Below are positions 1 to 64,000 of a stretch of DNA of 64,000 nt, piece by piece. The stretch spans positions 159,270 to 223,269 of the IMG/VR virus record IMGVR_UViG_3300033074_000580; one strand, 5' to 3'. Both the position numbers and the translations under genes were made by a program. The notes under the pieces were generated by a model. That model searched no databases. It saw nothing but the letters and a program-made list of their open reading frames with translations, and had not been told where the DNA came from. The first letter of the stretch is position 1. Each line of letters starts with the position of its first letter. Source of the stretch: a virus (taxonomy: Duplodnaviria; Heunggongvirae; Uroviricota; Caudoviricetes).

Positions 1-52
1 TGGACTGTCATACAAAGACCACCCCGAGTTACCATCTCCGTCCCTGAAAAGA

Positions 53-65
53 ATTTACTGGATTG
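53..65 (+). promoter_or_regulatory. AATTTACTGGATT upstream element, 11-13 nt 5' of the -33 TTTG
   Basis: the same placement recurs at 5105-5113, 8811-8819 and 10675-10683. Confidence 0.55.
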
Positions 66-74
66 AAAAAAAGA

Positions 75-106
75 TTTGTGTATAACAATTATACTTTGTA
101 CATTTG
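75..106 (+). promoter_or_regulatory. Bacteroidota-type promoter (TTTG -33, TACATTTG -7)
   Basis: TTTG at 75-78, 20-nt spacer, TACATTTG at 99-106. Confidence 0.6.
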
Positions 107-136
107 GTCATTGTTAAACTTTTAAATACTAATGTA

Positions 137-460
137 ATGAACAACGAAACAAAAAGATTGATTGAGAACATTGAGACTACAACCGATGTAAGAAAATTGG
201 AGGTAACTATTTCAATGTTAATGTTCGGTTGGGTAATGGACGACAACAACAAAGAGGACTACGAGAATCTAATTGAAATTTCTCAAAGTCGTTTGAATGT
301 ACTGATGTTACTTCGAGGAGAAGAACACCCACTTCAACATTTAGATTTGGTAAAAGACAAAAAGAAAATCGAGATGTCAGTAATGATGTCAATGATGAAA
401 TCGGTTATTGACCAAGAAGAAAATAAAATGGATTTATCCGATTTCTATTCGATGAACTAA
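137..460 (+). CDS. hypothetical protein (107 aa)
   Basis: ORF 104..460 trimmed to the first ATG (137), which lies downstream of the promoter at 75-106; coding-like composition. Confidence 0.5.
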   Translation: MNNETKRLIENIETTTDVRKLEVTISMLMFGWVMDDNNKEDYENLIEISQSRLNVLMLLRGEEHPLQHLDLVKDKKKIEMSVMMSMMKSVIDQEENKMDLSDFYSMN

Positions 461-545
461 TTCCCCTATAGTAGAAACCGAAAGACCTCAACGAAAGTTG
501 GGGTTTTTTTATGTCCACAGATTTCTCCCTGATCACCTGTACAAC

Positions 546-571
546 TTTACTGGACTACGTACTCCAGTAAA
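546..571. repeat. TTTACTGGA / TCCAGTAAA inverted repeat (8-nt spacer)
   Basis: 546-554 and 563-571. Confidence 0.9.
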
Positions 572-623
572 TTTAAATCTGGATCACCGTGAAAAAAAAG
601 TTTGTTCTGGACCACAAAATAAA

Positions 624-655
624 TTTGTATGGTAATTGTATTAGTGTTATATTTG
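624..655 (+). promoter_or_regulatory. Bacteroidota-type promoter
   Basis: aaataaaTTTGtat ... TATATTTG (648-655); near-identical to the promoters at 1231 and 6838. Confidence 0.65.
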
Positions 656-692
656 GGTATTGAAATTATTACTCACATAAAAACACAATGAA

Positions 693-1052
693 ATGAAAAA
701 CGGAATTTTAATTGATGTACACAATCGTACAATCGAATGGGTTGAGGTTAAGGATTGGAAAGACATTTACACTCACGTTAAGTGTGAACTTTTTGAGTGT
801 GTGGACATTGACGGACAAAATACTGTCTACGTTGATGAAGAAGGACTTTTGACAATGGATTCAAAGTCAATGTTCTTTATGTACAAAGGTTACCCACAAC
901 CTTTATGTGGGAATGGTTTGATTTTAGGAACCGACCACGAGAGTGGGGAAAGTGTTGATTGTTCTCTTTCACTTGAACTTGTTAAATCTAATGTTAGATT
1001 TATGGATATGTTCGAAGTGTCAATGAGAAGTAGATTAGGACAATTTGTATAG
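693..1052 (+). CDS. hypothetical protein (119 aa)
   Basis: ATG ORF following promoter 624-655 and followed by the strong terminator at 1078-1106. Confidence 0.55.
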   Translation: MKNGILIDVHNRTIEWVEVKDWKDIYTHVKCELFECVDIDGQNTVYVDEEGLLTMDSKSMFFMYKGYPQPLCGNGLILGTDHESGESVDCSLSLELVKSNVRFMDMFEVSMRSRLGQFV

Positions 1053-1077
1053 TTCATTTTTAGGTTGATATGTTAAA

Positions 1078-1106
1078 AGGGTGGGATTTTGTCCCACCCT
1101 TTTTTG
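1078..1106 (+). terminator. rho-independent terminator
   Basis: GGTGGGAttttgTCCCACC followed by a T-run. Confidence 0.8.
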
Positions 1107-1135
1107 TATCCAAAAATTTCTGAGGTGATATAAAT

Positions 1136-1167
1136 TTTACTGGAGTTGGTGTCATACATCCAGTAAA
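1136..1167. repeat. TTTACTGGA / TCCAGTAAA inverted repeat
   Basis: 1136-1144 and 1159-1167. Confidence 0.9.
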
Positions 1168-1230
1168 TTTATTCGATGGTTCACCTCCAATCAAGGTGTT
1201 GTCATACAAAGTTCTGGACCGAAAAATAAA

Positions 1231-1262
1231 TTTGTACAAGAATTATATTAGTGTTATATTTG
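1231..1262 (+). promoter_or_regulatory. Bacteroidota-type promoter
   Basis: TTTG 1231-1234, 20-nt spacer, TATATTTG 1255-1262. Confidence 0.65.
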
Positions 1263-1292
1263 TGTATTGTTAAACGACTAAATAAAAATGAA

Positions 1293-1436
1293 ATGAAAGA
1301 AATGTTTGTAACACTAAAAGAACAATGGAACGAAAATCCAAAAGAGATGATTAAAGGAATGTTGTTTATGATTCTTTGGGTTTGTCTTACTTACTTCTTA
1401 TTTTGGTTCGGTAGTATGTTTTGTTATGATATGTAA
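1293..1436 (+). CDS. small hydrophobic protein (47 aa)
   Basis: ORF 1251..1436 trimmed to ATG 1293 downstream of promoter 1231-1262; C-terminal TM-like segment. Confidence 0.4.
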   Translation: MKEMFVTLKEQWNENPKEMIKGMLFMILWVCLTYFLFWFGSMFCYDM

Positions 1437-1566
1437 ATTTTAAACCTATGATAAAAAATCAAGATGGTTCAGTTTTATACGAACCCCACGAAAGACTAAC
1501 TTACTTAGAAAGAATTAAAGACATTCTATTTTTATTATCTATCACACCTAAAATTATTCACACATT

Positions 1567-1791
1567 ATGGAAAAGAAAATAATCAAGTGTAGAATTACAC
1601 CACAACCCAAATCCATATTTGACCCAATCCCACAAATTTTCGTAACTCTCGAAGGTGAGTCTGACGAACAATTTTTACTGGAGTATTATCCTGACGAGAT
1701 TAGTTTCACGGAACAAGAAATTACTGGACTCACGATTAGTGAAGTCAGAACTTTACATTTCCAAAAAGATAAACGATATTTACAATCCTAA
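1567..1791 (+). CDS. hypothetical protein (74 aa)
   Basis: ORF track; co-oriented with the early gene block. Confidence 0.5.
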   Translation: MEKKIIKCRITPQPKSIFDPIPQIFVTLEGESDEQFLLEYYPDEISFTEQEITGLTISEVRTLHFQKDKRYLQS

Positions 1792-1975
1792 ACACATACT
1801 AACTCACAATGAAACAACGTAACATTCTCACAACAAAATTATTAACAATCGACTTTTACTACGAAGGAATTTTCTTTGGAGTAGGTAAGATTGACGACAC
1901 AATCGGAATCATTCTTCCGTTTTTAATTATTGAATTCCACATTCCCCGTAAACCAAAACCTAAAAATTACTTATA

Positions 1976-2194
1976 ATGTTTAACGAAATTTTAGACAAAC
2001 TAAGAGAAGACGTAGGTAAACGTATTCGAATAATCGAAATGAAAGGGGAAGACTTTCAAAGTGGTACCGAAGGAACTATTACCCACATTGACGATATGTG
2101 TAACATTCACGTTCAATGGGACAACGGAAGTACATTGTCCGTAATACCCGATGAAGACCAATACGAAATTCTTGAGAACCCACATGGTAATTAA
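1976..2194 (+). CDS. hypothetical protein (72 aa)
   Basis: ORF track; stop overlaps the TTTACTGGA element at 2196. Confidence 0.5.
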   Translation: MFNEILDKLREDVGKRIRIIEMKGEDFQSGTEGTITHIDDMCNIHVQWDNGSTLSVIPDEDQYEILENPHGN

Positions 2195-2289
2195 CTTTAC
2201 TGGACTTGAAATATGATTTGGTATTACAAGTTTATGGTTATATCTTTGTAAAACAATTTTTTTTATCCACACTTTAAATTTCAAATGAA

Positions 2290-2661
2290 ATGTTAAATTT
2301 AAAATTAACCTATCACGGAAGTGGTAACACCACATTAGTAAACATGGAAAGATTTACTACAATGTATCAAACAATTGACAATCGTAACGGACAACCTTTT
2401 ACGAAGATTCATTTCTCCGAAACCAATTTCTTAATGGTACAAGAAACACCACAAGAAATTGAAGAACTAATGGATTTAATTTCAAACGGAGGTAAACAAG
2501 AAGTGGAATGGAAAGTTCCAACAATTGAAGAAAGGTTTGAACAACAAACATTCCAACCAAGACCACAAAGACAACGAGTTCCATATCAACAAAAACCAAG
2601 ATACACAACTCGTGAAACAAATTATAATAACTTTGATACACCGAACTACAATAGATATTAA
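2290..2661 (+). CDS. hypothetical protein with Q/P/R-rich C-terminus (123 aa)
   Basis: ORF track, ATG start. Confidence 0.5.
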   Translation: MLNLKLTYHGSGNTTLVNMERFTTMYQTIDNRNGQPFTKIHFSETNFLMVQETPQEIEELMDLISNGGKQEVEWKVPTIEERFEQQTFQPRPQRQRVPYQQKPRYTTRETNYNNFDTPNYNRY

Positions 2662-2774
2662 AAGTGTTGTAATACTCTTTTAATGTTATGGGTGGTTAGT
2701 GAGTATTCCCTCATCGTTAATTCGGTGGGGGATTTTTTTGTCAAGAATGTTTCCCTGTAATTCACCTGTTGTAC

Positions 2775-2800
2775 TTTACTGGAGTACATGGTCCAGTAAA
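2775..2800. repeat. TTTACTGGA / TCCAGTAAA inverted repeat
   Basis: 2775-2783 and 2792-2800. Confidence 0.9.
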
Positions 2801-2923
2801 GATTTTCCATCGGGGACCGTATCCAAGAATTTCTCTTATTTAGAATGATTATAAATTTCATTATTTTTGAAAAATAATTAAAATACCTTTGGTAAAATGG
2901 TATCATTGTGTTAATTTTATGGT

Positions 2924-3220
2924 ATGGAATTAACTCACCAAGAGTACTTGACTTTGAAGGAAATCGTAGGGAGATACGAGAAAACTTCTAACAACCCAAA
3001 CGTTTTTTTATCCACAAAGGAACTAAACAAATCCATTTACGACATGGACATTTCAGTTAGATTGTTCCACGTTATGAAAAACGGAATGGGTATCAAAACT
3101 ATCCGTGATATGATTCACTTGTCGGTTCACGACTACACGATTCAACGAAACTTCGGTAAGAGATGTCTTGAAGAACTCAAAGAAATTTACGAAGAACACG
3201 GACTTAAATTTGTAGAGTAG
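2924..3220 (+). CDS. hypothetical protein (98 aa)
   Basis: ORF track; followed by terminator 3241-3278. Confidence 0.5.
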   Translation: MELTHQEYLTLKEIVGRYEKTSNNPNVFLSTKELNKSIYDMDISVRLFHVMKNGMGIKTIRDMIHLSVHDYTIQRNFGKRCLEELKEIYEEHGLKFVE

Positions 3221-3240
3221 TAGTAATCATAACTCGAATT

Positions 3241-3278
3241 AGAATCCCTCAGACTTTTGGTTTGGGGGATTTTTGTTT
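3241..3278 (+). terminator. rho-independent terminator (repeated module)
   Basis: agaatccctcagacttttggtttgggggatttttg; near-identical copy at 5537-5578. Confidence 0.6.
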
Positions 3279-3365
3279 TCTCCTGATCTGATCCTGATCA
3301 GCTCAAAAACTTTACTGGATTATTTTGAAACACAGAAAAAAAAATCTGTGGATCCCTTCATTAAC

Positions 3366-3420
3366 TTTACTGGACTGAAATCAAAATGTTCCACGTGGAA
3401 CGTCTACCCAATCCAGTAAA
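3366..3420. repeat. TTTACTGGA ... GTTCCACGTGGAAC ... TCCAGTAAA composite element
   Basis: motif 3366-3374, perfect 14-bp palindrome 3388-3401, inverse motif 3412-3420. Confidence 0.85.
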
Positions 3421-3545
3421 CATTTTTTCTGATCACCCGGATAAAAAAAGTTTGTTCTGGACAGAAAAATAATTAGGGTAAAATAGTATTGATATGATAT
3501 TGTTTTGTATATTTGTGTATTGTTTAACTCTTAAATGTATTCCAA

Positions 3546-4121
3546 ATGAACACATTAGTAAAAAATGTTATCGAAGTAGATGACAAAGGTTTTGAGAATT
3601 TATTCCTCGATTTAGAAAATCGAAAAACAATTCCGTTTCTTTACATTGGTCGAAAAAGTGATAAACCAAATGAATTGGTTTTGAAGTCCAAAATTGACGG
3701 AAGTAAAAATCCTTATTGGAAAGAAGTAAGTAAGGAAGTTTTTAATTCATTCCGACTTGTAGTAAATTTCAAAGGTCGAGTACACGGAAATTTAGGTAAG
3801 GAAGGAAAACCTACTACCGACTATGAGGAAGGAGAATTGAAAGGTAAGGAACATATTTCCAAATGTCTTTTAACTGATAAAGTAAGTAAGACAAAAAGAT
3901 ATGTTATGTTAGAATACTTTGTTGAAAGTCCTATCAAATCTAAAACTACTTACTTTCATAACGGAAACGAAATTGATAAGAAGTTTTTAGAGAAGTGGAT
4001 TAACTTTGTTGAAACGAAGTATGACAATCAAGGTACTGATAGACCTGTTCGAGTTATTACCTTAGATATTAAGAACATTAACCAAGTAAATGTAGATGGA
4101 GTAATTTACAAACGAGGTTAA
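3546..4121 (+). CDS. hypothetical protein (191 aa)
   Basis: ORF track; preceded by a TAnnTTTG -7 box at 3508-3515 and followed by terminator 4146-4178. Confidence 0.55.
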   Translation: MNTLVKNVIEVDDKGFENLFLDLENRKTIPFLYIGRKSDKPNELVLKSKIDGSKNPYWKEVSKEVFNSFRLVVNFKGRVHGNLGKEGKPTTDYEEGELKGKEHISKCLLTDKVSKTKRYVMLEYFVESPIKSKTTYFHNGNEIDKKFLEKWINFVETKYDNQGTDRPVRVITLDIKNINQVNVDGVIYKRG

Positions 4122-4145
4122 AAATAAAAGTTCCCCCACTTTTGA

Positions 4146-4178
4146 AACCACAACATTTTTGTTGTGGTTTTTTTTGTT
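4146..4178 (+). terminator. rho-independent terminator
   Basis: CCACAACatttttGTTGTGG followed by T8. Confidence 0.75.
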
Positions 4179-4218
4179 GTTATAATTTTTTTTACCGTCT
4201 TGAAGACTGGTCGAAAAC

Positions 4219-4251
4219 TTTACTGGATTAGGGGTATTACATTCCAGTAAA
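4219..4251. repeat. TTTACTGGA / TCCAGTAAA inverted repeat
   Basis: 4219-4227 and 4243-4251. Confidence 0.9.
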
Positions 4252-4314
4252 GTATTACAGTTGGTTCACAGGGACGGTGAAAAAAAAATAAAAATAATTT
4301 ACAATAAAATGTAT

Positions 4315-4340
4315 TTTGTGTTATATTATTTGTATATTTG
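4315..4340 (+). promoter_or_regulatory. probable promoter (-7 TATATTTG; non-canonical -33 spacing)
   Basis: TATATTTG 4333-4340. Confidence 0.35.
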
Positions 4341-4363
4341 TAGACACTAAACACACACTTAAA

Positions 4364-4513
4364 ATGAAAGAAAAACAAGTAAACATTGACGACCTAATTA
4401 AAGTACTCGAAGAACAAGTACAAAAAGGAGTAACTATTGTTTCAATTAAAGGAACACTTAGTTCACCACAAGACGGAAACCTTATTATTTTATCCACCGA
4501 AAAACAAATGTAA
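4364..4513 (+). CDS. small hypothetical protein (49 aa)
   Basis: ORF 4316..4513 trimmed to ATG 4364 downstream of the -7 box at 4333-4340. Confidence 0.4.
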   Translation: MKEKQVNIDDLIKVLEEQVQKGVTIVSIKGTLSSPQDGNLIILSTEKQM

Positions 4514-4514
4514 A

Positions 4515-5078
4515 ATGAAAAAGTACGAATTAGAAATCGAACAAGACACAGATTCAGAAAATCCACGAACAAGTTGGGATAATGTTACCACAATGGTTTG
4601 TTTTCACAAACGATACAATTTAGGTGACAAACACAATTACAAATCCGATAACTTCGATAGTTGGGACGAGATGAAGGAACAAATTTTACTGGATTATAAC
4701 GTCCTAATGATTAAACCTTTGTATCTATTCGACCACTCGGGAATTACAATTTCAACAAAAGACTTTGGGGATAGATGGGATTCAGGAATGATAGGATTCA
4801 TATTCATTGATGAAAAGGAATGGAAAAAAATGATGGGTGAAGATATGGATAGAAGTGAAGAACGTTTACAAAGAATTATCGATGGTGACGTTGAAACTTA
4901 CGATTCATATTTACGAGGTGACGTTTACCGATATGAAGTTTACGAAGTAGAGGAATGTAATTTAGGTCACACACATAAAACCTTTGTTGAAGGTTGTGGA
5001 GGATATTATGATGAAGACGATTGTCGAAGTGAAGGTGAAAGGGTGATAGATTATTTACTGGAGAAAGTCCCTTCTTAA
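4515..5078 (+). CDS. hypothetical protein (187 aa)
   Basis: ORF 4437..5078 trimmed to ATG 4515, which starts 2 nt after the previous stop. Confidence 0.55.
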   Translation: MKKYELEIEQDTDSENPRTSWDNVTTMVCFHKRYNLGDKHNYKSDNFDSWDEMKEQILLDYNVLMIKPLYLFDHSGITISTKDFGDRWDSGMIGFIFIDEKEWKKMMGEDMDRSEERLQRIIDGDVETYDSYLRGDVYRYEVYEVEECNLGHTHKTFVEGCGGYYDEDDCRSEGERVIDYLLEKVPS

Positions 5079-5104
5079 CGGAGGGGACTAACGTCCTGAG
5101 TAAC

Positions 5105-5113
5105 TTTACTGGA
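5105..5113 (+). promoter_or_regulatory. TTTACTGGA upstream element
   Basis: 12 nt 5' of the TTTG at 5126. Confidence 0.5.
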
Positions 5114-5125
5114 TTGTAAATTTAA

Positions 5126-5157
5126 TTTGTATATAAAAGTATTACATTGTATATTTG
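5126..5157 (+). promoter_or_regulatory. Bacteroidota-type promoter
   Basis: TTTG 5126-5129, 20-nt spacer, TATATTTG 5150-5157. Confidence 0.6.
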
Positions 5158-5186
5158 ATTATTGTTTCACCTTAATAATTAACACT

Positions 5187-5513
5187 ATGTTTAATCAAGA
5201 TTTTAAAGACAGAGAAATTGAATTTCAAATGGACGACCTTTCAGACGAGGTTTATTTCGAAGGTTGTGATGAACACACCTTAACGGAAATGTTTATGATA
5301 CAACTATTCGAGAAAATTAAATTGAAAGATTGGTTTATTCAAGGAAATAAAACGGAAGGTATTGTAACCTTTCATTCAGACAACGAACTTACAATTGAAT
5401 GGAAGTCAATTACAATGGGGGACGATTGGGACACGGACGAAGAAGTAGAACATAAACAAGACGTCCTTTTGAATATCGACCCGAGTCAATGGGAAGTTAT
5501 AAATTACAATTAG
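5187..5513 (+). CDS. hypothetical acidic protein (108 aa)
   Basis: ORF 5127..5513 trimmed to ATG 5187 downstream of promoter 5126-5157. Confidence 0.5.
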   Translation: MFNQDFKDREIEFQMDDLSDEVYFEGCDEHTLTEMFMIQLFEKIKLKDWFIQGNKTEGIVTFHSDNELTIEWKSITMGDDWDTDEEVEHKQDVLLNIDPSQWEVINYN

Positions 5514-5536
5514 AATAGTTTAGAGTTAGGAACAGA

Positions 5537-5578
5537 GAATCCCTCAATCTTTTAGGTTGGGGGATTTTTGTTGTATTA
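5537..5578 (+). terminator. rho-independent terminator (repeated module)
   Basis: gagaatccctcaatcttttaggttgggggatttttg. Confidence 0.6.
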
Positions 5579-5605
5579 CGGATCTGATCTGATCAGGGTG
5601 AAAAC

Positions 5606-5636
5606 TTTACTGGATTGATTGTAATACTCCAGTAAA
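5606..5636. repeat. TTTACTGGA / TCCAGTAAA inverted repeat (13-nt spacer containing GTAATAC)
   Basis: 5606-5614 and 5628-5636; same spacer form as 9688-9718. Confidence 0.9.
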
Positions 5637-5770
5637 CTATTTCAGGTGATCCACGGGGATCATCAGGAAAAAATAATTTAAAATAAATTGAATTCTTTTA
5701 AAAAAAGATTTGGATAATATCTAAAATAGATTTACATTTGTTCATTCATTCACCATAAAACATATACGAT

Positions 5771-6616
5771 ATGTTATTTCCAACACAAGACAAATTGGAT
5801 TGGTCAGTAAGAACTGAAACTATCCAAACAGAATCAGGAATTCAAATTCCTAACAAGATGTCAATTATTCGTAATGACACAAATGACTTTCTTTCTATTT
5901 GTAGTGATGACTACTATCCCTACCAAAACGAAGAACTAATTAACCTACTTCAAAAGGTATCAGGTTTAACAGGACTTGATATTGTTAAGTGTGGTTTCTT
6001 CGGTAAAGGGGAAAAGGTCTTTATTCAAATGAAATCCGATAACCTTAAATTAGGTACGGATAGAATTGAAGGTTATATGACAGGTATCAATTCATTCGAT
6101 GGTTCAACCTCGTTATCATTCGGACCTAGTAACATTACAATCAGTTGTCAAAACACATTCTATTCGTCTTACAAACAAATGGAGAATAAAGTAAGACACA
6201 CAAAGAACATGGTTGTTCGTGTAGACGAAATTTGTAGAAACGTTGAATCAGTATTAGACGAAGAAAAAATTATCTTCGATAATATCATTCAATTATCTGA
6301 AACTCGTTTCGATGATATTATTAAAGATGACGTTGTTCGTAAGTTGTTCAACATTAAAAAGGAAATCGACCTTAAAGATGATGAATCAATTTCAACAGTT
6401 ACACGAAATAAGATGTCGAAATTCTATGTAGATTTACACGGAGAACTTCAAGAAAAAGGTGATAACCTTTGGGGTTTATTTAGTGGAGTTACAAAGTACA
6501 CTACACATAGTATGTACAAAGGTGATAACACGGAACGTAAAATGTTCGGTATGACAGAACGTTCAGTCGGTGGAATCGAACGAAATATTTTTAAAGGTTT
6601 AGTTGAATTGGTATAA
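5771..6616 (+). CDS. DUF932-family phage/plasmid-like protein
   Basis: 281 aa; the segment 'IIRNDTNDFLSICSDDYYPYQNEEL' resembles the DUF932/TIGR03299 signature (R-x-D-t...vs..Y-x-p-x-QN). Confidence 0.6.
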   Translation: MLFPTQDKLDWSVRTETIQTESGIQIPNKMSIIRNDTNDFLSICSDDYYPYQNEELINLLQKVSGLTGLDIVKCGFFGKGEKVFIQMKSDNLKLGTDRIEGYMTGINSFDGSTSLSFGPSNITISCQNTFYSSYKQMENKVRHTKNMVVRVDEICRNVESVLDEEKIIFDNIIQLSETRFDDIIKDDVVRKLFNIKKEIDLKDDESISTVTRNKMSKFYVDLHGELQEKGDNLWGLFSGVTKYTTHSMYKGDNTERKMFGMTERSVGGIERNIFKGLVELV

Positions 6617-6641
6617 AATCCAATTGGTTAGGTTAAGGGGA

Positions 6642-6669
6642 ACCCTCGTAGTAATACGGGGGTTTTTTA
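6642..6669 (+). terminator. rho-independent terminator
   Basis: ACCCTCGTAgtaaTACGGGGGT followed by T6. Confidence 0.7.
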
Positions 6670-6760
6670 TTTGTCTGGATTTTGTCCAGGCAAAATCTGT
6701 ATAAATTTTACTGGATTAAAGTACACCAGTTTTTTACCTGCTGATCCCCAGCTCACGAAC

Positions 6761-6782
6761 TTTACTGGATTGGTCCAGTAAA
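6761..6782. repeat. TTTACTGGA-TTGG-TCCAGTAAA tight inverted repeat inside a larger palindrome
   Basis: 6761-6769 and 6774-6782, flanked by the inverted repeat 6724-6747 / 6805-6822. Confidence 0.9.
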
Positions 6783-6837
6783 CTTTTGCCAGGAGGATCA
6801 CTGGTAAAAAACTTTTAGTTCTGGAATGAAAAATAAA

Positions 6838-6869
6838 TTTGTATGGAAACTATATAAGTGTTATATTTG
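6838..6869 (+). promoter_or_regulatory. Bacteroidota-type promoter
   Basis: TTTG 6838-6841, 20-nt spacer, TATATTTG 6862-6869. Confidence 0.65.
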
Positions 6870-6897
6870 TGTATTGTTTAATTAAAACCATATACAA

Positions 6898-7323
6898 ATG
6901 AGTATGTTAAAAAACATTGAAACCTATCGAGAGTTTCTTAAAAAACAGAAAGAAGAAAGAGAGTCTTTCTTGGAAATCGTATCAACAAAAATTGTTGACG
7001 GACTAACTGACTACATTAAAGATTTTGGTTGGGTTCGTAAAGGTAAAAGTGGTGGTCTTAGTGGTGATAAGATTAAAGGTGTTAAGTACACCAAAAATTT
7101 CAATGGTAAAGATGTTACTATCGAGTATCGTAACAATTTACGAATTGATAACGACGGGTTATATTACTCGGGTGGTTTTAATGAATTCATCCACGACAAA
7201 TCGTTAGGTGAACCATTAGAGGTACTTCGAATGAGACACTTCTATTGGAATGGTGAACATACGACAGGTTGGGATTTAGATGAGGTACTTAGACGAATGG
7301 ATGAGTTCTATTCTAAACAATAA
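6898..7323 (+). CDS. hypothetical protein (141 aa)
   Basis: ORF track; promoter 6838-6869 upstream. Confidence 0.55.
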   Translation: MSMLKNIETYREFLKKQKEERESFLEIVSTKIVDGLTDYIKDFGWVRKGKSGGLSGDKIKGVKYTKNFNGKDVTIEYRNNLRIDNDGLYYSGGFNEFIHDKSLGEPLEVLRMRHFYWNGEHTTGWDLDEVLRRMDEFYSKQ

Positions 7324-7379
7324 TTGACGGGGGACAAAGTCCCCCTTCTATAATTCATAACACAAAAAACTATACTGGA

Positions 7380-7754
7380 ATGAAACTACATATTTTAAAA
7401 GTAACTGACCAAGACGATTCACAATTTGAATCGTATTACACATTCAAAAGTTTAAGAGAACAAGTATTAAACGAATGGTACGATGTGTGGGGAGAACACA
7501 AGGAAGAATCTCAGGACTATACCAAAGAACAAATTCAAAATAGTGATGAAGATTTGATAAGTTATATGGGAAGTTGGGGTTACAATGTCGAAGTGGTTTG
7601 GATTGGTACACAAGACGATTTTCCAAAACGAACCGATGTTATTGAAGTTGATATTTCATTCTATCACCCTAACGATAACGAGAGAATTAAAGTATATGAC
7701 GATGAGGGTATGAGAGAGGAGTTCGAATATAAATTAAAAAACCTTGTAAAATAA
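7380..7754 (+). CDS. hypothetical acidic protein (124 aa)
   Basis: ORF track. Confidence 0.5.
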   Translation: MKLHILKVTDQDDSQFESYYTFKSLREQVLNEWYDVWGEHKEESQDYTKEQIQNSDEDLISYMGSWGYNVEVVWIGTQDDFPKRTDVIEVDISFYHPNDNERIKVYDDEGMREEFEYKLKNLVK

Positions 7755-7759
7755 TTCTT

Positions 7760-8011
7760 ATGTCAAACTATCAAATTAAATCAAATCAGTACATTCCACG
7801 AAATGCGAAATCCACCCCAAGTGGATTTCCAATGTGTTCAACGTATTACTATGTTGTTAATGAGGACAATAAGATAATAAACAAACACACCCTCAAAACA
7901 TATCGAGGAAGAAATTTAGATATGTTTTATTTCAGGACAGAAGAAGGGGCGAAAACTTTACTGGAACAATTAAATAATTTGGAAAGTGTTGGTATTACCG
8001 AATTAAAGTAA
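7760..8011 (+). CDS. hypothetical protein (83 aa)
   Basis: ORF track. Confidence 0.5.
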   Translation: MSNYQIKSNQYIPRNAKSTPSGFPMCSTYYYVVNEDNKIINKHTLKTYRGRNLDMFYFRTEEGAKTLLEQLNNLESVGITELK

Positions 8012-8043
8012 TACATTTGTACACACCATAAAAATAACACACA

Positions 8044-8307
8044 ATGGAAACATTTGATTTTTACTTAGACACAAAGGTTACGACTTGGTATCGTACACCA
8101 TTTGAAATTGAGGCTAAATCTTTGGAGGAGGCTAAAAAGTTAGCTATTGAGTTTGTTGAAAAAGATAGACACTCCGAAATTTCTTGGGAACAAATTGACG
8201 ACACCATTGAGGTAATGTCAACAAAAGATAATGATAACCAATCAACGGAGGTGTTATATTACGAACCTGTTGGAGATATGATTTGGGATAACACTAAAAC
8301 TAATTAA
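8044..8307 (+). CDS. hypothetical protein (87 aa)
   Basis: ORF track; -7 box TACATTTG at 8012-8019 upstream. Confidence 0.5.
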   Translation: METFDFYLDTKVTTWYRTPFEIEAKSLEEAKKLAIEFVEKDRHSEISWEQIDDTIEVMSTKDNDNQSTEVLYYEPVGDMIWDNTKTN

Positions 8308-8308
8308 C

Positions 8309-8641
8309 ATGGGAGTAGGTAAAGAAATTTATAACACAAAAAATATCATTGACCTATCGAACGTGGATTCGTGGGACTTGATGAAAGAATTAAAATCTCG
8401 TGGGTATTACACAGATTTAATTTTCGGAGTAAGTGATGTGGATTTACAATTAGAGTCTATCAATGATGGTAGAGATGAAGACAATCAAATTGTTTTAAGT
8501 GAGGAGGAGAAGATGGATGTACTCGATAGTTGTTTTAGTGTTGAGTGGTATTGTCAACGAATGAACGAAGATATTGAACAAGAACTTCTTGACCATTATG
8601 ATTCGGAGGAGTATTACAAGAAAGAAGAAATAGAAGAATAG
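8309..8641 (+). CDS. hypothetical acidic protein (110 aa)
   Basis: ORF track; followed by terminator at about 8664-8697. Confidence 0.5.
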   Translation: MGVGKEIYNTKNIIDLSNVDSWDLMKELKSRGYYTDLIFGVSDVDLQLESINDGRDEDNQIVLSEEEKMDVLDSCFSVEWYCQRMNEDIEQELLDHYDSEEYYKKEEIEE

Positions 8642-8726
8642 TGTTTTAGTGGGTTAAACAATAGGAAGGGTGGACAGAAATGTTCACCTTTTTTTATTCC
8701 CCGAACTGTGCCGGCGACGGGAAAAC

Positions 8727-8748
8727 TTTACTGGATTGGTCCAGTATA
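8727..8748. repeat. TTTACTGGA-TTGG-TCCAGTAtA inverted repeat (one mismatch)
   Basis: 8727-8735 and 8740-8748. Confidence 0.8.
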
Positions 8749-8755
8749 CTTTACA

Positions 8756-8803
8756 CAGCGCATGCGCAGCATGATCTGCGAATTTGCGCAGCCTGATCTG
8801 CTG
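8756..8803. repeat. GC-rich GATC-containing repeat (GCGCAGC[A/C]TGATCTGC, twice)
   Basis: the 18-mer GCGCAGCCTGATCTGCTG at 8786-8803 is identical to 9730-9747. Confidence 0.85.
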
Positions 8804-8810
8804 TAAATAA

Positions 8811-8819
8811 TTTACTGGA
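8811..8819 (+). promoter_or_regulatory. TTTACTGGA upstream element
   Basis: 13 nt 5' of the TTTG at 8833. Confidence 0.45.
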
Positions 8820-8884
8820 TTGAAAATATTATTTTGTTATAATCATTTTATTGTTTTATCTTTACACAACTAAAACACACATAT

Positions 8885-9643
8885 ATGGAAATGAAATTCA
8901 CAACCGTGGCGGAAGCCAAACGATTAACAGGTTTATCCTATCTCGCTAAATGTAACCACACAGCGAAACACAAAAAGGCATATAAGTACGATGAACTTGT
9001 GTATAGCCTTTATTTAGCTCCCGCGAAAATGTCTGGTTACGAAGTTTGTCCGATGAGAAATAAACATTGTACGAACTTATGTCTAAATGAATCAGGTCAC
9101 AACCGAATCGATATCCACGAAAATAAAATTAACCAATCGCGAATAACTAAAACTAAATTGTTTTTTGAGAACAGACAGTTTTTTATGGAGTGGATGATTT
9201 ATGAAATTAACTTTTATAAAAACAAAGCTAAAAAGTTAGGATATAACTTTAGTGTAAGATTAAACAATACGTCTGATTTATCCCCTGAATCATTTTATGT
9301 TGATATCGACGGAACAAAGAAAAATATATTACAATTGTTTCCCGATGTTCAATTCTACGATTACACAAAAGTTTTCAAAAGAACTGATTTAGTTAAAAAG
9401 TATAAAAATTACGATTTAACTTTTTCCTATAGTGGTACAAATATGGATGAATGTGTTCAGGCAATGGATAAGAAAATTAGAGTAGCCGTAGTATTCGAGG
9501 GTCTACCTACTACATTTTGGAATCGGAAAGTTGTCGACGGTGACAAGTACGATATGAGGTATTACGACCGAAAGAATATAATAGTCGGACTTAAGTTTAA
9601 GAAAGTCAGAAAGAAATTAGTAAAGAACCCCTTCGTAGTGTAG
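8885..9643 (+). CDS. hypothetical Cys/His-containing protein (252 aa)
   Basis: ORF track; slightly GC-richer codons than neighbouring genes; flanked by ~110-bp direct repeats. Confidence 0.55.
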   Translation: MEMKFTTVAEAKRLTGLSYLAKCNHTAKHKKAYKYDELVYSLYLAPAKMSGYEVCPMRNKHCTNLCLNESGHNRIDIHENKINQSRITKTKLFFENRQFFMEWMIYEINFYKNKAKKLGYNFSVRLNNTSDLSPESFYVDIDGTKKNILQLFPDVQFYDYTKVFKRTDLVKKYKNYDLTFSYSGTNMDECVQAMDKKIRVAVVFEGLPTTFWNRKVVDGDKYDMRYYDRKNIIVGLKFKKVRKKLVKNPFVV

Positions 9644-9653
9644 GGGTTTTTTA
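9626..9653 (+). terminator. rho-independent terminator
   Basis: AACCCCTtcgtagtgtAGGGGTT followed by a T-run; overlaps the 3' end of the gene. Confidence 0.7.
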
Positions 9654-9687
9654 TTGTGCACTGTATCTGCACAGCAACAGTAAAAAC

Positions 9688-9718
9688 TTTACTGGATTAA
9701 ATGTAATACTCCAGTAAA
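9688..9718. repeat. TTTACTGGA / TCCAGTAAA inverted repeat
   Basis: 9688-9696 and 9710-9718. Confidence 0.9.
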
Positions 9719-9727
9719 CTTTTTGAC

Positions 9728-9765
9728 ATGCGCAGCCTGATCTGCTGCAGATCATTCGCAGATCA
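9728..9765. repeat. GC-rich GATC-containing repeat, second copy
   Basis: GCGCAGCCTGATCTGCTG at 9730-9747, followed by GCAGATCAT twice. Confidence 0.85.
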
Positions 9766-9874
9766 TCTGTAAAGAATTTACTGGATTAAAAATAATTTAA
9801 AAAATTATTATCGTAATACTTGTACGGAATTAAAATTATACCTATCTTTGGTCTTCACTAAAACAATACACATT

Positions 9875-10303
9875 ATGGGAACTCGCTCAACTTATCGAAT
9901 TATCGAACAATTTACCGATAAAGGTAAAGTCGTAAATCAGGAAATCTGTTTAGTGTATCGTCAATTCGACGGATACCCAACAGGTCATCCAATGGAAACC
10001 GCTGAATGGTTGGCATCTGGCACAGTTGTAAATGGTTATTCTAATACGGATAATTTACAATTCAACGGAGCTGGTTGTTTAGCCGCACAACTTGTTGCGA
10101 AATATAAAGATGGTGTTGGTGGAACTTACATTCAATCTTTGAAATCTCGCGGAAACTCTTGGGAAGATTATCTTTATGACATTATTGTAAAAGAAGATAA
10201 AACTATTGAATATGTGTGCTATGAGAATGGGGTTCGTAAGAAAGAATTATTTCGTGGAACTCCACAGGACTTCGTAGAGAAATTTGAAAAACAAGAAGCG
10301 TAA
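9875..10303 (+). CDS. hypothetical protein (142 aa)
   Basis: ORF 9848..10303 (TTG start) trimmed to ATG 9875. Confidence 0.5.
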   Translation: MGTRSTYRIIEQFTDKGKVVNQEICLVYRQFDGYPTGHPMETAEWLASGTVVNGYSNTDNLQFNGAGCLAAQLVAKYKDGVGGTYIQSLKSRGNSWEDYLYDIIVKEDKTIEYVCYENGVRKKELFRGTPQDFVEKFEKQEA

Positions 10304-10674
10304 TGAAAAAACATCAAGTTAGATTCAATCTCGGAAAGGGAGAGAATTATATGAAGTGGAAAATAACTTACAACGACGGCAGGGTGGAATATCACCATCC
10401 TGCTGAAGTTCAGTTACTATTACACGATTGCACATTAAAGAACAACAGAAAGGCTGCACAGAGAATCTTTACTGGAGAGAGTACCAAAGTAGTTTGTGCT
10501 TATGTTCTTTGTAAGGGAATTGAAATCTTAACTGAAGATTTTATTCCTGAAACTTCCGCACATTTAAAATACAATCCTCGTGTGTTTCCATTTTGGAACT
10601 TGGATGGGATGAATGTGGATGGGAACGAATACAAAGAATTATTTTCTGTACACAGCAAGCTCTATCTAAAATAA
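10303..10674 (+). CDS. hypothetical protein (123 aa)
   Basis: ATGA stop/start overlap with the upstream gene. Confidence 0.5.
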   Translation: MKKHQVRFNLGKGENYMKWKITYNDGRVEYHHPAEVQLLLHDCTLKNNRKAAQRIFTGESTKVVCAYVLCKGIEILTEDFIPETSAHLKYNPRVFPFWNLDGMNVDGNEYKELFSVHSKLYLK

Positions 10675-10683
10675 TTTACTGGA
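10675..10683 (+). promoter_or_regulatory. TTTACTGGA upstream element
   Basis: 12 nt 5' of the TTTG at 10696. Confidence 0.5.
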
Positions 10684-10695
10684 TTGAAAAATAAG

Positions 10696-10727
10696 TTTGT
10701 TAAAATTAAATTATTGTAATACATTTG
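10696..10727 (+). promoter_or_regulatory. Bacteroidota-type promoter
   Basis: TTTG 10696-10699, 20-nt spacer, TACATTTG 10720-10727. Confidence 0.6.
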
Positions 10728-10781
10728 TACATCATTAACTCACAAACTCGTGGACAGGAGATAAACTGAACAACACTCACT

Positions 10782-11333
10782 ATGGGATTAGATATGTATC
10801 TCTCAAAGAAAACCTATGTTAAAAGATGGGGTTACGAAAAACCCGAAGAAGCATTTAATGTCACAATCCAAAAAAATGGGGTGACATATCCTCACATCAA
10901 GTCCGAACGAATTTCCTACATCACGGAAGAAATTATGTACTGGAGAAAAGCAAATCAAATTCACGGATGGATTTGTTCCAATGGTCAAGTAATCACGGAA
11001 GATGTTAGATACATTTTGGAAGGTGAACAAATTGTTGAGTTGCTTGAAACTTGTAAGAAAGTTCTTGAACTTATCAACACATCAACTAAATCGACTACAC
11101 AGGTTGTGGGTGGTTGGAGAAATGGTGAAGAATATAAAGTTGATGTTGATGTGTATGACAACACAGATGAGATTATGGAGTTACTTCCACCAACACAGGG
11201 ATTTTTCTTTGGTTCATCAATTATTGATGATTGGTATAAAGAACAAATCGAGGAAACTATTAAAGTGTTAGAAGAAGAAATCAATTCTAATACGGATAAT
11301 TATCCCGAATACGAATACTACGCTTCGTGGTAA
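10782..11333 (+). CDS. hypothetical protein (183 aa)
   Basis: ORF track; promoter 10696-10727 upstream and terminator 11345-11385 downstream. Confidence 0.5.
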   Translation: MGLDMYLSKKTYVKRWGYEKPEEAFNVTIQKNGVTYPHIKSERISYITEEIMYWRKANQIHGWICSNGQVITEDVRYILEGEQIVELLETCKKVLELINTSTKSTTQVVGGWRNGEEYKVDVDVYDNTDEIMELLPPTQGFFFGSSIIDDWYKEQIEETIKVLEEEINSNTDNYPEYEYYASW

Positions 11334-11344
11334 AATAAAATAAT

Positions 11345-11385
11345 GGGGATATTGTTAGGAATAATGATATCCCCTTTATATCTTT
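11345..11385 (+). terminator. probable terminator
   Basis: GGGGATAT...ATATCCCC stem with a U-rich tail. Confidence 0.5.
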
Positions 11386-11409
11386 GTTCAACATTTAAAC
11401 ACACAGACT

Positions 11410-12093
11410 ATGCCAAATTGGTGCAACAACTACATTGAGATTTCAGGTTCTAAGGAGAATATGAAACCCATCTACGATTACTTCAACGAAGGACAGAAAG
11501 TAATCGACAAGTATTACGAGGATGTTAAGAAGTACAGAGAAGAAAATCCTGACGCAACTGATTTAGGAGTTAGTTGGGAGGAGAATCTTGTTATGAATAC
11601 TTTAGTTCCACACGACGAGGAATACGACCGAATTAAAGAGTCAGGAGATTTCTTACTTAATCCTCAAACAAGATTTTATGGAACTAAATGGGACTTCGAC
11701 CTAAGGGAAGCAAATCTAAATCAGGTGGAAGAAACTTTAATCACATTAGCCCCATCAACAGCTTGGTCACCTCCATCCGAGTTCTGTCAAAGATTGACCA
11801 AGAAATATAATGTACACGTTAATCTTACATATGAGGAAGGTGGTGTAGGTTTTGTGGGTCAGGAAGAATTTGAGGGTGGTGAGATGATTGGACAGGTAAT
11901 CTACGAAGATTACTACGAAGGTCTTTACAATTTGGATAAAGAAACCTTTTGGAGTATGGTGGATTATGAATGTGATGATGTGGATGAAGACACCACAGAG
12001 GAGGAGTTTCTTGAGAAGTTCAATTCCTATGTGTCCGAAGAAGATTTGGAAAAGATTAAAGAATACTATCACGAATATAAAATAGAGTCGTAA
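11410..12093 (+). CDS. hypothetical protein, possibly DUF1281-like (N-terminal MPNWCNN motif)
   Basis: 227 aa; the family assignment is recalled from the N-terminal motif only. Confidence 0.45.
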   Translation: MPNWCNNYIEISGSKENMKPIYDYFNEGQKVIDKYYEDVKKYREENPDATDLGVSWEENLVMNTLVPHDEEYDRIKESGDFLLNPQTRFYGTKWDFDLREANLNQVEETLITLAPSTAWSPPSEFCQRLTKKYNVHVNLTYEEGGVGFVGQEEFEGGEMIGQVIYEDYYEGLYNLDKETFWSMVDYECDDVDEDTTEEEFLEKFNSYVSEEDLEKIKEYYHEYKIES

Positions 12094-12350
12094 TGGAAAA
12101 GAAGTTAAAAGTTAAATACAGCACATTTGTTAGCCCACTCTCATATAATGAGTGGGCACAACAATACAAGGTTTCAAGTTTATATACGGAGAGTACTCCA
12201 TATTATCAGGGAAACCTTACCCATCAGGAGCCAAACCAAAAATCCAGTTTATATCAGTCGATTGAGGATTTGTTCCCGAGAAGACCACTATTAAAATCAA
12301 TCATTCAAAAATTTAAAACAAAGAAAAGATGCCAAGAGAAAACAAACTAA
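12093..12350 (+). CDS. hypothetical protein (85 aa)
   Basis: ORF track; ATGA overlap with the upstream gene. Confidence 0.4.
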   Translation: MEKKLKVKYSTFVSPLSYNEWAQQYKVSSLYTESTPYYQGNLTHQEPNQKSSLYQSIEDLFPRRPLLKSIIQKFKTKKRCQEKTN

Positions 12351-12799
12351 CAGAAGGAGTGTTTACTGGAATAGTAGGGACTCGAGAAAGAATCAGTTCA
12401 TATGACCTATTCTTAGAAACGATGACCAAGAAGAATTCACCTGAATTATCTAAGTGGAGCAAGAAGTATCGTGACCACATCAATAAGAATAAGGTGAAGT
12501 TCCAAAACTTAGCCAAACTTGAGGAGGTGATAATGCAGCTCAGGAGTAAAGAAACTTTACTGGAGAACATCAAACTGTCACTCGTTCGTGAATACATCTA
12601 CGCAAGAGCATTGTTCTACCGTGAGGGTAAAGGGACAAAAGACATTCGTGTTATCGTCGACAAGACTGATATCTACGGTGAGGACCTTAATGTTCTTCTT
12701 AAGAATAAGGAATTTATGTCCAAAGCTGTAACCAAACTACAGGCTGCAATGGATAAAGAAATTGCTGAGAATGTGAGGACCATTGAAAATATATTCTAG
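12329..12799 (+). CDS. hypothetical protein (156 aa)
   Basis: ORF track. Confidence 0.5.
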   Translation: MPRENKLTEGVFTGIVGTRERISSYDLFLETMTKKNSPELSKWSKKYRDHINKNKVKFQNLAKLEEVIMQLRSKETLLENIKLSLVREYIYARALFYREGKGTKDIRVIVDKTDIYGEDLNVLLKNKEFMSKAVTKLQAAMDKEIAENVRTIENIF

Positions 12800-12851
12800 A
12801 ATTATTTGGAATATTCGAACGAAGTGTTAACTTTACTAAAAATTCACACAT

Positions 12852-13178
12852 ATGAACTACACAGAACAAATCAATCAATTGAGGGATAAGATGCATAAGG
12901 ACATCATCCACTCAGTTCAAAGAGCTCATTCGGTTATGGATGAGTTTGATGTCGAGTTACTTAATCCATTCTCCATTTGGGTAACCGAAGGGTTTGAGGA
13001 TGAGTATCAGGTTAATATTGCGGTTATGGGTGTATCAGGTATTACAGGTGATTTAATCACACGAGGTATTACAGAGGATGCATATTGTGATATTAACTAT
13101 AGTGACCTTACATTGGAGCAACTTGCATATCTCCACAGACAAATTGAAACACAACAATTCACCATAAACATAATATAA
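12852..13178 (+). CDS. hypothetical protein (108 aa)
   Basis: ORF track. Confidence 0.45.
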   Translation: MNYTEQINQLRDKMHKDIIHSVQRAHSVMDEFDVELLNPFSIWVTEGFEDEYQVNIAVMGVSGITGDLITRGITEDAYCDINYSDLTLEQLAYLHRQIETQQFTINII

Positions 13179-13179
13179 A

Positions 13180-13725
13180 ATGAAAACGATTCAATTAACT
13201 GAAGAAGTAATGGTATCCGACCCTTGTTACACGGTGCCAACCTGGTGTCAACATAAGCTCACAGGTGTATTACCAGGGGAGTATGTAACGAATGTTATGA
13301 AATCCGACGAGGGTGCTTGGGGACACAGGATAGGATTATTGGTGGCGGTCCATAAGGATTATGTCCACGATGATTTATCTTGGAGGGTAGTATCTGCGGC
13401 AGATATCGGGGTCGACTCGGGTCAGGCTGGCATCTTTGCAATGGACACATACAGAAAGGACAGCGTCTTCCAAGAACCAAACAACTTTGGTTTCTCCCAA
13501 GTTGCTGAGGGTGATCATTGGTACGGCCATATGTGTGATAGGACCTTAAGTGATGAGCAATGGGGAACTTACAGCCACGGGGTTGTTTCTTCCACAGGTT
13601 ACGGGGATGGTTCCTATAGATTATGTGTGGCAAAACACAATGGGAAGATTGTCGGGATTGGTATTGATTACTTGGGATATAAGAACTATGCGTTCAACCT
13701 GGTGATAGATAAAGAGTTGGTATAG
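13180..13725 (+). CDS. hypothetical protein (181 aa), GC-richer codon usage
   Basis: ORF track; compositionally distinct from the AT-rich upstream genes. Confidence 0.5.
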   Translation: MKTIQLTEEVMVSDPCYTVPTWCQHKLTGVLPGEYVTNVMKSDEGAWGHRIGLLVAVHKDYVHDDLSWRVVSAADIGVDSGQAGIFAMDTYRKDSVFQEPNNFGFSQVAEGDHWYGHMCDRTLSDEQWGTYSHGVVSSTGYGDGSYRLCVAKHNGKIVGIGIDYLGYKNYAFNLVIDKELV

Positions 13726-13784
13726 TTAAACAATATGAAGACGGGGGAGTTATTCCCCTATCTTTGTATATTAAATAAACAGAT

Positions 13785-13976
13785 ATGACAACAATTAGAA
13801 CACAGGTGATTCCAACCAAGAAAGGTTATGAAGTTTGGTACTCCTTAGATGGAGGACAATCAATGGAGCTTCATAGTGTCCACAAGACAATGGACAGTGC
13901 GGTGAAGGAAACGGTGAGCCTCAAGGGCCACTATACTTTACTGGAGAAGATTACACGTAAATTCACAAACCTCTAA
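13785..13976 (+). CDS. hypothetical protein (63 aa)
   Basis: ORF track. Confidence 0.4.
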   Translation: MTTIRTQVIPTKKGYEVWYSLDGGQSMELHSVHKTMDSAVKETVSLKGHYTLLEKITRKFTNL

Positions 13977-13989
13977 ATAACGATTAACT

Positions 13990-14127
13990 ATGAAAAAGTT
14001 CCTCAAGAAGGTAGAGTACATATGGGACATCTACTTCGTCTACTTCCTTTACAACGGCAATAAGACCGACCGTTATTATGCTTACCTCAGGAAGAAGTAC
14101 CCCGAAATGTTTACTGGAGAGAAGTAA
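13990..14127 (+). CDS. small hypothetical protein (45 aa)
   Basis: manually read ATG ORF (MKKFLKKVEYIWD...), too short for the ORF track. Confidence 0.3.
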   Translation: MKKFLKKVEYIWDIYFVYFLYNGNKTDRYYAYLRKKYPEMFTGEK

Positions 14128-14257
14128 TCTCCCCGTGATCACCCGGTGATCAGGACTCCGAAGTTTACTGGATTAGGGGACATGTAAAAATATTTTGCCG
14201 GCAGATTTTTTATTGTGGATATTATTTACTATATTTTAGTATAAAATAATAAAACAC

Positions 14258-14440
14258 ATGAAAAAACAATCATCAACACGCCGTCAGACTGTAACCACTT
14301 ATGTTCCTGTATCTGACAACATCTACCACGACGGTTCATCATACCGTGTACGTGTTAGTATCAACGGTAAGAAGTACTCTAAGAACTTCTCTAACAAACG
14401 TAAAGCGGTTTCATTCCGTAACGAATTGTTAGGTCGATAG
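14258..14440 (+). CDS. AP2/integrase-arm-like DNA-binding domain protein (60 aa)
   Basis: 'YRVRVSINGKKYSKNFSNKRKAVSFRNEL' resembles AP2/integrase DNA-binding folds; codons of the cgt/ggt/aac/tac type. Confidence 0.45.
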   Translation: MKKQSSTRRQTVTTYVPVSDNIYHDGSSYRVRVSINGKKYSKNFSNKRKAVSFRNELLGR

Positions 14441-15360
14441 TAAGTACTACTTCCAATAAGACTTCGGGGTCTCCTACAGTTGCTCATGTTAGCTGTACGG
14501 GGACCCTTCTTATTTGTACATGTCAGAGATATTCCTTACCTTGTTCTTAGGGAGGAAGAAGGTCCACAAACTTTACTGGATTAACTGATTACGGGACTCC
14601 CCTTCGGGTCGTCCCTTCATCCCGTGGTGAAGGTTCCACGTGGAACGTGGGTATTACACCATACATGTGGGACTGTATGACAGGGGTATATATTGTACTA
14701 TTCTAAGTCCCCGTCGAAAATTCCCTAAGGGTTTTTCTAAAAACCATATAACTATTCTAAGATTCAGGGATGTATTACCATCCTGAAGGGAGGACTCGTA
14801 GAGTCCGACCGACTCAATCACTTCTTTTGTGGACTTAATCCAGTAAACTATGTAATACATATAACCCATTATACGGGGGTCCTAACGGACCCCCTTCATC
14901 CCGTACAGTTGCCAGACAATATCACAATATTATGACCATAGTGTATTACCCATATTTGTCTGGCAAGAATTACGGGGACTCTGTCGAGTCCCCTTCAGGG
15001 GGGTTAGGACCTATAATGTATGACACGTTATATGGTATAATATGTATTACATAATACTATAATATAAACGGGATGAAGGACCGACCGAAACGAAGTGTAG
15101 GGAGGTCCGTATTACACTAAAATGGTTATATTCTGGTACCGGAAATAAAATGGGTCGTGATTCACGCAAGGGTCAATCCCGTAATACATTCCTAGCCCGT
15201 GGGGAAAAGTGGGAATTTGTGGATTGTAATACTGGTATCCCAAATTTTAGATAAAAAAAGATAATTTAGTATATATTTTTCGATCACGATAAAAGTGTCA
15301 GAAAAAAGTACAGGTTTTTGTACTAAAAACAGGAAAAAATTCGGTCTAATTTTAGGGGGA
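14441..15360. other. ORF-free, GC-rich, hairpin-dense repeat array at the convergent junction (candidate structured ncRNA cluster, or replication origin / iteron region)
   Basis: repeated modules: CCCTTCATCCCGT at 14613 and 14892, with the reverse-orientation copy at 15068 carrying one mismatch; TACAGTTGC twice; TACGGG(G)NYYC three times; UUCG/UUCA-looped GC stems; about eight GTAATAC/GTATTAC sites; AT-rich core 15036-15066. Confidence 0.5.
14633..14646. repeat. second copy of the perfect palindrome GTTCCACGTGGAAC
   Basis: identical to 3388-3401. Confidence 0.85.
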
Positions 15361-15451
15361 AAATAGTGTGGATTCTGACTATATTAGAGGGGTTTTATTA
15401 TGGGGTTCTGGAACCGGTATTGTCGGTCGGGAGTCTTTCGACTCCCTCCCT

Positions 15452-15901
15452 TCAGGGTGTATTAAAATTTAGATGTACTCTTCTTACTATACTCGGAGTA
15501 AACTTCTTATTATGTCTTGTCTTATGTCCTTGTTCATTTAAGAGATTACTTATCTGGGTATAATTTAGATATCCATTTACCTTTACAAATTCATCTATAA
15601 AGTTCTTACAGAATATCCAATTTTCATTCTCAATACGATTCCTTTTAATAGATTCAACACCCTTTAATGTGGCAACCTTTGTTAGATTCTGAGGTGAACC
15701 TAATTTAACTCCTCTATCTTTGGCTCGTTTCAATCCTTCTCTTGTCAATATTCCATGGTTAGTAAAATCAATCCCATGTACTTTACCGTGACAAACTTCA
15801 CATAAGGGTATGGTTTTAGTTCCCCCTTTACTCTGTGGAATCACATGATGATGATGTATATTTTCCTTAGAGTCACATTCAAAACAATAATATACTTTCA
15901 T
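15452..15901 (-). CDS. HNH endonuclease fused to a resolvase-type helix-turn-helix DNA-binding domain
   Basis: N-terminal 'CFECDSKENIHHHHVIPQSKGG...CEVCHGKVHG' HNH motif; C-terminal recombinase-like HTH. Confidence 0.8.
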   Translation of the reverse strand: MKVYYCFECDSKENIHHHHVIPQSKGGTKTIPLCEVCHGKVHGIDFTNHGILTREGLKRAKDRGVKLGSPQNLTKVATLKGVESIKRNRIENENWIFCKNFIDEFVKVNGYLNYTQISNLLNEQGHKTRHNKKFTPSIVRRVHLNFNTP

Positions 15902-16230
15902 GATAAGTTCTCTATAATAATCGGTTCATCACAATGGGGACAATCCTTTAGTACAAGAAGATTATTCATATGGAAGGACCATTTCTCAACCTGTGGTTTT
16001 TCCATAGTAGATAGTTTTCTGAATCCATCTTGATTATCCACTTCACCATATATGTCATAATATTTTCCCTTATACCTTGTGATAATATGATTCCCATTCG
16101 TATATGGTATACAACCTTTATACATCTTACTTAGTAGGAGGTGAAACTTATAACAACCTCCTTTTGTGTAGATGTGATGAATATACCTGTCAGTATTTCT
16201 TAGTTCATCTATGAAGTCTACTATGTTCAT
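15898..16230 (-). CDS. hypothetical protein (110 aa)
   Basis: ORF 15898..16308 trimmed to the ATG that starts 1 nt after the upstream stop. Confidence 0.45.
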   Translation of the reverse strand: MNIVDFIDELRNTDRYIHHIYTKGGCYKFHLLLSKMYKGCIPYTNGNHIITRYKGKYYDIYGEVDNQDGFRKLSTMEKPQVEKWSFHMNNLLVLKDCPHCDEPIIIENLS

Positions 16231-16231
16231 A

Positions 16232-16522
16232 CTACTCAACAATAACTTTATGACATTCCCAACACTTATAACATCCTTCTCTATAGTATTCCCTATATCT
16301 TTGTTCATGAATACATCCTAATGTTTTCTCTACTACATTATTCTTTACCTTAAAGAATTTGAGAATCTTATCTGTGAAAGAGAGTTTATTCTTTCTTAGT
16401 TGTTCTTGGTATTCTATTACTTCCATGGCTTCTCCCATAGATACAGGTATACCTCTTCTAACTCTATCAGATAGTTCTTCGAGTCTATTATCCTTTATGG
16501 TCTTTCTGAATGTATTTTTCAT
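16232..16522 (-). CDS. hypothetical protein (96 aa)
   Basis: ORF track. Confidence 0.45.
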   Translation of the reverse strand: MKNTFRKTIKDNRLEELSDRVRRGIPVSMGEAMEVIEYQEQLRKNKLSFTDKILKFFKVKNNVVEKTLGCIHEQRYREYYREGCYKCWECHKVIVE

Positions 16523-16845
16523 CTATTGAATGTTATTGTTATATCTGATTGATTGTTGAATATCTCCCCGCCTTCTGTCATTCTATCCTGTCTTTCCCAT
16601 ATATCCCTTAGATATTCCGCGTTCTGTTCACTACGGAAATACCATAATGAATCATAGTCAGGTTTGAATACGATTGCAAACTTCTTTCCAACATATCTTC
16701 TTACAATAGTATATTTGGGAATCATTCTCCCCGTAATTGATGAAAATTCCTCCTTATTCATTGTATAGAACGTTTCCCCCGCGTATATATAACCACCATC
16801 GTGAGCGGTTGCAATCGGATTCTTTAAGAACTTAAACGGTTTCAT
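16519..16845 (-). CDS. hypothetical protein with MKPFKFLK N-terminal leader (108 aa)
   Basis: trimmed to the ATG that gives the shared MKPFKF leader. Confidence 0.5.
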   Translation of the reverse strand: MKPFKFLKNPIATAHDGGYIYAGETFYTMNKEEFSSITGRMIPKYTIVRRYVGKKFAIVFKPDYDSLWYFRSEQNAEYLRDIWERQDRMTEGGEIFNNQSDITITFNR

Positions 16846-16941
16846 ATACCAAATATACAATATATTCCGATATATCCCAAATAATTTAAATTTTTTTATG
16901 TCAAATCTATTGTTTAACTTTGTGGTCTAAACAAATAAACA

Positions 16942-17121
16942 CATGAAAGGAATATCTTATAGACCGTTAGCAGACATGCATAGTGATGGAGTATACTTCG
17001 ATAAAGATGAATTACTATTGGTAGGTGACGATAGTCTATGTCAATATAGTGGATTACCCTCCGTACAATCCTACGTATTCGTAAAAGAAGAAGAGGAAGA
17101 TGTGGTTATAGGACACTCATA
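16942..17121 (+). CDS. small hypothetical protein (59 aa) on the opposite strand
   Basis: manually read ATG ORF in the 245-nt gap, with a TAACTTTG -7-like box at 16914-16921. Confidence 0.25.
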
Positions 17122-17426
17122 AAGTACGTCTGAATAATATAAGATAACTTATATCCAGTGAACGCACCAAGTGCCGATGGGATTGGGAATACGATGAGTC
17201 TACCAAGGTCGGTGACGTATTTGGGACGATTAACAATCCTCCCCATAAAGAAATAGTATGCCAAATATCCCAATATAACCATGATATCAGTTCTGGTGGA
17301 TATGAATACCACAATGGTCGCACCCAAGAATCCAAAGATGAAGTTATCTCTTACCCCTTCGAACACCTCTTTGGGTCCACATTCATTCCATTCCTTAACA
17401 ATCTTTTGTAATTTCTTCTTGGCCAT
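17106..17426 (-). CDS. membrane protein (106 aa)
   Basis: two or three hydrophobic segments. Confidence 0.45.
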   Translation of the reverse strand: MAKKKLQKIVKEWNECGPKEVFEGVRDNFIFGFLGATIVVFISTRTDIMVILGYLAYYFFMGRIVNRPKYVTDLGRLIVFPIPSALGAFTGYKLSYIIQTYFMSVL

Positions 17427-17449
17427 ATACCATTAAATACCGTATGTAT

Positions 17450-18187
17450 TTATTTGGACTCGTTTATCCTTCTATTATCAACCTGTTCCTTCTTTGTTGC
17501 CCATCTACAATTATCTTTGGAATAGGCGTCAATCAATTTATGGTTATCAATCCTATCAATACTATGCGTCGGAGTGGGTTTGAAACCCATATCCTCAAAA
17601 AAATTCTCAAATGATTCCAACCACCTATCACATACCGTTAGTCCTCTTCCACCATAATCCTTAAAATGTATGGTCTTGGGATTATAACATCTCTGTTTTA
17701 ATGATTGCCAAGCCTTATACTCGGAAGTCTTATGCATATCATGCTTTGTAATTGTCTCCAAACTCCTCTCAATTCTATAACAACCACATGATGTGGTCTT
17801 TCCCGCCGTTAAATGTCTCATCTGAACCACACATATGTTCCCACATGTACATTCACACTCATATTGTCTATGGTCCCTTTTTTGATTATTGTATCTAATA
17901 CCCTCAACCTCCCTTTTCACCTTTAATCTACCATATACATCCCCAACATTTAAAAATGTTCTCCTACTCTTTAATCCATTCTCCTTGGAATTTTTAAATT
18001 TCTGACAACCGCAAGATGTTGTTGCACCATTTACCACATTAGTAAGTTTGATTACCTTCTCCACCCCACAATCACATTTACACAAAATCAACCTACCCGT
18101 GTACTTCTGACCCTCAGGTGTCGGAACTTCACGAATTATCTTTAGATATCCGTACTTCTTTTCATAATCTATTTCAATCTTTGCCAT
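17450..18187 (-). CDS. HNH homing endonuclease with N-terminal CxC...GC zinc-finger repeats
   Basis: C-terminal 'YGGRGLTVCDRW...SIDRIDNHK...NCRWATKKEQ' is a classic HNH motif. Confidence 0.85.
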   Translation of the reverse strand: MAKIEIDYEKKYGYLKIIREVPTPEGQKYTGRLILCKCDCGVEKVIKLTNVVNGATTSCGCQKFKNSKENGLKSRRTFLNVGDVYGRLKVKREVEGIRYNNQKRDHRQYECECTCGNICVVQMRHLTAGKTTSCGCYRIERSLETITKHDMHKTSEYKAWQSLKQRCYNPKTIHFKDYGGRGLTVCDRWLESFENFFEDMGFKPTPTHSIDRIDNHKLIDAYSKDNCRWATKKEQVDNRRINESK

Positions 18188-18195
18188 TCTTTATA

Positions 18196-18450
18196 CTATT
18201 GGGGTTGTTGTTCCCAGTTTTCCCTATTACTCCAACCCGTCATCCAATGTTCACGTTCTATTGTTCCAATATCATATGGACATTGACCTGGTGGGAGATT
18301 GTTATGATGTGCATCCCAACCTTGATATTGTTCGTATGGGATGGGAGTAGGTTCTTCCCTTATTCCACCCAAGAAATAATCATCCATCCTATCCATGTAG
18401 TCGGTGAATACTCTCTCGGGTTTATTTTGAAAAAATTTAAATGGTTTCAT
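18196..18450 (-). CDS. hypothetical protein with MKPFKFFQ leader (84 aa)
   Basis: ORF track; shares its N-terminal octapeptide with neighbouring genes. Confidence 0.5.
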   Translation of the reverse strand: MKPFKFFQNKPERVFTDYMDRMDDYFLGGIREEPTPIPYEQYQGWDAHHNNLPPGQCPYDIGTIEREHWMTGWSNRENWEQQPQ

Positions 18451-18453
18451 ATA

Positions 18454-18756
18454 TTAAGGTCTAAATCTTATCCATTGAATTGCAATCAAATCCACTAATA
18501 TATCAAATCTCCAACCAATTCCATCATTATCAATACTATGTACAAAACCATCAGGACCGGTAATTGATAAGATTATTGCAATATGTCCATCAGGAAATTG
18601 ATTTAGAAATGAATGAATACCAAAATGATAATCTAATGCAATATCGTAATTGTATTGGTCAAGATTCTCAAGTCTTCCCCACATCCACGATGCACCATTG
18701 TGTGGTGTTATCTCATCCTGATTGTTATCTTGAAAAAATTTAAAATCTTTTACCAC
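18454..18756 (-). CDS. hypothetical protein with M-VKDFKFFQ leader (100 aa)
   Basis: ORF track. Confidence 0.5.
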   Translation of the reverse strand: MVKDFKFFQDNNQDEITPHNGASWMWGRLENLDQYNYDIALDYHFGIHSFLNQFPDGHIAIILSITGPDGFVHSIDNDGIGWRFDILVDLIAIQWIRFRP

Positions 18757-19250
18757 ACACTTAATATTTTTGCTATCGTTAGAATTACAAATATTGTTAA
18801 TCCTCCGGCAATTGCAATTACACCTGCTGGGTCTTTAAACCAAAACTGTTCTTGAAAGAATATCTTTATCTTCATCCACCATTTTGGATTTGTTGTTGTT
18901 GCTATTGGTGTGCCGGTGAAGAATGGTACAATTCTTTCTCCACCATTTATTCTTCTAATCAATCTCAATCTTTCTTGGTGCTCTTGGTCTTCGATTCTTT
19001 GTCTGGTTAATTGAGTTGGTTGAATAGTTTCAAAACGTCCTAACTCCCTGTCAAAATAATATCTATCCGCCTCCATATGTGTACCTCGATACAATCTATC
19101 ATATGTGGCACGGTCTGTGTGATATAATCTTCTTCGATACATATGACCACCAGGAGTGTCCTCATTAAACGATGCGGTTGCTTGAGTTAAATCATTTAAC
19201 ATCTGCGGGTCATCGAGTGTCCCCTTCTGAAAAAATTTAAATGGCTTCAC
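18750..19250 (-). CDS. hypothetical protein with MKPFKFFQ leader and C-terminal TM segment (166 aa)
   Basis: GTG start; ORF track. Confidence 0.5.
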   Translation of the reverse strand: MKPFKFFQKGTLDDPQMLNDLTQATASFNEDTPGGHMYRRRLYHTDRATYDRLYRGTHMEADRYYFDRELGRFETIQPTQLTRQRIEDQEHQERLRLIRRINGGERIVPFFTGTPIATTTNPKWWMKIKIFFQEQFWFKDPAGVIAIAGGLTIFVILTIAKILSVW

Positions 19251-19548
19251 TGTATTGTATTTGTTCTTCTTTTATTTCTTCAATCAATGGTTGGTTTTCC
19301 AATTCCTCAATTACGATATTGATAGCTTCAGGGTAATGTGTGTCACCACTTCGAAAGTTTATACCTACTAAACCTAATACCTCATTGTTAATGTAGTGAC
19401 GATTCTTACCTTTACCATTCACAATCTCGTGGTCCATCGAAACATCATCCCAACTTTCTAAGACACATTGATGTCCACCTTTAATTTTGTAATGTAATCT
19501 CACAATATTATTGTGAGAAAATTGTTTGATGAATTCTCCTAATTTCAT
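19237..19548 (-). CDS. hypothetical protein (103 aa)
   Basis: ORF track. Confidence 0.45.
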   Translation of the reverse strand: MKLGEFIKQFSHNNIVRLHYKIKGGHQCVLESWDDVSMDHEIVNGKGKNRHYINNEVLGLVGINFRSGDTHYPEAINIVIEELENQPLIEEIKEEQIQYSEAI

Positions 19549-19552
19549 ATTT

Positions 19553-19753
19553 TTAATTTTCTATATCAACGTGAAAAAATATCGAGTCCCATTTAGAGTG
19601 AGCCATAAAACGTGTACCATCTTTACATTCATAAAGATTAACCGGTTTACCATTAACAATGTCTGTGAATCTAAACTCTATAAATTTTGCAAATAATCTT
19701 TTTATCATCACTAATTGTTTTCGTAAATCAATGTATAGTCTCCATTGATACAA
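19553..19753 (-). CDS. hypothetical protein (66 aa)
   Basis: ORF track. Confidence 0.35.
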   Translation of the reverse strand: MYQWRLYIDLRKQLVMIKRLFAKFIEFRFTDIVNGKPVNLYECKDGTRFMAHSKWDSIFFHVDIEN

Positions 19754-19950
19754 ACATTTTTCTTATTTGTATCTCTAAAATATATTGTTCTTCCTGTAAC
19801 ATTAAACTGGTTACAATGATACACTCTGTCTGCGGCATATATTGTATACTTTGCGGGTTTATCAGATGTAAACAAACTAATCAACTTTACAAATGTCACA
19901 AATGCAATTAACAACATTGCAAATACAACCGTTTTTTTAAATGGTGTCAT
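19711..19950 (-). CDS. small secreted/membrane protein (79 aa)
   Basis: N-terminal hydrophobic signal-like segment. Confidence 0.4.
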   Translation of the reverse strand: MTPFKKTVVFAMLLIAFVTFVKLISLFTSDKPAKYTIYAADRVYHCNQFNVTGRTIYFRDTNKKNVCINGDYTLIYENN

Positions 19951-20285
19951 AGAAATTTTCTAATTTTATAGTACAACTTAAACAATCTTTTATATAACCA
20001 CTCAGGTTTCCTATAATAGAAACCCTTACTCTTTGTTTTTGGATAAGACCAATGATAACCAACCATTTGTTCAAATAGAAACTTTCTTAATCTGAATTTA
20101 ACTTCCTCCCAAAACGATAACATGTAGATATCACATGTTATTTTTTCATAATCACCTTCTATTTTAGTTTCAAACCAAAATAATGTGTTTCCCATTCTAC
20201 ACAAACCAGATAGATGAACATCGTAATGATTGGATATCCAAACAAAATCAATTTCATCATATGGTAATGTTGCTATTCGTTTCAT
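19947..20285 (-). CDS. hypothetical protein (112 aa)
   Basis: ORF track. Confidence 0.45.
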   Translation of the reverse strand: MKRIATLPYDEIDFVWISNHYDVHLSGLCRMGNTLFWFETKIEGDYEKITCDIYMLSFWEEVKFRLRKFLFEQMVGYHWSYPKTKSKGFYYRKPEWLYKRLFKLYYKIRKFL

Positions 20286-20872
20286 TTTAATAATTCATTT
20301 AAAACGTGTTTGGCAAATTTCTTATGTCCTGAAGATTTTAAATGAATACCATCATCAGAATCACTTCTGTCTACAGTATTATCCATAGGAATGATTCTAC
20401 ATCCAGTAATTCTTTCTTGAATTTTCTTTTGTAGTTTTATGTATCGATTTCTACAACGAGTGGTTGTTGCATCGTCATAAGTTGTTCTAACATTAACCTT
20501 CTCAGGGTTATAACCAACAATAACAATGACTTCCATCTCATATAGATTACCTAAGTCAACCATCGATTGAATGTTATTCAATGTTTCCGTTTCACTAGTC
20601 ATCGCAAATGAATCATTGATACCACCGTATATAATTAAAGTTGAATGAAATTCATTTTTCTTTAAGTAAGATTCCAATGTTGATAACATCCACTTAGTTC
20701 TTTTACCTCCTTTTGATATGTTATGAAACTTCATATCCATACCCTTAGCCACACTTGATTGCCATCCACCACTATAACAAGTTAAACTATCTCCCACAAA
20801 TAATATCCTTCTACCTGTCTCAGATTTAAAAGATACCATAGTTAAACATAAAAATAAAATTACTCCCCTCAT
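20282..20872 (-). CDS. SGNH/GDSL hydrolase
   Basis: 'ILFVGDSLT' block I with the catalytic Ser; signal-like N-terminus. Confidence 0.7.
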   Translation of the reverse strand: MRGVILFLCLTMVSFKSETGRRILFVGDSLTCYSGGWQSSVAKGMDMKFHNISKGGKRTKWMLSTLESYLKKNEFHSTLIIYGGINDSFAMTSETETLNNIQSMVDLGNLYEMEVIVIVGYNPEKVNVRTTYDDATTTRCRNRYIKLQKKIQERITGCRIIPMDNTVDRSDSDDGIHLKSSGHKKFAKHVLNELLK

Positions 20873-20899
20873 AATGGATTTATAAAGTTGTGATTCGTA

Positions 20900-21136
20900 T
20901 TATTTAACAGTTATTCCAACTGGATATGATTGACTACGTCCCTCAACAATGTACAAAGTATCATCGCCATAAGTGTAAACTGAAACATAACCAGATGATA
21001 TTTCTAATCTATCTGCAACTTTTTTAAAGTTAGAAACTGATTCAGATACAACATGTTCTGTTTGTGTGTTTTGTGGTTCACAAGAAATTAGTGACATCAA
21101 TACTAATCCTATAATAATTCCTAATAATGTTTTCAT
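20900..21136 (-). CDS. lipoprotein (78 aa)
   Basis: signal peptide ending in 'LISC' (lipobox-like Cys). Confidence 0.5.
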   Translation of the reverse strand: MKTLLGIIIGLVLMSLISCEPQNTQTEHVVSESVSNFKKVADRLEISSGYVSVYTYGDDTLYIVEGRSQSYPVGITVK

Positions 21137-21142
21137 TTGATT

Positions 21143-21742
21143 TTAATTTAATGAGTTTGGATAATATAATAATGTTGGGTTTTTCTTTTGAATATCGGTG
21201 TTAGGAAATTGTTTTTTAAATTCCGTTACATCGAATCGTTTTGTAATAAGATGAACTCCACTATTTGTTGGAATAACTGCCTCAACCTTCGGCCCCTCTG
21301 GTCTTAACATATAGATTTCATTACTGATTAAGTTTTCAATTCCATTCTCTTTTGAATCTATATCCACAATCCATCTCTTCTCTTGTGTTTTGATTTGTCC
21401 AACTACGGAATCAAACACATTCTTTTGATTTATTTGGCCAGATTGAATACGAGTAACGATTTCAGATATCATGTTCAACCCAACATCCATATGATTTTGT
21501 TTACACACATGGATATAAGCACGTGCCTTAAACACCTCACATAACATCTTAATCTCATCATATCTTTTATCAAGATATTCATGTGATGTGATGCAATATG
21601 ATTTGATTGTTCTAACTGATTGATGATTATCTTTCTCACCTTCGGGTTGGTCTTTCTTGCGCAGAAAAACATACAATTGATAGAAGTCACCTTCCTTATC
21701 AAATGTCAACAATGGTTTTATAAGCTTAATGTTATCAATCAT
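21143..21742 (-). CDS. hypothetical protein (199 aa)
   Basis: ORF track. Confidence 0.5.
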   Translation of the reverse strand: MIDNIKLIKPLLTFDKEGDFYQLYVFLRKKDQPEGEKDNHQSVRTIKSYCITSHEYLDKRYDEIKMLCEVFKARAYIHVCKQNHMDVGLNMISEIVTRIQSGQINQKNVFDSVVGQIKTQEKRWIVDIDSKENGIENLISNEIYMLRPEGPKVEAVIPTNSGVHLITKRFDVTEFKKQFPNTDIQKKNPTLLYYPNSLN

Positions 21743-21835
21743 GTTAATGAATGTTATTTTTCTTTGTTACCAAATTTGTATCCGACGGAAAACCATAAGA
21801 TACATAAAATTACTACTTTATAGAATTCCATTTTG

Positions 21836-22348
21836 TTAAAGTTTAATGTAACTGATTCCTCCTTGTGTTCCCTTTAATGGATTGTTGTATTTTAATTCGG
21901 CAGATTCTCTACTAATAATCTTTCCGTTTTTATGAAACAACGCCCATTTCCATTCTTTGTTAGGTCTATAACCAGGACCCTTCCAATGATGATGGATACC
22001 TTTTTCGTATTTTTCTAATTTAGTTATGGTTGCTTCCAACACATATTCATCAGACACCTCAAGATAAACCATACCTTCATATATTTTATCTCTCTTAGGA
22101 CAATTATACATTACCGCATAACCACAATCTTTAGAAATGTCTAAGTCCTCATTACTACGAGCACTAATCACAATGGCGAGTTGGTCATGAGTAACCTCAA
22201 CTTTTTTCTTTGTGACTTTGGGTAGAACCTCAACTAACTTTTTAATGTTACCTCTGTGAGCTCTAACCGCATCTTGCATTGTATTGTATAATGTTGATGG
22301 TTCACTACCATCTAACAATACAACTTTATAAGCCTTTTCTACTATCAT
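21836..22348 (-). CDS. hypothetical protein (170 aa)
   Basis: ORF track. Confidence 0.5.
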   Translation of the reverse strand: MIVEKAYKVVLLDGSEPSTLYNTMQDAVRAHRGNIKKLVEVLPKVTKKKVEVTHDQLAIVISARSNEDLDISKDCGYAVMYNCPKRDKIYEGMVYLEVSDEYVLEATITKLEKYEKGIHHHWKGPGYRPNKEWKWALFHKNGKIISRESAELKYNNPLKGTQGGISYIKL

Positions 22349-22349
22349 T

Positions 22350-22745
22350 TTATTCTTTTGGTTTAATTAGTTTAACATTTTTAATTGTTGTTTGTTTGTC
22401 TTTTGGGTTGATAAGAATATCGATACGTTTTTTATATCGTTTATTCATGACATCTTGGACGACGTATTCACCATTGAATTTACCTGCGTTTTTGATTGTA
22501 AGTTTTGTTCCAAACGGATATTTCTTTTTTAAATCTCTTGACACCGCCATTATGCGATGTTTCTTTGGATTCTTCTTACTAATTTTAAAACCAGATGCGG
22601 TAATTCTTGGGTGTTTATCTGTCTCAGAACCAACAGACTTATATGTTGTTAGGGTAACAACTTCAAACGGTTCAACTTCTATACTATCTTCGTTAACTTC
22701 CTGTGGAAATATAACGAACATCATTAAAAATAATAGTATATTCAT
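22350..22745 (-). CDS. secreted protein (131 aa)
   Basis: trimmed to the ATG that gives the signal peptide MNILLFLMMFVIF; perfect minus-strand promoter upstream. Confidence 0.5.
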   Translation of the reverse strand: MNILLFLMMFVIFPQEVNEDSIEVEPFEVVTLTTYKSVGSETDKHPRITASGFKISKKNPKKHRIMAVSRDLKKKYPFGTKLTIKNAGKFNGEYVVQDVMNKRYKKRIDILINPKDKQTTIKNVKLIKPKE

Positions 22746-22769
22746 TTTTGTATGTGTTTGTTTCTTCTC

Positions 22770-22802
22770 CAAAGATATTATATTTTTTTGAATATTCCAA
22801 AA
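22770..22802 (-). promoter_or_regulatory. minus-strand Bacteroidota-type promoter, TTTTGGAATATTC class
   Basis: minus strand reads TTTGgaatattcaaaaaaatataaTATCTTTG. Confidence 0.65.
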
Positions 22803-23381
22803 CTATATCAAAGTATCTCGTTTTCTTTGAATATAATTCATACCAATAGTACCATTTTGTAATCTTCGTTTACTATCTAATAAATCCAAATACTTTAAAT
22901 CACCCATGTTAAGAAACGATTTAACTTTTTCAACATCTTCTTTTTCTTCAAATAAGTTTTCGTATGTTGTTCTTAACGCATTGATATTCAACTCATCTAA
23001 TTTTTCTGATAATTTTCCAACCCAGTTTTCCATTCGATTGATTTCATCCTTATGTCTTTCAACCCAGTCGTTATTTAATTCATATGTTTTGTGATTTTTA
23101 TAATCACCAACTTTATTATCCGAATAAACCCAACTGATTGCAACATCTCTAAAATTCAATCGTTTATGAATTATCACCTTATCAAATTTAGATATGAAAT
23201 CATTATCAATTCTAAATAAAAACTCTTTAACCACAATGTTATCGTGGTCAATATAATCAAGAAGTTCTTCGTGATTCGGGGAAAACGGTTCGTGTAAATG
23301 AATATAGTTTAATTCACTTGAAATCCAAGTACTTAAAGAATATCCACCCGACCTTGGATATGTTATAATCAATATTCTCAT
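22803..23381 (-). CDS. sulfotransferase-family protein
   Basis: 'TYPRSGGYSLSTW' resembles the 5'-PSB PAPS-binding motif; 'FRDVAISWVY' resembles the 3'-PB motif. Confidence 0.55.
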   Translation of the reverse strand: MRILIITYPRSGGYSLSTWISSELNYIHLHEPFSPNHEELLDYIDHDNIVVKEFLFRIDNDFISKFDKVIIHKRLNFRDVAISWVYSDNKVGDYKNHKTYELNNDWVERHKDEINRMENWVGKLSEKLDELNINALRTTYENLFEEKEDVEKVKSFLNMGDLKYLDLLDSKRRLQNGTIGMNYIQRKRDTLI

Positions 23382-23623
23382 TCATCATAGTTTTTAATTA
23401 GTTTCTCCCATTCGGGTCTTAATAAGATTTTAGGTAATTCTATTTCAGGAGTTGCACCATCATCCTCTTTTGATGTTAAATGCCAAGAACCACATAGTGG
23501 ACAATGGTACGAGCGTATCTCTCTTCGGTATTGTTTTCTACCGAAGCGAGTATCTCTGATATAGTTCAGAGCAGTCTTCGCACCTTTTTTAGTGAATTTA
23601 GATTTTTCACACTCTTTGTCCAT
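23378..23623 (-). CDS. zinc-ribbon protein (81 aa)
   Basis: 'CPLCGSWH' motif; minus-strand promoter upstream. Confidence 0.45.
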   Translation of the reverse strand: MDKECEKSKFTKKGAKTALNYIRDTRFGRKQYRREIRSYHCPLCGSWHLTSKEDDGATPEIELPKILLRPEWEKLIKNYDE

Positions 23624-23627
23624 AGGA

Positions 23628-23660
23628 CAAATGTAACTAATTTTTCAGAATATTCCAAAA
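23628..23660 (-). promoter_or_regulatory. minus-strand promoter, TTTTGGAATATTC class
   Basis: minus strand reads TTTGgaatattctgaaaaattagtTACATTTG. Confidence 0.65.
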
Positions 23661-23664
23661 AATA

Positions 23665-23913
23665 TTATAGCTTTTCTAACACTATTTTATTTAATTCACT
23701 ATCCCTCAGGGCTATGGTTTGACAAACCTCACCACTATTAGTTAATAGGGAAACTAAATAAACCCCGTTTTGACGTAATTTGATTTTAATTATTTCACCA
23801 CATATGAATCCCATTTCCATCAATCTTAATCGAATACAAGGTTTACATTTTAAACAATGTTCAGCTTCGGGAATATCGATAACTTTATATAATTCACCAA
23901 TTTCTAATTTCAT
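23665..23913 (-). CDS. FeoA-like (SH3-like) domain protein
   Basis: 'RLRLMEMGFICGEIIKIK...GEVCQTIALRDSELNKIVLE' matches the FeoA pattern. Confidence 0.5.
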   Translation of the reverse strand: MKLEIGELYKVIDIPEAEHCLKCKPCIRLRLMEMGFICGEIIKIKLRQNGVYLVSLLTNSGEVCQTIALRDSELNKIVLEKL

Positions 23914-24641
23914 TTATAATTTTTTAAATAATATTCTAAATCTTCTGGCGTCCCAAGTCCCCACATATCTTTTGATTCAATCATATAGTTGTATATTTGT
24001 AAACCATTACCGATTGCTTCGTTATAAACAGGACAAACATAAAATTCATTATTAACTCGGATGTTCTTATCAATCATTTGTTCTGCGGATTTAACAAAAT
24101 CCGAACCATGTTTCCAATAGTAAATTCCTGCAGTTGCCTTATTTGATATTGCTCTTTTTTCCGCAACCTCAGTTATTAGATTGGTGTTGCTGTTTACCCT
24201 TGCAAATGACCACTTCTCATCATATGCTTCGAAACACATTATTGCGCCATCATATTCTTTAACCGCACCCATGAAATCATTTGAGTCCCATATAATTAAC
24301 TGGTCTGAATTCATGATGATTAAAGGGTTATCATTATTGATTAGTTCTTTAGATGCCAACACACTACACGCAGCACCTTCAGTTAATCCATTAACTTCCA
24401 CAATTGAGAAGTTAGGAGTGAAAGATAAAATATCATCCAATGGATAATCGAGTCTATGTTCCTTTTGAACGATGTATATGAAATGAGCATCTATGTTCAT
24501 GGATTCAACAACCAATTTAACCATCGGTTTTCCATTAACATCAATCAATGGTTTTGGCAATTCGTATCCAACCTTTTGGAATCGACTACCCAATCCCGCC
24601 ATTGGGATTACAACATTTAATTTATTGTTTTTATATTTCAT
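23910..24641 (-). CDS. sugar-phosphate nucleotidyltransferase
   Basis: N-terminal 'VIPMAGLGSRF' NTP-transferase signature. Confidence 0.7.
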   Translation of the reverse strand: MKYKNNKLNVVIPMAGLGSRFQKVGYELPKPLIDVNGKPMVKLVVESMNIDAHFIYIVQKEHRLDYPLDDILSFTPNFSIVEVNGLTEGAACSVLASKELINNDNPLIIMNSDQLIIWDSNDFMGAVKEYDGAIMCFEAYDEKWSFARVNSNTNLITEVAEKRAISNKATAGIYYWKHGSDFVKSAEQMIDKNIRVNNEFYVCPVYNEAIGNGLQIYNYMIESKDMWGLGTPEDLEYYLKNYK

Positions 24642-25492
24642 TAAAATAAATAATCTTTATAACTAATATTATGTTGGTCCATGTATTTTTTTATATCCAC
24701 AAATCTTTCTTCTTTAACCATGTTTTTCCAATTATATGCGAATCTATGTGAATCAATAACATCTTTGTTATATTCTAATTTACCATTTAAAAAATCCATA
24801 TAATCTGGTCTTATCAACATAGGCTCAACCATACCAGATTTTTGGTAGATTAGTCTATGTTTCATATAGAATGATGTTAGTTTATGATGTGGATTGGCAA
24901 TGTATAAATTTTTCTTATTTAATGTTAACTCAGTATCATATAATCTTGAACAAAATACATTAGACGCAACCGAACCCGCCTTCATGAAAAAATCGGAAGA
25001 CATTGGATAATCATCTTTAGTTGATTCAAAATGAATATCTAAATTTGTTATCTCCAATGAAAATATTTTAGATTTTAGATGTTTAAAATTTTTATTTTCA
25101 ATTTTATATAAAACATCCGGTCTAATAAAAATCACAAAGTCATAATCAAAATTAAAACTAACTTCTCGTTTTCTTTTTGCAATTGATAATATTGAATCTA
25201 AGTAAGCAATCTTCAAATAATTATTTTTTTTAAATGAAGATTCATATTCAACGGATTGTTCATGAAAGTTATTTCTTACAATTGCACCGGTTTCTTTTAC
25301 AGATGCATTTAGATAAACTAAATTATAATTTTTGAAATCCTCATAAATCGCTTCATTATTTACGGTTCCTGAATCCCACATCGCAATATACCAATCGGGG
25401 TTATCATATAAAGTATTAAACAATTCAATTGTTTCGTTTTTTATTAGATTCCACGTTCTAGCATGACCCCTTAAAAATATTGCAACTTTCAT
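24641..25492 (-). CDS. hypothetical protein, paralog family A (283 aa)
   Basis: N-terminus 'MKVAIFLRGHARTW...YIAMWDSG' parallels that of 45414..46136. Confidence 0.55.
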   Translation of the reverse strand: MKVAIFLRGHARTWNLIKNETIELFNTLYDNPDWYIAMWDSGTVNNEAIYEDFKNYNLVYLNASVKETGAIVRNNFHEQSVEYESSFKKNNYLKIAYLDSILSIAKRKREVSFNFDYDFVIFIRPDVLYKIENKNFKHLKSKIFSLEITNLDIHFESTKDDYPMSSDFFMKAGSVASNVFCSRLYDTELTLNKKNLYIANPHHKLTSFYMKHRLIYQKSGMVEPMLIRPDYMDFLNGKLEYNKDVIDSHRFAYNWKNMVKEERFVDIKKYMDQHNISYKDYLF

Positions 25493-25971
25493 TATATTTC
25501 AAATAAATTTAATCCAATTCTATTTCCCATCCAAGGAATGATATTATTATGTATTTTTTCAGGATTATCTAATATCATGGTATTAGCCGACATTATAGCC
25601 GACGATAAAGTTACCACCGCGTTTTTATGACCACCAAACCAACTATGTTTAAAATTTGGTTTTATAGATTCTAAATAAATTTCATCGGGTTTGGGTTCAC
25701 CGATACTCTCAATAATTTTTTTTATATTGACCCCATTTGAATCCCAAATTAAAATAGACTGTGTATATTTTTGTTCACCAAATACTGAATCATATTTAAA
25801 TAACTCCTCTTCAATATCAATACCACCCAATCCAATATTTTTATATGTGGATACCGTAAAATCATATGGCGTGTTAATAACTTTTACATTAGGAATGTTT
25901 AAAGTTATTTCAGTATCCTTATATAAATTACAAACTATGGTCATTATCTTTTTAAAAAATATGATTGCCAA
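25492..25971 (-). CDS. hypothetical protein (159 aa)
   Basis: ORF track. Confidence 0.5.
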   Translation of the reverse strand: MAIIFFKKIMTIVCNLYKDTEITLNIPNVKVINTPYDFTVSTYKNIGLGGIDIEEELFKYDSVFGEQKYTQSILIWDSNGVNIKKIIESIGEPKPDEIYLESIKPNFKHSWFGGHKNAVVTLSSAIMSANTMILDNPEKIHNNIIPWMGNRIGLNLFEI

Positions 25972-26264
25972 ACCATTTTCTTATAATATGAATGACTACT
26001 CTTAGTTGATTTTAATTTACCCTCTCTTTTCTCAAGATAGTTTTTAAACCACTCAGTATTTCTTTTTTCGTCAACATATTTTTGTTCTTCCTTATTTTTC
26101 TTTTCTTTACTCAAAAAACTTCTACATCTAGTACATTTAGTAAAATTAGAATGTTTCATTTTTTTACTATAAAAAAGTTCGATATCCTTAACCTTATCGC
26201 AACACCCACAGTATCTCAAACCTTTTTCTTCAAATTCGAGTTTCATTTTTTTAGTTACCAACAT
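25944..26264 (-). CDS. basic zinc-finger protein (106 aa)
   Basis: 'CGCCDKV...CTRC'; Lys-rich. Confidence 0.45.
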   Translation of the reverse strand: MLVTKKMKLEFEEKGLRYCGCCDKVKDIELFYSKKMKHSNFTKCTRCRSFLSKEKKNKEEQKYVDEKRNTEWFKNYLEKREGKLKSTKSSHSYYKKMVWQSYFLKR

Positions 26265-26275
26265 ATAAATAATGT

Positions 26276-26461
26276 TTATGACATCAGATAAGTTATTTTT
26301 ATAGACTTACCATGAAACTCTGTTCTATACAAATAACATTCAGCTTCAGATACTCTAAGACTTTTTAACTTTCTTTCTGCCTGTTCTAACGATTCACATT
26401 GAATAGTTTCCTGACCGACTTCAATGTGGTATTTAATTGTTACTTTTACTTCCATCACCAA
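26276..26461 (-). CDS. hypothetical protein (61 aa)
   Basis: ORF track; terminator just upstream. Confidence 0.35.
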   Translation of the reverse strand: MVMEVKVTIKYHIEVGQETIQCESLEQAERKLKSLRVSEAECYLYRTEFHGKSIKITYLMS

Positions 26462-26491
26462 AAATACAAAAATATATCGACAATACCAAAT

Positions 26492-26518
26492 AAAAAACCC
26501 CCTAATCGGGGGTTTTAT
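26492..26518. terminator. bidirectional terminator hairpin
   Basis: A-run, CCCCCtaatCGGGGG, T-run. Confidence 0.7.
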
Positions 26519-26754
26519 TAAAAATATTTTAAATTACCTTTCAACTCGTCGAAGGTATTGAAACCGTCTTGTTTTGGTTTTTTTACTTCCTTTTTACTAT
26601 TCCTTAGTTTGGTAGTCACATTATCGAAAAACTCGTCATATTCCAATAATTGATGATTCTCGTTTACTTGTACCTTTTCAGTTACAATACCATCTTCTTT
26701 TAATAGATGTCCTTGTAATCTTTTATATGTTTCTTCTGTTATTTTAATTTTCAT
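26518..26754 (-). CDS. hypothetical protein (78 aa)
   Basis: ORF track. Confidence 0.4.
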   Translation of the reverse strand: MKIKITEETYKRLQGHLLKEDGIVTEKVQVNENHQLLEYDEFFDNVTTKLRNSKKEVKKPKQDGFNTFDELKGNLKYF

Positions 26755-27274
26755 CGGTATTGTTGTTTAAAGCTGTGCCAATGTTTATCGTTTGGTTTGG
26801 ATATGTGTCCGTAAAATCTTTTAATAGACTTGTACGATTCACGGTAAAATGCATCTCTTCAAATATCCTATATAAAGTATTCATACCATCACTTACATTG
26901 TAAAGTTCATTAAGGACATGATTGTACTTGTTATAGGTGTCTCTAGTTTCATCGTCCATCTCATCATTGATATAAGCATCCCAATGAGATTCGATAATAT
27001 CATAGAATTGGTCATGTTTTTTAGAATAAACGTCTTGAGTGTTTTCAATATCTTGAAGTAACTTATCGTATTTACTGGGGTCTTCTAATATCTCTCTAAG
27101 ACTTAGGTCCATAACAAAATTATATATTCTGTTTATTGTTTTTTTACCCTCATTTGTGATTTTTTCCATCTCACTTAATTGTTTGGGTAAATCATTTTGA
27201 TTAGGTAGAATGTTCAAAGTCTCTTCTACTATTCGAATCAAATCATTTTTCGTAAGTTTAACTATTTTAGCCAT
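26744..27274 (-). CDS. hypothetical protein (176 aa)
   Basis: ORF track. Confidence 0.5.
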   Translation of the reverse strand: MAKIVKLTKNDLIRIVEETLNILPNQNDLPKQLSEMEKITNEGKKTINRIYNFVMDLSLREILEDPSKYDKLLQDIENTQDVYSKKHDQFYDIIESHWDAYINDEMDDETRDTYNKYNHVLNELYNVSDGMNTLYRIFEEMHFTVNRTSLLKDFTDTYPNQTINIGTALNNNTDEN

Positions 27275-27293
27275 ATAGATAAATATATAAAAC

Positions 27294-27839
27294 CTACGAT
27301 TTGTACAATCTCATATGATTATATAATGCCACGGGATTCTCTTCTGCAATAACCCCATATTCCTTCATTACGTTCTCATGAATGACCTCAGTATTCTCAG
27401 TAATGTATTTGGATATGATGTTAACAAACCCGTAATTTGACTCGTCTATGAGTTCCTGGTCGGTACCTGGAATCCCACAATAGTCCGCCTCCTCAATCTC
27501 ACTAATGAACATCCCACTATAAAACCCTTTTAACCCAAAAGTTCTAACAAACCCATCGGCATTGCACCAAATGTAGACATTATCCTTTTTCTCCATTAAA
27601 CAAGAAACCATTAAATGGTCAATGATATAACCATTAGAGGAATCGAACATTCCCACACTAAAAAGACCCTTAGGACTTCCGTGACCCATCATCATGACTC
27701 TATCATGTTCCCTGATGAGTTGTTGAATTTCTCCTTTTGTGTATCCACCGGTAACCAATGTTTGGTTTGGGATATCCTTGTAAACGATATCAAGAAACGT
27801 TGTAGTTTCGTCTTTTGGATGTATAATAAGTGTTTTCAT
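27294..27839 (-). CDS. hypothetical protein with conserved His/Cys pair (181 aa)
   Basis: 'VMMMGHG' and 'VYIWCNADG' each follow a hydrophobic strand; a thiol-hydrolase fold is only speculative. Confidence 0.5.
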   Translation of the reverse strand: MKTLIIHPKDETTTFLDIVYKDIPNQTLVTGGYTKGEIQQLIREHDRVMMMGHGSPKGLFSVGMFDSSNGYIIDHLMVSCLMEKKDNVYIWCNADGFVRTFGLKGFYSGMFISEIEEADYCGIPGTDQELIDESNYGFVNIISKYITENTEVIHENVMKEYGVIAEENPVALYNHMRLYKS

Positions 27840-28222
27840 TATTCTATAATGTTTTTAATGTCTTCATAGACACCGTCACTAACTTGTTTATAGTCACTAT
27901 ATTGGTGGTACCTTTCTCTGTGTGTGTTAACCGCGTGGATGATAGTTGTGTGGTCTCTTTCTAACATTTCACCTATTGCCTCATAGGTATAATTAAATTG
28001 TTCTCTTAACGTATTGATAAAGATGAATCTAGCATCAATCACCTCTCTTTTTCTAATTCTGGATGTGATATCTTTTAAGTTGACGTTACAGTTTCTGGCA
28101 ATGATTAAAAGGATGTCATCCAGACTAATTCTATCTCTCTTGAACTTCTTAATTTTCTTTATTTCATCCTTATTTTTAATACCGGGGAAAACGTAAGGAC
28201 TAATCTTAACCAATGTACTCAT
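27839..28222 (-). CDS. DnaA C-terminal (DNA-binding) domain protein
   Basis: 'REVIDARFIFINTLREQFNYTYEAIGEMLERDHTTIIHA' matches the Bac_DnaA_C consensus. Confidence 0.7.
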   Translation of the reverse strand: MSTLVKISPYVFPGIKNKDEIKKIKKFKRDRISLDDILLIIARNCNVNLKDITSRIRKREVIDARFIFINTLREQFNYTYEAIGEMLERDHTTIIHAVNTHRERYHQYSDYKQVSDGVYEDIKNIIE

Positions 28223-28237
28223 ATGTTATATTTTGTA

Positions 28238-28270
28238 CAAAAATAGGGGATTAGTTAGAATATTCCAAAT
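28238..28270 (-). promoter_or_regulatory. minus-strand promoter, TTTGGAATATTC class
   Basis: minus strand reads TTTGgaatattctaactaatccccTATTTTTG. Confidence 0.6.
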
Positions 28271-28275
28271 ATTTT

Positions 28276-28509
28276 TTAGAAATTTCCAAAAAGGTACTGA
28301 TATATTACTTCAGGTATTTTAGTACAAATTACCTCATTACCGTTAGAATCGGTACATAAGATGCTCGGTAATCCTTTAATGTATTCACGAATATACTTTG
28401 GACCTTGTTTTAATTTGGCCACAACCAAGTCCTTTCTGTATAGTTTTTCACTATCATAGTATTCTAAAAGAACTTTATTGTATTGAGATTCTGTTAGTTT
28501 TATTTTCAT
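28276..28509 (-). CDS. hypothetical protein (77 aa)
   Basis: ORF track. Confidence 0.4.
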   Translation of the reverse strand: MKIKLTESQYNKVLLEYYDSEKLYRKDLVVAKLKQGPKYIREYIKGLPSILCTDSNGNEVICTKIPEVIYQYLFGNF

Positions 28510-28688
28510 TTTAATTCGTCGAATAGTTTCTTTAATTGGGAACCTCCCTTAAACAATAAATATCCTCCTCCAATGATTAAAAACAAGAAAAACAGAATTA
28601 CATAGGTGTGGTAAATCAAACCATATAACAGGAATAAGATAATAAAAGTCCAAATTAACCATCTTTTAATTTTAGTTTTCATTATCAT
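28506..28688 (-). CDS. small two-TM membrane protein (60 aa)
   Basis: two hydrophobic helices; a holin-like role is only speculative. Confidence 0.4.
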   Translation of the reverse strand: MIMKTKIKRWLIWTFIILFLLYGLIYHTYVILFFLFLIIGGGYLLFKGGSQLKKLFDELK

Positions 28689-28696
28689 AAATATCC

Positions 28697-29701
28697 CTAC
28701 CCATTAAAAGACGCACTTCTTGGGAGTTCCATTACTGGTGCCTGTTCGGTCATATCCATCTCAGGTTCAGGTTCTTCTAATCCAACCTCATCCTCTATAT
28801 TATTTGTTAAGGCTCTACGAACACGACCTCTTCTGTTATTTTCAATTGGAACTGGTTCTGATGGTATATTTTGTTCACCTATAAAGTGTCCTTTACTTCT
28901 TAACAATCTTTCTTCTTTAGTTCTTTCTTCATCCGATAACAAGAAACGATTTGTTTTAGCATCAATTGTTGATTCTCTCTTAATCATACCCAAAAGGTTG
29001 TCAGGTAATTCTGTTTGCATAGAATCAATCCTCACATCCTTTTGGTTCCAAAATGAAAATTCGGGTTCGTTTTTATCTAAAGAATTAAAGCTCGCAACTT
29101 TATAACCGTTCTTTTTGTTAATGGCATATATTAAAACACCTCTACTGGCATACTTCATAAAGTAATCAGGATTGTTTTCTTGTGTTGTGCACCATTTAGT
29201 GTTTGAACCATATTTTCTTGATGCAGTATATGTTAAAGGTCTAACCATTAACCATTCGTCACTTTCAAATACGATACGAATTTGTTTCTCCATATCTTTC
29301 ATATCGGCAACCATTTCAGCAAGACTTAATTCTGATAACACTTCATCGAATGAATTATATCTACTCAAATCATTTTGTTTAATTAAACCTCTTTCATTTA
29401 ATTCACAAAACTTTTGGAATGCTTTCAAATCTGAAAAATTAAACATTGAATCAATCATTCGGTAAAAGAAAACAATCTCTAATGTTGTGAATTTTTTTAA
29501 TGTTTCTTTAGGTATCTTAAACTCATCACTAAGTCTTTCGATAATTTCTTTTTTATGCTCATCAATGTTCGGTGTTTTTTTCATTATACGAATCAAAGTT
29601 TCGGTGTATTTTGATTTACCTTCAGGTGATAATAATGAAAACAATTCAAACATGTTGATGTTATTCTCGGGCTTTTCTTTTAATTCTTTAGCTCTTGACA
29701 T
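28697..29701 (-). CDS. hypothetical protein (334 aa)
   Basis: ORF track. Confidence 0.55.
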   Translation of the reverse strand: MSRAKELKEKPENNINMFELFSLLSPEGKSKYTETLIRIMKKTPNIDEHKKEIIERLSDEFKIPKETLKKFTTLEIVFFYRMIDSMFNFSDLKAFQKFCELNERGLIKQNDLSRYNSFDEVLSELSLAEMVADMKDMEKQIRIVFESDEWLMVRPLTYTASRKYGSNTKWCTTQENNPDYFMKYASRGVLIYAINKKNGYKVASFNSLDKNEPEFSFWNQKDVRIDSMQTELPDNLLGMIKRESTIDAKTNRFLLSDEERTKEERLLRSKGHFIGEQNIPSEPVPIENNRRGRVRRALTNNIEDEVGLEEPEPEMDMTEQAPVMELPRSASFNG

Positions 29702-29752
29702 TTTAACTATATTTTATCTAATAATAATATTTTATTTTTATAATACCAAATT

Positions 29753-29947
29753 TTATAATTCTTTTTCTATTGAATTCATAATCCCCGTTGTCGATGAAAA
29801 TGAAAACATAAGGAAGAGTGTTTTGGTTACCCAATGCCAAACAAATAAATTTGGTTCATTGGTGAAAAACCAAAAAATTAAATACCATATTCCAAATCCA
29901 AAAATAAAGGATAGACAAACGAATAATAACAATTTAAACATATTCAT
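29753..29947 (-). CDS. small membrane protein (64 aa)
   Basis: two hydrophobic segments in an otherwise empty 250-nt gap. Confidence 0.35.
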   Translation of the reverse strand: MNMFKLLLFVCLSFIFGFGIWYLIFWFFTNEPNLFVWHWVTKTLFLMFSFSSTTGIMNSIEKEL

Positions 29948-29950
29948 AAT

Positions 29951-30235
29951 TTATTTTATTTCAATGTAATTTGATTTACGATACATTTTACTTTCCTCAT
30001 ATTCCCTTTTCCAATTGTTAATTATCTCTTCAGCTTGCCATTTATTTTGAAATGGATAATCGGAGGAAACCCACACTTTAAACGGTAGGTAGAAATAATT
30101 TGTTTTAAACCAAACTTTTTTTTGTGGTTTATAAAAATTTACACCATCACTTACCCAAGTTTCAATTCTATATTTAGGACTCGCCTCTAATGTCATCACT
30201 CCCAATAACATTAGCACTAATAATATTTTTTTCAT
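29951..30235 (-). CDS. secreted protein (94 aa)
   Basis: N-terminal signal peptide 'MKKILLVLMLLGVMTLEA'. Confidence 0.45.
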   Translation of the reverse strand: MKKILLVLMLLGVMTLEASPKYRIETWVSDGVNFYKPQKKVWFKTNYFYLPFKVWVSSDYPFQNKWQAEEIINNWKREYEESKMYRKSNYIEIK

Positions 30236-30477
30236 TAGTATTTGTTTTTTTCTGATTTACCTAAATGAATGTGACCCTTAACTCTTCCATTAAAATTATC
30301 TTCTTCGATATTTCTGTCCACAATTTTTGACGTATCATTAAGTCTCGTCATTTCTTGAAGTATTTTCTTGGCAATTGAGTTTGCATATTTTCTCTTATGT
30401 TTGGTATTGTCGGCACCTAACAATGGCGCTTCAAATTCAACATCCAAGTCCAATGTGATTTGATATCTGAATAACAT
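30235..30477 (-). CDS. hypothetical protein (80 aa)
   Basis: ORF track. Confidence 0.4.
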   Translation of the reverse strand: MLFRYQITLDLDVEFEAPLLGADNTKHKRKYANSIAKKILQEMTRLNDTSKIVDRNIEEDNFNGRVKGHIHLGKSEKNKY

Positions 30478-30487
30478 AATATATGAT

Positions 30488-30958
30488 TTATAAGTCTAAA
30501 ACTTTTAGTTGGTCAATTGTGTGTTTTGCACTAACATGATGAATACCGATTCCACCCGCATCTCTCCATCCTTGAATGTTGTCAATTCTATCGTCAATCA
30601 AAATTGATGTGGGGGTTGCAAAATCTTTCTTATGTTTAGCACTACGAAGTATTAAATGAACACCTGGTAATTCTTTGTTAATCCAGTCGTGTTTAGCCAC
30701 TCTCGATTCTGGTTGTCTTGATGGTGCGGATAATATTTCAGGATTATATTTTTTTATATAATTCCACAATCTTTTACCATCTGACATCCATTTTAAGTTT
30801 GCCCAAAAGTCATAACCCGCTTTGTTTATCGGGTCCCAAAAATTTTCGTCATTACGATGTGTACCATCAAGTTGGTGACCTGTTAATTCAAAGTAACCTT
30901 TATCAAAGTCGACAAGAACTCCGTCCATGTCACAATAGATTTTGTATTTTGTGTTCAT
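30488..30958 (-). CDS. 5'(3')-deoxyribonucleotidase (HAD, NT5C family)
   Basis: 'KIYCDMDGVLVDF' motif I. Confidence 0.75.
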   Translation of the reverse strand: MNTKYKIYCDMDGVLVDFDKGYFELTGHQLDGTHRNDENFWDPINKAGYDFWANLKWMSDGKRLWNYIKKYNPEILSAPSRQPESRVAKHDWINKELPGVHLILRSAKHKKDFATPTSILIDDRIDNIQGWRDAGGIGIHHVSAKHTIDQLKVLDL

Positions 30959-31003
30959 ATTTTAAATATAAGTAATTTTTTTCGTTTTAACAAAAAATGG
31001 GCA

Positions 31004-31033
31004 TAAAAAAACCCTCAAAATTGAGGGTTTTTG
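31004..31033. terminator. bidirectional terminator hairpin
   Basis: aaaaaaACCCTCAAaattTTGAGGGTttttt. Confidence 0.75.
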
Positions 31034-31050
31034 TTTATAATATATTGGTG

Positions 31051-31314
31051 TTACTCAGCTGCCATTCCTAATTCTTCGGAACCACTTTCCAAACCGGAAA
31101 TCTTACCACTCATATCCTTTCTTCCAAGGATATCTCCAGTTTTAGAGTTGATAACATAGATTACTCCATTCTCATCTTTCCCTAAAAAAATCTGTATTTT
31201 ATCGTCCTGAGGTTGTTCATCAAGTTCGTGTGTTTCCTCATCAACTTGTTCGTTAACGATATTGTTAACTATCTTTTCAATATCTTCTTGTTTTAATTTT
31301 ACTATTTTTGACAT
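31051..31314 (-). CDS. hypothetical acidic protein (87 aa)
   Basis: ORF track. Confidence 0.4.
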   Translation of the reverse strand: MSKIVKLKQEDIEKIVNNIVNEQVDEETHELDEQPQDDKIQIFLGKDENGVIYVINSKTGDILGRKDMSGKISGLESGSEELGMAAE

Positions 31315-31341
31315 GTCTTTTTTATATATAAATACTGATTA

Positions 31342-31440
31342 TTAGGTTTTTTTCTTATGAAGTCCCTTCTTTTGATTCATCTTACGGGTTTCTTTACCCA
31401 TTTTGATTCTATTCTTCTTCTTTTTTTCTGCTTTTGTCAT
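31342..31440 (-). CDS. Lys-rich micro-protein (32 aa)
   Basis: manually read: MTKAEKKKKNRIKMGKETRKMNQKKGLHKKKT. Confidence 0.25.
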   Translation of the reverse strand: MTKAEKKKKNRIKMGKETRKMNQKKGLHKKKT

Positions 31441-31464
31441 GTAAATAAATATAACAAAAGAATA

Positions 31465-31500
31465 GAAAAAACCCCGATGGGAATGTCCTAATCGGGGTTT
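31465..31500 (-). terminator. minus-strand terminator
   Basis: A-run on the plus strand, then CCCCGAT...ATCGGGG. Confidence 0.6.
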
Positions 31501-31508
31501 ATGAACTA

Positions 31509-32453
31509 CTAGTTAACTCCTTTAAATAATTGTGGGGTTTGACCGTAAACCGGTAACTTTCCGTCCCATTTTTCAATCCACAATTGTTGTAACAATAATG
31601 AATTCAAAGTAGATTGTTTCATTCTGTTTGCTTCAGACTCAGCCTTAGCGGTTGTTAACATCGCCTGAGCGTTACCTTCAGCGGTTGCCACTTTAATCTT
31701 AGCTTCAGCTTCAGCTTGTTTAACTTTATTCTCTGCCATCAAAGCAGCTTGAACCGCATTGTTCTTGGCGTTTATTGCGTTCTTAAATGATTCAGGATAT
31801 AATAGATTAGATGTAAATTGATTTACAACAAACCCTTCATGTAACAATTGACCTTCCAATAACTTACGAACTTCAATCTCAAATTGAGCTCGATTACTAA
31901 TCAATTCATCTGCGGTATATTTGTTTGTTGCTAATCTAAACGCGTCGAATACTGCGGTCTTTAAGAACCCTTCTTCAATCTGTTCTAAACTTCTACGATA
32001 CTTAGCAAAGATTTGTGGTACCTTTTCTCTTTGTACTGAGTAGTTGATGATTGGAGATACGTGGAACTCACTACCGTCTCTACTGTTTACGATGAATGAA
32101 TTGTCGCCAGTATATTCTTTGTGTTGAATAAATGTTGGGAATTCATAAATGTTGTGAGTGATTGGATTAAAGAATACCATACCAGTAACTTCAGTTACAT
32201 CACTTACACCTTTATTATCACCATATAAGTTTACCTTTACACCAACGTGTCCAGCATCAATTCTTTCACATGAAAAGAAAAGAAAAATAATTAGGAAAAA
32301 TCCCACCACACCTGTTACAATTGTTTTCATTGTTTTTTTAATTTTAATTGTTTGTTCGTTATTAAATTCTTCTTCCATTAGGTCCAATTCTTCCTCGGAC
32401 CTACGATTACCTCGATTATCCCATCGGTTATTGTATCTATCAAATTTCGCCAT
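31509..32453 (-). CDS. SPFH/band-7 (prohibitin-like) membrane protein
   Basis: N-terminal TM segment; prohibitin-like core and Ala/Glu-rich coiled-coil tail. Confidence 0.8.
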   Translation of the reverse strand: MAKFDRYNNRWDNRGNRRSEEELDLMEEEFNNEQTIKIKKTMKTIVTGVVGFFLIIFLFFSCERIDAGHVGVKVNLYGDNKGVSDVTEVTGMVFFNPITHNIYEFPTFIQHKEYTGDNSFIVNSRDGSEFHVSPIINYSVQREKVPQIFAKYRRSLEQIEEGFLKTAVFDAFRLATNKYTADELISNRAQFEIEVRKLLEGQLLHEGFVVNQFTSNLLYPESFKNAINAKNNAVQAALMAENKVKQAEAEAKIKVATAEGNAQAMLTTAKAESEANRMKQSTLNSLLLQQLWIEKWDGKLPVYGQTPQLFKGVN

Positions 32454-32796
32454 ATTGTTTTGTTTTAGTTGTTTTATACAAATTGTTAATTACTTTATGT
32501 GCCTCTGTCCATCTTAAAATTGGTCCCTTACCTGAAATATGGTACTTACTTAAAGGTGAAAACGGTGTGTGTGAAATATATTTACCATTTTTTGCTCTAT
32601 GAATCATTTTTTTTATATCCCCATCAACATTAAGAACCGGTCCCAGTATTTTATTATCAAATGGATTTTTTTCAAACGGTTCAAATTCATATAGATAATC
32701 AAACACAACATCATCTTTAATGTACCAACCATATGTTGCAATGGTAGAAACTTCTAAAATCAATAATAGAATTGTTAATACTAATAAAATTTCCAT
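32440..32796 (-). CDS. membrane-anchored hypothetical protein (118 aa)
   Basis: N-terminal hydrophobic segment. Confidence 0.45.
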   Translation of the reverse strand: MEILLVLTILLLILEVSTIATYGWYIKDDVVFDYLYEFEPFEKNPFDNKILGPVLNVDGDIKKMIHRAKNGKYISHTPFSPLSKYHISGKGPILRWTEAHKVINNLYKTTKTKQYGEI

Positions 32797-32797
32797 A

Positions 32798-33283
32798 TTA
32801 TTTTGTTAAAATAGGTGATGTGGTTGTTAATGGTGTTGGTGTAAATGTAACAACTGTCACATCACAATTTCTTAAATTACTTTTTATTGCAGATTCAATC
32901 GCACCCCAATCACCACCACCAATACCCGCACCAATCTTTGGTAGTCCAATATGTTTACCCGCAAATATTCTATTCATACTTTTTAAACACGATTTAAGTG
33001 CATTTAGTCTGAAATCCGGTCCTGGTCTATATTGTGTATAGGAATTAACAACAAACAATCTATATTTGGTATTATATTCCCAATCAATTTTACCCAACTT
33101 TTCTTTCATTCCTTCGAACCTTTTACTTTCAAGAAAGAATCTATCACAACCAAACGCTCTAGCCATTTGTGGTGCTAATCCTCCAGCCATTGCATTGAAA
33201 CAATTACAACCGTGTGTTATAACATCGAATTGTTTATTCTTTGCCAATTCAATTAAATCCCCTTCAATTATGTTATATTCCAT
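32798..33283 (-). CDS. macro-domain protein (ADP-ribose binding/processing)
   Basis: 'DVITHGCNCFNAMAGGLAPQMARAFG' and 'LPKIGAGIGGGDW' motifs. Confidence 0.8.
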   Translation of the reverse strand: MEYNIIEGDLIELAKNKQFDVITHGCNCFNAMAGGLAPQMARAFGCDRFFLESKRFEGMKEKLGKIDWEYNTKYRLFVVNSYTQYRPGPDFRLNALKSCLKSMNRIFAGKHIGLPKIGAGIGGGDWGAIESAIKSNLRNCDVTVVTFTPTPLTTTSPILTK

Positions 33284-33284
33284 A

Positions 33285-33665
33285 TTATTTTCTTTTTACT
33301 TTTGGATGAACTACATGTGGTTCTGGTTTCTTTTTAGTCGCTCTTTTCTTTTTAATCACCTCTTCTTTGGGTAGATAATCGAGTTCTGTTTCTCCCGGTG
33401 GAATTGGTTTTTCATCCTCTTCTGATAAAAAATCAAATAGATTTTTCCATTGAATAAAATGGAAAGCGAAAAGAATTGAGAATCCGCCGAGTAATAATGA
33501 AATAATGTTTAATATTGTATCTGAAGCGGTTAATCCTGGAAATACTATGAATTCAAAAATCAAAATAATTCCGAGTACAACCCCAACTACTGACAATATT
33601 TTTGGGTTAAATGTTTTTTTTAATGTTTCTTTCATGGTGTGAGTTTTAAGGATGGTTGGGTTCAA
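33285..33665 (-). CDS. membrane protein (126 aa)
   Basis: three hydrophobic segments; basic C-terminus. Confidence 0.5.
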   Translation of the reverse strand: MNPTILKTHTMKETLKKTFNPKILSVVGVVLGIILIFEFIVFPGLTASDTILNIISLLLGGFSILFAFHFIQWKNLFDFLSEEDEKPIPPGETELDYLPKEEVIKKKRATKKKPEPHVVHPKVKRK

Positions 33666-33852
33666 AGTTCCAATTAAATAAATCTTAAAAGAGTTTTAAA
33701 GTTTGACGGTTAACTGTTGACTTGTTGATTTTTAATTTTTGAGTTCATAAACATCATCAAGTTATCAGACTTTAGCAGATTGAATATGTCAAATGGTTTG
33801 TGACCATTCATATTGATTTAAATAATTTTCCCTCGTCCCCCAACCAATATTT

Positions 33853-34290
33853 TTAATCGATTGTTGTGTTATGATTCCATTGGTCTAATTCATCTTGTAA
33901 GGTTTCGATTCTCGCCTCCAAGTTTTTAACCATACTATCTTTTTCAACAATGTTAATTTCTGCGTGTTTAATTACTGGTTCACCTTCACCCCATCTTCCA
34001 CCATTAACTTTACCGGATGCACAGTTAAGCGTTTTCAAATGTTTCACTTGATTTTTTAATTCTGATAATTCAAAAATCTTATCATAAACCGGTAAGTTAG
34101 CTTTATGAATTTGTGTTTTCAAAACGATTAAATCGTTTGTTAATTGCATCCACTTTCCAATAGATTCTGTCGCCGAATATGGACGTGGATTGCCTTCATC
34201 AACAACATTATAGTGTGATGCTTTATAAAACTCTTCGTTGATTAAACCTACGAGTTTGTTTTTCTTTTTAAGTGCTTGTTTGATATTCAT
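33853..34290 (-). CDS. hypothetical coiled-coil protein (145 aa)
   Basis: ORF track. Confidence 0.5.
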   Translation of the reverse strand: MNIKQALKKKNKLVGLINEEFYKASHYNVVDEGNPRPYSATESIGKWMQLTNDLIVLKTQIHKANLPVYDKIFELSELKNQVKHLKTLNCASGKVNGGRWGEGEPVIKHAEINIVEKDSMVKNLEARIETLQDELDQWNHNTTID

Positions 34291-34300
34291 ATTTTTAAAT

Positions 34301-34651
34301 TTAATCTTCTTCTAAATCTTCTGGTTCCCAATTCTCATTTTTATCTTCAACAAAATCTCTCATCTCTTGCATCCCAAGAATAACTTCTTCAACATTATCG
34401 GTATCATGGAAATTAAAATGAAACTTAAGACCTGTAGTTGTTTCTAACGCTAAACCAACCCATTGTTCGTTTTGTCTTGTAACATCAGGAAAATCATTAT
34501 GTACAAAAACATAATTAACATCAGTAACTAATTCGTCTTTTGTGTCTAACCCAACTTCTTCATCTTCATACAATTCCTTGAATTGTTTTTCTAATGATGA
34601 CAACTTTTTAAAGGTGTCAATAATTTCTTGCTTTAATTGTTCCTTTTCCAT
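34301..34651 (-). CDS. hypothetical acidic protein (116 aa)
   Basis: ORF track. Confidence 0.45.
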   Translation of the reverse strand: MEKEQLKQEIIDTFKKLSSLEKQFKELYEDEEVGLDTKDELVTDVNYVFVHNDFPDVTRQNEQWVGLALETTTGLKFHFNFHDTDNVEEVILGMQEMRDFVEDKNENWEPEDLEED

Positions 34652-34702
34652 AAACTTATGTGTTTATTCAATAATAAGAAATATATTTGATATAAAAAAA
34701 TT

Positions 34703-35356
34703 TTATCCAACAATTCCAACAATATCATCCATATGATGGTCATCAGTACCCAATTCAGAACCTATTTGATGTCTTTTGAGTGCTTTAATTACATCTTTTA
34801 AATCATATGGTGCAAATTCTAAACTACCATCCATACCAACATCCATACGACGACCATTACTAATCTTTTTATCGAAAGGTAAATGGCAATGTCCATGTAA
34901 ATGTATACGTCCTTTACGAAGTCCGTTCCAACTTGATATTGGGTAATGACACATCTCGATTGTTTCTCCTTGATATTCAAATTGGTCAAACCAACTCACA
35001 CTCATAAAAAGTTTTTTAACATCCCCTCTATTTCTATCAATGTGATGGTCATGATTACCCAGAATCAAATGTATGTTCTTACAAATCAATCTGTTATGGA
35101 ATTCTTCAATGTTTTCAAATCCACCAAAACTCCAATCACCTAAGTGAATTAGAATATCATCTTGTCCAACAACTTCGTTAATGTTATTAACAATTGCTGA
35201 ATTCATCTTTTCAATTGTCTCAAAAGGTCGTGTTTGTTTTTCAGGAATATCACCATTAGGTAATCTCCAATTAGTTACACCACGACATATATTTTTGTGG
35301 GCGTAATGAGTGTCAGATGTTATCCACACTCTTATATTATCATCTATCTTTATCAT
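34703..35356 (-). CDS. metallophosphoesterase (calcineurin-like)
   Basis: motifs 'SDTHYAH' (DxH), 'LGDWSFGG' (GD) and 'LGNHDHH' (GNHD). Confidence 0.75.
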   Translation of the reverse strand: MIKIDDNIRVWITSDTHYAHKNICRGVTNWRLPNGDIPEKQTRPFETIEKMNSAIVNNINEVVGQDDILIHLGDWSFGGFENIEEFHNRLICKNIHLILGNHDHHIDRNRGDVKKLFMSVSWFDQFEYQGETIEMCHYPISSWNGLRKGRIHLHGHCHLPFDKKISNGRRMDVGMDGSLEFAPYDLKDVIKALKRHQIGSELGTDDHHMDDIVGIVG

Positions 35357-37500
35357 ATCAATGTCTTTTTATTTGGTAATGGGGTAATTTCTTCGACTGG
35401 TTTATTTGACCAATCTCCCGAACCTTCCCACTCATATTCAAAACTAAAATCAACATTACTATTCATGTGAAATAGTTGTATTTCTAGTTGTTTAAATTCG
35501 GGGTCAGGTCTACCTTCTTCACCCCATCTTGGTTTTGCAATTTTTCTTGCTCTTGTCGATGCATTTAATTTAGTATATGAATAGTCTTCTAATCTAAATG
35601 GAATTCTTTCAACAGGGTCATATGCCGGTTGTGTAAATTTATGTTTACATTTATATGTCCACTTACCTTCATCATCTATCTTAAAATGATGGTCAGCCCA
35701 ATATGGTCCAGCATTTCTAGCACCAAATTCAATCATATCCAACTCCTCATCATATTTTAAATGAATCTCAAATCCACCCCTTGTTCTCCAAAATAATCTA
35801 AACAGAACAAACATTTCGTTAACTAAACTATCTGCGAAATTACTAATGTTAGGTTTAATGATATTGTAATCAAAACCAGTTTCATAATCAATCTCAATTA
35901 GTTTATCGGGATTGTCAAATGTTAGTGTGTAATGAAACTCAGGTAAGTTAGGTCTCCACGGTACACTAATCGGTTCTTCACTTTTCATATTTTGTAAGAA
36001 TATCGCAAATGATTTTACTCTATTCAAAACATGTATCTTAGATAATTTATAATCATCTCTCATCCAACTACCTAAGTAAAAGAATGGTGATATATTGAAA
36101 CGTTCAATGTTTTGTCCGGCAACCGTATTAACACCTAATCCAAAACCAAAACCAGCCGCAATTGTTAATATACTTGTGTTTCTATTTCTCCAAATGAAAC
36201 TCATCGTGTGTCCAAAGTCTTCATAGTCTTCAGTTGGGAAACCTACAATCCAGTTCGTCAATCCACCAACACCAACAACTTTACCCGATGCCAAGTTATC
36301 TTCCATTTCTTGAATGGTAACTCCTTTTAACATATCGTTAAGTACTTTCTGACTACCAGATTCACAACCATAACTCAACATCTCACAACCACCCGCCTTC
36401 AAGTCTTTATAATATTCTAAATCCATTCGACCATCATGTCTAGCATAACCCGTCCAATGTATCTTCATTCCCTTTGCAACAACACCTTTACAAAATGCTC
36501 TTAATTCATTTAAGTTACCATTAACTAAACTATCAATGAACCAAATAACATCGGTACCTTTGTTATAATATAACCATTCGATTTCCGTTATCGCATCAAC
36601 CGCCTGTCTTTGTCTATACTTCCAAAAATGTGTTTCTTCACAGAAAGAACATTTAGCAATACAACCTCTACTGAATTCTGTGTTAACTCCGTTTGGATAA
36701 ACATACTCATTAAAATCAAATGTTGAATAATCAGGTAATGGTAGATTATTTAAATTTAATCTTTGGTTTTCAGGTTGTGCCAAATATTGCATCGTTGGAT
36801 GAACCACACCCTTTTCTATTTCATTTAATATTTGTAACAAAATCATTTCACCTTCACCATTAACCGCATAATCAATTACACCTTGTGGATAATCATTAGG
36901 GTCTAAGAATTGATATTGTCTCAACGCAACGTGTGGTCCCCCTAATAATATTTTTATTGATGGTTTTAGTTTCTTTAACTCGGTCATCATCCACTTAACC
37001 GGTTGTTCATTACAATAATATAATGTAAACCCAACAACATCAGGGTCAAATGCCATAATATCTTTTAGGTACTCTTTAAATAATGGTTCCGTATGTTGGT
37101 GAATTTCTTCGTAGTAATGTGGTGGATTCCATTTCCATTCACGAGCACCATCAAAGGGGTCAAAGTCAATTTTATTTTCCAATAACCATTTACGAGATTC
37201 ATTATGTACTTTAACATTAAAATCGAAACACTTAGTATTATAACCGGCCTTTCTTGAAACGGCAGATAAACGAGCAATACTAAATGGCGGAAAGTTAGGT
37301 GACCACTCGGGCATTAACACAAGTGCTAATTTTGTATTTTTGGTACTCGGTATAATCTCAACGTCTGTGACGTTTTCTTGAACCTTAGCTTTTGCGAAAG
37401 GTGCAATGGCTCTCATCATGTCGAGGTGTTTATCCTCAGCATTGAAATCCATTGGTCTTGGTTTAGATTCTTCCTTTCTGTAATTGTAAAGTTCTGCCAT
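35353..37500 (-). CDS. B12-binding-domain radical SAM enzyme (715 aa)
   Basis: 'CIAKCSFC' CxxxCxxC motif after an N-terminal cobalamin-binding-like Rossmann region; long C-terminal extension. Confidence 0.8.
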   Translation of the reverse strand: MAELYNYRKEESKPRPMDFNAEDKHLDMMRAIAPFAKAKVQENVTDVEIIPSTKNTKLALVLMPEWSPNFPPFSIARLSAVSRKAGYNTKCFDFNVKVHNESRKWLLENKIDFDPFDGAREWKWNPPHYYEEIHQHTEPLFKEYLKDIMAFDPDVVGFTLYYCNEQPVKWMMTELKKLKPSIKILLGGPHVALRQYQFLDPNDYPQGVIDYAVNGEGEMILLQILNEIEKGVVHPTMQYLAQPENQRLNLNNLPLPDYSTFDFNEYVYPNGVNTEFSRGCIAKCSFCEETHFWKYRQRQAVDAITEIEWLYYNKGTDVIWFIDSLVNGNLNELRAFCKGVVAKGMKIHWTGYARHDGRMDLEYYKDLKAGGCEMLSYGCESGSQKVLNDMLKGVTIQEMEDNLASGKVVGVGGLTNWIVGFPTEDYEDFGHTMSFIWRNRNTSILTIAAGFGFGLGVNTVAGQNIERFNISPFFYLGSWMRDDYKLSKIHVLNRVKSFAIFLQNMKSEEPISVPWRPNLPEFHYTLTFDNPDKLIEIDYETGFDYNIIKPNISNFADSLVNEMFVLFRLFWRTRGGFEIHLKYDEELDMIEFGARNAGPYWADHHFKIDDEGKWTYKCKHKFTQPAYDPVERIPFRLEDYSYTKLNASTRARKIAKPRWGEEGRPDPEFKQLEIQLFHMNSNVDFSFEYEWEGSGDWSNKPVEEITPLPNKKTLI

Positions 37501-37533
37501 TAAAATATTATTTTTATAATTAGTTTTTTTATA

Positions 37534-38037
37534 TTAACAAAAATCTGTTGATGAGCTCACTCGAAGCCCATCGATTATTAAATCATCGTACTTTTCATTA
37601 TCCAACCAGAATGAACCGTGTCCTTTGGTTCTTTCTTTTCTACGATATTCTTCGTTTACAACCAAACCATTCGGTTCACCCCATTCCAACGCCATTGTAA
37701 TGAATTCTTCAACATCTTGTTCTTCACCATATTCATCAACAACTCTACCTGAACGAATGAATTCAAATAAACTTTCTTTGTCTGAATAGTATTTGTTATT
37801 GTGAAAATTCCAACAGAACTTCCATCCACTACTTCTTTTCCCCAAATGAATACTGGTATCCATTAAGAACATTTCCCACGGTGAAAACCATTCCCAATTT
37901 TTAGTAGGGCTAATGGTTCTAAAACCACCTTCAATGTTTCCTGGTGTTAAATCTAGACCATTTACATGACCTAATAATTCCATTTTACGAGTAACCATTT
38001 CCTCGTGTGTCGGTATTCTGTAATAGTTTGTTCCCAT
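37534..38037 (-). CDS. hypothetical protein (167 aa), likely co-transcribed with the radical SAM gene
   Basis: ORF track. Confidence 0.5.
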   Translation of the reverse strand: MGTNYYRIPTHEEMVTRKMELLGHVNGLDLTPGNIEGGFRTISPTKNWEWFSPWEMFLMDTSIHLGKRSSGWKFCWNFHNNKYYSDKESLFEFIRSGRVVDEYGEEQDVEEFITMALEWGEPNGLVVNEEYRRKERTKGHGSFWLDNEKYDDLIIDGLRVSSSTDFC

Positions 38038-38094
38038 TATGTTGTGAGTTAATACACAAATGTAACATATATTTTGGATATTCTAAAATATATC

Positions 38095-38126
38095 ATAAAA
38101 AAAATCCCCACATTTCTGTGGGGATT
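38095..38126 (-). terminator. minus-strand terminator
   Basis: aaaaaaaATCCCCACAtttcTGTGGGGAT. Confidence 0.7.
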
Positions 38127-38175
38127 GTAACAAAACTCAACTTGAGTCAGTCCGTGGTTACTTACCAGGAGAGGT

Positions 38176-39582
38176 TTACTTATTTTTAATAACTGTTTTA
38201 ACCAAATCTATGATTTCATTTTCATTCATTTTCAAACGAGTTACTTGGTCTTTTGTTTTGAATACTCTTTCCTTCAATTGAAGCATCGCTTCATTCTTAG
38301 AATATGCTGCAATTTGACTTGCCAAATCATCAAACACCACTTTCAATGTTCTCATAACTTTTGGGTTGTCCAAAATACTTCTTTTTGGGTCGAATTGAAT
38401 TGGTTCTGAATAATTTGTTGCTGCGTTTGCTCTAAAAGTAACAACAGGTTTCAAATTACCACCACCTCTTAATGATTCTTCTCTTAATTTTTCACTAATT
38501 TCAACACTAACTTCACCTGTGAATTCAATTTGTCCATTGTTAACGGTTTCACTCTTCAATTCAAATGATGTCATTGTAACGTAGTCCTTCTCTTCAGCCT
38601 TCATACCTCGTCTATCTAATTTATAAACTCGAGTAAGTGGGTCTCTTTTAAAATCAGAACTTGTTTTTATTTGTTTTCTTTCAACACTCCAGTTAACACC
38701 AGCATTGTATTGTCTTGCTTGGTATTCTGCGTCACTAATTTCGATATTCTTTTCTTCACCATCAGGTAGATTATTTAACTTAATCAATCCTAATGCTGAT
38801 TTCATGAATTCAGGATAGTTGTCATATGTGTAAACTGAGTGACTTTGAACTAATGCACTGTTGTTATCAATTTTTGAATACTGATTAAACCCTCTTTTTT
38901 GATGTCCTGGGTCCTGTGTTGGATAGTTAATCGGTGGGAATCCTGATAAATATAAATTTTCTTGAACATTACTCATAAACTCTTCCATCGGTTTACGAAG
39001 TGCAAGTAAATAATATGTCTTTGGTGTTAAGTCTTTTGTACCAATACCGAGATTTAAATCCACACCAGTTTTTTCAGCAAATGCGTTTCTAAATTCTTCA
39101 CTACTTGGTTTTTGTAGATATTCAGGATATGCTTTTTGATGTCCCGTTGCAATAAAATCAACAAAGTGAATTGTTCCCTTTTCAGGAGTCAAAACACCAA
39201 CCAAAGGAACAACAACATCCTCAAACCAATCGGTAAATTCTTTATTGTTCATTAGCTCTTCTTCAGTTGATTCTCCAACCGCAACAACAATAGTACCTTC
39301 ACCCAACTTTCTTGATGTGTTAAGTACATAAGCCATTGGATATTTTTCCTTTTCATTCTTTGCAACACTCATTGTTGGGTGAATTAAAGGTTTAACTCTT
39401 GATGCTTGTGGTTCAATTTCTTTACCTGTAACAGGGTCAATTTTTTTCTTACCTTGACCTCTTTCAAGTCTACCTGATTTAGTTTTGGTTGTTTGGAATC
39501 TTGGGGTGTAACCCATTTCGTCAATATCGAATTGATTTTCGGTTACTAAAGATACTAAGTCCTTCTTTGATATTTCTTTCAT
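38176..39582 (-). CDS. hypothetical protein (468 aa)
   Basis: ORF track; terminator 38095-38126 downstream. Confidence 0.55.
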   Translation of the reverse strand: MKEISKKDLVSLVTENQFDIDEMGYTPRFQTTKTKSGRLERGQGKKKIDPVTGKEIEPQASRVKPLIHPTMSVAKNEKEKYPMAYVLNTSRKLGEGTIVVAVGESTEEELMNNKEFTDWFEDVVVPLVGVLTPEKGTIHFVDFIATGHQKAYPEYLQKPSSEEFRNAFAEKTGVDLNLGIGTKDLTPKTYYLLALRKPMEEFMSNVQENLYLSGFPPINYPTQDPGHQKRGFNQYSKIDNNSALVQSHSVYTYDNYPEFMKSALGLIKLNNLPDGEEKNIEISDAEYQARQYNAGVNWSVERKQIKTSSDFKRDPLTRVYKLDRRGMKAEEKDYVTMTSFELKSETVNNGQIEFTGEVSVEISEKLREESLRGGGNLKPVVTFRANAATNYSEPIQFDPKRSILDNPKVMRTLKVVFDDLASQIAAYSKNEAMLQLKERVFKTKDQVTRLKMNENEIIDLVKTVIKNK

Positions 39583-39623
39583 TTCAATTAAAATTTCTTA
39601 TATGTATATAAATACTCGGATTA

Positions 39624-40091
39624 TTACATTTGGAACCATTCTGGATTAACTCTACCCTTCCATTTACAAAATTCTTTTTTATCACCCATATAATAATTTC
39701 TATATGATTGAATTGTATCTCCGTAAACCTTATATTCTTCAGGCATTGCAAGTGCTGGGGGTGTAAATTCCCTATCCTTAATATTTGGTCTATGATATGC
39801 ACACCATTCAATGATGTCTTGAGTTTTATGACGTTTTCCGTACCTATATGTGTACTCTTCACATAAATTGAATCCTAAGTCCACCAACCAAATGTAGTTC
39901 TGTAAATCCTCTCTAACCCATATAGAACACGGGTGATTCTTATGTGACAGTTTATATGGTGCTTCTCCACCTGTTGCCCAATGTGCTCCACAAAGTAATT
40001 GGGCAGTTTCTAATATCATTTTAACCACATGTTTGTCGTTATGATATTCCGCACATTTTTTAGGACTCCAATCTAAAAAGAAAATGTTCAT
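39624..40091 (-). CDS. possible pyrimidine-dimer DNA glycosylase (endonuclease V/DenV-like)
   Basis: weak N-terminal resemblance; start set to M15, which begins directly after the upstream stop. Confidence 0.35.
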   Translation of the reverse strand: MNIFFLDWSPKKCAEYHNDKHVVKMILETAQLLCGAHWATGGEAPYKLSHKNHPCSIWVREDLQNYIWLVDLGFNLCEEYTYRYGKRHKTQDIIEWCAYHRPNIKDREFTPPALAMPEEYKVYGDTIQSYRNYYMGDKKEFCKWKGRVNPEWFQM

Positions 40092-40092
40092 G

Positions 40093-40374
40093 TTATTTGT
40101 TTGTTTCGTAATATTGTTTTCTAACCTTGGCACCCAACTCCATGTCGTTTGGTGTATTCAATATATCTTCAGCTGATATTGTAACCAATGTGGTTCTGTT
40201 CTTCATGATTCGTTTAATTTCATCATCAGTAACGTAACCTTGATAATGGGATTTATTATAACAACCAATACAAAGTTGTCCCATCCCGTCAATATAACCT
40301 GTTCTAAAATCCACGTGTGTTGTTATTTCTTCGTGTGTTTCTTTACCACATAAGATACATGTTTCTTTTGGCAT
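40093..40374 (-). CDS. zinc-ribbon protein (93 aa)
   Basis: 'CILCGKE...CIGCYN'. Confidence 0.45.
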   Translation of the reverse strand: MPKETCILCGKETHEEITTHVDFRTGYIDGMGQLCIGCYNKSHYQGYVTDDEIKRIMKNRTTLVTISAEDILNTPNDMELGAKVRKQYYETNK

Positions 40375-40449
40375 AATAATAAGTTTAGAGTGTAAATCTA
40401 AACTTATTATTTGAAATATCCAATAAAATCTTTAAAAATTATAAAAATA

Positions 40450-41727
40450 TTAAGCTAAACTAGCAATTTTAGGTGAAGCCCCCGCATTGTAACTACTAAC
40501 GACTTTAGCAACTAAATCACCCGTACCCCAAGTTTTTAGGGATTCGCATTGTGCAATTCTATCGGCACCTAAATCGTTTCTTAATCCACTTAAAATACAA
40601 TTATATCTACCGTTTTTAAGGGTTTTAATTGTTGCAACTAAACCATCTTGTGCACTCTTATAGTTTCTAACTCCGTGTGAGTTCATTACTGTTGAACCAG
40701 GTAAATCCCAAGTCGTATTGAATGGATTGTTTATTCCACCCTTACCTTCCGCTTGTCTCCACGCAAATAGGAATTTCATATTCTCTTGGGTAACAGGTGC
40801 TTGTAGTGCGGTTAATAATGTTTTATAGAATTCGTTGTCAGTTGAACCAGTATAATTTATGTTACTAACATTACTATATTGTTGAATCTCACTTGCCTTA
40901 ACACCTCTTTCTTTCAATAATTGAATTAACTTTTGCAACATTTCGGGTGTTGCAACTTCTCCAGTAACTGATGAACCCACACCTTCCCCATATTGTAAGT
41001 GAAAATGTCCTCCTGTTGAGGCTTTTGATGGGTTGGTATATTCATCAATATAATTGAATTTGTTGTTCTTAGATTTGAAAGAATCTAAGATAGATTTAAA
41101 TGCATTTGCGTTTTCACTATTATATGGTTGAAGAACCAAATCAACCGCCTGACCTAAAGTGTGTTTACTATTATATCCGACACCTTGGTGAAACTTATCG
41201 TTACCTGATGTAACTACCACTTTAACATTTGGTTTTTGACTTTTAAATGTTTTTAATACCTCACTAACAATATTACTAAGTTCGTCGGAAATATCTCCAC
41301 CACTTGTTAATTGTCCCGATTTTTCTTGATATCCTAATGAAGATAAGGTATTTCTTAAATCAGCGGCATCTTCATTTAATTGTGAATTATCCTTTTTAAA
41401 TTTTTGAACCGCGGCACCCGTTTCAGGACCAAATAAACCATCAACACCAAATCTAGGTAATTCATATCCAAGAAGTATTAAACCAATTTGCATAGTTTCA
41501 ACTTCCTTTTGGAACGTCATTGAACCTCTTTCTTGTTGAGTGATTCCGTTACCTTTGGATGCTGTTTCTAATGTGTCGAAGAATTTTTGAACGTCGGGTT
41601 CGACTACATCGGCTTTCTTTTCGTCTTTTCTACCGAGTAATTTATCTAAAAAACCTTCATTTACTACTTGTTTTCCGTAGTTTAATTTGTGTATTCTCTC
41701 TAACTGTTCTTTAAGATTATTCTTCAT
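40450..41727 (-). CDS. endolysin: peptidoglycan-binding domain plus M15-family peptidase
   Basis: 'LILLGYELPRFGVDGLFGPETGAAVQKFK' (PG_binding_1) and 'SKHTLGQAVDL' (M15 Zn-peptidase S-x-H-x2-G-x-A-x-D motif). Confidence 0.75.
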   Translation of the reverse strand: MKNNLKEQLERIHKLNYGKQVVNEGFLDKLLGRKDEKKADVVEPDVQKFFDTLETASKGNGITQQERGSMTFQKEVETMQIGLILLGYELPRFGVDGLFGPETGAAVQKFKKDNSQLNEDAADLRNTLSSLGYQEKSGQLTSGGDISDELSNIVSEVLKTFKSQKPNVKVVVTSGNDKFHQGVGYNSKHTLGQAVDLVLQPYNSENANAFKSILDSFKSKNNKFNYIDEYTNPSKASTGGHFHLQYGEGVGSSVTGEVATPEMLQKLIQLLKERGVKASEIQQYSNVSNINYTGSTDNEFYKTLLTALQAPVTQENMKFLFAWRQAEGKGGINNPFNTTWDLPGSTVMNSHGVRNYKSAQDGLVATIKTLKNGRYNCILSGLRNDLGADRIAQCESLKTWGTGDLVAKVVSSYNAGASPKIASLA

Positions 41728-41748
41728 ATCAATATAAATATCAATAAA

Positions 41749-42144
41749 CTACACTTTTACCCATTTTTGAGTTGAATCTAATTTGAATGACCCGACGTAT
41801 TTTTTATTCCATTGGTCGGGGGATATTAACGATAAAAAGGTAGTCTCATCTTCCCTAACATATAAATGATAAATTTCATTCATAACGGGTATAAATGAGT
41901 ATGTGGATTGGTATACCAATTCATTCCAATTCACTTCATCAACAAGTTTCTTAAACTCCTCAACAAGTTCTTCGTATTTTGTTTTGAATTGTTTATTGGC
42001 AACTCCCGCCTGCATTTGTTTCCACCCTCCAACATCTTCTAATTTAATTGCAGGTGCGCCTTGATTACTACCATAAGTTAATCCTCTTTGATAGTAACCT
42101 TTCTCTTCATCCCATACAACTAAATCTGGTTTCTTTTTAGCCAT
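41749..42144 (-). CDS. hypothetical protein (131 aa)
   Basis: ORF track. Confidence 0.5.
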   Translation of the reverse strand: MAKKKPDLVVWDEEKGYYQRGLTYGSNQGAPAIKLEDVGGWKQMQAGVANKQFKTKYEELVEEFKKLVDEVNWNELVYQSTYSFIPVMNEIYHLYVREDETTFLSLISPDQWNKKYVGSFKLDSTQKWVKV

Positions 42145-42307
42145 TACCTATTTGATTTTTATCATTCTCATCAAACTCACCAAACAAATCGTCACCCTTA
42201 TAATCGGGATGATTCTTCATCATGTAGTCAAATCCTCTCACCCAAAAATATGAAATCAATGCCGAGAAACTAAAAACTATAATTGCAACTATAAAAAAAC
42301 TTGTCAT
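42137..42307 (-). CDS. small membrane protein (56 aa)
   Basis: manually read ATG ORF MTSFFIVAIIVFSFSALISYFW... Confidence 0.3.
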   Translation of the reverse strand: MTSFFIVAIIVFSFSALISYFWVRGFDYMMKNHPDYKGDDLFGEFDENDKNQIGNG

Positions 42308-42325
42308 AATGTTATTTGTTTAATT

Positions 42326-42508
42326 CTAATTATCTTCCACCCAAACTTTTAAATCTTCAGACAATGGATTAGATTCGCCCGGAATATAATTCGGATTATC
42401 AATCGTTTTCCATTTCATACCACATCTTTTACAAATACATTTAGATGGCATCCATACAAAATTGTATGAATATTTGTGTCCGAACAATTTACAAATCAGT
42501 TTCTTCAT
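42326..42508 (-). CDS. DUF1660-like small prophage protein
   Basis: 'CKLFGHKY...CICKRCG'; the family assignment is recalled, not computed. Confidence 0.4.
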   Translation of the reverse strand: MKKLICKLFGHKYSYNFVWMPSKCICKRCGMKWKTIDNPNYIPGESNPLSEDLKVWVEDN

Positions 42509-42752
42509 AACTCCCTAATGTCTTAAAATATTTACTTTTACCTTTTCGTGCCAATTTAATTTCATCGTGAAGAGTTTTACCATCTTTTCTCAATTCCCTT
42601 TCAATTTCATTAAGTCTTTGCCACTTTCTTATCTCTCTTTGTTCTTCTTCTTTACCACCAAAAACATAATAATGGAGGAGTACACCTAATATACCAGGAG
42701 GTTCGGGTAAACAAAAACCTGCCAATATTATCAACAATATGAATGTCATCAT
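42489..42752 (-). CDS. membrane protein (87 aa)
   Basis: N-terminal TM segment. Confidence 0.4.
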   Translation of the reverse strand: MMTFILLIILAGFCLPEPPGILGVLLHYYVFGGKEEEQREIRKWQRLNEIERELRKDGKTLHDEIKLARKGKSKYFKTLGSYEETDL

Positions 42753-43342
42753 AATAAAAATTTTAAAATCTTATCTTTAATACCGCTTTGTTTAATCCCT
42801 TCAGAACTTAATGGTGTTTCAACAAAATTATCTAAACCCCATTCATGTTCATATGAAATGGAATAATCCAAACCAGTTTTACCCATTCTCAAATCATCAA
42901 TAGCAACCCAATGTGTTATTTCAGGATGGTCAACCAAGTATTGTTTAATCTCAATACTTCTTGTTTGTTCCAATTCCCATTCACGAGACCAAACAAATCC
43001 TGCAGGATATGCTCCGATGTACCAAGTACATTGACCCAAGTTTGGTGTAAAGTCTATTGGTTTCTTTTTGAGACCTTGTGATTCATAATACTCACCCATC
43101 TCCTCAACAGTTGCCCATCTTTTCCAATCAGATGAGACAACAATTTCAGCATTAGTTTCTTCCAAGATTTCATTCAAAACTTTGATTGCCTTTTTATTGA
43201 AGTTATCAAAACGGGACATCACGGGTAACGATGCTACCGATTGTGATAATTTCCTACCTGCTTCTCTTTGTTTCTTAAACCGACCACCCCATTCGGTTGA
43301 TAAACATATCACACCATCGTGGTCTAAAAATATTACTTTCAT
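42749..43342 (-). CDS. HAD-superfamily phosphatase
   Basis: 'VIFLDHDGVI' motif I. Confidence 0.65.
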   Translation of the reverse strand: MKVIFLDHDGVICLSTEWGGRFKKQREAGRKLSQSVASLPVMSRFDNFNKKAIKVLNEILEETNAEIVVSSDWKRWATVEEMGEYYESQGLKKKPIDFTPNLGQCTWYIGAYPAGFVWSREWELEQTRSIEIKQYLVDHPEITHWVAIDDLRMGKTGLDYSISYEHEWGLDNFVETPLSSEGIKQSGIKDKILKFLL

Positions 43343-43686
43343 CTAAAATATATTTTATCAGGTAAATCCCCAAATACAAATTTGGTTACATCACATAACC
43401 ACATCTTTAAATCGTAATGTTGTCCTTTATAAGTACTTAACACATACCAAGCACCTTCACCCAATTCCCATGCCTCTAATCTACCATAATGTTCAAACAT
43501 TAACACTTCACAATTCTCAAATGGCTTAGTGGATAATGTAACATATACATCAGTTTCTCCTTGAGATAATAAATCTAAAAATGTATCCGCACCCGCAACC
43601 ATTTGTAAATCATATTTCTCACCTTCCCATCCAGGCAAGTCTATGAACCAACCATATTCGTCTTTATAGAATCGATATATTCTCAT
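43339..43686 (-). CDS. hypothetical protein (115 aa)
   Basis: ORF track. Confidence 0.45.
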   Translation of the reverse strand: MRIYRFYKDEYGWFIDLPGWEGEKYDLQMVAGADTFLDLLSQGETDVYVTLSTKPFENCEVLMFEHYGRLEAWELGEGAWYVLSTYKGQHYDLKMWLCDVTKFVFGDLPDKIYFR

Positions 43687-44363
43687 CTATTAAATTCTTT
43701 GAATACTTTTATGAATGGTTTTTCATACTTCTCAATTTCTTTAATATCCAAACCATTATAAAGACCGGTTGATAGAAATGCTTGTGCTTCGTCATCTAAA
43801 ATTTTTCTATCATTGACATATCCCATCTTTATAAGTTTCTTATCTATTTTATCCATAGTCTTTTTAGGGATTAAAGATAATTGATACGTCATTCTTAATT
43901 TGTATTCTTTATTTGTATAATATAAACCATGTGCAATCTCGTGGTTCATAGTACCTTTATCTTTAGAACTTGCACCAATCAAATACCAATCATGTCTTGT
44001 CCCATTATTTTTATTTTGAGCATCTAATGCACAATAAAAATAAATGTCATTCATTATATTATCATATTCAGTTTCTTTATAAAACTTATCGTGTGCCTTT
44101 TCTAAAACATTAGATGGGATATTATAACCAGACCAATCTTCAGGATATGTGAATACATCTTTTTTCCAAACATTCTTATAGAATTTCATATACTCCATCC
44201 ATGTGAAATATTTTCCTCTGAATTGTTTATATGGTGATTCGTAAAATTCTTGATAACGACAAAACAACATAGCTCTATCATAGTTGTCATCAACTGAAAC
44301 ACAATAGATGTATGGTTTTATTTCTTTTACTTTACCTTTAACTAAAGGATGTTTTATTTTCAT
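43683..44363 (-). CDS. putative zinc metallopeptidase-like protein (HExxH motif)
   Basis: 'MNHEIAHGLYY'. Confidence 0.45.
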   Translation of the reverse strand: MKIKHPLVKGKVKEIKPYIYCVSVDDNYDRAMLFCRYQEFYESPYKQFRGKYFTWMEYMKFYKNVWKKDVFTYPEDWSGYNIPSNVLEKAHDKFYKETEYDNIMNDIYFYCALDAQNKNNGTRHDWYLIGASSKDKGTMNHEIAHGLYYTNKEYKLRMTYQLSLIPKKTMDKIDKKLIKMGYVNDRKILDDEAQAFLSTGLYNGLDIKEIEKYEKPFIKVFKEFNR

Positions 44364-44365
44364 TT

Positions 44366-45076
44366 TTACTCATTTTCTTCAGTCATTCGACATCTGTTAC
44401 ATTGTTTGTCACATCTATCTCCACCATCATCTTCAACAGAACAATAAAACGGTTTGTCATTATTCATACAACTTGATAATATTTCTAAACATAACTGTTC
44501 AGGAATTTTACTTCTTTCATATGCGTTACTTCTGCCTTGTGTTCCCGTTTTAGAACCTCTTGGTGCTGCAACATGACAAGGGTCACCATTCTTACACATT
44601 GGACGAGGAACCCACATATTGCTATTGGTCCATATGTCAGTTGGTTTCATTCGTTCATCACCATATTGACAATATGTTACTGTGTGTCGTTTAAAGTCTG
44701 CCATGAATGGCATTTTACGAAGTACTCCTCTTGGATTTTCCATGAACCAATATCTTGGATTAAAATGTTCTATTATTTCTATTGTTTTCTTAACTAACTC
44801 GATACCTAATCTTGCGCCATCTGTTTTAGGAATGTAAGCACCTTTACCTCCAGTCCAATGGTGTCCTAATGATGCAACACTAAAACTTGTACATGGGGGT
44901 GATGCCCAAATAACATCTGGTTTAAACGGTACTTTCTTTACATCAAAATCCAATATACTAATTGGATAATGAATCCCTTCAAATTCAACCAAGTCAGATG
45001 AAAAAACTTCCATCCCTAAACTTTCGGAAATTTTACCAACCGAGCGACTGCCCGCAAACAATTCCAATACCTTCAT
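44366..45076 (-). CDS. DNA (cytosine-5) methyltransferase
   Basis: motif I 'LELFAGSRSVG', motif IV 'SPPCTSFS' and 'ENPRG'. Confidence 0.8.
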   Translation of the reverse strand: MKVLELFAGSRSVGKISESLGMEVFSSDLVEFEGIHYPISILDFDVKKVPFKPDVIWASPPCTSFSVASLGHHWTGGKGAYIPKTDGARLGIELVKKTIEIIEHFNPRYWFMENPRGVLRKMPFMADFKRHTVTYCQYGDERMKPTDIWTNSNMWVPRPMCKNGDPCHVAAPRGSKTGTQGRSNAYERSKIPEQLCLEILSSCMNNDKPFYCSVEDDGGDRCDKQCNRCRMTEENE

Positions 45077-45357
45077 TAACGTAAGTGTTTATACTTCGCC
45101 GCCATGTTATTGATGTAGTTTTCTTCGTGAATTGACAATAAGTCCCTACATTTTTTTAAATGGTCTAAACTATTCCAAAACGTCAAATCGTTTATGTTGG
45201 GGTTTTTAACTCCATTATTTTTCCACACTTCATCCTGTGGTGGGTCGATGTCGCCGTCTTCAATTAAGATTTCAACTAATCTTTTTCTTTCACTTTTACT
45301 ACATGAGTCAATGAACTCACTTGGGTCGATGTCAACTTCTGCTGTAAATTCTGGCAT
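45076..45357 (-). CDS. hypothetical protein (93 aa)
   Basis: ORF track. Confidence 0.4.
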   Translation of the reverse strand: MPEFTAEVDIDPSEFIDSCSKSERKRLVEILIEDGDIDPPQDEVWKNNGVKNPNINDLTFWNSLDHLKKCRDLLSIHEENYINNMAAKYKHLR

Positions 45358-45413
45358 AACTTTATAATTTAAATGTTTATCTAAAGATACTAAAAAAAAT
45401 TGAAAATAAAAAA

Positions 45414-46136
45414 TTATACTAACTTAGTTTTATTTAATGGAGTATCGATGAATTTCCATTCATAAAACTTCTCACGGATTGTTTCAATTGATGGTGATGT
45501 TATTTCCCTTAATGTTGGTCTCATTATGATTATATCAAAATCCACAATCTTTGTTTTTAATCCCAATTTTGTGGATAACTTATATAATTGTTTATGTGGA
45601 TTAACTTCCGAAGAAACAACATCTAATTCACTTATGAATTTACACATCTCATTGTGGTTCCCAAAATAAAATGTATCTGTTAAAAGAAATGGCTTTGGTG
45701 AAACGTAACCACTAGCATTTATTAACTTATTACAATAGAGTGTGTCTATTTCGTTTAACTCACGAAATATTGAGTGGTCGTTTAATTCGAAATGAAGGTC
45801 AGGTCTTAATAACATTATAGAATCATAATGTTTATTACTTTCTTTCATCAACCTAAACGATTCCTTCCAATGATAAAACATCTTCTGTGTGTTCCCATTT
45901 AGAAAACTAACATCGTCTTGGTTTTTAATTGAAACTGTTGCGTTTGGTAATTGATTGAGAATCCTATCTAATGTGACATCTTCTATGATGTTAATGTTTA
46001 AATCGTTCCTTATCTGAATAGATTTATCCCAAGTTGAGACATAGACATCACAATCGTATTCATTTAAAAATTTCCACGATTTAATTGCAATGTCCAGTTC
46101 TCTATACTCACCAAAAACTAAAACGGCAATTCTCAT
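45414..46136 (-). CDS. hypothetical protein, paralog family A (240 aa)
   Basis: '[14 protein letters not shown]...YVSTWDKS' parallels 24641..25492. Confidence 0.55.
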
Positions 46137-46465
46137 AATGAAAAAGATTCACCACATCCACAAGTTCTACTTGCATTTGGATTACCCCAACTAAATCCCT
46201 TACCATTTAACCCGTCAGAATAATCTAGTTCGGTACCAAAAAGATATAATATTGATTTTCTATCAATAACCACTTTTAATCCTCCGTCCAATTGAACCAC
46301 TTCATCTGTGATATCTTCAACATCATCAAAATCCATCTTATATGAGAGTCCACTACATCCTCCGCCAATCACACTAACGCGAAGATGGTGGGTGTCGGGT
46401 GTTAAACCTTCACTCACCATCAATTCTAATAGGTGATGTAACGCTTTATCTGTTACAGTAATCAT
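46133..46465 (-). CDS. iron-sulfur cluster assembly protein, IscA/ErpA (HesB) family
   Basis: '[14 protein letters not shown]' and C-terminal 'CGCGESF' cysteines. Confidence 0.85.
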
Positions 46466-46469
46466 AATT

Positions 46470-46730
46470 TTATTCTATTAAATCTTCAATGTCAATATTA
46501 TGGTCGCCGATTGTTTTAAGTATGTTATCCATACACATATCAATAACATCATAAACCTCAACATCCTCATTTTTAAACTCTTTGAATTCTAATTCTCTTT
46601 CGAGTCTCTTTCTTAGATTCATTTCAATCTCCCAAAGAGCAAGTGCTAAGTCTGTTGATTTAATAGCACGTTTGTGTGCCATTTTATCATCATGGTCATT
46701 TAAGTCAAACTCTAAAATCGCTTTTGCCAT
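46470..46730 (-). CDS. hypothetical protein (86 aa)
   Basis: ORF track. Confidence 0.4.
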
Positions 46731-46930
46731 ATGTCACTAAGTTTTTTACCTGGTTTTATTACTTTACCGGTTTGTTCATCCATCATAGGTGCTCTCCACA
46801 TTTCAAATCCAATCCATATTATGGACACAGTTAATCCAATTAAAATGTAAATCATATAGTGGTTTTTTATTGTTCTATGTATTTTGGTTTCCAAAATTGC
46901 CACCATTTTCTTTTGATAATTGGTCGACAT
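46712..46930 (-). CDS. small TM protein (72 aa)
   Basis: hydrophobic segment. Confidence 0.35.
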   Translation of the reverse strand: MSTNYQKKMVAILETKIHRTIKNHYMIYILIGLTVSIIWIGFEMWRAPMMDEQTGKVIKPGKKLSDIWQKRF

Positions 46931-47205
46931 TCTGAAAATGGATTATCACCAAAATTCACCTTATTTAAATATTTTGAAGATAAAACATTAAAAAAGATTT
47001 CGTGATATTTTTCAGGTATTTTTGCGAAATCTGAAGATACTTCAACATTTATTGTTATTGGCCCATCCTCAGAATAGATTGTAAAATTTTCGGTTAATTT
47101 TACTATTTGTGATGTTTTTAAATTTATGAAGTCTCCATTACCTAAATGGAACTCCCCTTGCCTTTTACTCATTTTATTCAGTTTCGGTGAATAATATCTC
47201 CTCAA
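46867..47205 (-). CDS. hypothetical protein (112 aa)
   Basis: ORF track. Confidence 0.4.
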   Translation of the reverse strand: MRRYYSPKLNKMSKRQGEFHLGNGDFINLKTSQIVKLTENFTIYSEDGPITINVEVSSDFAKIPEKYHEIFFNVLSSKYLNKVNFGDNPFSECRPIIKRKWWQFWKPKYIEQ

Positions 47206-47449
47206 ACTTTTGTGCTGAGAGACTGTCTTTTTCTTTTAAAATTTCAAGTGCCATTTCATATCTTCCTAAGTTACTTTGAAGTATGAATAATGAATCTTGT
47301 AATTCTTCTTTTTGAATATCTCCACCACTAACGTGGTACTTATCGGTTTGACATTTTTTTAGTTCGTCAATTGAGTTTACATATTTGATTGATATTATTG
47401 TAAACCCAATTAAAAGACTTACGATGTAAAATTTTACTTGTGATGACAT
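47174..47449 (-). CDS. membrane-anchored protein (91 aa)
   Basis: N-terminal TM segment. Confidence 0.4.
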   Translation of the reverse strand: MSSQVKFYIVSLLIGFTIISIKYVNSIDELKKCQTDKYHVSGGDIQKEELQDSLFILQSNLGRYEMALEILKEKDSLSAQKFEEILFTETE

Positions 47450-47451
47450 TT

Positions 47452-47721
47452 TTATAAGTTTTGTATTTCGATTAGTAAATCGGTTACTTCATCTTCTGTT
47501 AGATGTCCTCTTACATCACCTTGAGCTACGGGATTCTCATAATGTAGTTCACCTTCAGAATCTAAAACCGCCAATTCGTATAAACCGGCAGGACCACCGT
47601 ATGAATATGTGTGAGATACAACAGAAGCTCCCCATCCATTTTCAAAATTGATGCGACCAGTTTTTCCTTTCATAAAATCATCTGAAATGATTTCAAATTG
47701 AATGTCTTTAAATGTTTTCAT
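47452..47721 (-). CDS. hypothetical protein (89 aa)
   Basis: ORF track. Confidence 0.4.
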   Translation of the reverse strand: MKTFKDIQFEIISDDFMKGKTGRINFENGWGASVVSHTYSYGGPAGLYELAVLDSEGELHYENPVAQGDVRGHLTEDEVTDLLIEIQNL

Positions 47722-47732
47722 TTTATTTATGT

Positions 47733-47897
47733 TTAAAATATTTCCTCCGCAATTCCTAAAACTTCAGCAAGTCCCAATAAAATTGCCGCAACTTCTAAGT
47801 GTCCTTGGAAAAGAGAAAAACAGGCACCAAATCTGATGCCTGATTTAAAAATACTTATCCAAAAATGACTATTTGATTTTGATTCTTTCGGTTCCAT
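47733..47897 (-). CDS. small hypothetical protein (54 aa)
   Basis: manually read ATG ORF MEPKESKSNSHFW... Confidence 0.3.
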   Translation of the reverse strand: MEPKESKSNSHFWISIFKSGIRFGACFSLFQGHLEVAAILLGLAEVLGIAEEIF

Positions 47898-47910
47898 AAA
47901 TCTAATATAG

Positions 47911-48888
47911 TTATTTTTTCTGAGATTTCAAAATTTGTTTATTATTTAAGAAACTATAGATGTGACCAGTCACTGGAATACACCATCCGTTACCAATCAT
48001 CTTGATTCTTTTGGTTGCGGTCACACCTTCAACGTTAGTATATCCCGCTTTAAGTCCTTGAAGTACTTCCGCTTCCATAATGGTTAATTGTTTAATCTCA
48101 CCAGATTCTGTCTCATAAAATCCTGTGCCAAATGATTCACCCTTTCTATTTGTTGAACCAAGTTGTGTAACTAAACAATTTGATTTACCATCAATTCGAG
48201 TTGTTTTCGGATAAAAATATTTTCCATCTTTACCTTTACGACCTCTAAAACCAACACCATTCTTTGCACCATTAACAATATTACCAATTGTTATTCCTCT
48301 ATCTTCAGGTACTTGTACTCCTTCAATATCTGTCCAAAATAAACGAATACGACTTTGTCCCCAAACACGAGCTGCGTCAAATACAATTGGTTTAACACCT
48401 AACGCGTCACTAATAACATTCTCCCACTTCTTTGTCATCTTAACGTTTTCTAACAAGAAATTAAGAACTGGTAAACCTCTTTCAATTTGTAGGTCGCGAA
48501 TACCACGATATAACCTAACGAATTCCCAAAACAAATATGATTGACCTTCGAATTCAAATCCTTCAGATACCAATTGTTCATAATGTTCTAAAGTTAAAAT
48601 GTCAATCTCAGTTGTGGTTGAGAAACCTTTTTTCTTACCCATAAATGATAGACATTGACATGGTGAACCTCCATCAATAACGGTTACATCTAAAAAATCT
48701 TCGGGTTTAAGATTACGAACATCACCAACTTGAATAGTATCGGGAAAATTTGCGTTCAATACTTTGATTGAAGACTCTTCCACTTCACTACTGTAATGTT
48801 TAACAACATTTAATCCAGCATACTCAGCAGATAATCTTGACCCGCCATAACCAGCAAATAGAGATAAAAATACGTGTTCTTTTTTCAT
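47911..48888 (-). CDS. DNA (cytosine-5) methyltransferase
   Basis: 'LSLFAGYGGS', 'GGSPCQCLSF' and 'LLENVK'. Confidence 0.85.
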   Translation of the reverse strand: MKKEHVFLSLFAGYGGSRLSAEYAGLNVVKHYSSEVEESSIKVLNANFPDTIQVGDVRNLKPEDFLDVTVIDGGSPCQCLSFMGKKKGFSTTTEIDILTLEHYEQLVSEGFEFEGQSYLFWEFVRLYRGIRDLQIERGLPVLNFLLENVKMTKKWENVISDALGVKPIVFDAARVWGQSRIRLFWTDIEGVQVPEDRGITIGNIVNGAKNGVGFRGRKGKDGKYFYPKTTRIDGKSNCLVTQLGSTNRKGESFGTGFYETESGEIKQLTIMEAEVLQGLKAGYTNVEGVTATKRIKMIGNGWCIPVTGHIYSFLNNKQILKSQKK

Positions 48889-48974
48889 GTTTATTTTGTT
48901 TATTAGTTTAACAACACAACAAATTTATGTGATTATTTTTAATATACAAAAATATTTTAGAATATTTTTTAAAA

Positions 48975-49006
48975 AAATAAAAAACCCATTGAAAATCAAT
49001 GGGTTA
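48975..49006 (-). terminator. minus-strand terminator
   Basis: A-run, then AACCCATTGAaaaTCAATGGGTT. Confidence 0.65.
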
Positions 49007-50396
49007 TGAAATCGTATTTTTCTTTTTTCCAATCAAAGGTTAGATGTTTTTCCATCCTATCGGTTAGAATATCAATTGCCCTTTGGAATAAATCCTCGTC
49101 GACTGCGGTATTCGCTTTACCATAACTCTGTATTAGTTTACCCTTTTTATATTGTAGGTTAATCTTTTTTCTTTTATGTGACATAGATACGAAAACATAA
49201 ACGGCTCCGTGTAAGAATTGTTTGGCCATGCAGTTCTTCATATTATAACCCTCAATTCTATAATCCTCTTCCGAAACCAATACAGTTGGTTTATAAAGTT
49301 TATCATCGACAACAATCTCTTCTTCAATAACATCAATAAACTCCTTTGGTAAATCATACTTTATTTTATATCCTCTGGTGAAATGTAATTTTACTCCTGA
49401 CCAAGTCTCCATATGATTTTCAAAATCACTATCCGTTTTCGCTTTATATCTTAAATCAATTCCTTTTGATTCTAATAATTCACGGATTGAGAATAATTTA
49501 TTTAGTGAATAAACAAGTGAATCACTTTTTAATGTTTCGGTTTCCCAATTTTCTATTGTCTTTACCATACACATTTTTTCCGATTCATTTTTCAATTCAT
49601 GTATTCTTTTATTGGGAGGTAGTTCATAACAATGTTTTTCCCAATTAAATTGTTTCAAGTAGTCAATATGATTACTCCCAAATAATTTACAGATGTAATT
49701 TAAAGATTGTATGTGTATTGGTTTATTTGTATTCTTGTTTAACTCTCCAATCAAATATTTTGATTTAATTCCGTATGAATCTAATATTGCAGGAAGAAAT
49801 TTAAAATCATTTTTCTCTAACCATTTTTTCTTTGGGTAATTGTGTTGGATGTCATAGTATATACCATCGTGAGATTTAATTCCCTTCACATCTAAATGAT
49901 AATCCACCATTAAATCATATAATCTATTTATCTTGGCGTCGTTTAGATAATTCTTTGTTCTATAATATTCTAACGTAAAATTGGGTTGTAGAATTTCAAC
50001 CAGTAGTTTCATAATTGAATCTTGTGCTCTGTGGAATTTAACACCCCAATACCCGATTCTTTTTTCACCTCGAACAAAACCATTTTCACACAAATCGAAA
50101 ATCAAACTGAAATCATTTCTTTTGGAAATTGTTTTATTTTTAAATGATTTTTCAGTTGTTAAATTATCATTCTTTATGGAGTATGTGGTATTGATATCTC
50201 CGTTGTTGATGTTTAAACATAGTTGATGTTGGAAGAATACTTTCTTTCTATCTCCATATCTACTATATTCAAAATCGTACTTAGCGTCAAATATCAAAAC
50301 GGAATCATCTTGTAATAATTGTAATTCACATAAAGATTTTGTTAAACCTTTATCGGTCTTTTCTTGTGTGTGTCTAAATAATAAATCCATATACAA
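48996..50396 (-). CDS. hypothetical protein, paralog family B (466 aa)
   Basis: shares central and C-terminal blocks (including an 'EG-x2-M-x-[NH]-C' motif) with 50427..52286. Confidence 0.6.
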   Translation of the reverse strand: MYMDLLFRHTQEKTDKGLTKSLCELQLLQDDSVLIFDAKYDFEYSRYGDRKKVFFQHQLCLNINNGDINTTYSIKNDNLTTEKSFKNKTISKRNDFSLIFDLCENGFVRGEKRIGYWGVKFHRAQDSIMKLLVEILQPNFTLEYYRTKNYLNDAKINRLYDLMVDYHLDVKGIKSHDGIYYDIQHNYPKKKWLEKNDFKFLPAILDSYGIKSKYLIGELNKNTNKPIHIQSLNYICKLFGSNHIDYLKQFNWEKHCYELPPNKRIHELKNESEKMCMVKTIENWETETLKSDSLVYSLNKLFSIRELLESKGIDLRYKAKTDSDFENHMETWSGVKLHFTRGYKIKYDLPKEFIDVIEEEIVVDDKLYKPTVLVSEEDYRIEGYNMKNCMAKQFLHGAVYVFVSMSHKRKKINLQYKKGKLIQSYGKANTAVDEDLFQRAIDILTDRMEKHLTFDWKKEKYDFITH

Positions 50397-50426
50397 AAGA
50401 TATATGGATTTATTGATATTGTGTAG

Positions 50427-52286
50427 TTAAAAAGGTAATCTAAATTCGGCTTGTCTGGGTCCCCTATCGTCTAAATTTATTTCCATCCCATTTATTTTTA
50501 CCGGTACTTTCTTTTTCTCCTTCCAATTTAATGTACCCCATCTTGCGTGTAATCTAATTTTATCATCTAACAACAATAACCCATCATTAAATGTTTCAGG
50601 TGGAACTTTATTACAGAAATGTCTTTTTTGTATTGGTTTACCATTTTGAATTTCATATTCCACAGTAACCCTATCTGAACCATCTTCATTTCTTAAAGAT
50701 ACAATCATTGACTTATCTTTATCTGCATATGATGCAACACAATGGTGCATGAAATCACCTTCTTCAACATATTCTTCTTCTCTTTTCAAAATGACAGGAT
50801 ACAATGTATGTAAAGACTTATCGTCATATAAACATTGAATAGGTTCTTCAATATCTTTTAATGTTTTCTCATCGTATTGATATTCAATTACCCATCCCTT
50901 TCTAATCCCGCTTAATATTTTTGAAAGTTCTCTATGTTCTTCATTGAACTCTTTCATGCTTTTTGCTTTCATGAAGATATCGGGAATGTATTTTCTTATT
51001 TTGTCAATCATATTAAAATGGTCATCATACATTCTTATAGATTGTCCCGATAATATATTTCTATTAGTACTATCATCAGACAATACTCTGATTAAATTTT
51101 CCTTTTCAATATCAGATAATGGTGTATATCTTTGTTGTGAAGAAAAATGTAATAATGTTTCTTTAGTTATACCACCATATGAATATGGTGTATCTGTTCT
51201 TGATGACCTACTTAAAACATCATCGTTTAGATTACCCAAATACTTTGAGTAGTTATCTCCCAATCTATTGCATAACCAATGAAGACCTTCCAAATCTATG
51301 TTAGGGTATTTGTGTACAATTTTGATTGTTGATTTTGATTTTAAACCGATAGTGTCTAATACCGATGCAACTAATTTTCTATCGTTCTTTTTAAGATACT
51401 TTTCGGTAGGGTAAAATTTAGACAAAAGATATTCAATGTCACCATCAGGAATTCTTATTTGTTTCTTTTCAACAAAGAATGACATTAAATCGGTTGTAAA
51501 TTTATTTGGGTTTGTTGTATAGTTTACAAATAATTTTGGTTTGTTACCAAATAATAACTCATGTATTTTTGAGGTGAATTCAACATCATTAAATGAATTT
51601 ATCATTTCATTATATAACCTAGATTTCTTTTTGAAATTCTTAGCAACATTAAAAAATGAATAATTGGATATTGCGGTGTTATTCAACATCATAAAAGAGT
51701 TTGTTCTAAATTTTGAATTGGAGTTTCGTCCATTTTTACTCTTTTCTAATATTGTGAAATTACCGGTCTTCGTGTTTATAGTTACCGAAAACACGTGGTA
51801 ACTCTTTTTAAAATAAATTGAATTGAATTTTCTATACTTTGAGCCGTGATAGATTTTAATGGTAACCTTATCCCCAAATTTTCTAACTGACCTTTCGGTT
51901 GTTGTTATTGTAACCTCCGAAAATGGATTACCATAGTGTCTTTTTATTTGTCTGTCATTTATAGTATCAAATTCGTAAATAGCAAAATTTAGGTTGAATC
52001 TTTCAACCACGTCACTATTCTCATAAAAGAAATGCGTTTTCTTTTTACCGTTTTTAGTTGGGAAATTGACTACCCTTCCTTTTACTGGTTCCGGTTCCCT
52101 AAGAACAGAGGACAACAATTTTTCATTAGTTGTATACGAATCATCAAAAAATTCCTCCTCGTCTTCAAACCCATCCAAGTTGACATGCATTGAATTAAGT
52201 GAGGTTTTCTTTTCAGTTAATTTAGAATAATCTCTAAATAACGTGATAGTTGCATGACTAAATTTTTCGGTATATATTTCCTCCAT
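50427..52286 (-). CDS. hypothetical protein, paralog family B (619 aa)
   Basis: paralogous to 48996..50396. Confidence 0.6.
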   Translation of the reverse strand: MEEIYTEKFSHATITLFRDYSKLTEKKTSLNSMHVNLDGFEDEEEFFDDSYTTNEKLLSSVLREPEPVKGRVVNFPTKNGKKKTHFFYENSDVVERFNLNFAIYEFDTINDRQIKRHYGNPFSEVTITTTERSVRKFGDKVTIKIYHGSKYRKFNSIYFKKSYHVFSVTINTKTGNFTILEKSKNGRNSNSKFRTNSFMMLNNTAISNYSFFNVAKNFKKKSRLYNEMINSFNDVEFTSKIHELLFGNKPKLFVNYTTNPNKFTTDLMSFFVEKKQIRIPDGDIEYLLSKFYPTEKYLKKNDRKLVASVLDTIGLKSKSTIKIVHKYPNIDLEGLHWLCNRLGDNYSKYLGNLNDDVLSRSSRTDTPYSYGGITKETLLHFSSQQRYTPLSDIEKENLIRVLSDDSTNRNILSGQSIRMYDDHFNMIDKIRKYIPDIFMKAKSMKEFNEEHRELSKILSGIRKGWVIEYQYDEKTLKDIEEPIQCLYDDKSLHTLYPVILKREEEYVEEGDFMHHCVASYADKDKSMIVSLRNEDGSDRVTVEYEIQNGKPIQKRHFCNKVPPETFNDGLLLLDDKIRLHARWGTLNWKEKKKVPVKINGMEINLDDRGPRQAEFRLPF

Positions 52287-52357
52287 GGTTATATGTTATT
52301 ATGGTACAATAATATGAAAAATATTTGACATATACTTATATACATAAATGTTTTTTT

Positions 52358-52492
52358 ATGGCAAAAGCAAAAGGTAAAGGTGGTGCATCTTCAATGAAGA
52401 TTACCTTCGGAAAAAGGAAGAGCGGAAGGTCTCAAAAATCTTGGGGTCCTAAGGCTCAAAAACCTAAGAAATATAGAGGTCAGGGTCGTTAA
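52358..52492 (+). CDS. Lys/Gly-rich basic micro-protein (44 aa)
   Basis: manually read: MAKAKGKGGASSMKITFGKRKSGRSQKSWGPKAQKPKKYRGQGR; hairpin plus T-run follows. Confidence 0.3.
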   Translation: MAKAKGKGGASSMKITFGKRKSGRSQKSWGPKAQKPKKYRGQGR

Positions 52493-52965
52493 TTTAAACG
52501 TCCTGCCCCCTTATATGAGCGTAGGTAACGGGGTTCAAATAAGCTACTTATTTTAACCCCTTCCTTTTTATTTGCGGCATGAGCGAAAGTATCGTTACCC
52601 AAATACAACCCACAATGCCAACCACTTGGACTTTGTCTACTTCTAAAGAATACTATATCTCCAACCTGTAAACTATCTTTCTTTACTCTTTTGGTTTGAT
52701 TCCATTGTTCTGCACAATTTTTACCCAATTTCAAACCATAAACCTCCCAATATAATTTTTTAGTAAATTGGGAGCAGTCAATACCTCTTTTGGTACTACC
52801 ACCTAAACGATATTTTACCCCATACCATTCCATTACAAATGATGTTAATGGGGTTAATTTTGTTGGGTTTAGTTTACTGTATTCGACATAATCTATAAAT
52901 TGATTTTGACCATATCCAATAGACCCAATCATTAAAAATGTAATAATAAATGTAATTTTTTTCAT
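52489..52965 (-). CDS. NlpC/P60-family peptidase with signal peptide
   Basis: 'GIDCSQFTKKLY' catalytic Cys, downstream His; start set at the signal peptide MKKITFIITFLM. Confidence 0.7.
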   Translation of the reverse strand: MKKITFIITFLMIGSIGYGQNQFIDYVEYSKLNPTKLTPLTSFVMEWYGVKYRLGGSTKRGIDCSQFTKKLYWEVYGLKLGKNCAEQWNQTKRVKKDSLQVGDIVFFRSRQSPSGWHCGLYLGNDTFAHAANKKEGVKISSLFEPRYLRSYKGAGRLN

Positions 52966-52966
52966 A

Positions 52967-54013
52967 CTAATTTGATAAAGGTGCTTTAATTGTTGGGTGT
53001 GATTCATAATTTACTAATGTAAAATCCTCTAATTTATACATCGGTAAGGAATCACCTTCCAATCTTTTAACATTTTCTTCTATTTTCAATAATGGTAGAT
53101 TCTTAAAAGGTTCTCTACTAATTTGTTCTTTTGCCTGTTCAATATGGTTTGAGTATAAATGAACGTCTCCCAAATTACCAATCAACTCATCTGGAACCAT
53201 ACCCACCTCTTTGGATATAATTTCCAATAATAAACCATATGATGCGATATTAAATGGTAAACCTAAAAATGTATCCACACTTCTTTGATTCCACATTAAA
53301 GAGATTGCTCGTTTTGGGACCGGATATAATTTATCAATTTCTTCATGGTCTACTTTGTGGAAATCAAACGGCTCAAATAAATTACCATAAGTTTTTGATG
53401 CTAAATCTAATCTTTCTTCAATATTTAACTCTCTAGTATAAACTTGAAATCCATAATGACAAGGTGGTAAAACCATTTGGTCTAACTCACCTACATTCCA
53501 AGCCGATACCATTAACCTTCTACTATCAGGATTTGTTTTAAGTTCGTTAATTAAGTTTTGGATTTGGTCTGTTCCCCAAGTGTGATTTGGTTTAGTCCAA
53601 TCTCTCCATTGCTTACCATAGATTGGTCCTAATTCACCCCATTTTTCTGCAAACTCATCATCGGTTTTGATTTTATCAACAAATAGTTCTTTGGTTAGTT
53701 GACTTTCATTACCAAACCATTCGGTCATTTTCTTTTGGTAATTCTTATAAGCATCCCCATCCCAAATGTGACAACCATTATCAATCAGATATTTTATATT
53801 TGTGTCTCCACGTAAAAACCATAACAATTCAATTACCATTGTTTTCCACGCCATCTTTTTAGTTGTAAGTAATGGGAAACCTTGGGACATCTTATGACGA
53901 ATTTGACGACCGAATACTGATATAGTACCAGTTCCCGTTCTATCGGTTTTAACAATCCCATTATCGATGATATCTTGTAATAGTTCTTGATATTTGATGT
54001 CTAATGTATTCAT
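52967..54013 (-). CDS. thyA: thymidylate synthase (ThyA family) carrying a ~40-aa insertion
   Basis: 'DRTGTGTISVFG', 'PPCH', 'FLGLPFNIASY' and 'GDVHLYSNH' conserved blocks. Confidence 0.9.
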   Translation of the reverse strand: MNTLDIKYQELLQDIIDNGIVKTDRTGTGTISVFGRQIRHKMSQGFPLLTTKKMAWKTMVIELLWFLRGDTNIKYLIDNGCHIWDGDAYKNYQKKMTEWFGNESQLTKELFVDKIKTDDEFAEKWGELGPIYGKQWRDWTKPNHTWGTDQIQNLINELKTNPDSRRLMVSAWNVGELDQMVLPPCHYGFQVYTRELNIEERLDLASKTYGNLFEPFDFHKVDHEEIDKLYPVPKRAISLMWNQRSVDTFLGLPFNIASYGLLLEIISKEVGMVPDELIGNLGDVHLYSNHIEQAKEQISREPFKNLPLLKIEENVKRLEGDSLPMYKLEDFTLVNYESHPTIKAPLSN

Positions 54014-54639
54014 ATTAAATTTTTTCTTTCTGATTTTGTTTGTATAATTTTCATTATGTCTTCTGCCAATTGCTTTTGACCCTTTTCCGAAAAATGACCA
54101 TCAACCAATTCAAAATTCGTTTCATCACCTATTGTGTGATAACCACCAAAAGGATAACAATTTAATTTAGTGGTAAACGGTGTCCAATGAATTATGGTAT
54201 TGTGGGTGTTTGTTAGGTTAATATAATCAATCCAATAATTTACCTCATTTAAAAACTTATCAGACATTCTATTAACAAACATTTCTTCTACCGTTCTTTC
54301 TGAAATGTCCAAATCATCTAATACGTTTTTAAAATTTGGCACCATTGTAATCCATTCCCCACTTTTGGTTACAACTCTAAACCTTTCAATTGACGACCAA
54401 TTTATTAGTACTATATCATCACTTTTTATTTCTGAATAATGTTTAAAGAATGATTCCAAAATTGAGTAGTTATCATTTCCACCAACACCATAATTTATGA
54501 GGTCACATCCTAATTTCTCCGATATAATTTCTGAAAATATTTTAGGTTTATAACCTTTCCACTTCACATAAGAAGTTGACCATATGGCATACTCATTGTA
54601 ACCTTCACTAAAACTATCTCCGAATGTAAACAACTTCAT
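54010..54639 (-). CDS. SGNH/GDSL-like hydrolase
   Basis: 'LFTFGDSFSEG'. Confidence 0.6.
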   Translation of the reverse strand: MKLFTFGDSFSEGYNEYAIWSTSYVKWKGYKPKIFSEIISEKLGCDLINYGVGGNDNYSILESFFKHYSEIKSDDIVLINWSSIERFRVVTKSGEWITMVPNFKNVLDDLDISERTVEEMFVNRMSDKFLNEVNYWIDYINLTNTHNTIIHWTPFTTKLNCYPFGGYHTIGDETNFELVDGHFSEKGQKQLAEDIMKIIQTKSERKNLI

Positions 54640-54640
54640 A

Positions 54641-55009
54641 TTAAAACTTACTAATGCTTAATCTTTGTTTATTCTCTTTTTCAATTTCACGAGAATATTT
54701 TTCTTTCATTCCAGTAACTCTATGAATATCTCTATATGCCTCAATATGATAATCGTGTAAATAATTCATCATAAATTCATACTCACCAATTATATCATCA
54801 TAACGTCTTTCTTTTGAATCCCAACCATCTTCTTCAGACTTTAAGGTTCCCTCTAAATTACTTATTACGGTTTGTAATGAATCTTCTTTACAATTTGTTT
54901 TAATAGTATCATATGCTATTTCTGGTTTATCATAAATCATATAGATTGATGAGGTCACCATTAACATAAACACTAAAATGTGCCAGGTTTTAACTTCGTT
55001 ATTTTTCAT
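54641..55009 (-). CDS. membrane-anchored protein (122 aa)
   Basis: N-terminal TM segment. Confidence 0.45.
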   Translation of the reverse strand: MKNNEVKTWHILVFMLMVTSSIYMIYDKPEIAYDTIKTNCKEDSLQTVISNLEGTLKSEEDGWDSKERRYDDIIGEYEFMMNYLHDYHIEAYRDIHRVTGMKEKYSREIEKENKQRLSISKF

Positions 55010-55214
55010 TTGTATAATATGGATTTATTTGAAATTGTATTCCCATAAAAAATGTTAACCATCTTACACTAAACCCAATTGCTGGTGTGTAACATCCTGT
55101 TGAAAAAAATACATCTTTTCTATAAAAGAAAACAATCGTTGGTATGATAAACCAATGATATTTCTTATTATAAAGAAAGAAGTCTGTCAAATACTTTGGT
55201 TCTCTATTCTTCAT
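54999..55214 (-). CDS. small membrane protein (71 aa)
   Basis: ORF track; hydrophobic. Confidence 0.3.
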   Translation of the reverse strand: MKNREPKYLTDFFLYNKKYHWFIIPTIVFFYRKDVFFSTGCYTPAIGFSVRWLTFFMGIQFQINPYYTNEK

Positions 55215-55503
55215 TATTTCTTTTAAAATATGGTTTTAACTTTTCTTTTATTGCGTCATAGTGAACCATGGCAAACCACTTACCAACAATACTACCCATA
55301 ATATAAAAAATTATACCTAGATAATCACCTCTGAATAAACCATCTAATGAATAGTAGGTTGACCCTAATGCCATTAAATTTATCCAAACACTATTGACCA
55401 ATAAACTTTTTATTTTATTCTCATATGTAAACCTTATCTCCATTACTTTGAAGATGTTAAACATAATTTGAAAAAATAAAATTAGTAAATAATTATTCAT
55501 CAT
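55204..55503 (-). CDS. membrane protein (99 aa)
   Basis: three hydrophobic segments. Confidence 0.4.
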   Translation of the reverse strand: MMNNYLLILFFQIMFNIFKVMEIRFTYENKIKSLLVNSVWINLMALGSTYYSLDGLFRGDYLGIIFYIMGSIVGKWFAMVHYDAIKEKLKPYFKRNNEE

Positions 55504-55798
55504 AATCTCCTGTTGTTCTTCTTAATAATCTATCCACTTCGTCTTCTTTTTCTTTCAATTCGACAATTCTCATATACCAACCCTTCTTATCCGCATCTGG
55601 CTTTTCTACTTTTACGTTTTTATCAAACCATTTACTAAACCAAGTTCCTTTGTATACTAATACTTGACATCTCTCATCAAATTCATTTGCATCATCTTGG
55701 TCTAATAAACCTTCACCGACTAATTTTTGTAATATTAGTTCTTTTACTTTTTGGTAGTTAGACATATCGGTTTCTAACTGTAATAATTGTGCGTCCAT
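55493..55798 (-). CDS. hypothetical protein (101 aa)
   Basis: ORF track. Confidence 0.45.
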   Translation of the reverse strand: MDAQLLQLETDMSNYQKVKELILQKLVGEGLLDQDDANEFDERCQVLVYKGTWFSKWFDKNVKVEKPDADKKGWYMRIVELKEKEDEVDRLLRRTTGDYDE

Positions 55799-55810
55799 AT
55801 TTAATTTTAT

Positions 55811-56410
55811 TTAGTCTACATCATTTAATGTCCAAAGTTGCACGGTTAATGCCTTCCCTCTTGTATCTTGAAAATCAAAGTCAATCTCTAATTCTGTTCC
55901 TTTAAAGAATACTTTATCGACAAAGTCCCAATCACCATCGGGTGTATCGATTGAACCTCTAATATATGAGAAATCTTTGGCTGTAGGTATTTCTTCAGAT
56001 TCTAAATTAAAACCGTAAACAATTCCTTTATTTTCCTCAAAGAAAAGTAGAATGTTTTCATCACCATCTTCTTCAGGGTAACCATTTAAATTTCTACCTT
56101 CATAATCTTCAACGACTTCATAATGGTCAGTCATATCATCCAACTTGAATGTACCGACGGTTTCACCATTCTCATCTTCGATTATGAATTCCAATCTATC
56201 ATTATCCATTGGAACATCAATAACCCACATGTTGGTACTGAATGGTTCATATCCATCAACAACAGTTTCGATATCCCAAGCCATTTCACTAAGTTCATCG
56301 TGACCGTTTTCTTCTTGATATTCTCGAAGGTCTTCAACCTGTTCATTGGTGAGTGAATGTGCCGATGCGTTTAGTTCCCACCCGTGTACTTTTAATTTGT
56401 AGTTTGCCAT
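55811..56410 (-). CDS. hypothetical acidic protein (199 aa)
   Basis: trimmed to ATG MANYKLK; removes the 113-nt overlap with the upstream gene. Confidence 0.5.
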   Translation of the reverse strand: MANYKLKVHGWELNASAHSLTNEQVEDLREYQEENGHDELSEMAWDIETVVDGYEPFSTNMWVIDVPMDNDRLEFIIEDENGETVGTFKLDDMTDHYEVVEDYEGRNLNGYPEEDGDENILLFFEENKGIVYGFNLESEEIPTAKDFSYIRGSIDTPDGDWDFVDKVFFKGTELEIDFDFQDTRGKALTVQLWTLNDVD

Positions 56411-56414
56411 ATTA

Positions 56415-57014
56415 CTAAATTGATTCATATTCAATTTCACCATAATCATAATAGTCGTTATCGTCATTATTAACAACACCTTCTTGCCACGGGTCTTCCT
56501 CAACCATTTTGATTGCCTCACATGCACTTCTTGCGGTTACAGTATATGTCCAAGATTGTGTAAGTGGTTGTTCTGCTTTAATTGTAAATTCATGATATTC
56601 ATCATCTTCTTCATCACCACAATCATCCAAATCATAATCAACAACTTCTTTAACTGGTTTAAGTGGTCGCTTGAATTCGTCAATTGCCTCCATCAATCTA
56701 TTTCTAATTGAAATTAGTTGTTCCAAATCAAGAGACATAAATTCGAAGTTACCAACAGCGGTACATAGCTTGATTGAAACACTTGGGACTTGTCCTTTGG
56801 ATTCATCATCATCGTTTGATAAATCTACATAGAAACTATCTAATCTACCAAATTCAACGGTGTCAACTTTAGGTGAAGTATATTTTATTGTCCATTCATC
56901 CGGATTAGTCGCCTCCATTGTCATAAACTCAAGTTCTAAATCCGATAATGTTTTCATTGCATCAGAATATCTTTTCTCAAAATCCTTCTGCCATTTTTTA
57001 GTGAACTTTGCCAT
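56415..57014 (-). CDS. hypothetical acidic protein (199 aa)
   Basis: ORF track. Confidence 0.5.
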   Translation of the reverse strand: MAKFTKKWQKDFEKRYSDAMKTLSDLELEFMTMEATNPDEWTIKYTSPKVDTVEFGRLDSFYVDLSNDDDESKGQVPSVSIKLCTAVGNFEFMSLDLEQLISIRNRLMEAIDEFKRPLKPVKEVVDYDLDDCGDEEDDEYHEFTIKAEQPLTQSWTYTVTARSACEAIKMVEEDPWQEGVVNNDDNDYYDYGEIEYESI

Positions 57015-57019
57015 GTTGT

Positions 57020-57190
57020 TTATTTTTTAGGTTTTTTAAAATAGTCTAATATTATATTAAACGACCCAAGACTTATTGCACCCCACCCAAAATAATTAAC
57101 TAAATTAGGGTCGGCACCTCTAAGTCCATATTTTTCAACCAATATACCCGTGACTATCATCATCACGTAAATTATCTGTCTTAGTTTCAT
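57020..57190 (-). CDS. small hydrophobic protein (56 aa)
   Basis: manually read ATG ORF MKLRQIIYVMMIVTGILVEKYG... Confidence 0.3.
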   Translation of the reverse strand: MKLRQIIYVMMIVTGILVEKYGLRGADPNLVNYFGWGAISLGSFNIILDYFKKPKK

Positions 57191-57246
57191 TTCCTTTTTT
57201 TCACTAATATAGTAAATTTATATTAAAATTCCAAATAATTATCAAT

Positions 57247-57609
57247 ATGGTTCATATTAACAACAAAACATTTCCCGCCGAATATTTATCAACCGATGAA
57301 GAAATTGAAAAGGGAATGATGGGTAGAGATTCATTAGAAGGATGTATGGTTTTTAAAATGGGTAAAGGACATCATTCATTTTGGATGAAAAATTGTCTCA
57401 TACCCCTTGATATTGTGTTTGTTACAAATAATCGTATTAGCCGAATACACCCTAACTGTCCCGCACCAAATCCACGTCAAATGACTTTACCAAGATATAC
57501 CGGAATCGGTGACCATGTTATAGAGTTTCCCGCCGGAACATCTAATGGTTGGAAAGTTGGAGATAAGGTTGCCATGTACTTAGGTACTCCTCAAAATCCA
57601 GTTAGATAG
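57247..57609 (+). CDS. DUF192-domain protein
   Basis: 'GMMGRDSLEGCMVFKMGKGHHSFWMKNCLIPLDIVFV' matches the DUF192/COG1430 pattern. Confidence 0.6.
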   Translation: MVHINNKTFPAEYLSTDEEIEKGMMGRDSLEGCMVFKMGKGHHSFWMKNCLIPLDIVFVTNNRISRIHPNCPAPNPRQMTLPRYTGIGDHVIEFPAGTSNGWKVGDKVAMYLGTPQNPVR

Positions 57610-58348
57610 TTTCATTAAATTGGTATTCAATACTGTAATCTTCATTCCTTATCTTATTTAAAAAAACATCGTAAAGGGTGTCGTGAAATTTTTTCGATGG
57701 GTGAGCCAAATCTCTTGCAAGTTTATCATACCTATCAGGAAAATAACCCAAATGATAATAGTTACATCCTATTTTATTTGCTAAATTTTTAATTGAATTA
57801 ACATATGTGATATACAATAAATTAAGTTGTTCATTGTCAATTAAGTACTTAGAATATAATTCTTCATGTTCTTTATCATGTATACTTATTATTCTTGGTT
57901 TTCCATCAATAAAAAATTCATACCTCGGTAGTATCGGTGCGAAATGAAAAATATTTTTAATTTTCAATTCTTCATGAAAACCATATAATATTCTAAATTG
58001 ACTCATAATACTTGACCCACCTAATGATAGGTTCCAAAATTTTCCACCGATAGTCTGATTTAATTTATACGCCCACGTATCTTCGAGATGTAATCCAATA
58101 CCCATAGTGAAACTACAACCCAAATAAACATTACCTTCTTCATTTATATTAAAATCATCCGCCGTTCTGAATCCATTATTATTGAATTGATATTCGATTG
58201 GATTATTCAAATAATAATTTAAAGTTTCATTAGACGGGTCATTTTTGAGGTTATCATAAAATCTTTCCTTCGTATCCATGGGACACCAAAGTAATGTTTT
58301 ATTTTTAGGGTAAAAACTATATTTGTATTTATTGTTCATCCTCAACAA
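57602..58348 (-). CDS. hypothetical protein (248 aa)
   Basis: ORF track. Confidence 0.5.
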   Translation of the reverse strand: MLRMNNKYKYSFYPKNKTLLWCPMDTKERFYDNLKNDPSNETLNYYLNNPIEYQFNNNGFRTADDFNINEEGNVYLGCSFTMGIGLHLEDTWAYKLNQTIGGKFWNLSLGGSSIMSQFRILYGFHEELKIKNIFHFAPILPRYEFFIDGKPRIISIHDKEHEELYSKYLIDNEQLNLLYITYVNSIKNLANKIGCNYYHLGYFPDRYDKLARDLAHPSKKFHDTLYDVFLNKIRNEDYSIEYQFNETI

Positions 58349-59012
58349 TACACGTATTTATATAATCGTATTTAACTTTTGGTTTTACTTTTTCAAATAC
58401 CCAAAAATAAGAATGATATTTTCTTGCATGATATTGTTTAGTCCATTTTGTACCGTTAAAGGCATTGACTCTAACATTTGAAGTTAATACAAATAAATCT
58501 CTTGGGTAAAATCCAATTCTATATGCCATGTTCATAACCATGACGTGACTGAAATATTGTTTACCTCCCGATACGGTATCTTGACATTTCATCACAACAA
58601 AACCACCATCTTCGGTAATTCTATACAATTCTTTCAATGTGTTATTGTAGTTTGATTTTAAATCCTCGTAAGTTCCATACCCCTCAAATCTTTTTGCAAT
58701 AATAGAACTACCTTCTTTACCGTTTCTGTGACTATTACCACTACCAACAATAACAAATGGTGGGTCCCACATAATACTTTTCATTGAATTGTTTTCAAAC
58801 GGCAAATTTTCTGAGTTGGCTTCGATTACCGATTCATTTATAGGATATAAATCTGTTTTGTGTTTTGGACCATTTAAATCTTTCCAAAAATTACCTTTGG
58901 AATATGTACAATCCAAATCAAACTGTTCTATACCATATAATTCCATTATGTTTTTAATTGTTTCATAATTGGATCCGTACACACTTTTTACCGGCTTAAA
59001 GTCTTTTTCCAT
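58329..59012 (-). CDS. hypothetical protein with DPPF motif (possible amino-methyltransferase-like)
   Basis: 'IMWDPPFV' resembles motif IV of N6A/N4C methyltransferases; no clear SAM motif I found. Confidence 0.4.
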   Translation of the reverse strand: MEKDFKPVKSVYGSNYETIKNIMELYGIEQFDLDCTYSKGNFWKDLNGPKHKTDLYPINESVIEANSENLPFENNSMKSIMWDPPFVIVGSGNSHRNGKEGSSIIAKRFEGYGTYEDLKSNYNNTLKELYRITEDGGFVVMKCQDTVSGGKQYFSHVMVMNMAYRIGFYPRDLFVLTSNVRVNAFNGTKWTKQYHARKYHSYFWVFEKVKPKVKYDYINTCIVEDEQ

Positions 59013-59100
59013 TGATTTTTATTTTCTTTTTGTTTACATTTAATCAAAGTATAAGAAATAAAAACTAATAAACCAAAATATTTATAAAAAAAGAAACATT

Positions 59101-59247
59101 ATGGGATGCGGATGTAAAAAAAGAAATCAGGATACAGCAACAGAACCAGTACCTTTAACAATTAAAATTACCGAACAACAAACACCGGTACCTACACAAC
59201 CAGCACCTGTTCAGGAGCAAACTACAACAGATAATACTAACCAATAA
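59101..59247 (+). CDS. small Cys-rich / Pro-Thr-Gln-rich protein (48 aa)
   Basis: manually read MGCGCKKRNQ...; followed by terminator hairpin 59255-59293. Confidence 0.25.
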   Translation: MGCGCKKRNQDTATEPVPLTIKITEQQTPVPTQPAPVQEQTTTDNTNQ

Positions 59248-59254
59248 TAAAAAA

Positions 59255-59293
59255 ATATCGGGCAGAAATATAGATTTTGTCCGATATTTTTTG
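59255..59293 (+). terminator. rho-independent terminator
   Basis: ATATCGGgcagaaatatagattttgtCCGATAT followed by T6. Confidence 0.65.
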
Positions 59294-59328
59294 TATACTT
59301 AGTATATATAAATGTATAAACATATATA

Positions 59329-59526
59329 ATGAAAATAGAGAAGAAGCTAACGAGTGTTCATATATTGGACGACGTTTATAAGAAATTCAAGGTTAATGCC
59401 ATTGATGGTACAATTAACTTACAAAAATTAGTTAACAGGTCATTAGACTTGTATAATAAAGACGAATCTTTTAGAGAAAAGATAGATAATCACACTGGTT
59501 TAGCTGTGAGTGGTTCAAAGTATTGA
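59329..59526 (+). CDS. hypothetical protein (65 aa)
   Basis: ORF track. Confidence 0.4.
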   Translation: MKIEKKLTSVHILDDVYKKFKVNAIDGTINLQKLVNRSLDLYNKDESFREKIDNHTGLAVSGSKY

Positions 59527-59530
59527 TTTA

Positions 59531-60892
59531 ATGAAGAAGAAAAAAATATTATTATTATCTGACGATTTGCGAATGACGTCAGGTATTGCCACCATGTCTA
59601 AAGAAATCGTATTGGGTACAATTGACAAATACGACTGGGTTCAATTAGGTGGGGCAATTAAACATCCTGAATTTGGAAAAGTTGTTGATATAAATGACGA
59701 TGTTAGAAAGAGAACGGGTGTTGAGGATGCTAATTTAAAAATAATTCCATATAATGGTTATGGTGATATTGGTATTCTTAGAAAATTATTATTAGAAGAA
59801 AAACCAGATGCTATTTTACATTTCACCGACCCACATTATTGGCAATGGTTATATGATAATGAACATGAAATAAGACAAGTATGTCCAATACTTTATTATC
59901 ACATATGGGATAACTTACCAGACCCAAAATATAATAGAGATTTCTATGAAAGTTGTGATTGGATTGGTTGTATATCTAAACAAACATATGGTATTGTTCA
60001 TAGAGTTGGTAAAATGACTGATGAACCAACATATAAACCTTTAGAAGATTGGCAGATTAGTTATGTTCCACACGGAATAAATCCTGAGGTGTTCAAACCG
60101 ATTGATAAAATTTCAGATGAATTCGATAAGTTTTTGTTTTCAAAAAAGAAATATGAATTCATTTTATTTTACAACAATAGAAACATAAGAAGAAAACAAC
60201 CAAGTGATGTGATATATTCATATAAATTGTTTTGTGACATGTTACCGAAGGAAGAATCTGATAAATGTCTATTGTTAATGCACACCGCACCAGTTGACGA
60301 TAATGGTACAGATTTAAATGCAGTTAAAGATACTTTATGTCCTGACTACGATGTTAAATTTACCAACATTAAATTAGAACAGGATAAATTAAATGAATTA
60401 TATAACGCATCTGATTGCACAATAAACATTGCAAACAATGAAGGTTTCGGTTTAACCACAGTCGAAAGTCTAATGGCCGGAACACCAATCATTGTAAATG
60501 TAACAGGAGGTTTACAAGACCAATGTGGTTTTAATTACACCGCAGACAATTACATTACATTTGGTTCACTTCATATTAAAAAAGACCACGGGTCAACAAA
60601 ACATGGTGAATGGGTTAAACCAGTATGGTCAGTTGCAAATAACATAAATGGTTCGGTACCAACACCTTATATTTTTGATGATAGAGTAAACGATTATGAT
60701 GTTGCACAAGCAATTAGTGAAGTTTATTCATGGGGTAAAGAGGGTAGAAAAGAAAGAGGATTAAAGGGTCGTGAATTTGCAATTGAGAACTTCTCATCAA
60801 AAGTGATGTGTGATAAAATGGTTGAGGGAATTGAAACCGCATTGATGAATTATAAACCAAGAGAAAAATTTAATTTATATAAGTTAGTATGA
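59531..60892 (+). CDS. glycosyltransferase family 4 (GT-B)
   Basis: 'NNEGFGLTTVESLMAGTPIIV' E-x7-E motif; start trimmed to MKKKKILLL. Confidence 0.8.
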   Translation: MKKKKILLLSDDLRMTSGIATMSKEIVLGTIDKYDWVQLGGAIKHPEFGKVVDINDDVRKRTGVEDANLKIIPYNGYGDIGILRKLLLEEKPDAILHFTDPHYWQWLYDNEHEIRQVCPILYYHIWDNLPDPKYNRDFYESCDWIGCISKQTYGIVHRVGKMTDEPTYKPLEDWQISYVPHGINPEVFKPIDKISDEFDKFLFSKKKYEFILFYNNRNIRRKQPSDVIYSYKLFCDMLPKEESDKCLLLMHTAPVDDNGTDLNAVKDTLCPDYDVKFTNIKLEQDKLNELYNASDCTINIANNEGFGLTTVESLMAGTPIIVNVTGGLQDQCGFNYTADNYITFGSLHIKKDHGSTKHGEWVKPVWSVANNINGSVPTPYIFDDRVNDYDVAQAISEVYSWGKEGRKERGLKGREFAIENFSSKVMCDKMVEGIETALMNYKPREKFNLYKLV

Positions 60893-62145
60893 ACAAACCA
60901 ACATTATTATTTAGAGGACCAGTAAAAACGAGAAGTGGGTACGGTGCACATTCAAGAGATTTATTACAAGCATTGTATGAGATGGATTTGTTTGATATTA
61001 AAATTGATAGTTGTATGTGGGGAACCACACCAATGACCGCATTGGAAAGTGATAATACATTTCACAAATGGATTGAATCGAACATTGTAACAGTTAATTT
61101 AAATCAGACACCCGAACTTTATATTCAAGTCACAGTACCAAATGAATTTCAAAGAGTTGGTAAATTTAACATAGGAATTACTGCGGGTATTGAAACAACA
61201 ATTGCACCAAAAGATTGGGTTGATGGTTGTAATAGAATGGATATGATAATCACCACATCAACATTTTCTAAGGATGTATTATTACAAACTGTTTATAATG
61301 AAAATGAAAAGAATACTGGAAAATTAGTTAAACAACATAGAATCGAAAAACCTATTGAAGTATTGTTTGAAGGTGTTAATACTAATGTTTATAACAACAT
61401 TAAAAATGATGACTTTAAATTAGATATTTTGGAAGATTTTGCGTATCTTTTTGTTGGTCATTGGTTAAAAGGTGATTTAGGACAAGACAGAAAAGATGTG
61501 GGTATGTTGATTAAATGTTTTGCAAGTGCGTTTAAGGATAGTGAAGATAAACCCGCATTAGTTTTAAAAACATCGTCCGCAGGATTTTCAATAAAAGAAA
61601 GAGAATCTTTCAGAAAGAAAATTCAAGGATTAGTTAGTGATATACCAAATCCACCTTCCATTTATTTGTTATTTGGTGAATTATCAGATAGTGAAATGAA
61701 TGACCTATATAACCACCCAAAAATTAAATCAATGGTATCAATAACAAAAGGTGAAGGGTTTGGTAGACCATTGTTAGAGTTTTCAATGACGGGTAAACCA
61801 ATAGTTGCATCTAACTGGTCGGGACATAAAGATTTTTTACCTATGGATAAGGCAATTATGGTTGGAGGTAAATTGACAGATGTTCACGATAGTGCAATTG
61901 ATTCATTTATAATAAAAGGTTCCAAATGGTTTACTGCAAATTATGGTGAAGTTGTTGAGGTATTAAAATTAGTTAAGAAAGATTATGATATGTTTATAAA
62001 AAAATCTGAAGTTTTGAGAGAAGAGAATGTTAATAATTTTTCAATGGAAAAAATGAAAGATAAGTTTAAATCAATAATCTTGCCGTTTATGGTTATTCCA
62101 CAAGAAACTAAATTAGTTTTACCTAAATTAAATAAAATTAAGTAG
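60889..62145 (+). CDS. glycosyltransferase family 4-like (GT-B)
   Basis: 'KGEGFGRPLLEFSMTGKPIVAS'. Confidence 0.75.
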   Translation: MNKPTLLFRGPVKTRSGYGAHSRDLLQALYEMDLFDIKIDSCMWGTTPMTALESDNTFHKWIESNIVTVNLNQTPELYIQVTVPNEFQRVGKFNIGITAGIETTIAPKDWVDGCNRMDMIITTSTFSKDVLLQTVYNENEKNTGKLVKQHRIEKPIEVLFEGVNTNVYNNIKNDDFKLDILEDFAYLFVGHWLKGDLGQDRKDVGMLIKCFASAFKDSEDKPALVLKTSSAGFSIKERESFRKKIQGLVSDIPNPPSIYLLFGELSDSEMNDLYNHPKIKSMVSITKGEGFGRPLLEFSMTGKPIVASNWSGHKDFLPMDKAIMVGGKLTDVHDSAIDSFIIKGSKWFTANYGEVVEVLKLVKKDYDMFIKKSEVLREENVNNFSMEKMKDKFKSIILPFMVIPQETKLVLPKLNKIK

Positions 62146-62147
62146 AG

Positions 62148-62411
62148 ATGGCTAAGTCAAGAAAAAAGAAAATTGAAACTCCTGAGGTTGAATTTGACCT
62201 TAATGTTCCTGAAATTGAATATTATACTCCGTGTGAGTGGATGATTCAATTTGACGATGATGAACCTCAATTGTTTGCACAATCAGACGATAATTCAACC
62301 AATCATGAAGTTGTAATTAAATTACAAAACACAAACCAATCGTTTATAACTTTTACCAATAGTGAAAATGGTAAGACTTTTAAAATGTGGGCAAGACCCA
62401 AACAAAAATGA
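62148..62411 (+). CDS. hypothetical protein (87 aa), tandem paralog
   Basis: 'QFDDDEP' block shared with the next gene. Confidence 0.4.
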   Translation: MAKSRKKKIETPEVEFDLNVPEIEYYTPCEWMIQFDDDEPQLFAQSDDNSTNHEVVIKLQNTNQSFITFTNSENGKTFKMWARPKQK

Positions 62412-62665
62412 GTTTTAAATTTTTAAGAGGTGATGAAGATATATTTTTAAGATTGGAACCAATGCAGGTATTATCTTTAAGACAAAACACACCTCACACA
62501 AATAATGAATATTGTTTTCAATTCGATGACGATGAACCTCACGTGTTTGGTACGGGTCATGATACATTAACTATGACAATACAACCAACAACCGGTGGGA
62601 ACATAACATTCGAACATAATGGTAGAAGATTTAAAATATTTGCGAGGGAAAGAATAAATGAATAG
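62408..62665 (+). CDS. hypothetical protein (85 aa), tandem paralog
   Basis: ATGA overlap; trimmed to MSFKFLRG. Confidence 0.4.
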   Translation: MSFKFLRGDEDIFLRLEPMQVLSLRQNTPHTNNEYCFQFDDDEPHVFGTGHDTLTMTIQPTTGGNITFEHNGRRFKIFARERINE

Positions 62666-62885
62666 TTTTAAATTTTTTCGTGGCTTTGTTGTTGATGTTG
62701 AAACGGAATTAACGAATATGTTATCCGAACAAATTGCGAGAGAAATTGATAATAATATTATTGATGAATTAACCAGAAGAATAAACGATGGTGTACCATC
62801 AATATTTGAAGGTAGAATACAACGTTTAAATACTAATTTAGAATATTTTAATCGTTGGATGGACATAGGAGGACAAAGAGCATGA
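62658..62885 (+). CDS. hypothetical protein (75 aa)
   Basis: ORF track. Confidence 0.35.
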   Translation: MNSFKFFRGFVVDVETELTNMLSEQIAREIDNNIIDELTRRINDGVPSIFEGRIQRLNTNLEYFNRWMDIGGQRA

Positions 62886-62972
62886 GATGTGAAAGACACA
62901 GTTGGGATTCTAAAGACGCTGAGTGGTGTTGGAGATGTGAAGAATTAACGATAGAAGAAAATAAACGAAAAT

Positions 62973-63593
62973 ATGAAGATAAGTTACGCAATAACAATTT
63001 GCAACGAATTGACGGAAATAAGGAGATTAGTCCCGTTTTTATTGGATTACAAGAGACCTCAGGACGAAATAGTGATTCTATATGATAACACAAATGGAGA
63101 CCCTGACGTATTAAATTTTCTATTACCGTATAATAAACTACCAAATGTTCAAACTTGGAGATGTTTTGATTGGAATGATAATTTTGCCGATTTTAAAAAC
63201 ATATTAAACGGTTATTGTACTGGTGATTATATCTATCAAATTGACGCAGATGAGATGATTAGTCAATATATGGTTGAGAATTTACATAACATTCTTGAAA
63301 TGAACCCAAACGTAGACTTAATCTTTGTACCCCGTATTAACACAGTAGATGGGATAACACAAGAACATATCGACACTTGGAGATGGAACATAAATGAAAA
63401 GGGTTGGATAAATTTTCCCGATAGACAAGGTAGAATTTATAAGAAACATCTTAGATGGTATGGTAAAGTTCATGAAAGGATTATAGGCGGTAGTAAATTT
63501 GCCTCCTTACCTGATGACGAAGAATATTGTATTCAACATCACAAAACAATACAAAGACAAGAAAAACAAAACAAATATTACGGAACAATATGA
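62973..63593 (+). CDS. glycosyltransferase family 2-like
   Basis: 'ISYAITICNE' N-terminus and 'YQIDADEMI' DxD-like motif. Confidence 0.55.
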   Translation: MKISYAITICNELTEIRRLVPFLLDYKRPQDEIVILYDNTNGDPDVLNFLLPYNKLPNVQTWRCFDWNDNFADFKNILNGYCTGDYIYQIDADEMISQYMVENLHNILEMNPNVDLIFVPRINTVDGITQEHIDTWRWNINEKGWINFPDRQGRIYKKHLRWYGKVHERIIGGSKFASLPDDEEYCIQHHKTIQRQEKQNKYYGTI

Positions 63594-64000
63594 TAATAAA
63601 TAAACTAATAATCGATTCATCAGATTCAATTACTGATTTATGTAAGTTGGGTGTAAAATATCCAACAGATAAATCTCCATATGTTGTTCATGATGGACAT
63701 AGACATCCATACATGGCGGTATATGATATGTTATTTATGTCATTACGATACAAACCAATTAAATTTGCTGAAGGCGGTATTGCCGAAAATATGTCAATGA
63801 AGTGTTGGAGGGAATACTTCCCATATGCCGAGTTACATGGATTTGAATATGACCAAACATACATGAATAAAGCAATTAGTGATAATTTAGAAAACACTAC
63901 ATATCATTTCATGGATGTTAATAAATCCGAGTCAATTGAAGAGTGTTTACAATCGACTGGTGGTGGATTTGATGTGATAATTGATGATATGATACATGAT
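63590..64000 (+). CDS. SAM-dependent methyltransferase-like protein (partial; runs off the window)
   Basis: manually read ORF MIINKLII...; 'FAEGGIAENMSM' glycine-rich loop and acidic 'VIIDDMIHD'. Confidence 0.35.
   Translation, partial: MIINKLIIDSSDSITDLCKLGVKYPTDKSPYVVHDGHRHPYMAVYDMLFMSLRYKPIKFAEGGIAENMSMKCWREYFPYAELHGFEYDQTYMNKAISDNLENTTYHFMDVNKSESIEECLQSTGGGFDVIIDDMIHD

Follow-up and report, generated by a model that had tools for sequence, protein, structure and literature searches.

Sequence definition of the early-module word

The window, that is, the whole 64-kb stretch of DNA that was analysed, comes from an uncultured Bacteroidota phage, and its start falls inside an early plus-strand module in which the 9-mer TTTACTGGA is strongly over-represented. 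It holds 37 exact copies (28 on the plus and 9 on the minus strand), whereas 100 dinucleotide-preserving shuffles of the window averaged 0.99 copies and never exceeded 5. All copies lie within 54..14847 and none in the 15–64 kb remainder, as an earlier note had judged by eye; its claim that the word is enriched and polar holds, and the positions it listed were correct apart from the first copy, which starts at 54 and not 55. A metagenome contig (L232/L250, 99.96% identical) adds 4.2 kb to the left of the window, and no copy was found in 3.5 kb of this flanking DNA; the first copy stands about 250 nt ahead of the first plus-strand gene. Plus copies follow one another every 0.2–1.7 kb, with a coefficient of variation of 0.56 overall and 0.33 in the first 6 kb. 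All nine minus copies and 19 plus copies are intergenic, the nine genic copies are all plus, and outside close inverted pairs 20 plus copies stand against 1 minus copy.

The word is very sharply delimited. One-mismatch forms number 5 in 1–15 kb against the 37 exact copies, which is the background rate. The earlier note had the word usually extended to the 16-mer AAAACTTTACTGGATT, but this is exact in few copies only; what is invariant in the flanks is A at -2 and T at +2 (19 of 19 intergenic plus copies), so the intergenic site in practice reads A-N-TTTACTGGA-N-T. The DNA around individual copies is mutually unrelated, which, together with the background level of one-mismatch forms, argues for selection on TTTACTGGA itself and not on a duplicated block.

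Promoter phasing and inverted pairs

Promoters of the early module are Bacteroidetes-type (TTTG-N19-20-TAnnTTTG, plus strand), and belong to the host sigma-A class, and the module has more terminators than expected (22 versus 8.5). It thus consists of successive cassettes transcribed by the host. At the simple promoters a single plus copy ends exactly 12 nt 5′ of the -33 TTTG: 54..62 (promoter 75-106), 2196..2204 (1 nt past a stop codon; promoter 2217-2248), 5105..5113 (promoter 5126-5157) and 10675..10683 (abutting a stop codon; promoter 10696-10727), while at 8811..8819, ahead of gene 8885-9643, the distance is about 13 nt. An A-rich tract fills the interval at simple promoters. The single-copy arrangement described in the earlier note is therefore real and extends to 2196. 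Its comparison to an UP-element or activator/operator position also gains weight: exactly 12 nt separate the end of CTGGA from the -33 TTTG at 7 promoters of the window and at 10 in L232, and roughly half of the plus copies in L239 and L240, whose word differs, lie 10–14 nt ahead of a TTTG. This phasing could partly stem from common descent of promoter cassettes. Further promoters of the same type lie at 5709-5740 and 7989-8019.

Other single intergenic plus copies are found at 3311..3319 (3′ of a GATC triplet, 3285-3299), 6707..6715 (exact match), 9777..9785 (ahead of gene 9875-10303, exactly where nucleotide homology to L238 begins) and 14164..14172 (3′ of the GATC pair 14137/14148 and 5′ of the last plus gene, 14258-14440). 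A one-mismatch plus-strand form, TATACTGGA at 7371..7379, abuts the start codon at 7380, and the equivalent site of L238 has the exact word.

The arms of the eight exact inverted pairs are separated by 4 (6761..6782, exact match), 8 (546..571, TTTACTGGA-N8-TCCAGTAAA, in a terminator-promoter gap with GATC at 531 and 582), 8 (2775..2800, an exact match that the terminator scan also picked, as 2774-2801), 13 (5606..5636, between GATC clusters 5581-5594 and 5648-5661), 13 (9688..9718, GTAATAC in the loop), 14 (1136..1167, GTCATAC in the loop), 15 (4219..4251, GTATTAC in the loop) and 37 nt (3366..3420, palindrome TTCCACGTGGAA in the loop). One more pair is imperfect (TTTACTGGA-N4-TCCAGTATA, 8727..8748, with a mismatched right arm at 8740), and one is distant (AAACTTTACTGGATTAA ... 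TTAATCCAGTAAACT, 14572..14847), its arms at 14572 and 14839 spanning 258 nt of a 1-kb convergent non-coding region and forming the last copies in the window. The placement of pairs between terminator and promoter was rightly noted before, but the spacers reach 37 nt and so exceed the range of 4–15 nt then given.

The weak proximal site goes together with a perfect pair. The form TTCTGGA occupies the proximal slot only where such a pair is present in the terminator-promoter gap, another 30–75 nt upstream: GTTCTGGA lies on the plus strand 12 nt 5′ of the -33 element at 604..611 (promoter 624-655), 1211..1218 (promoter 1231-1262) and 6818..6825 (promoter 6838-6869), and at 3454..3461 it precedes the promoter of gene 3546-4121. 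This proximal form is common to lineages whose strong words differ (GTTCTGGAC in the window, AATTCTGGAAA in L239). GATC clusters flank the inverted pairs, those besides the ones given above being at 3351, 3431, 6743, 6796, 8773, 8795, 9739-9764 and 14137-14151; clustered sites make up 21 of the 24 GATC in the window. Like TTTACTGGA, the GATC clusters and GTATTAC are limited to the early module.

The earlier note took the pairs as hairpins. As single-stranded DNA their stabilities are weak (-5.7 to -9.5 kcal/mol), the right arm is TCCAGTATA in two lineages (L242 and L244), a mismatch without compensation, and in an orthologous spacer the arm spacing varies from 13 to 39 nt among lineages. Hairpin formation is not required; the TCCAGTATA right arms and arm spacings of 4–39 nt favour independently bound half-sites over a base-paired stem.

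Genic copies and conservation among relatives

The nine genic plus copies encode L-L-E/D in six cases and F-T-G in three. L-L-E is found at 1674..1682 (gene 1567-1791, in a multi-gene operon without spacers), 5054..5062 (gene 4515-5078, stop 16 nt on), 7957..7965 (stop 46 nt on, and 23 nt 5′ of the -33-like TTGG of promoter 7989-8019), 12556..12564 (gene 12329-12799; kept in L238, L242 and L244) and 13937..13945 (gene 13785-13976, stop 31 nt on), and L-L-D at 4685..4693 (gene 4515-5078). F-T-G is encoded at 10468..10476 (gene 10303-10674; synonymous sites kept in L238 and L244), 12362..12370 (gene 12329-12799; kept in L238, L242 and L244) and 14110..14118 (gene 13990-14127, stop 9 nt on; kept in L242 and L244). 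That genic copies are all plus, six of them encoding L-L-E/D, agrees with the earlier note, which counted eight and overlooked 12362. For the five copies alignable to orthologs in other TTTACTGGA lineages, 13 of 13 codons are kept at synonymous sites versus 39.6% elsewhere, whereas L239 has synonymous alternatives at the 12362 site. Three of these five sit in the middle of a gene and have no promoter 3′ of them. A promoter-only model fails to predict this synonymous constraint and the plus polarity of genic copies.

Among four strains of 98.6–99.2% identity, variation was seen at 1 of 396 TTTACTGGA positions, while other intergenic DNA varies by 2.07% and genes by 1.66%, showing purifying selection on the word. 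Related uncultured phages have the same architecture, spacer by spacer, with different words (AAAACTGGAA, TTTACTGGG, TTGTTTGGCA, GTTAATCGGCAA). In the spacer 5′ of the DUF932 gene, the order terminator, GATC, inverted pair, GATC and promoter is kept in nine lineages, and both arms change together to the lineage's own word; the layout of 5606..5636 is kept with other words in the orthologous spacer of 8 relatives. The earlier note had looked to homologous intergenic regions of relatives for the motif; what is present in every relative examined is the architecture, while the word itself differs between lineages. Joint switching of both arms and of many sites in each lineage is expected if a reader co-evolves with its sites.

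A proposed lineage-specific binding site and its alternatives

Our leading interpretation, which we hold tentatively, is that TTTACTGGA is a lineage-specific, promoter-coupled binding site for a probably phage-encoded DNA-binding protein controlling the early module. The putative reader would act on host-RNA-polymerase promoters across an early (host-takeover or anti-defence) module of about 17 kb. At simple promoters it would occupy the one perfect forward word ending 12 nt 5′ of the -33 TTTG; in complex spacers it would meet the weak proximal TTCTGGA and the perfect pair 30–75 nt upstream with GATC clusters on either side, an arrangement which suggests that strong distal sites help load the weak proximal site. 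We infer that a protein reads the word, is encoded by the phage and contacts RNA polymerase. We lean slightly to shut-off or modulation of early transcription over activation, because the core promoters are already near consensus. Counting against the reading, proteins made after infection cannot be needed in the first round of early transcription.

A Pfam search of 37 early proteins gave no HTH and no other recognised regulator domain, and only two candidates for DNA binding emerged among them, a stand-alone alpha-CTD-like protein and a small AP2/arm-type-like protein. The latter (60 aa) is too invariant to track word changes. The former is in L240 and absent from the ~21 kb of L239 examined, though these two share the word, which counts against it as reader.

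It is unlikely that TTTACTGGA instead serves as promoter for an RNA polymerase that the phage encodes and possibly delivers with its virion. Jumbo and T7-like phages have a highly conserved phage-specific motif of ~10 nt before early operons, also in genes and always co-directional with transcription. According to a review, each RNAP-encoding jumbo phage has its own conserved motif of ~10 nt 5′ of early operons (PMC7598289). The plus polarity, genic copies in spacer-less operons, the sharp word and its lineage-specific replacement would fit, and the family reaches large contig sizes, with homologs of two window proteins encoded on ones of 265 and 324 kb. However, in nearly all spacers the word is followed, at a constant distance, by host-type -33/-7 elements close to consensus, the nine reverse copies, which are conserved, would drive antisense transcription into the terminators upstream of them, a conserved weak variant stands in the word's slot when a pair lies upstream, and the core CTGG is not AT-rich. 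Of the 49 window ORFs that encode 150 aa or more, 48 were searched and no RNAP-like gene was found among them; about 260 kb of the genome lies outside the window.

Rather unlikely, too, is an orientation-dependent tracking or address signal of the early module, read at a required density, like Chi, KOPS/SRS, or injection or translocation signals, with a secondary link to promoters. This would account for the strict polarity (20:1 among unpaired copies, 9 of 9 genic copies), the synonymous constraint, the genic copies that keep plus words every 0.2–1.7 kb through spacer-less operons, and the exact end of the signal at both module borders. It predicts neither the exact 12-nt phase nor the weak-proximal/strong-distal grammar, and conservation extends to the nine reverse copies. 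At 13 positions, the intergenic consensus is longer than any known Chi, and, unless the hosts differ, differing words in syntenic early modules speak against a signal defined by the host. By the Chi orientation rule of RecBCD biology, the module of the 265-kb scaffold, which points away from the near end, is wrongly oriented for protection there.

We consider it quite improbable that the elements are mobile or recombinogenic terminator-promoter cassettes, with TTTACTGGA as a homology patch for swapping and the words set by concerted evolution, similar to PeSLs of T4-type phages, which are described as composite terminator/promoter motifs that mediate indels (PMC4122927). Composite terminator-palindrome-promoter repeats do surround small, poorly conserved ORFs, the early module, compared between lineages, is a mosaic of gene cassettes interspersed with conserved anchor genes, and several edges of the window/L238 nucleotide-homology blocks fall at a word (9777, 10675, 7371), although homology blocks would tend to break off in spacers in any case, given the faster divergence of non-coding DNA. 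That the word serves primarily as a hotspot of recombination or shuffling, one proposal of the earlier note, is not supported: strains of 98.6–99.2% identity are collinear, five contigs of closely related strains show no cassette indels, and the sole resolved cassette-scale rearrangement, a fusion leading to gene 7380-7754, used microhomology in coding sequence and not the word. Moreover, an identity island of 9–13 bp set in otherwise unrelated flanks falls short of the length that homologous recombination needs and does not resemble conversion tracts, and neither the synonymous constraint of genic copies nor the phasing to -33 is accounted for.

Very unlikely is a role in RNA, as an endoribonuclease target (compare GGAG, target of T4 RegB), a nut/put-like antitermination hairpin or a second terminator: unpaired copies are all in sense orientation, genic copies are constrained, T-rich tracts follow inverted pairs, one of which the terminator scan flagged (2774-2801), and both arms co-vary between lineages, but the word lies 5′ of the promoter and 3′ of the previous GC-rich terminator and would be missing from most monocistronic RNAs, the mismatch in L242 and L244 is uncompensated, the stems are weak, and an Rfam search gave no match.

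Returning to a promoter-coupled binding site, the use of a different word in each lineage suggests a phage-specific DNA-binding regulator. In terms of position, the single word ahead of the -33 element corresponds to the distal UP subsite of E. coli RNA polymerase and to a class I activator site.

Distribution, phasing and constraint of the word

The 64-kb window contains 37 copies of the word TTTACTGGA, 28 on the plus strand and nine on the minus strand, all of them between positions 54 and 14847, within the early-gene block of the plus strand (the early module, about 17 kb) inside which the window begins. Dinucleotide-preserving shuffles gave a mean of 0.99 copies and a maximum of 5, so the over-representation of the 9-mer claimed in the earlier note was borne out. 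The coordinates listed there were also right, except that the first copy lies at 54 and not at 55, and that a ninth copy inside a gene, at 12362, had been overlooked. No copy was found in the remaining 49 kb of the window or in 3.5 kb of left flank. Intergenic copies comprise 19 on the plus strand and all nine on the minus strand; genic copies are all on the plus strand (9/9), six of them encoding L-L-E/D and three F-T-G. Outside close inverted pairs, in which the word is combined with its reverse complement, 20 copies are on the plus and one on the minus strand. Mismatched variants of the word are not tolerated: between 1 and 15 kb, 37 exact copies stand against five one-mismatch copies, and the one-mismatch rate equals that of the rest of the window. 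Intergenic plus copies are always flanked by A at -2 and by T at +2 (19/19), with C at -1 in 12 and T at +1 in 14 of the 19.

Promoters of Bacteroidetes follow the consensus TTTG-N19-20-TAnnTTTG, and those of the early module are of this -33/-7 type; a scan for E. coli-type sigma-70 promoters showed no enrichment (62 vs 59.8 expected). Intrinsic terminators are enriched (22 vs 8.5 expected). When promoters were aligned, (TTTA or nGTT)CTGGA was found to end exactly 12 nt before the -33 TTTG in seven of eight strong promoters, with an A-rich tract between the two elements, and the full module contains 10 cases of this 12-nt phasing. Simple promoters carry a perfect plus-strand word in this proximal slot, at 54, 2196, 5105 and 10675 (12 nt) and at 8811 (about 13 nt). 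Complex spacers are 230-325 nt long and begin with a stop codon, a GC-rich terminator and then about 35 nt often holding TGATC repeats; a perfect inverted pair of the word and further GATC sites occupy the middle, and a weak GTTCTGGA(C/A) in the slot near -53, followed by the promoter, closes the spacer. Loops of the inverted pairs often contain GTAATAC, GTATTAC or GTCATAC. Every spacer of 90 nt or more (14 in all) carries the word; terminators and promoters share spacers, and four spacer families (D1-D4) are repeated.

Among four strain contigs with 98.6-99.2% identity, only one of 396 word positions is variable, compared with 2.07% of other intergenic DNA and 1.66% of genes; at the intergenic rate, about eight variants would be expected within the word. 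Orthologs from the four lineages having this word in common agree at all 13 codons that overlap genic copies, but at only 82 of 207 (39.6%) other degenerate codons whose amino acid is invariant (p ~6e-6). A lineage with a different word keeps the F-T-G residues via TTC ACA GGG in one gene and TTC ACT GGT in another. Given the identity of these codons, genic copies are functional as nucleic acid, and synonymous-site constraint on polar genic copies points beyond classical operators.

Related early modules and companion motifs

With the DUF932 protein and a 60-aa protein as entry points, syntenic early modules were found in viral and metagenome collections, and every recovered relative has its own over-represented, plus-biased word. 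Besides the window, TTTACTGGA is used by contigs L238, L242 and L244, the last two with TCCAGTATA as reverse partner instead of the exact complement. The other contigs use TTTACTGGG / ATTACTGGGG (L246), ATAAAACTGGAAAT (L239 and L240, with 25 plus and 10 minus copies in L239), ATTGTTTGGCAAA (L229-231 and L249), GTTAATCGGCAA (L248), TGCGAAACAA (L247) or TGCATACCAA (L241). In L239 and L240, about half of the plus copies sit 10-14 nt before a -33 TTTG, and complex spacers carry AATTCTGGAAA in the proximal slot, with the same weak core as in the window.

In the spacer upstream of the DUF932 gene, the order terminator, GATC, inverted pair, GATC, promoter is kept in nine lineages, and both arms of the pair switch to the local word, with arm spacings of 13-39 nt. 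As the layout is kept and the arms are replaced, the architecture is conserved and the word exchanged. The earlier note had tied its motif to persistence in homologous spacers of relatives; the architecture persists there, and the word itself is swapped. Co-evolution of a protein recognising the word (the reader) with its sites would yield such a combination, and a variable word on a constant architecture provides a setting for mapping specificity determinants by covariation.

One relative is located in a Bacteroidota MAG. In the isolated-phage collection, nothing matched the DNA of the early region, whether closely or distantly, and neither a 715-aa protein nor the 60-aa protein had a match; the GP88-like protein matched distant isolated phages only. 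A full-text literature search for the word returned primers only, and exact-pattern scans of IMG/VR with a 14-mer and a 9+9 palindrome returned single chance matches only. Four IMG/VR contigs with 10-24 copies of the 9-mer (L179, L216, L187 and L197) were rejected as relatives; the 9-mer is abundant in them because it encodes F-T-G in collagen-like G-x-x repeats (G-F-T-G-S). Such repeats are a trap when the word is counted across databases.

Two further motifs accompany the word. GATC is nine-fold depleted in the window (24 vs 217 +/- 15 expected), and 21 of the 24 sites lie in early-module spacers beside the word, mostly as TGATC repeats, with clusters at 531-585, 3285-3299, 5581-5661, 8773-8798, 9739-9764 and 14137-14151. 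In relatives, too, GATC is clustered in the early module and scarce or absent in the flanks (0 in 8.9 kb for L242 and L244, five for L246, nine for L247). This pattern suggests restriction avoidance together with a retained function, possibly a methylation-dependent one. GTATTAC and GTAATAC (20 and 11 copies) are found in genes and spacers between 2141 and 15232, genic copies being mostly on the plus strand, and are absent from the other 48.8 kb of the window, where about eight would be expected. They are enriched and plus-biased in the early module of every relative, whatever its main word, and constitute a second, family-wide word. GTCATAC behaves similarly beside the main word.

A perfect palindrome, TTCCACGTGGAA, occurs at 3389-3400, between the arms of the 3366/3420 inverted pair, and at 14634-14645, in a convergent non-coding region (0 expected); it is also present in L242, in L244 and in contig L232, at about 1070-1085 and 1232-1245. 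Three minus-strand promoters at 22800-28270 (28269, 23659 and 22801) share TTTGGAATATTC at and just after the -33 element, which suggests a second promoter class with an associated word.

Module borders, gene content and candidate readers

About 31 small plus-strand genes fill positions 1-14440 of the window and end at a 1-kb convergent non-coding junction, from which minus-strand genes extend up to 59 kb. The left border is seen in the metagenome contig L232/L250 (JGI 3300033072), which is 99.96% identical to the window and adds 4.2 kb on the left: the early module begins there at a divergent junction, with the first word about 250 nt before the first plus-strand gene, and the next 3.5 kb leftward contain no word, no GATC and no GTATTAC. 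Within the convergent region itself (14441-15499), GC-rich hairpins ending in CCCTTCATCCCGT / CCCTTCAGGG are repeated; GTATTAC/GTAATAC is present eight times, and the last word pair, a distant one, also lies here. Sequence right after the word at 14572 is near-identical in L244, and its features are found in L242 in diverged form. No Rfam or tRNA match was obtained for 14441-15499, which could be an origin, a terminus or a set of non-coding RNA genes.

Among the domains of early proteins are DUF932, DUF3846, DUF4314, GP88 and Api92-like/DUF1281_C; searches of 37 early proteins against Pfam yielded neither an HTH nor any other recognised regulator domain. At 7380-7754, a 124-aa gene is a fusion whose N-terminal 75 and C-terminal 40 residues correspond to two separate genes of L238 (1891-3369), divided there by a 1-kb three-gene insert that opens with a word and a promoter; the fusion junction in the window falls at a V-E-V microhomology. 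Elsewhere, the window has genes for thymidylate synthase, three DNA methyltransferases, glycosyltransferases, a radical-SAM protein and lysis enzymes, among others. A radical-SAM/B12-type protein, a thymidylate-synthase homolog, several glycosyltransferases, a sulfotransferase and a nucleotidyltransferase are encoded at 35353-37500 (minus), 52967-54013 (minus) and 59510-63593 (plus), a gene set that might function in hypermodification of DNA or remodelling of surface glycans.

Database records place a protein with 100% identity to the 3546-4121 product on a contig of about 324 kb; contigs of 265 and 324 kb carry homologs of the last early gene. With homologs on contigs of this size, the phage is probably a jumbo phage; the phages with such words form an uncultured family of Bacteroidota phages, also probably of jumbo size.

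Three early proteins were considered as readers. The plus-strand gene at 2924-3220 encodes a 98-aa protein homologous to the C-terminal domain of RNA polymerase alpha (PF03118, E 1.3e-11) and consisting of this domain alone; judged by eye, it retains counterparts of the DNA-contact residues R265, G296 and K298. It is present in L240 and was not detected in L239 or L231. It was rejected as the reader, being missing from the ~21 kb of L239 examined and present in L240, which has the same word. A free mimic of this domain in the early region could compete for UP elements or activators. The last early gene (14258-14440, plus strand) encodes the very basic 60-aa protein, with more than 190 homologs (67-100% identity) on contigs up to 324 kb. 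Its AlphaFold model (pLDDT 84) shows a beta-sheet and a helix, nearest to integrase arm-type/AP2 DNA-binding domains in weak matches (E 0.25-0.7). Identity of 67-100% across lineages with unrelated words led to its rejection as a lineage-specific reader; it is a better candidate for reading a family-wide word such as GTATTAC. For the conserved 191-aa protein (3546-4121), the model (pLDDT 76) had no fold match and PDB sequence searches were empty.

Readings of the word and comparison with known systems

The most economical reading is that the word is bound by a putative lineage-specific, sequence-specific DNA-binding protein. Each monomer would bind one asymmetric word and act on the host RNA polymerase from about -53, and weak proximal sites would be aided by the strong inverted sites upstream. 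A model of this kind leaves the strict plus polarity and the constraint in mid-gene unexplained, and two rivals therefore stay alive.

According to the first, the word is a promoter for a phage RNA polymerase, as in jumbo phages with virion RNA polymerases, where a conserved motif of about 10 nt that differs from phage to phage precedes early operons (PMC7598289). The word is likewise a conserved, phage-specific motif of about that length upstream of early operons, and it resembles these promoters and the T7/T3/SP6 classes in being co-directional and in having some copies within genes. In contrast to virion polymerase promoters, which are AT-rich, are centred near -10 of the transcription start and need no host-type promoter, the present word has CTGG in its core and is followed, 12 nt downstream, by a full host-type -33/-7 promoter, and reverse copies and weak proximal variants occur. 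Jumbo phages with such promoters encode multisubunit RNA polymerases of both virion and non-virion type; no RNA polymerase genes were found among 48 searched ORFs of at least 150 aa in the window, which covers 64 kb of a genome of likely 265-324 kb.

According to the second, the word is a polar DNA-tracking signal. Chi and KOPS are short, strand-polar genomic words, and the present word resembles them as a short, exact, polar word in coding DNA under nucleotide-level selection. Unlike them, it is limited to one 17-kb module, promoter-phased, paired in inverted orientation and lineage-specific. Chi is defined by the host and enriched genome-wide as well as in the host, whereas the present word differs between syntenic phages and has 0 copies in 49 kb of window and 3.5 kb of flank.

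The word is not mainly an RNA target, because most single-gene transcription units lack it in their RNA, and Rfam and tRNA scans of the early region found nothing. The hairpin described in the earlier note did not hold up as a required feature: arms carry uncompensated mismatches, loop length is variable, and the stems, at -5.7 to -9.5 kcal/mol for single-stranded DNA, are weak. The two arms change in concert from lineage to lineage, yet L242 and L244 keep TTTACTGGA/TCCAGTATA with an uncompensated mismatch. The recombination or shuffling hotspot also proposed there was not shown, since strains at 98.6-99.2% identity are collinear, no word-bounded indels separate close strains (what look like 100-nt differences are N runs within scaffolds), and the one resolved rearrangement (7380-7754) joined at coding microhomology.

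A wider proposal, which we consider unlikely, is that the word is a lineage-specific address read orientation-dependently at promoters and in genes by a co-evolving phage factor and that, with GATC clusters and GTATTAC purged elsewhere, it labels the 17-kb block for an undescribed directional process; timed silencing, selective protection and staged DNA entry would be candidates. If this were true, the word would exceed a set of ordinary operators. To our knowledge, almost nothing is known about transcription scheduling in Bacteroidota phages, notably large uncultured freshwater ones, and we know of no description of an exact promoter-phased word, a weak-proximal/strong-distal grammar, constrained polar genic copies and word exchange in one family of uncultured large phages. 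The word near -53, the weak-proximal/strong-distal arrangement and the GATC clusters form a compact, testable regulatory grammar. If the reader were found, orthogonal promoter/regulator pairs for Bacteroidota genetics would become available, and the on/off switching of a block of probable anti-defence genes would be revealed.

Upstream sites at about -50 to -60 include the distal UP subsite of E. coli and the sites of P2 Ogr and P4 Delta (centred near -55) and of phi29 p4; each of the phage sites serves a phage protein that contacts the alpha subunit of RNA polymerase. Assuming that Bacteroidetes RNA polymerase has a geometry like that of E. coli, the word resembles these sites in its fixed position, which precedes the -35-equivalent by about two helical turns and is separated from it by an A-rich tract. 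Its position is also that of UP elements (about -40 to -60, directly upstream of the -35-equivalent). The word is not an ordinary UP element, however: UP elements are A/T-rich and loosely read by the host alpha-CTD, and should therefore be alike in phages with similar hosts, whereas the word is exact, contains G/C and is swapped for unrelated words in syntenic relatives. It differs from upstream activator sites in being asymmetric, used as a monomer-type site and changed between close lineages.

Operators of P1 C1 are scattered over the genome, single or paired, and those of Aca repressors lie at anti-CRISPR promoters. The word resembles both in its many dispersed sites, single or in inverted pairs, at strong early/anti-defence promoters. 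Unlike these operators, it lies upstream of the core promoter without overlapping it, and the module yielded no HTH regulator gene; the known operators show no genic polarity.

PeSLs (promoter-early stem-loops) are composite terminator/promoter cassettes of T4-type phages (Arbiol 2010, PMC2839356; Comeau 2014, PMC4122927). Like PeSLs, the present spacers are small cassettes of phage-specific sequence that recur among small, variable early ORFs of a plastic region, each with a terminator stem-loop directly before an early promoter. Unlike PeSLs, they carry an extra, sharply defined word of 9-13 nt, apart from the terminator and phased to -33, which is doubled as an inverted pair, strictly polar, and under synonymous constraint in genes. 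Indel junctions within cassettes between close relatives, a feature of PeSLs, and word-mediated indels were not seen here, and the promoters are of the Bacteroidetes -33/-7 type. The PeSL cassette (PMC4122927) is the closest described architecture, and the closest functional analogues are phage activator/operator sites near -55 and phage-specific early promoter motifs.

Follow-up and report, generated by a model that had tools for sequence, protein, structure and literature searches.

A phage gene of 252 amino acids at positions 8885-9643 (plus strand; GP88, with a Pfam match to PF17338 at an E value of 1.8e-33 and assigned to phrog_1617) lies between two similar stretches of unusually GC-rich sequence. 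The question raised by this locus is whether these repeats delimit a gene that moves on its own, as an earlier note on this DNA had suggested, or whether they belong to a wider arrangement in which GP88 holds no special place. We addressed this question in a window of 64,000 nucleotides, which is the whole stretch of DNA analysed and comes from a phage genome of approximately 324 kb with promoters of the Bacteroidota type. Loci and contigs of related giant phages that were compared with the window are designated by L numbers.

Anatomy of the GP88 locus

The two stretches (8721-8822 and 9681-9790) are indeed imperfect direct repeats, being identical in 81 of 120 columns of a global alignment that scores 112, compared with 42 +/- 6 for shuffled sequences. 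The exact word that they share is the 19-mer TGCGCAGCCTGATCTGCTG (8785-8803 and 9729-9747), one letter longer than the identical 18-mer first described. Both carry two copies of the conserved word TTTACTGGA (8727-8735 and 8811-8819; 9688-9696 and 9777-9785) and an inverted partner of it, located at 8740-8748 (TCCAGTATA, with one mismatch) and at 9710-9718. The repeated submotifs are also real, with GCGCAGC(A/C)TGATCTGC present in three copies (8764, 8786 and 9730) and GCAGATCAT in two (9747 and 9758), as is the element AATTTACTGGATT, although the base before it is T or G and not A or G as had been stated. The striking GC-rich blocks within the repeats reach 52-57% GC against approximately 33% for the genome.

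Ahead of GP88, the plus strand carries the predicted intrinsic terminator of the upstream operon (8669-8695; GGTGGACAGAAATGTTCACC plus T7), identical in L203, and a self-complementary block of 68% GC (CCCCGAACTGTGCCGGCGACGGG, 8699-8721). There follow a distal inverted motif pair (8727-8748), in which TTTACTGGA and TCCAGTATA are separated by ttgg, and a block of 57% GC (8755-8803) that includes the palindrome GCGCATGCGC at 8758-8767, direct GCGCAGC(A/C)TGATCTGC repeats 22 bp apart (8764-8779 and 8786-8801), and GATC at 8773 and 8795. The promoter-proximal TTTACTGGA (8811-8819, plus) leads through an A-rich spacer of 12-13 nt to a predicted GP88 core promoter of the Bacteroidota sigmaA type (8833-8864, plus), composed of TTTG at 8833-8836, N20, and the -7 element TATCTTTA at 8857-8864, which is one base from consensus.

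Behind GP88, a predicted intrinsic terminator (9629-9652, plus; CCCTTCGTAGTGTAGGGG plus T6) is followed by the hairpin or palindromic element TGTGCACTGTATCTGCACA (9655-9673), a sequence that L203, L206, L207 and L008 also keep, though in different modules. The distal inverted pair TTTACTGGA ... TCCAGTAAA (9688-9718) encloses a 13-nt spacer with GTAATAC at 9703-9709. Next come a block of 52% GC (9725-9768), with GCGCAGCCTGATCTGC at 9730-9745, GCAGATCAT at 9747-9755 and 9758-9766, and GATC at 9739, 9750 and 9761 (11-bp phasing); a third TTTACTGGA copy (9777-9785, plus); and the putative core promoter of the 9875-10674 operon (9820-9850, plus; TTGT at 9820-9823 and TATCTTTG at 9843-9850). The right-hand repeat is the promoter module of the gene after GP88 (9875-10303, plus), which encodes 142 amino acids and belongs to no family. 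GATC is strongly avoided in this genome except in such modules, and ATTAAT is another avoided word.

Because of its flanking repeats, GP88 had been likened to a moron or to a mobile cassette whose boundary repeats recombine to insert or exchange it. Its predicted promoter and terminator, and the 19-mer common to the two GC-rich blocks, are what one would expect of such an element. The composition of the gene is average, however, and the claim that it uses GC-richer codons than its neighbours did not survive measurement. Its GC content of 0.332 ranks 22nd among 30 genes of the surrounding block (z -0.58). For GC3 the value is 0.356 (z +0.03), and the codon log-likelihood of GP88 falls inside the range of the other genes of that block.

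One module for each transcription unit

The surrounding block (1-14847, plus) comprises about 14 transcription units with a total of approximately 30 small genes; it starts roughly 2.6 kb before the window does and has a total length of approximately 15-18 kb. As judged from the sequence, its genes are probably early. All 37 exact copies of TTTACTGGA or TCCAGTAAA in the window fall in this block, 28 on the plus strand and 9 on the minus strand, when base composition alone predicts approximately 0.8 exact copies. With one mismatch allowed, TTTACTGGA occurs 59 times compared with 27.6 +/- 5.2 in shuffled sequences, and TACTGGA is found 41 times in the block versus 4 times in the other 49 kb of the window. 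The motif can be extended to AAC-TTTACTGGA-TT, or TCCAGTA(A/T)A for the inverted form. A further word, GTAWTAC, is specific to the block, with 31 copies there and 0 in the rest of the window.

Direct reading of the intergenic regions of these units reveals a common order, in which an intrinsic terminator is followed by a GC-rich block (often palindromic and often with GATC), a TTTACTGGA/TCCAGTAAA inverted pair, a second GC-rich block accompanied by an A-tract, and a proximal T(T/A)CTGGA. A total of 22 terminator-like sites were counted, compared with 9.1 in shuffled sequences, and most of the small genes behind the modules lack a known family. Seven long modules, all on the plus strand, illustrate both the constancy and the variation of this plan. 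The module at 515-655 has GATCACC blocks, an inverted pair at 546/563, a proximal GTTCTGGA and TTTG-N20-TATATTTG, and the one at 1105-1262 has outer arms GAGGTGA/TCACCTC, an inverted pair at 1136/1159 and a strict promoter. An inverted pair at 2775/2792 marks the module at 2745-2830. Five GATC sites are present both at 3270-3470, where the motif occurs at 3311, 3366 and 3412 (the last on the minus strand), and at 5570-5675, which has an inverted pair at 5606/5628. Outer GC-rich arms pair around the inner motif pair at 4185-4290, flanked by T8 and A9 (fold z -5.4), and outer arms containing GATC pair at 6690-6870 (fold z -4.3), where an inverted pair at 6761/6774 and a strict promoter are also found. 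A short form at 54-102 (plus) has a single TTTACTGGA located 12 nt upstream of TTTG-N20-TACATTTG, and this layout recurs at 2196, 5105 and 10675. At 14164, a single motif copy is likewise followed by TTTG, although this site falls outside the strict promoter set.

The bracketing of GP88 is consequently not unique, as had been implied. Exact words of 16-23 nt join many intergenic regions that are not adjacent, some being longer than the word shared by the GP88 pair, which ranks approximately fifth, and repeats of this kind mark the boundaries of about 14 transcription units throughout 1-14.8 kb. The earlier note had itself named such ubiquity of the repeats as an outcome that would speak decisively against its cassette reading. 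Since the flanking repeats are simply neighbouring copies of a module found at each of these units, GP88 is not a specially bracketed cassette.

Intergenic stretches of 30-130 bp bounded by inverted repeats and dispersed in this manner could also bring to mind MITE-like elements, with TTTACTGGA and TCCAGTAAA as their terminal inverted repeats. We find this hardly credible, given that the modules occupy orthologous positions across diverged phages, hold a fixed register to promoters, and have internal sequences that are unrelated to one another. Moreover, single half-sites and intragenic copies of the motif exist, and no transposase was seen in the window. Integron attC sites were considered and rejected as well, given the orthologous positions, the fixed promoter register and the failure to see an integrase.

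A fixed register between motif and promoter

The motif is linked to the promoter by a fixed distance. Eight promoters upstream of genes in the 1-15 kb region match the strict form TTTG-N20-TAnnTTTG, derived from the published Bacteroidetes consensus TTTG/TAnnTTTG (PMC7366714), and in seven of them the CTGGA end lies exactly 12 nt before TTTG. Near-consensus promoters are present in this region in addition to the strict ones. All six strict minus-strand promoters at 15-59 kb, by comparison, are without the proximal motif element. The 12-nt spacer is rich in A (for example ccacaaaataaa and ttgaaaaataag) and could serve as a UP element, the A/T-rich DNA at about -40 to -60, next to the -35/-33 element on its upstream side, that is read by the RNA polymerase alpha-CTD. 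Matches to sigma-70-type promoters were not enriched. The two promoters nearest to GP88 deviate from this scheme, that of GP88 by its 13-nt motif-to-TTTG spacer and its TATCTTTA, and that of the 9875 operon by having its nearest motif approximately 34 nt before the presumed -33 element.

It could be argued that the motif or its hairpin is itself a promoter, read either by a phage RNA polymerase that is packaged in the virion, as in phage N4, or by a phage sigma factor for which TTTACTGGA serves as the -35 element; the host-type elements would then either fall within the leader or make up another promoter that overlaps the first. Such an arrangement would suit a jumbo-sized phage, and it would account for a motif that is lineage specific, oriented with transcription and confined to one block that looks like a temporal class. 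Nevertheless, we regard it as distinctly improbable. Strong host-type -33/-7 elements with correct spacing are present 28-54 nt before the start codons, the loops vary more in length and are far larger than those of N4, which have 3 nt, and a role as -35 element leaves the inverted copies unexplained. The 64-kb window, which covers a minor part of the genome, revealed neither a polymerase gene nor a sigma gene.

Relatives keep the architecture and replace the motif

Searches for the motif itself were of little use for finding relatives. The pattern TTTACTGGA-N(2-30)-TCCAGTAAA in IMG/VR returned single chance hits and a few multi-copy loci (L144, L154, L164 and L183) that proved to encode collagen-like G-F-T-G repeats, and all five matches to a stricter motif-pair pattern were due to chance. 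Relatives were therefore found through proteins instead. The region 8000-11000 (blastn) and two window proteins (tblastn) matched no cultured phage, and GP88 alone as query recovered only distant, unrelated phages, in which the motif is absent near the GP88 homologues. Literature searches yielded only primers for the motif and nothing relevant for promoter motifs of Flavobacteria jumbo phages.

The relatives keep the gene order and the module architecture, each with a motif of its own. Variants include TTTACTGGGG, TTTACCGGGAT, AAAACTGG and TTGTCTGGC, with GTTTACTGGGG/CCCCAGTAA in L203 and L204, AGTTTACCGGGAT in L008, AAAACTGGAA in L004, AAAACTGGTTGGG in L208 and TTGTCTGGC in L201; L206 and L207 carry the same TTTACTGGATT. 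The replacement extends into coding sequence, as is evident from the peptide VFTGI of one orthologous gene, encoded by GTG TTT ACT GGA ATA in the window and by GTA TTT ACC GGG ATT in L008, such that each phage reproduces its own motif. A distinct motif for each lineage in a shared architecture points to a lineage-specific reader.

GP88 keeps its syntenic position in 12 or more related loci (L002-L005, L008, L197-L200, L203/L204, L206-L208 and L211/L212), which again speaks against an independently mobile gene. There are exceptions, which favour such mobility. In L201 an unrelated ORF of 57 amino acids takes the place of GP88, and in L202 and L205 GP88 is missing from the neighbourhood of the 9875 orthologue. 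Extra ORFs are present between modules in L203 and L206. That of L206 encodes 86 amino acids and follows GP88, with the right-hand repeat located directly upstream of the 9875 orthologue, which indicates that this repeat serves as the promoter module of the next gene and not as a boundary of GP88. Furthermore, in the lineage of the window and L203 the upstream GC-rich block resembles the downstream one, as though converted towards it, which suggests recombination or conversion between modules. On balance, exchange of GP88 through its own two repeats is highly improbable. The idea of cassette exchange does hold in a general form, in that the gene content of relatives changes at module boundaries.

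These observations make it reasonable to ask whether recombination is the primary function, with the motif and GC-rich blocks being homology patches rather than regulatory sites. Precedent exists in the PeSLs of T4-type phages (PMC2839356, PMC4122927), and GTGCACTGTATCTGCAC and similar sub-elements do occupy different modules in different phages. Even so, we consider this unlikely. The strict 12-nt distance from the -33 element, the bias of 28 plus-strand to 9 minus-strand copies, the retention of intragenic copies by synonymous codon choice, and the switching of motif variant by whole genomes all indicate selection on sequence-specific recognition and not on homology alone. In addition, the nearest strains (L211 and L212, at 99-100% identity) exhibit no real rearrangement. 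Apparent module duplications in L212 were traced to scaffold N-gaps, and L201, L203 and L206 are too diverged for the breakpoints of ORF replacement or insertion to be mapped at the nucleotide level.

The two modules that flank GP88 can be aligned between phages, including the segments GCAGCRTGATCTGC and GCATGCGCAG, and they form a conserved subclass. Their layout (M+ M-, a GC-rich block of 58-67 nt, M+) is seen only in these two modules in all three phages examined, and it is kept together with its GCGCATGCGC/GATC content in L203, L206 and L207 and partly in L201. The approximately 60-nt GC-rich block with GCGCATGCGC and helically phased GATC is found in at least four lineages. Modules in L008 and L208 have no GATC at all. 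Conservation of the subclass makes shared, dedicated control of the GP88 and 9875 promoters plausible, and in this broader form the suggestion of operator control made in the earlier note survives.

Base pairing or sequence recognition

A further possibility is that the elements act as nucleic acid structures. As RNA, they might be insulators or bidirectional terminators, RNase processing or stability elements, or attenuators (M+1:M- versus M-:M+2); as DNA, they might form cruciforms that tune supercoiling-sensitive promoters. The inverted repeats are nested, outer GC-rich arms enclosing the inner motif arms, and they are preceded by a run of T and followed by a run of A. Three regions (9650-9792, 6690-6815 and 4190-4290) fold better than their shuffled counterparts, with z values of -3.9 to -5.4. 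The outer blocks of such modules differ from one another yet stay complementary, a finding in favour of a structural role, whether as a hairpin in RNA or as a cruciform in DNA. Both arms change when the motif changes between phages. The arms, with stems of 9-12 bp, lie 3-45 nt apart, and this range is more readily reconciled with a hairpin than with the site of a dimeric DNA-binding protein, for which it would be unusual.

Other evidence favours recognition of the sequence. Short modules with one unpaired motif copy keep the exact spacing, and the folds of 2745-2830, 1105-1200 and 8698-8825 are no better than those of shuffled sequences (z -0.9 to -1.6). The arms of L206 and L207 are systematically mismatched, with the minus arm being TCCAGTATA in 12 of 12 and 12 of 15 cases, respectively, and the plus arm mostly TTTACTGGA, which argues for sequence reading over base pairing. 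A canonical terminator already stands ahead of each module, and a search of the window and the 14.3-15.5 kb junction against Rfam matched no family. (A tRNA search of the window likewise found none.) We give a structure-based function only a small chance of being the main explanation.

A proposed mechanism

Our preferred explanation, which we judge to be somewhat better than evenly supported, is that the repeats are composite cassettes of terminator, regulatory module and early promoter, one for each transcription unit, and analogous to PeSLs. We infer from sequence features both that these modules are early and that they are bound by protein. The intrinsic terminator of each cassette would end the unit of the upstream gene, and the TTTG-N20-TAnnTTTG promoter would be read by host RNA polymerase. 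The motif would serve as the DNA target of a lineage-specific and most likely phage-encoded protein that activates this class of promoters or later shuts it off, with distal and proximal sites cooperating. The GC-rich and GATC-containing blocks might be subclass-specific operators or cruciform-forming arms, and the GCGCATGCGC/GATCTGC block may place the promoters of GP88 and 9875 under an additional control common to both. A side effect would be that the cassettes, being repeated, act as substrates for recombination that shuffles genes between relatives.

Our analysis identified no cognate factor for the motif, and one gene of the block merits consideration in this regard. The ORF at 2924-3220 (plus), located downstream of the module at 2745-2830, encodes a stand-alone homologue of the RNA polymerase alpha C-terminal domain of 98 amino acids (PF03118; 44.4 bits against a curated cut-off of 23.8), and its best PDB matches are all alpha-CTDs (top E value 9e-7). 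The segments 'SVR' and 'NFGK' are conserved across the alpha-CTD alignment, with V, R, F and G invariant, and both the equivalent of R265 and the G-K loop are retained. The protein is a candidate reader of, or competitor at, upstream promoter DNA, and a link to the motif is speculative. Variation in its recognition helix does not track the motif cleanly, in a weak test that had only the L209 orthologue to draw on. A literature search for phage alpha-CTD homologues gave nothing relevant.

A more elaborate proposal is that this first gene block has a private promoter code made of three layers. The lineage word, positioned like a UP element and accompanied by its distal inverted copies, would be read by a phage factor, possibly the alpha-CTD homologue, which might replace or compete with the host alpha-CTD. 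GCGCATGCGC and phased GATC could be a switch, responsive to methylation or to protein, for some of the promoters, that of GP88 among them, and GTAWTAC would mark the whole block. We doubt that all three layers operate jointly.

Significance

The claim that GP88 is a cassette would have been ordinary, and it is mostly wrong. The underlying system is of greater value, because it is a clean and stereotyped cis-regulatory grammar, with a rigid motif-to-promoter register, in uncultured giant phages. To our knowledge, transcription control in giant phages of Bacteroidota-type hosts is almost unstudied. Whole-genome motif switching between relatives amounts to a covariation experiment performed by nature, through which the reader protein might be found, and the occurrence of GATC clusters in a genome purged of GATC, in the same block as a free-standing alpha-CTD homologue, gives rise to testable ideas on the marking and timing of promoter classes. 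We also predict that the modules could be used as ready-made, strong and insulated promoter/terminator parts for Bacteroidota.

Comparison with known systems

The closest analogues are the promoter-early stem-loops of T4-type phages (Arbiol et al. 2010, PMC2839356; Comeau et al. 2014, PMC4122927). There too, an early promoter of the host type is combined with AT-rich DNA upstream of it and with a stem-loop or terminator, in cassettes that are repeated dozens of times. They precede small genes of unknown function in plastic regions, and the gene content of relatives changes at them. Three of the defining traits have a counterpart in the window. A host early promoter lies within a repeated intergenic motif, although it follows the Bacteroidota consensus and not that of sigma-70; the predicted terminators and nested hairpins (z down to -5.4) would supply a stable stem-loop acting as terminator or attenuator; and the modules stand upstream of ORFans in plastic regions. 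The cassettes described here differ in being much longer, at approximately 150-250 bp, and in having both a lineage-specific motif of 9-13 nt, proximal and inverted distal, and GC-rich blocks that contain GATC. Recombination at the cassettes and mini-circles belong to the T4-type PeSLs. The searches against cultured phages gave nothing that would place this phage among the T4-like phages, and we treat the resemblance as an analogy, not as membership.

Other systems share individual aspects of the arrangement. Lambdoid morons likewise have their own promoter and terminator between neighbouring genes, and their absence from some relatives may have a parallel in L201, L202 and L205, but GP88 is not atypical in composition, its slot is syntenic, and every neighbouring unit is organised alike.

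The MotA box of T4 middle promoters and the p4 sites upstream of the phi29 promoters A3, A2b and A2c are boxes for phage activators or repressors. By analogy, the motif would be a phage-specific word at a fixed distance from core elements for host RNA polymerase that defines a temporal class, with inverted-repeat sites further upstream. In T4 the MotA box takes the place of the -35 element; the modules of the window keep the -33 element, with the motif approximately 12 nt upstream of it, at the UP-element position. A further difference is the variable spacing between the inverted copies.

P1 pac and cre, IS10 and Mu mom include regions with GATC clusters that are sensitive to Dam methylation or SeqA-type binding. 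The clusters near GP88 are likewise located in regulatory DNA, and their phasing of 11, 11 and 22 bp corresponds to approximately one or two turns of the helix. They differ in lying upstream of the presumed -33 element, by 38-60 nt for GP88 and 59-81 nt for 9875, and not inside the -33/-7 region, and no Dam gene was seen in the window, whose sole methyltransferase is of the C5 type (PF00145).

Finally, the N4 promoters are hairpins with 3-nt loops that are read by a virion RNA polymerase, and they resemble the modules in that a lytic phage has conserved inverted repeats ahead of its early genes. The window has no ORF for a giant polymerase (the largest encodes 715 amino acids), and its modules differ from the N4 hairpins by their loops of 3-45 nt, their stems of 9-12 bp, their far greater number of copies and the host-type promoters that accompany them.

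Repeats flanking the GP88 gene and their distribution

The 252-aa plus-strand gene at 8885-9643 encodes a member of the Pfam GP88 family (E 1.8e-33; phrog_1617). It had been likened in an earlier note to a cassette bracketed by its own direct repeats, or alternatively to a gene under dedicated operator control. The repeats themselves are real. The motif TTTACTGGA occurs on the plus strand at 8727, 8811, 9688 and 9777, with inverted partners at 8740 (TCCAGTATA) and 9710, and the longest exact word common to both flanks is the 19-mer TGCGCAGCCTGATCTGCTG (8785-8803 and 9729-9747). The flanking GC-rich blocks, in which GCGCAGC(A/C)TGATCTGC appears three times and GCAGATCAT twice, reach 52-57% GC versus ~33% window-wide. 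When aligned, the two flanks are identical in 81 of 120 columns (score 112 versus 42 +/- 6 for shuffles). The exception is the claim that the gene uses GC-richer codons than its neighbours, given that a GC of 0.332 (z -0.58) places it only 22nd among 30 genes, with GC3 at z +0.03.

These repeats are not specific to GP88. Exact copies of TTTACTGGA/TCCAGTAAA number 37, of which 28 are plus-strand and 9 minus-strand, and every one falls within 54-14,847; arithmetic from base composition gives an expectation of less than one. Similarly, the first 15.3 kb contains 41 copies of the 7-mer TACTGGA versus four in the remaining 48.7 kb. This plus-strand block comprises ~14 transcription units, and direct reading of the intergenic regions reveals a common layout before each. 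An intrinsic terminator (22 terminator-like sites versus 9.1 expected) is followed by a GC-rich block, by AAC-TTTACTGGA and then TCCAGTAAA (gap 4-37 nt), by a second GC-rich block with an A-tract, by a promoter-proximal TTTACTGGATT or GTTTGTTCTGGA, and finally by TTTG-N20-TAnnTTTG, with the start codon 28-54 nt on. Short modules at 54, 2196, 5105 and 10675 hold only the proximal motif copy, and a further single copy lies at 14164. Exact words of 16-23 nt connect many non-adjacent modules, and the GP88 pair ranks about fifth. At the level of transcription units, the repeats are thus ubiquitous at boundaries, which is the outcome that the earlier note named as refuting its reading.

On the public scaffold of a strain ~99% identical to the window (L212), 100-N gaps with 55-nt overlaps (7293-7392 and 9769-9868) coincide exactly with two modules (window ~472-526 and ~2792-2846), and thus the repeats break assemblies. 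The contigs of two other relatives, L004 and L008, likewise terminate within the block.

The plus and minus gene blocks meet in a 1-kb non-coding junction (14441-15451; GC 41-42%) with dense hairpins and repeats, 10 GTAWTAC/GTATGAC copies and an inverted motif pair at 14572/14839 (250-nt spacing). It yielded no tRNA and no Rfam match at family threshold.

Promoter register and module structure

The TTTG/TAnnTTTG sequence is the Bacteroidetes primary-sigma promoter consensus (PMC7366714); sigma-70-type matches show no enrichment. In seven of eight strict promoters, the end of CTGGA lies exactly 12 nt from TTTG, and the L004 motif is likewise 12 nt ahead of TTTG. The element is missing from all six strict promoters of minus-strand genes at 15-59 kb. 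This absence and the fixed register argue that a single promoter class carries the motif as an upstream element at a set position.

A live rival explanation is that the modules contribute as a DNA cruciform or RNA hairpin, since several fold as nested hairpins with paired outer GC blocks (4190-4290, z -5.4; 6690-6815, z -4.3; 9650-9792, z -3.9), whereas others do not (z -0.9 to -1.6). Loop lengths span 3-45 nt. However, single-copy modules hold the exact promoter register, and a canonical terminator is already present ahead of each module. Furthermore, in the related loci L206 and L207 the minus arm is TCCAGTATA in 12/12 and 12/15 cases, respectively, whereas the plus arm is mostly TTTACTGGA, which is a systematic mismatch. 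Given that these observations argue against pure base pairing, we favour the reading that the motif copies are putative DNA sites, where binding would be cooperative across the proximal and distal copies.

Lineage-specific motifs and their possible readers

Related phages share the module architecture and differ in the spelling of the motif, which is TTTACTGGATT in the window, L206 and L207, GTTTACTGGGG / CCCCAGTAA in L203/L204, AGTTTACCGGGAT / TCCCGGTAA in L008, AAAACTGGAA in L004/L197, AAAACTGGTTGGG in L208, TTGTCTGGC in L201 and ATGTTTGGCC in L198-L200. One coding sequence shared as orthologues by the window and L008 contains the peptide VFTGI, spelt GTG TTT ACT GGA ATA in the former and GTA TTT ACC GGG ATT in the latter, such that synonymous codons recreate each phage's own motif (TTT ACT GGA at 12362-12370 of the window, TTT ACC GGG A at 8860-8870 of L008). 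In L203, its own motif lies ~30 nt ahead of the start of the orthologue of this gene. The relatives' spellings and the matching codons indicate selection for sequence-specific recognition by an agent that differs among lineages. The simplest inference is a phage-encoded factor. A host factor is also possible, because restriction-avoidance patterns differ among the phages and their hosts therefore probably differ.

The block also encodes a stand-alone, 98-aa homologue of the RNA polymerase alpha-CTD (2924-3220, plus strand; PF03118, 44.4 bits), whose best PDB matches are all alpha-CTDs and which conserves the R265 equivalent and the G-K loop. It is kept in the block of L206-L209, belongs to no PHROG family and has no tblastn match in 50,697 cultured-phage records. 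We hypothesize that this protein is tied to the motif at the UP-element position; changes in its recognition helix and in the motif do not match up cleanly.

Other block products include DUF3846, DUF4314, DUF932 and DUF1281_C proteins. A typical giant-phage accessory set is present as well: on the minus strand, an SPFH/band-7 protein (31509-32453), a B12-binding radical SAM protein (35353-37500), a C5 cytosine methyltransferase (47911-48888), a PcfJ-like protein (50427-52286) and thymidylate synthase (52967-54013), and on the plus strand, two glycosyltransferases (59510-62145).

The GP88 slot and its module subclass

The GP88 family is widespread (>597 IMG/VR loci, with distant matches in Pelagibacter, Xanthomonas and other phages), and the motif is absent from those wider loci. 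The true relatives of the window are large uncultured phages; one locus is 99.97% identical to it, and a 323,865-bp contig encodes an identical copy of a block protein. Block synteny is well conserved, with the exception of the rearranged L202/L205, and GP88 occupies the same slot in L002-L005, L008, L197-L200, L203/204 and L206-L208. In L201, a 57-aa ORF between L201-type modules takes this slot, and L203 and L206 carry an additional small ORF before or after GP88. The right-hand module of L206 comes after this additional ORF, immediately in front of the orthologue of the next gene (9875-10303, plus strand; hereafter 9875), and it is therefore the 9875 promoter module rather than a GP88 boundary. 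A cassette bracketed by its own repeats finds no support in the form proposed, and the idea of exchange survives in a generalised form.

In the window, L206 and L207, a third copy of the motif, in plus orientation and 58-67 nt past the minus arm, is found only in the modules upstream of GP88 and 9875, and these six modules align as a single subfamily. The block between the minus arm and the third copy contains GCGCATGCGC and GCATGCGCAG as well as repeats with GATC, and it can be recognised at the corresponding positions in L203, L206 and L207. The L201 module before the 9875 orthologue has GATC clusters with TGCGCTG. The GATC sites are 22 bp apart in the block upstream of GP88 and follow one another at 11 + 11 bp in the downstream block, which places them on one helix face. 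This conserved, phased subclass supports a putative extra operator common to the GP88 and 9875 promoters. The operator alternative of the earlier note thereby survives in a generalised form, in which it would apply to a pair of neighbouring promoters and not to one gene. The window's upstream block is closer to the downstream type than to the upstream block of L206/L207, which suggests conversion between the two modules.

A 19-nt palindromic element, TGTGCACTGTA(T/C)CTGCACA, is located at 9655-9673, at ~3351 in L203, at ~5850 in L008 and upstream of the 9875 orthologue in L206 and L207. It is near-exact across lineages with 55-70% protein identity, and the module that contains it varies by phage. 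A perfect palindrome, GTTCCACGTGGAAC, occurs twice (3388-3401 and 14633-14646), non-coding both times.

Word biases in the block

GATC is the most avoided tetramer in the window (24 versus ~210 expected). Of these copies, 21 fall within the intergenic modules between 1 and 14.3 kb; a single one, at 58972, is past 15.3 kb. Across the whole window, ATTAAT is found 0 times versus 54 expected and CTAG 21 times versus 84. The modules of L008 and L208 carry no GATC, and so GATC itself is non-essential to the module family. Another word, GTAWTAC (GTATTAC/GTAATAC), occurs 31 times in 1-15,226 versus 0 in the other 49 kb (~12 expected; p 5e-20). All relatives checked show a ~5- to 12-fold enrichment of this word in their own block, whatever their motif, and the word is absent from the minus-strand DNA flanking those blocks. 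GTATGAC/GTCATAC is found eight times in the block versus 0 in the rest of the window. Copies of GTAWTAC and GTATGAC are spread over coding sequence, promoter spacers and the loops of hairpins.

Comparison with known systems

Overall, the flanking repeats belong to a giant-phage family of terminator/regulatory-module/promoter cassettes, whose mechanism we infer; we consider this explanation as a whole reasonably probable. The family is noteworthy for its rigid grammar, for motif switching between lineages and for the associated oddities (GATC, GTAWTAC and the alpha-CTD homologue). Phage-specific boxes mark promoter classes in the T4 MotA box and phi29 p4 sites, and by analogy the present cassettes may work as a promoter class with a phage-specific box. 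The closest described system is the PeSLs of T4-type phages, in which repeated cassettes of a host-type early promoter plus stem-loop occupy plastic regions and bring about modular shuffling (PMC2839356, PMC4122927). The cassettes described here resemble PeSLs in their repeated host-type promoters, stem-loops and plastic setting, whereas the demonstration of shuffling belongs to PeSLs. They differ in having a Bacteroidota promoter type and in carrying, in addition, GC/GATC blocks and a motif that is fixed in position and specific to each lineage.

Follow-up and report, generated by a model that had tools for sequence, protein, structure and literature searches.

To our knowledge, hardly any cis-acting control sites, replication origins included, have been recognised in uncultured jumbo phages or in phages of Bacteroidota. 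Elsewhere, iteron-type origins of phages and plasmids are exemplified by the lambda ori, the octamer repeats of the P4 ori and crr, and the RSF1010 oriV with its inverted ssiA/ssiB hairpins. The locus described here resembles such origins in its short co-oriented repeats, its boxes spaced by one helical turn, the DnaA-type boxes of its relatives, an adjoining AT-rich stretch, flanking hairpins in opposite orientations and a gene next door that is predicted to encode a DNA-binding protein. Unlike them, it lacks a recognisable gene for an initiator, helicase or primase in its vicinity (the candidate binder has only 60 aa), its iteron word extends over 17 kb and is excluded elsewhere, and it sits at a junction of convergent genes.

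Repeat Region 3 (iss) of phage T5 is a 1.2-kb untranslated stretch of direct and inverted repeats, palindromes and DnaA or DnaA-like boxes, including TTATCCCCA; HNH genes are inserted between the T5 repeat regions, iss is better conserved than the neighbouring ORFs, and it has been proposed as the injection-stop site (Davison, 10.1101/866236). Similarly, our locus is a large untranslated region (about 1 kb) of nested repeats and palindromes that closes off a run of small early genes, with HNH genes inserted close by and stronger conservation than in the surrounding ORFs. In contrast, it shares no sequence homology with iss, the hosts and phage lineages are unrelated, and the T5 set of about eight paired DnaA/DnaA* boxes in fixed positions was not found, relatives carrying about one box per locus.

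The PeSL (promoter-early stem-loop) cassettes of T4-type phages (Arbiol 2010, PMC2839356; Comeau 2014, PMC4122927) are composite stem-loop and promoter repeats placed between the small ORFs of a plastic early region, with indels of adjacent genes. The same arrangement, with promoters that are inferred, recurs at 1-15 kb of our window (the whole 64,000-nt stretch of phage DNA analysed here, to which all coordinates refer). However, the sequences differ from PeSL elements, from which they are set apart by description (TTTACTGGA inverted repeat, GTATKAC, TTCTGG..AAATAA), and the locus adds a core, phased boxes and TTAC-stem-TTCA modules that ordinary cassettes lack. REP/BIME elements and IS200/IS605-derived repeats also combine GC hairpins of variable stem with fixed short flanks, in both orientations and at converging gene ends, and TnpB lies beside the last module in some relatives of our locus. 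Unlike those repeats, the modules here are not dispersed, 96% of them lying in one locus; no Y1 transposase was seen, and the right-end hairpin of TnpB (TGTTCACGTTTACGTGAACG) is a different sequence.

A gene-free locus shared by related jumbo phages

We interpret this gene-free stretch of 1 kb as a composite, conserved cis-acting DNA locus and not as a cluster of RNA genes, and we put the probability that it acts at the DNA level, as an array of protein-binding sites, at roughly 0.7. The locus is common to more than 100 metagenomic contigs of related jumbo phages: a pattern derived from its core matched at least 120 metagenome contigs, and about 113 loci among the matches listed are family members. 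The lineage is an uncultured family of giant freshwater phages, with Flavobacteria as the probable hosts. The nearest cultured relative of its ThyA is from a Flavobacterium phage, the sole lead among annotated phages; in the phage collection, blastn and tblastn returned no nucleotide-level homologue of the locus, and none was found for a 715-aa protein.

Gene order is constant across at least 113 loci: the AP2-like gene, the locus, an optional HNH or TnpB gene, and a YunG-like gene. The locus stands at the 3′ end of a plus-strand block of about 17 kb of small early-type genes. Where the locus is minimal, the genes on both sides point towards it, which argues that it is not the promoter or operator region of a protein-coding gene. 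The core, the phased boxes, the GATCACGATAAAA motif, block A and the bracketing modules have kept their order and sequence, while the flanking proteins are 40-60% identical. A widespread and precisely delimited non-coding locus is thereby defined across more than 100 environmental contigs. In the window, its parts and immediate neighbours are as follows.

14258-14440, plus strand: AP2/arm-type-like small gene (60 aa), the constant left neighbour and candidate DNA-binding protein
14441-14585: spacer, probable deletion scar, with short hairpins and, at 14566-14584, the left half of a split TTTACTGGATTA inverted repeat
14586-14625, plus strand: hairpin module M1, TTACGG-stem-loop-stem-CCTTCATCCCGT
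14633-14646: perfect 14-bp palindrome GTTCCACGTGGAAC, resembling an operator and present a second time at 3388
14651-15232: ten iteron-like yGTATKACa sites of 7-8 bp, plus strand at 14651, 14675, 14772, 14943, 15018, 15044 and 15109, minus strand at 14852, 15181 and 15226
14688-14765: conserved unique block A, in which ACTATTCTAAG is directly repeated at a distance of 54 bp (14697 and 14751)
14778-14813, minus strand: hairpin module M2, type 2, with a 2x2 internal loop (GA/GA on the plus strand)
14835-14858: right half of a split TTTACTGGA inverted repeat, plus a GTAATAC
14868-14904, plus strand: hairpin module M3, type 1
14908-14966, plus strand: long hairpin TTGCCAGACAATAT...ATATTTGTCTGGCAA, with GTATTAC in the loop
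14967-15003, plus strand: hairpin module M4, type 1, whose stem differs from its orthologues by paired changes
15029-15066: AT-rich TATAAT(AC) repeat, aligned with a similar AT-rich stretch in relatives
15068-15115, minus strand: hairpin module M5, type 2, left member of the inverted pair around the central array
15131-15148, plus strand: promoter-like cassette element TTCTGGTACCGGAAATAA, 5 nt before the core
15153-15180, plus strand: 28-bp core GGTCGTGATTCACGCAAGGGTCAATCCC, with no conserved start codon before it
15196-15224: phased boxes GTGGGGAAAAGTGGGAATTTGTGGAT, including a DnaA-box-like TGTGGAT
15240-15300: AT-rich stretch, candidate unwinding region, with the conserved GATCACGATAAAA at 15278-15290
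15296-15410: A/T tract and TTAGGGG-type repeats TTTTAGGGGG, TTAGAGGGG and TTATGGGG, with a second TGTGGATT
15418-15460, plus strand: hairpin module M6, type 2, right member of the inverted pair, overlapping the HNH stop codon
15452-15901, minus strand: HNH endonuclease gene, inserted at the right edge as a mobile and variable element

An earlier note on this DNA had described the stretch as free of credible ORFs and as unusually hairpin-dense and repeat-bearing, and both descriptions were borne out. The longest ORF in 14441-15451 has 71 aa, and the small ORFs have no in-frame conservation in relatives. Two candidates were rejected individually. Relatives carry a frameshift in the 71-aa minus-strand ORF that covers block A, and a 34-aa ORF at 15150-15254, which initially looked conserved in frame, has a start that varies across relatives (cta, ata, tag, acg, gtg or atg before the core) and a C-terminus that is not conserved either. 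The sequence had also been called GC-rich, which holds for 14400-15100 (40-46% GC) relative to the background of about 32% but not for the right third (30-37% at 15200-15400). Rather than ending at 15360, as first proposed, the feature extends to the end of the last hairpin module at 15460.

The repeats listed in that note are present as a mosaic of several motif families, with no tandem array. CCCTTCATCCCGT occurs twice in direct orientation, at 14613 and 14892, and once inverted, at 15068 (perfect over 12 nt, 89% over 19 nt), TACAGTTGC at 14476 and 14904, and TACGGGG.. three times (14496, 14872 and 14971). The palindrome copy at 14633-14646 was also confirmed. Two perfect copies of GTTCCACGTGGAAC were found in the window against 0.11 matches expected with up to two mismatches allowed; it is kept within the locus in L001-4, L010, L011 and L020, and in L141 a perfect and a near copy stand at the left boundary of the gene block. 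Block A is 80-83% identical to its relatives, compared to about 60% protein identity for the flanking genes. In the closest relatives the spacer position holds a terminator and an extra gene of 220-348 aa, of which fragments alone are left in the window. Two further candidate identities were discarded: a tandem repeat array or CRISPR (weak short tandem matches only, with repeat units that are non-identical and without spacers) and an attP-like site (no integrase, a core that is not tRNA-like, and a phage apparently of lytic jumbo type).

The small gene on the left is co-oriented with the core and was found 300-1900 nt before it in nearly all related loci that extend that far; its product has at least 190 homologous clusters, all of about 58-76 aa. 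The label AP2-like had no Pfam match at threshold, but it agrees with the predicted fold. The AF2 model (pLDDT 78) has four strands and a C-terminal helix, and its top PDB fold matches were the AP2 domain 7et4 (prob 0.90, E 0.46) and the integrase arm-type domains 3jtz, 3rmp and 5j0n, all with E of at least 0.46. With tblastn the protein reached a putative HNH endonuclease gene at E 5e-3, a weak AP2-domain match in T5-like phages. The modelled fold is thus consistent with DNA binding of the AP2/arm type.

The central array and a possible replication origin

The right part of the locus (15116-15417) is bracketed by two inverted hairpin modules that abut the converging gene ends. A reverse module occupies the M5 position in 49 of 66 loci under a strict pattern, and the M6 equivalent in relatives abuts the end of the YunG, HNH or TnpB gene. 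Immediately inside M5 lies the TTCTGGTACCGGAAATAA element; the window has five matches to it, none on the minus strand, where 0.03 would be expected. The other four belong to intergenic cassettes of the plus block, three of them 62-74 nt upstream of plus-strand gene starts, and from these sequences we infer a promoter function. Downstream of the core, GTGG/CCAC boxes are spaced by 10 nt in 119 of 162 cases and reach 18.7 per kb versus 1.4 in the background; relative to the fixed core, the GTGGG block is reverse-complemented in 64 of the 113 listed loci and not in the other 49.

An AT-rich core had been noted near 15036-15066, and a TATAATAC-type repeat does cover 15036-15064. Further to the right, the GATCACGATAAAA motif is kept across locus classes, and five contigs end a few nt past it. 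TTAGGGG reaches 7.5 per kb at +100 to +200 in relatives, against 0.02-0.05 in the background. The earlier count of about eight GTAATAC/GTATTAC sites was exact for the interval (eight), to which two GTATGAC are added. Relatives carry a median of 8 GTATKAC per locus, 86% of them co-oriented, with six in tandem at 16-19 nt spacing in L089, and the density of the word peaks at 12.9 per kb immediately upstream of the core.

We tentatively propose, at somewhat less than even odds, that this protein-binding array is an iteron-type replication origin insulated from transcription. Short direct repeats of the kind found at origins are present, as ten GTATKAC sites and GTGGG boxes phased at 10 nt. Of the two readings in the earlier note, iterons with an AT-rich unwinding element would suit this layout better, given the co-oriented GTATKAC, the 10-bp phased boxes, the AT-rich stretch and the DnaA-type boxes of relatives, but the window's own copy has no consensus DnaA box. 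Among 93 relatives, consensus DnaA boxes (TTWTNCACA) reach 1.5-4.4 per kb at -300 to +100 versus 0.1-0.2 in the background (10-40 fold), while the sole one-mismatch box of the window locus (TTTTCCCCA at 15200) is not above background. The interval 15200-15399, with its conserved GATCACGATAAAA, has 30% GC in a genome of about 32% GC; since the genome is AT-rich overall, an unwinding element is not distinctive here. The cumulative GC skew has a maximum at the locus and not the minimum of an origin-type switch in strand composition. A maximum at convergent genes is the position expected of a terminus, although the skew tracks gene orientation and is thus confounded with the direction of transcription.

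In the mechanism that we propose for such an origin, the modules would act as transcript-end hairpins that stop or process the two converging transcription units, so that the central array would be kept free of read-through. Sequence-specific proteins would then assemble on the array, the adjacent 60-aa AP2/arm-type-like protein binding the GTATKAC sites and host DnaA or a phage factor binding the phased boxes. The nearby AT-rich DNA would be opened, possibly aided by a short transcript from the cassette promoter. A clear list of parts and a candidate partner protein make binding, replication and transcript-mapping experiments directly designable.

Several observations sit uneasily with an origin. 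For an initiator, 60 aa is a small size, the adjacent genes include no helicase or primase, and the spread of GTATKAC over at least 13 kb upstream is unexplained by a simple origin.

GTATKAC and the two compartments of the genome

GTATKAC is not confined to the locus. It occurs at 1.3-3.5 per kb across at least 13 kb upstream, an enrichment of about 6-fold. Upstream sites number 761 versus about 120 expected, and downstream a single site was observed in 197 kb versus 54-60 expected. This enrichment on one side and absence on the other mark the locus as a sharp boundary between genome compartments; in L141 the motif-rich block begins just as sharply on its left side. The flanking compartments also differ in oligonucleotide usage, and GATC is tolerated in the small block and avoided in the large one. 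Many GTATKAC sites lie in the loops of intergenic inverted repeats, and the cassettes at 1-15 kb of the window combine a terminator, a GATC cluster, a TTTACTGGA inverted repeat with a GTATTAC loop and a TTCTGG..AAATAA element. Near-total exclusion of a 7-mer on one side together with its enrichment on the other constitutes a strong selective signature, suggesting a sequence-specific activity that splits the phage genome into two functional compartments.

These data support an alternative that we regard as unlikely, namely that the locus is a domain-organising or silencing hub. GTATKAC, TTTACTGGA inverted repeats and tolerated GATC would mark the block of about 17 kb and would have been purged from the remaining more than 200 kb. 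The AP2-like protein would read the word and arrest, anchor, silence or cut DNA there, and the densest cluster would nucleate a nucleoprotein complex over the 17-kb early block, with shut-off, positioning or protection of that block as possible roles. By analogy, it could be compared with small adaptors that act on an iteron centromere beside their own gene (ParR/parC, TubR/tubC) and with matS sites, which are restricted to one chromosome domain. In its favour, the motif peaks at the locus within a stretch of 6-fold enrichment and is excluded downstream, the edge in L141 is sharp, the AP2-like gene always adjoins, with a predicted fold that fits arm-type DNA binding, and many sites are held in the loops of inverted repeats. 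However, the pairing of protein and motif is assumed, exclusion of the motif elsewhere in the genome requires some unspecified activity that is harmful at ectopic sites, the surroundings of the locus revealed no partition NTPase gene, and the core, the 10-bp phased boxes, the AT-rich stretch and the bracketing hairpins are left unexplained. If true, it would be a phage counterpart of chromosome macrodomain organisers, independently evolved in phages of Bacteroidota, or alternatively an independent counterpart of the T5 arrangement of first-step transfer and injection stop.

We find it less probable still that the locus is itself a T5-like injection-stop, terminal-repeat-boundary or packaging element, in which case the plus-strand block would be the first to enter or would be terminally repeated, and DNA entry would pause, or the repeat or genome would end, at the locus. 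The similar mosaic, the TTATCCCCA/TTATCCACA boxes in relatives, the HNH/TnpB insertions at the edge and the different oligonucleotide usage of the two compartments agree with such a role. So do the contig ends, as 28 of 97 contigs terminate 60-360 nt downstream of the core, in tight clusters after CCCCA (+60-73) and GATCACGATAAAA (+140-144). However, this pile-up is equally expected from strain-level branching after conserved k-mers, the upstream contig ends are arbitrary within the block, the large contigs share no physical end upstream of the block, and the locus is internal in contigs of 333 kb and 324 kb. There is also no sequence similarity to any phage in the collection, the DnaA-box number and pairing typical of T5 are absent, with no consensus box in the window, and restriction avoidance runs opposite to that of T5, the small block tolerating GATC and the large one avoiding it.

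Hairpin modules and the structured-RNA readings

The six hairpin modules are of the type TTAC-stem-TTCA and are nearly confined to the locus: 219 of 229 modules lie within -1000 to +400 of the core, an interval that makes up 17% of the bases searched. Similarly, CCCTTCAKS occurs six times against 1.0 expected, with five of the six in the locus. A dispersed REP/MITE family was rejected on account of this restriction. Modules stand directly 3′ of stop codons, and M2 is 93% identical to its counterpart in relatives. The stems vary by paired changes between fixed flanks and have essentially no G.T pairs. The count of covarying positions is partly circular because the modules were chosen as hairpins, and with 39 of 42 distinct stems perfect, the assignment of a strand by G.T versus A.C mismatches is uninformative. 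The long hairpin at 14908-14966 presents compensatory changes in L079 and plus-strand G.T wobbles in L123, L085, L050 and L001. The two halves of the split inverted repeat, 14566-14584 and 14835-14853, pair over 19 nt at 89%.

These structures had led the earlier note to suggest a cluster of related structured RNAs, which is poorly supported: no Rfam match, tRNA or consensus fold was found, and of the proposed structures the local hairpins alone are real. The folding check that it called for was positive, both strands being far more stable than shuffled sequences (z = -6.2 and -5.7). Covariance-model scans of the window and 10 relatives gave no Rfam match at the gathering score and chance-level E-values alone, and ARAGORN found no tRNA or tmRNA in the window and 20 loci. 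Alignment to relatives gave a divided result: local hairpin modules covary, but the central part has no conserved RNA fold, RNAalifold returning an energy of about zero (-0.2 to -2.8) for -120 to +260 on either strand with 24-37 sequences. A single large folded RNA built on the long inverted repeats was likewise rejected, as its arms proved to be module copies in inverted orientation whose mismatches are C.A and T.C, and relatives differ in how the modules are ordered.

We give long odds to one or more non-coding RNAs, either with the modules and long inverted repeats as their structured parts or in the form of a transcript of about 290 nt running from the cassette promoter (15131-15148) to the hairpin 15418-15460. 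Fold z-scores of about -6 on both strands, covarying hairpin stems, plus-strand G.T wobbles in the GCCAGACAA hairpin family, a promoter-like element immediately upstream of the core and forward-type modules that trail plus-strand genes in a terminator-like manner are all compatible with RNA. On the other hand, Rfam matches are absent, the conserved right half lacks a consensus structure on both strands, the box block flips between lineages, the number and order of modules are shuffled among relatives, and a canonical terminator usually lies upstream of the locus. Furthermore, G.U is nearly unused in the stems, and the long-range pairings are inverted repeat copies with non-wobble mismatches. 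For the DNA-level reading that we prefer, the plus-strand G.T wobbles of some hairpins are a discordant observation, as they are compatible with RNA.

It is most doubtful that the locus is functionless debris left by mobile regulatory cassettes (PeSL-like terminator and promoter) and by genes that came and went at a recombination hotspot: it shares the cassette vocabulary (TTTACTGGA inverted repeats, GTATKAC, GATC, TTCTGG..AAATAA), a gene of 220-348 aa is variably present at its left and HNH/TnpB at its right, its first 250 nt or so in the window resemble a deletion scar, and PeSL cassettes mediate such shuffling in T4-type phages (PMC4122927), but the core, phased boxes, GATCACGATAAAA, block A and bracketing modules hold their order across lineages and the hairpin modules are locus-specific rather than scattered.

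At the right edge, the HNH assignment of the ORF at 15452-15901 is tentative, with PHROG HNH families at E 5.5e-6 and 7.8e-5 and Pfam scores just under the cutoffs (HNH_5, 22.3 bits against 27.5; HNH, 20.9 bits against 21.4). In relatives this gene is missing, swapped for another HNH gene or swapped for TnpB. The proposal of a mobile RNA or DNA linked to a homing endonuclease did not hold, since the synteny of the locus is fixed while HNH and TnpB genes come and go beside it. The locus is, rather, a recurrent landing site for HNH and TnpB genes.

Limits of the locus and its family

The non-coding locus (14441-15460) was bounded by the last plus-strand gene, a 60-aa ORF (14258-14440), and by the stop codon of a minus-strand HNH gene (15452-15901), and held no ORF longer than 71 aa. 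A 34-aa ORF from 15150 was rejected as a gene, since the codon preceding the conserved core described below varied (cta, ata, tag, acg, gtg, atg). The motifs listed in the earlier note were all found in place. Its description of the region as GC-rich applied to the left two thirds, with 40-46% GC over 14400-15100 compared to ~32% for the window, and failed for 15100-15400 (30-37%). Both strands folded far better than shuffled sequence (z = -6.2 and -5.7). In the covariance-model scan, no Rfam family reached threshold in the window and a permissive search returned chance-level matches only; nor was any tRNA found across the window. In one relative (L008), the Rfam tRNA model matched 5571-5668 (+), ~5 kb from the locus, at 35.2 bits against a gathering score of 29, although ARAGORN called no tRNA there.

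An annotated phage collection contained no match to the locus or to a 715-aa protein of the window. We recovered relatives from IMG/VR through the flanking 181-aa and 136-aa proteins. Their intergenic regions had patches in common with the window, the best conserved being a 28-bp core (15153-15180). A degenerate pattern made from this core matched at least 120 metagenome contigs, and ~113 of the fetched loci were true family members. The contigs came mostly from freshwater and some marine assemblies, with sizes including 216-333 kb. Non-coding control regions with iterons, hairpins and AT-rich DNA are already known as a kind; this family is new and widespread, has its own parts and lacks sequence relatives among described phages. 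The window's thymidylate synthase was closest to that of Flavobacterium phage immuto (58% identity). Several intergenic elements terminated in TAAATTTG-type motifs, which we take to resemble the Bacteroidota -7 promoter element, suggesting that the host is probably a flavobacterium.

Gene order was the same in nearly every locus of sufficient length: the 181-aa, 46-aa and 60-aa genes, the non-coding locus and, on the opposite strand, a YunG-like gene. Minimal loci spanned ~575 nt, from the end of the 60-aa gene at -325 to that of the YunG-like gene at +249 relative to the core; the window version measured ~1 kb. Both neighbours point into the minimal loci, so no protein-coding gene has its promoter or operator region there. 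Variable inserts occurred at two fixed points, after the 60-aa gene (a 220-348-aa gene) and at the right edge (either a TnpB/Cas12f-like gene or one of two unrelated types of HNH gene), so the locus itself is fixed and mobile genes land beside it. The left insert was missing from the window, where the first ~250 nt of the locus look like a deletion scar.

The TnpB/Cas12f-like gene (Pfam Cas12f1-like_TNB, OrfB_IS605) was inserted directly after the last hairpin module in several relatives, namely L003 (9103-10470, minus strand), L051, L102 and L107, and probably L001, L065 and L078. Just beyond its 3' end it carried a conserved hairpin of its own, TGTTCACGTTTACGTGAACG, probably part of an omega-RNA or the right end of the element. 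Upstream of the 60-aa gene, a 45-aa ORF (13990-14127, plus strand; starting MKKFLKKVEYIWDIYFVYFLYNGNK) without an assigned family showed 39-62% identity in most relatives and is therefore a real small gene.

Central array and hairpin modules

The locus comprised the following features (window positions).

14586, plus strand: hairpin module
14778, minus strand: hairpin module
14868, plus strand: hairpin module
14967, plus strand: hairpin module
15068, minus strand: hairpin module
15131-15148: promoter-like cassette element TTCTGGTACCGGAAATAA
15153-15180: core GGTCGTGATTCACGCAAGGGTCAATCCC
15196-15224: phased box block GTGGGGAAAAGTGGGAATTTGTGGAT
15278-15290: GATCACGATAAAA, within an AT-rich stretch
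15296-15410: A/T-tracts with TTTTAGGGGG, TTAGAGGGG and TTATGGGG
15418, plus strand: hairpin module

The pattern of the TTCTGGTACCGGAAATAA element occurred five times in the window (0.03 expected). The four further copies were in intergenic cassettes of the plus block, the run of small plus-strand genes that ends at the locus, and three of them lay 62-74 nt upstream of plus-strand gene starts; the copy at 15131-15148 resembles a cassette promoter, directed in this case at non-coding DNA. While the core kept one orientation, the box block came in two: GTGGG..GTGGG (49 loci) and the reverse complement, CCCAC..CCCAC (64 loci). Successive boxes were spaced 10 nt apart in 119 out of 162 cases and 20 nt in 26. 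Over -120..+260, neither strand gave an RNAalifold consensus structure (energies of -0.2 to -2.8; 24-37 non-redundant sequences). Block inversion, 10-nt spacing and lack of a consensus fold argue for recognition of the central array as double-stranded DNA. DnaA boxes (TTWTNCACA), often TGTGGATAA or TTATCCACA, were enriched 10-40 times at -300..+100 in the relatives, with ~1 per locus. The window's own locus contained no consensus box; TGTGGATT occurred twice together with one one-mismatch box, no higher than background.

Each hairpin module consisted of [AT]TTACGG, a GC stem of 7-9 bp, a 3-4-nt loop, the return stem and CCTTCA[GT][GC][GC], the repeated 'CCCTTCA' unit being the 3' flank. The window had six modules, and L001-L006 and L010 each carried about six in the syntenic region. 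Across 113 loci, under a strict hairpin definition, 219 out of 229 modules fell within -1000..+400 of the core, an interval representing 17% of the bases searched; they are a locus-specific family and not a dispersed repeat. From one copy or phage to the next, stems differed by paired changes, with constant flanks. Among 35 distinct modules, 55 cells were altered on both sides and none on one side (98.9% paired), a count that is partly circular because modules were chosen as hairpins in the first place. Stems were perfectly Watson-Crick in 39 out of 42 distinct cases, with a single G.T. A second type carried a 2x2 internal loop, TC/TC on one strand and GA/GA on the other.

Modules were placed directly after stop codons: 18 nt past the 294-aa gene in L001, after the shorter gene in L053-type loci, at the YunG-like gene end in minimal loci and, in the window, across the stop codon of the HNH gene. 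Most relatives also had a canonical hairpin-plus-T-run terminator directly 3' of the 60-aa gene. The modules probably serve the two converging transcription units as transcript-end hairpins. Two inverted type-2 modules (15068-15115 and 15418-15460) bracketed the central ~300 bp.

A heptamer restricted to the plus-strand compartment

The GTAATAC/GTATTAC sites proved to be part of a wider motif, yGTATKACa, present ten times in the window locus and with a median of 8 in relatives (-600..+120; 86% in plus orientation). L089 carried six copies at 16-19-nt spacing. The sites form an iteron-like array. GTAT[GT]AC occurred 39 times in 1-15232 of the window and not once in 15233-64000 (48.8 kb). In 92 distinct loci its density ran at 1.3-3.5 per kb across an upstream stretch of at least 13 kb, rose to 12.9 per kb over the last 500 nt ahead of the core and dropped to 1.8 per kb over the 500 nt that follow; beyond +500, a single occurrence was found in ~160 kb. 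Across these loci, 761 upstream copies were observed against ~120-126 expected under a second-order Markov model, and one downstream against ~54-55. GTATKAC was by far the most compartment-specific 7-mer. That it is kept out of the other compartment on either strand points to duplex-DNA recognition with a cost at ectopic sites. This restriction, for which a limited literature search found no described counterpart, is the most surprising result, and explaining it could make the locus considerably more important.

Contig L141, reaching 9.3 kb beyond the window, showed an equally sharp left edge: GTATKAC, TTTACTGGA and GATC all started with the plus-strand block, ~2.6-2.9 kb before window position 1, so the block measures ~17 kb. 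This motif-defined compartment, seen at 1-15232 in the window and at 6400-20360 in L141, is sharp at both edges. An intergenic cassette was repeated within it, made of a terminator, a GATC cluster, a TTTACTGGA inverted repeat, often with GTATTAC within the loop, and a TTCTGG..AAATAA element, reminiscent of the PeSL cassettes of T4-type phages. TTTACTGGA/TCCAGTAAA had 37 sites in the first 16 kb (54-14847) and none in the rest of the window, mostly in short intergenic inverted repeats (e.g. 546-575, 4219-4250, 5606-5640, 9688-9720), and GATC had 23 sites in 0-16 kb and one in 16-64 kb. Thus, the locus closes off a compartment that has a sequence vocabulary of its own.

Further differences accompanied this pattern. 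GATC, clustered within the block (e.g. GATCTGATCTGATCAG), was depleted ~9-fold downstream and 2-fold upstream of the locus in relatives, and L089 and L064 had none within the stretches searched. TGCA was wholly missing from ~13 kb of the block (window 1-8000; L141 5500-18900) and occurred at ~2 per kb elsewhere. CCGG-containing words were relatively depleted upstream, and the compartments differed in several short palindromes. The palindrome GTTCCACGTGGAAC had an extra copy in a block cassette (3388-3401); a perfect and a near copy (TTTCACGTGGAAC) marked the divergent left boundary (L141 ~6150 and ~6360), where an adjacent 130-aa minus-strand gene could encode its binding protein. Just outside that edge, a second non-coding stretch (L141 5730-5926), with A/T-tracts, TTTTAGGG and the GC hairpin GGGGGGTCTTTCGACCCCC, resembled the right part of the locus. 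Between the 45-aa and 60-aa genes lay an 11-nt tandem, ATCACCCCGTG / GATCACCCGGTGATCAGG (14127-14152), and two TTTACTGGA copies 54 nt apart (14109-14172), together a further cassette of the block vocabulary. A 98-aa early-block protein (2924-3220, plus strand; L141 12233-12529) had a precomputed Pfam match to RNA_pol_A_CTD and may mimic the RNA polymerase alpha C-terminal domain.

The 60-aa ORF, called AP2-like in the earlier note, matched no Pfam family at threshold; its own family comprised at least 190 clusters, each of ~58-76 aa. Its AlphaFold model (32 sequences; pLDDT 78) had four strands followed by a C-terminal helix. In the PDB it came closest to an AP2 domain from Arabidopsis (probability 0.90, yet E 0.46) and to arm-type DNA-binding domains from the integrases of HPI, P4-like elements and lambda; a weak tblastn match was a Salmonella phage gene annotated as a putative HNH endonuclease. 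The label is therefore plausible, if unproven. Since arm-type domains bind short asymmetric sites as monomers, this protein is a natural candidate for the reader of GTATKAC.

Candidate functions of the locus

We favour a DNA-level protein-binding locus, with a probability of roughly 70%. It would be an insulated site of nucleoprotein assembly, as suggested by the co-oriented iterons, the fixed core, the phased boxes in either orientation and the DnaA-type boxes of relatives, by the AT-rich stretch and bent-DNA-like A-tracts, and by the bracketing transcript-end hairpins, the inward promoter-like element and the dedicated gene for a small, predicted DNA-binding protein. An origin of replication would be its most economical specific function, which we hold only tentatively, at somewhat less than even odds. 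Against it stand the position at a convergent gene junction and the skew maximum, even if gene orientation confounds the latter. It also counts against an origin that the window lacks consensus DnaA boxes, that the candidate binder is small (60 aa) and that the iteron word spreads over 17 kb.

If read by the AP2-like protein, the locus could instead be a hub that organises or silences a domain, or a site akin to a centromere; this would best account for the compartment pattern but leaves the core, box and AT-rich array unexplained. An injection-stop, terminal-repeat-boundary or packaging element would recall phage T5. There, the pre-early genes end at Repeat Region 3, 1.2 kb of untranslated DNA in which repeats, palindromes and DnaA-like boxes form a mosaic, and HNH insertions are found between the remaining repeat regions (10.1101/866236). 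Consistent with such an element, 28 out of 97 contigs ended 60-360 nt past the core (equivalent to window ~15213-15510), clustering tightly after ..TCCCCA (..CCACTTTTTCCCCA) and within 1-4 nt after GATCACGATAAAA. However, the locus was internal in contigs of 324-333 kb, upstream contig ends were arbitrary and strain-level branching past conserved k-mers would give an identical pile-up, which reflects either assembly branching or real DNA ends.

The cluster of structured RNAs proposed earlier retained its local hairpins, some with plus-strand G.T wobbles, and the promoter-like element ahead of the core would suit one or more RNAs, but the inverting, 10-nt-phased boxes and the absence of an Rfam match in the window and of an RNAalifold consensus on either strand over -120..+260 speak against it. 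Finally, functionless cassette debris is contradicted by the fact that order and sequence are conserved between lineages with only 40-60% identity in their flanking proteins.
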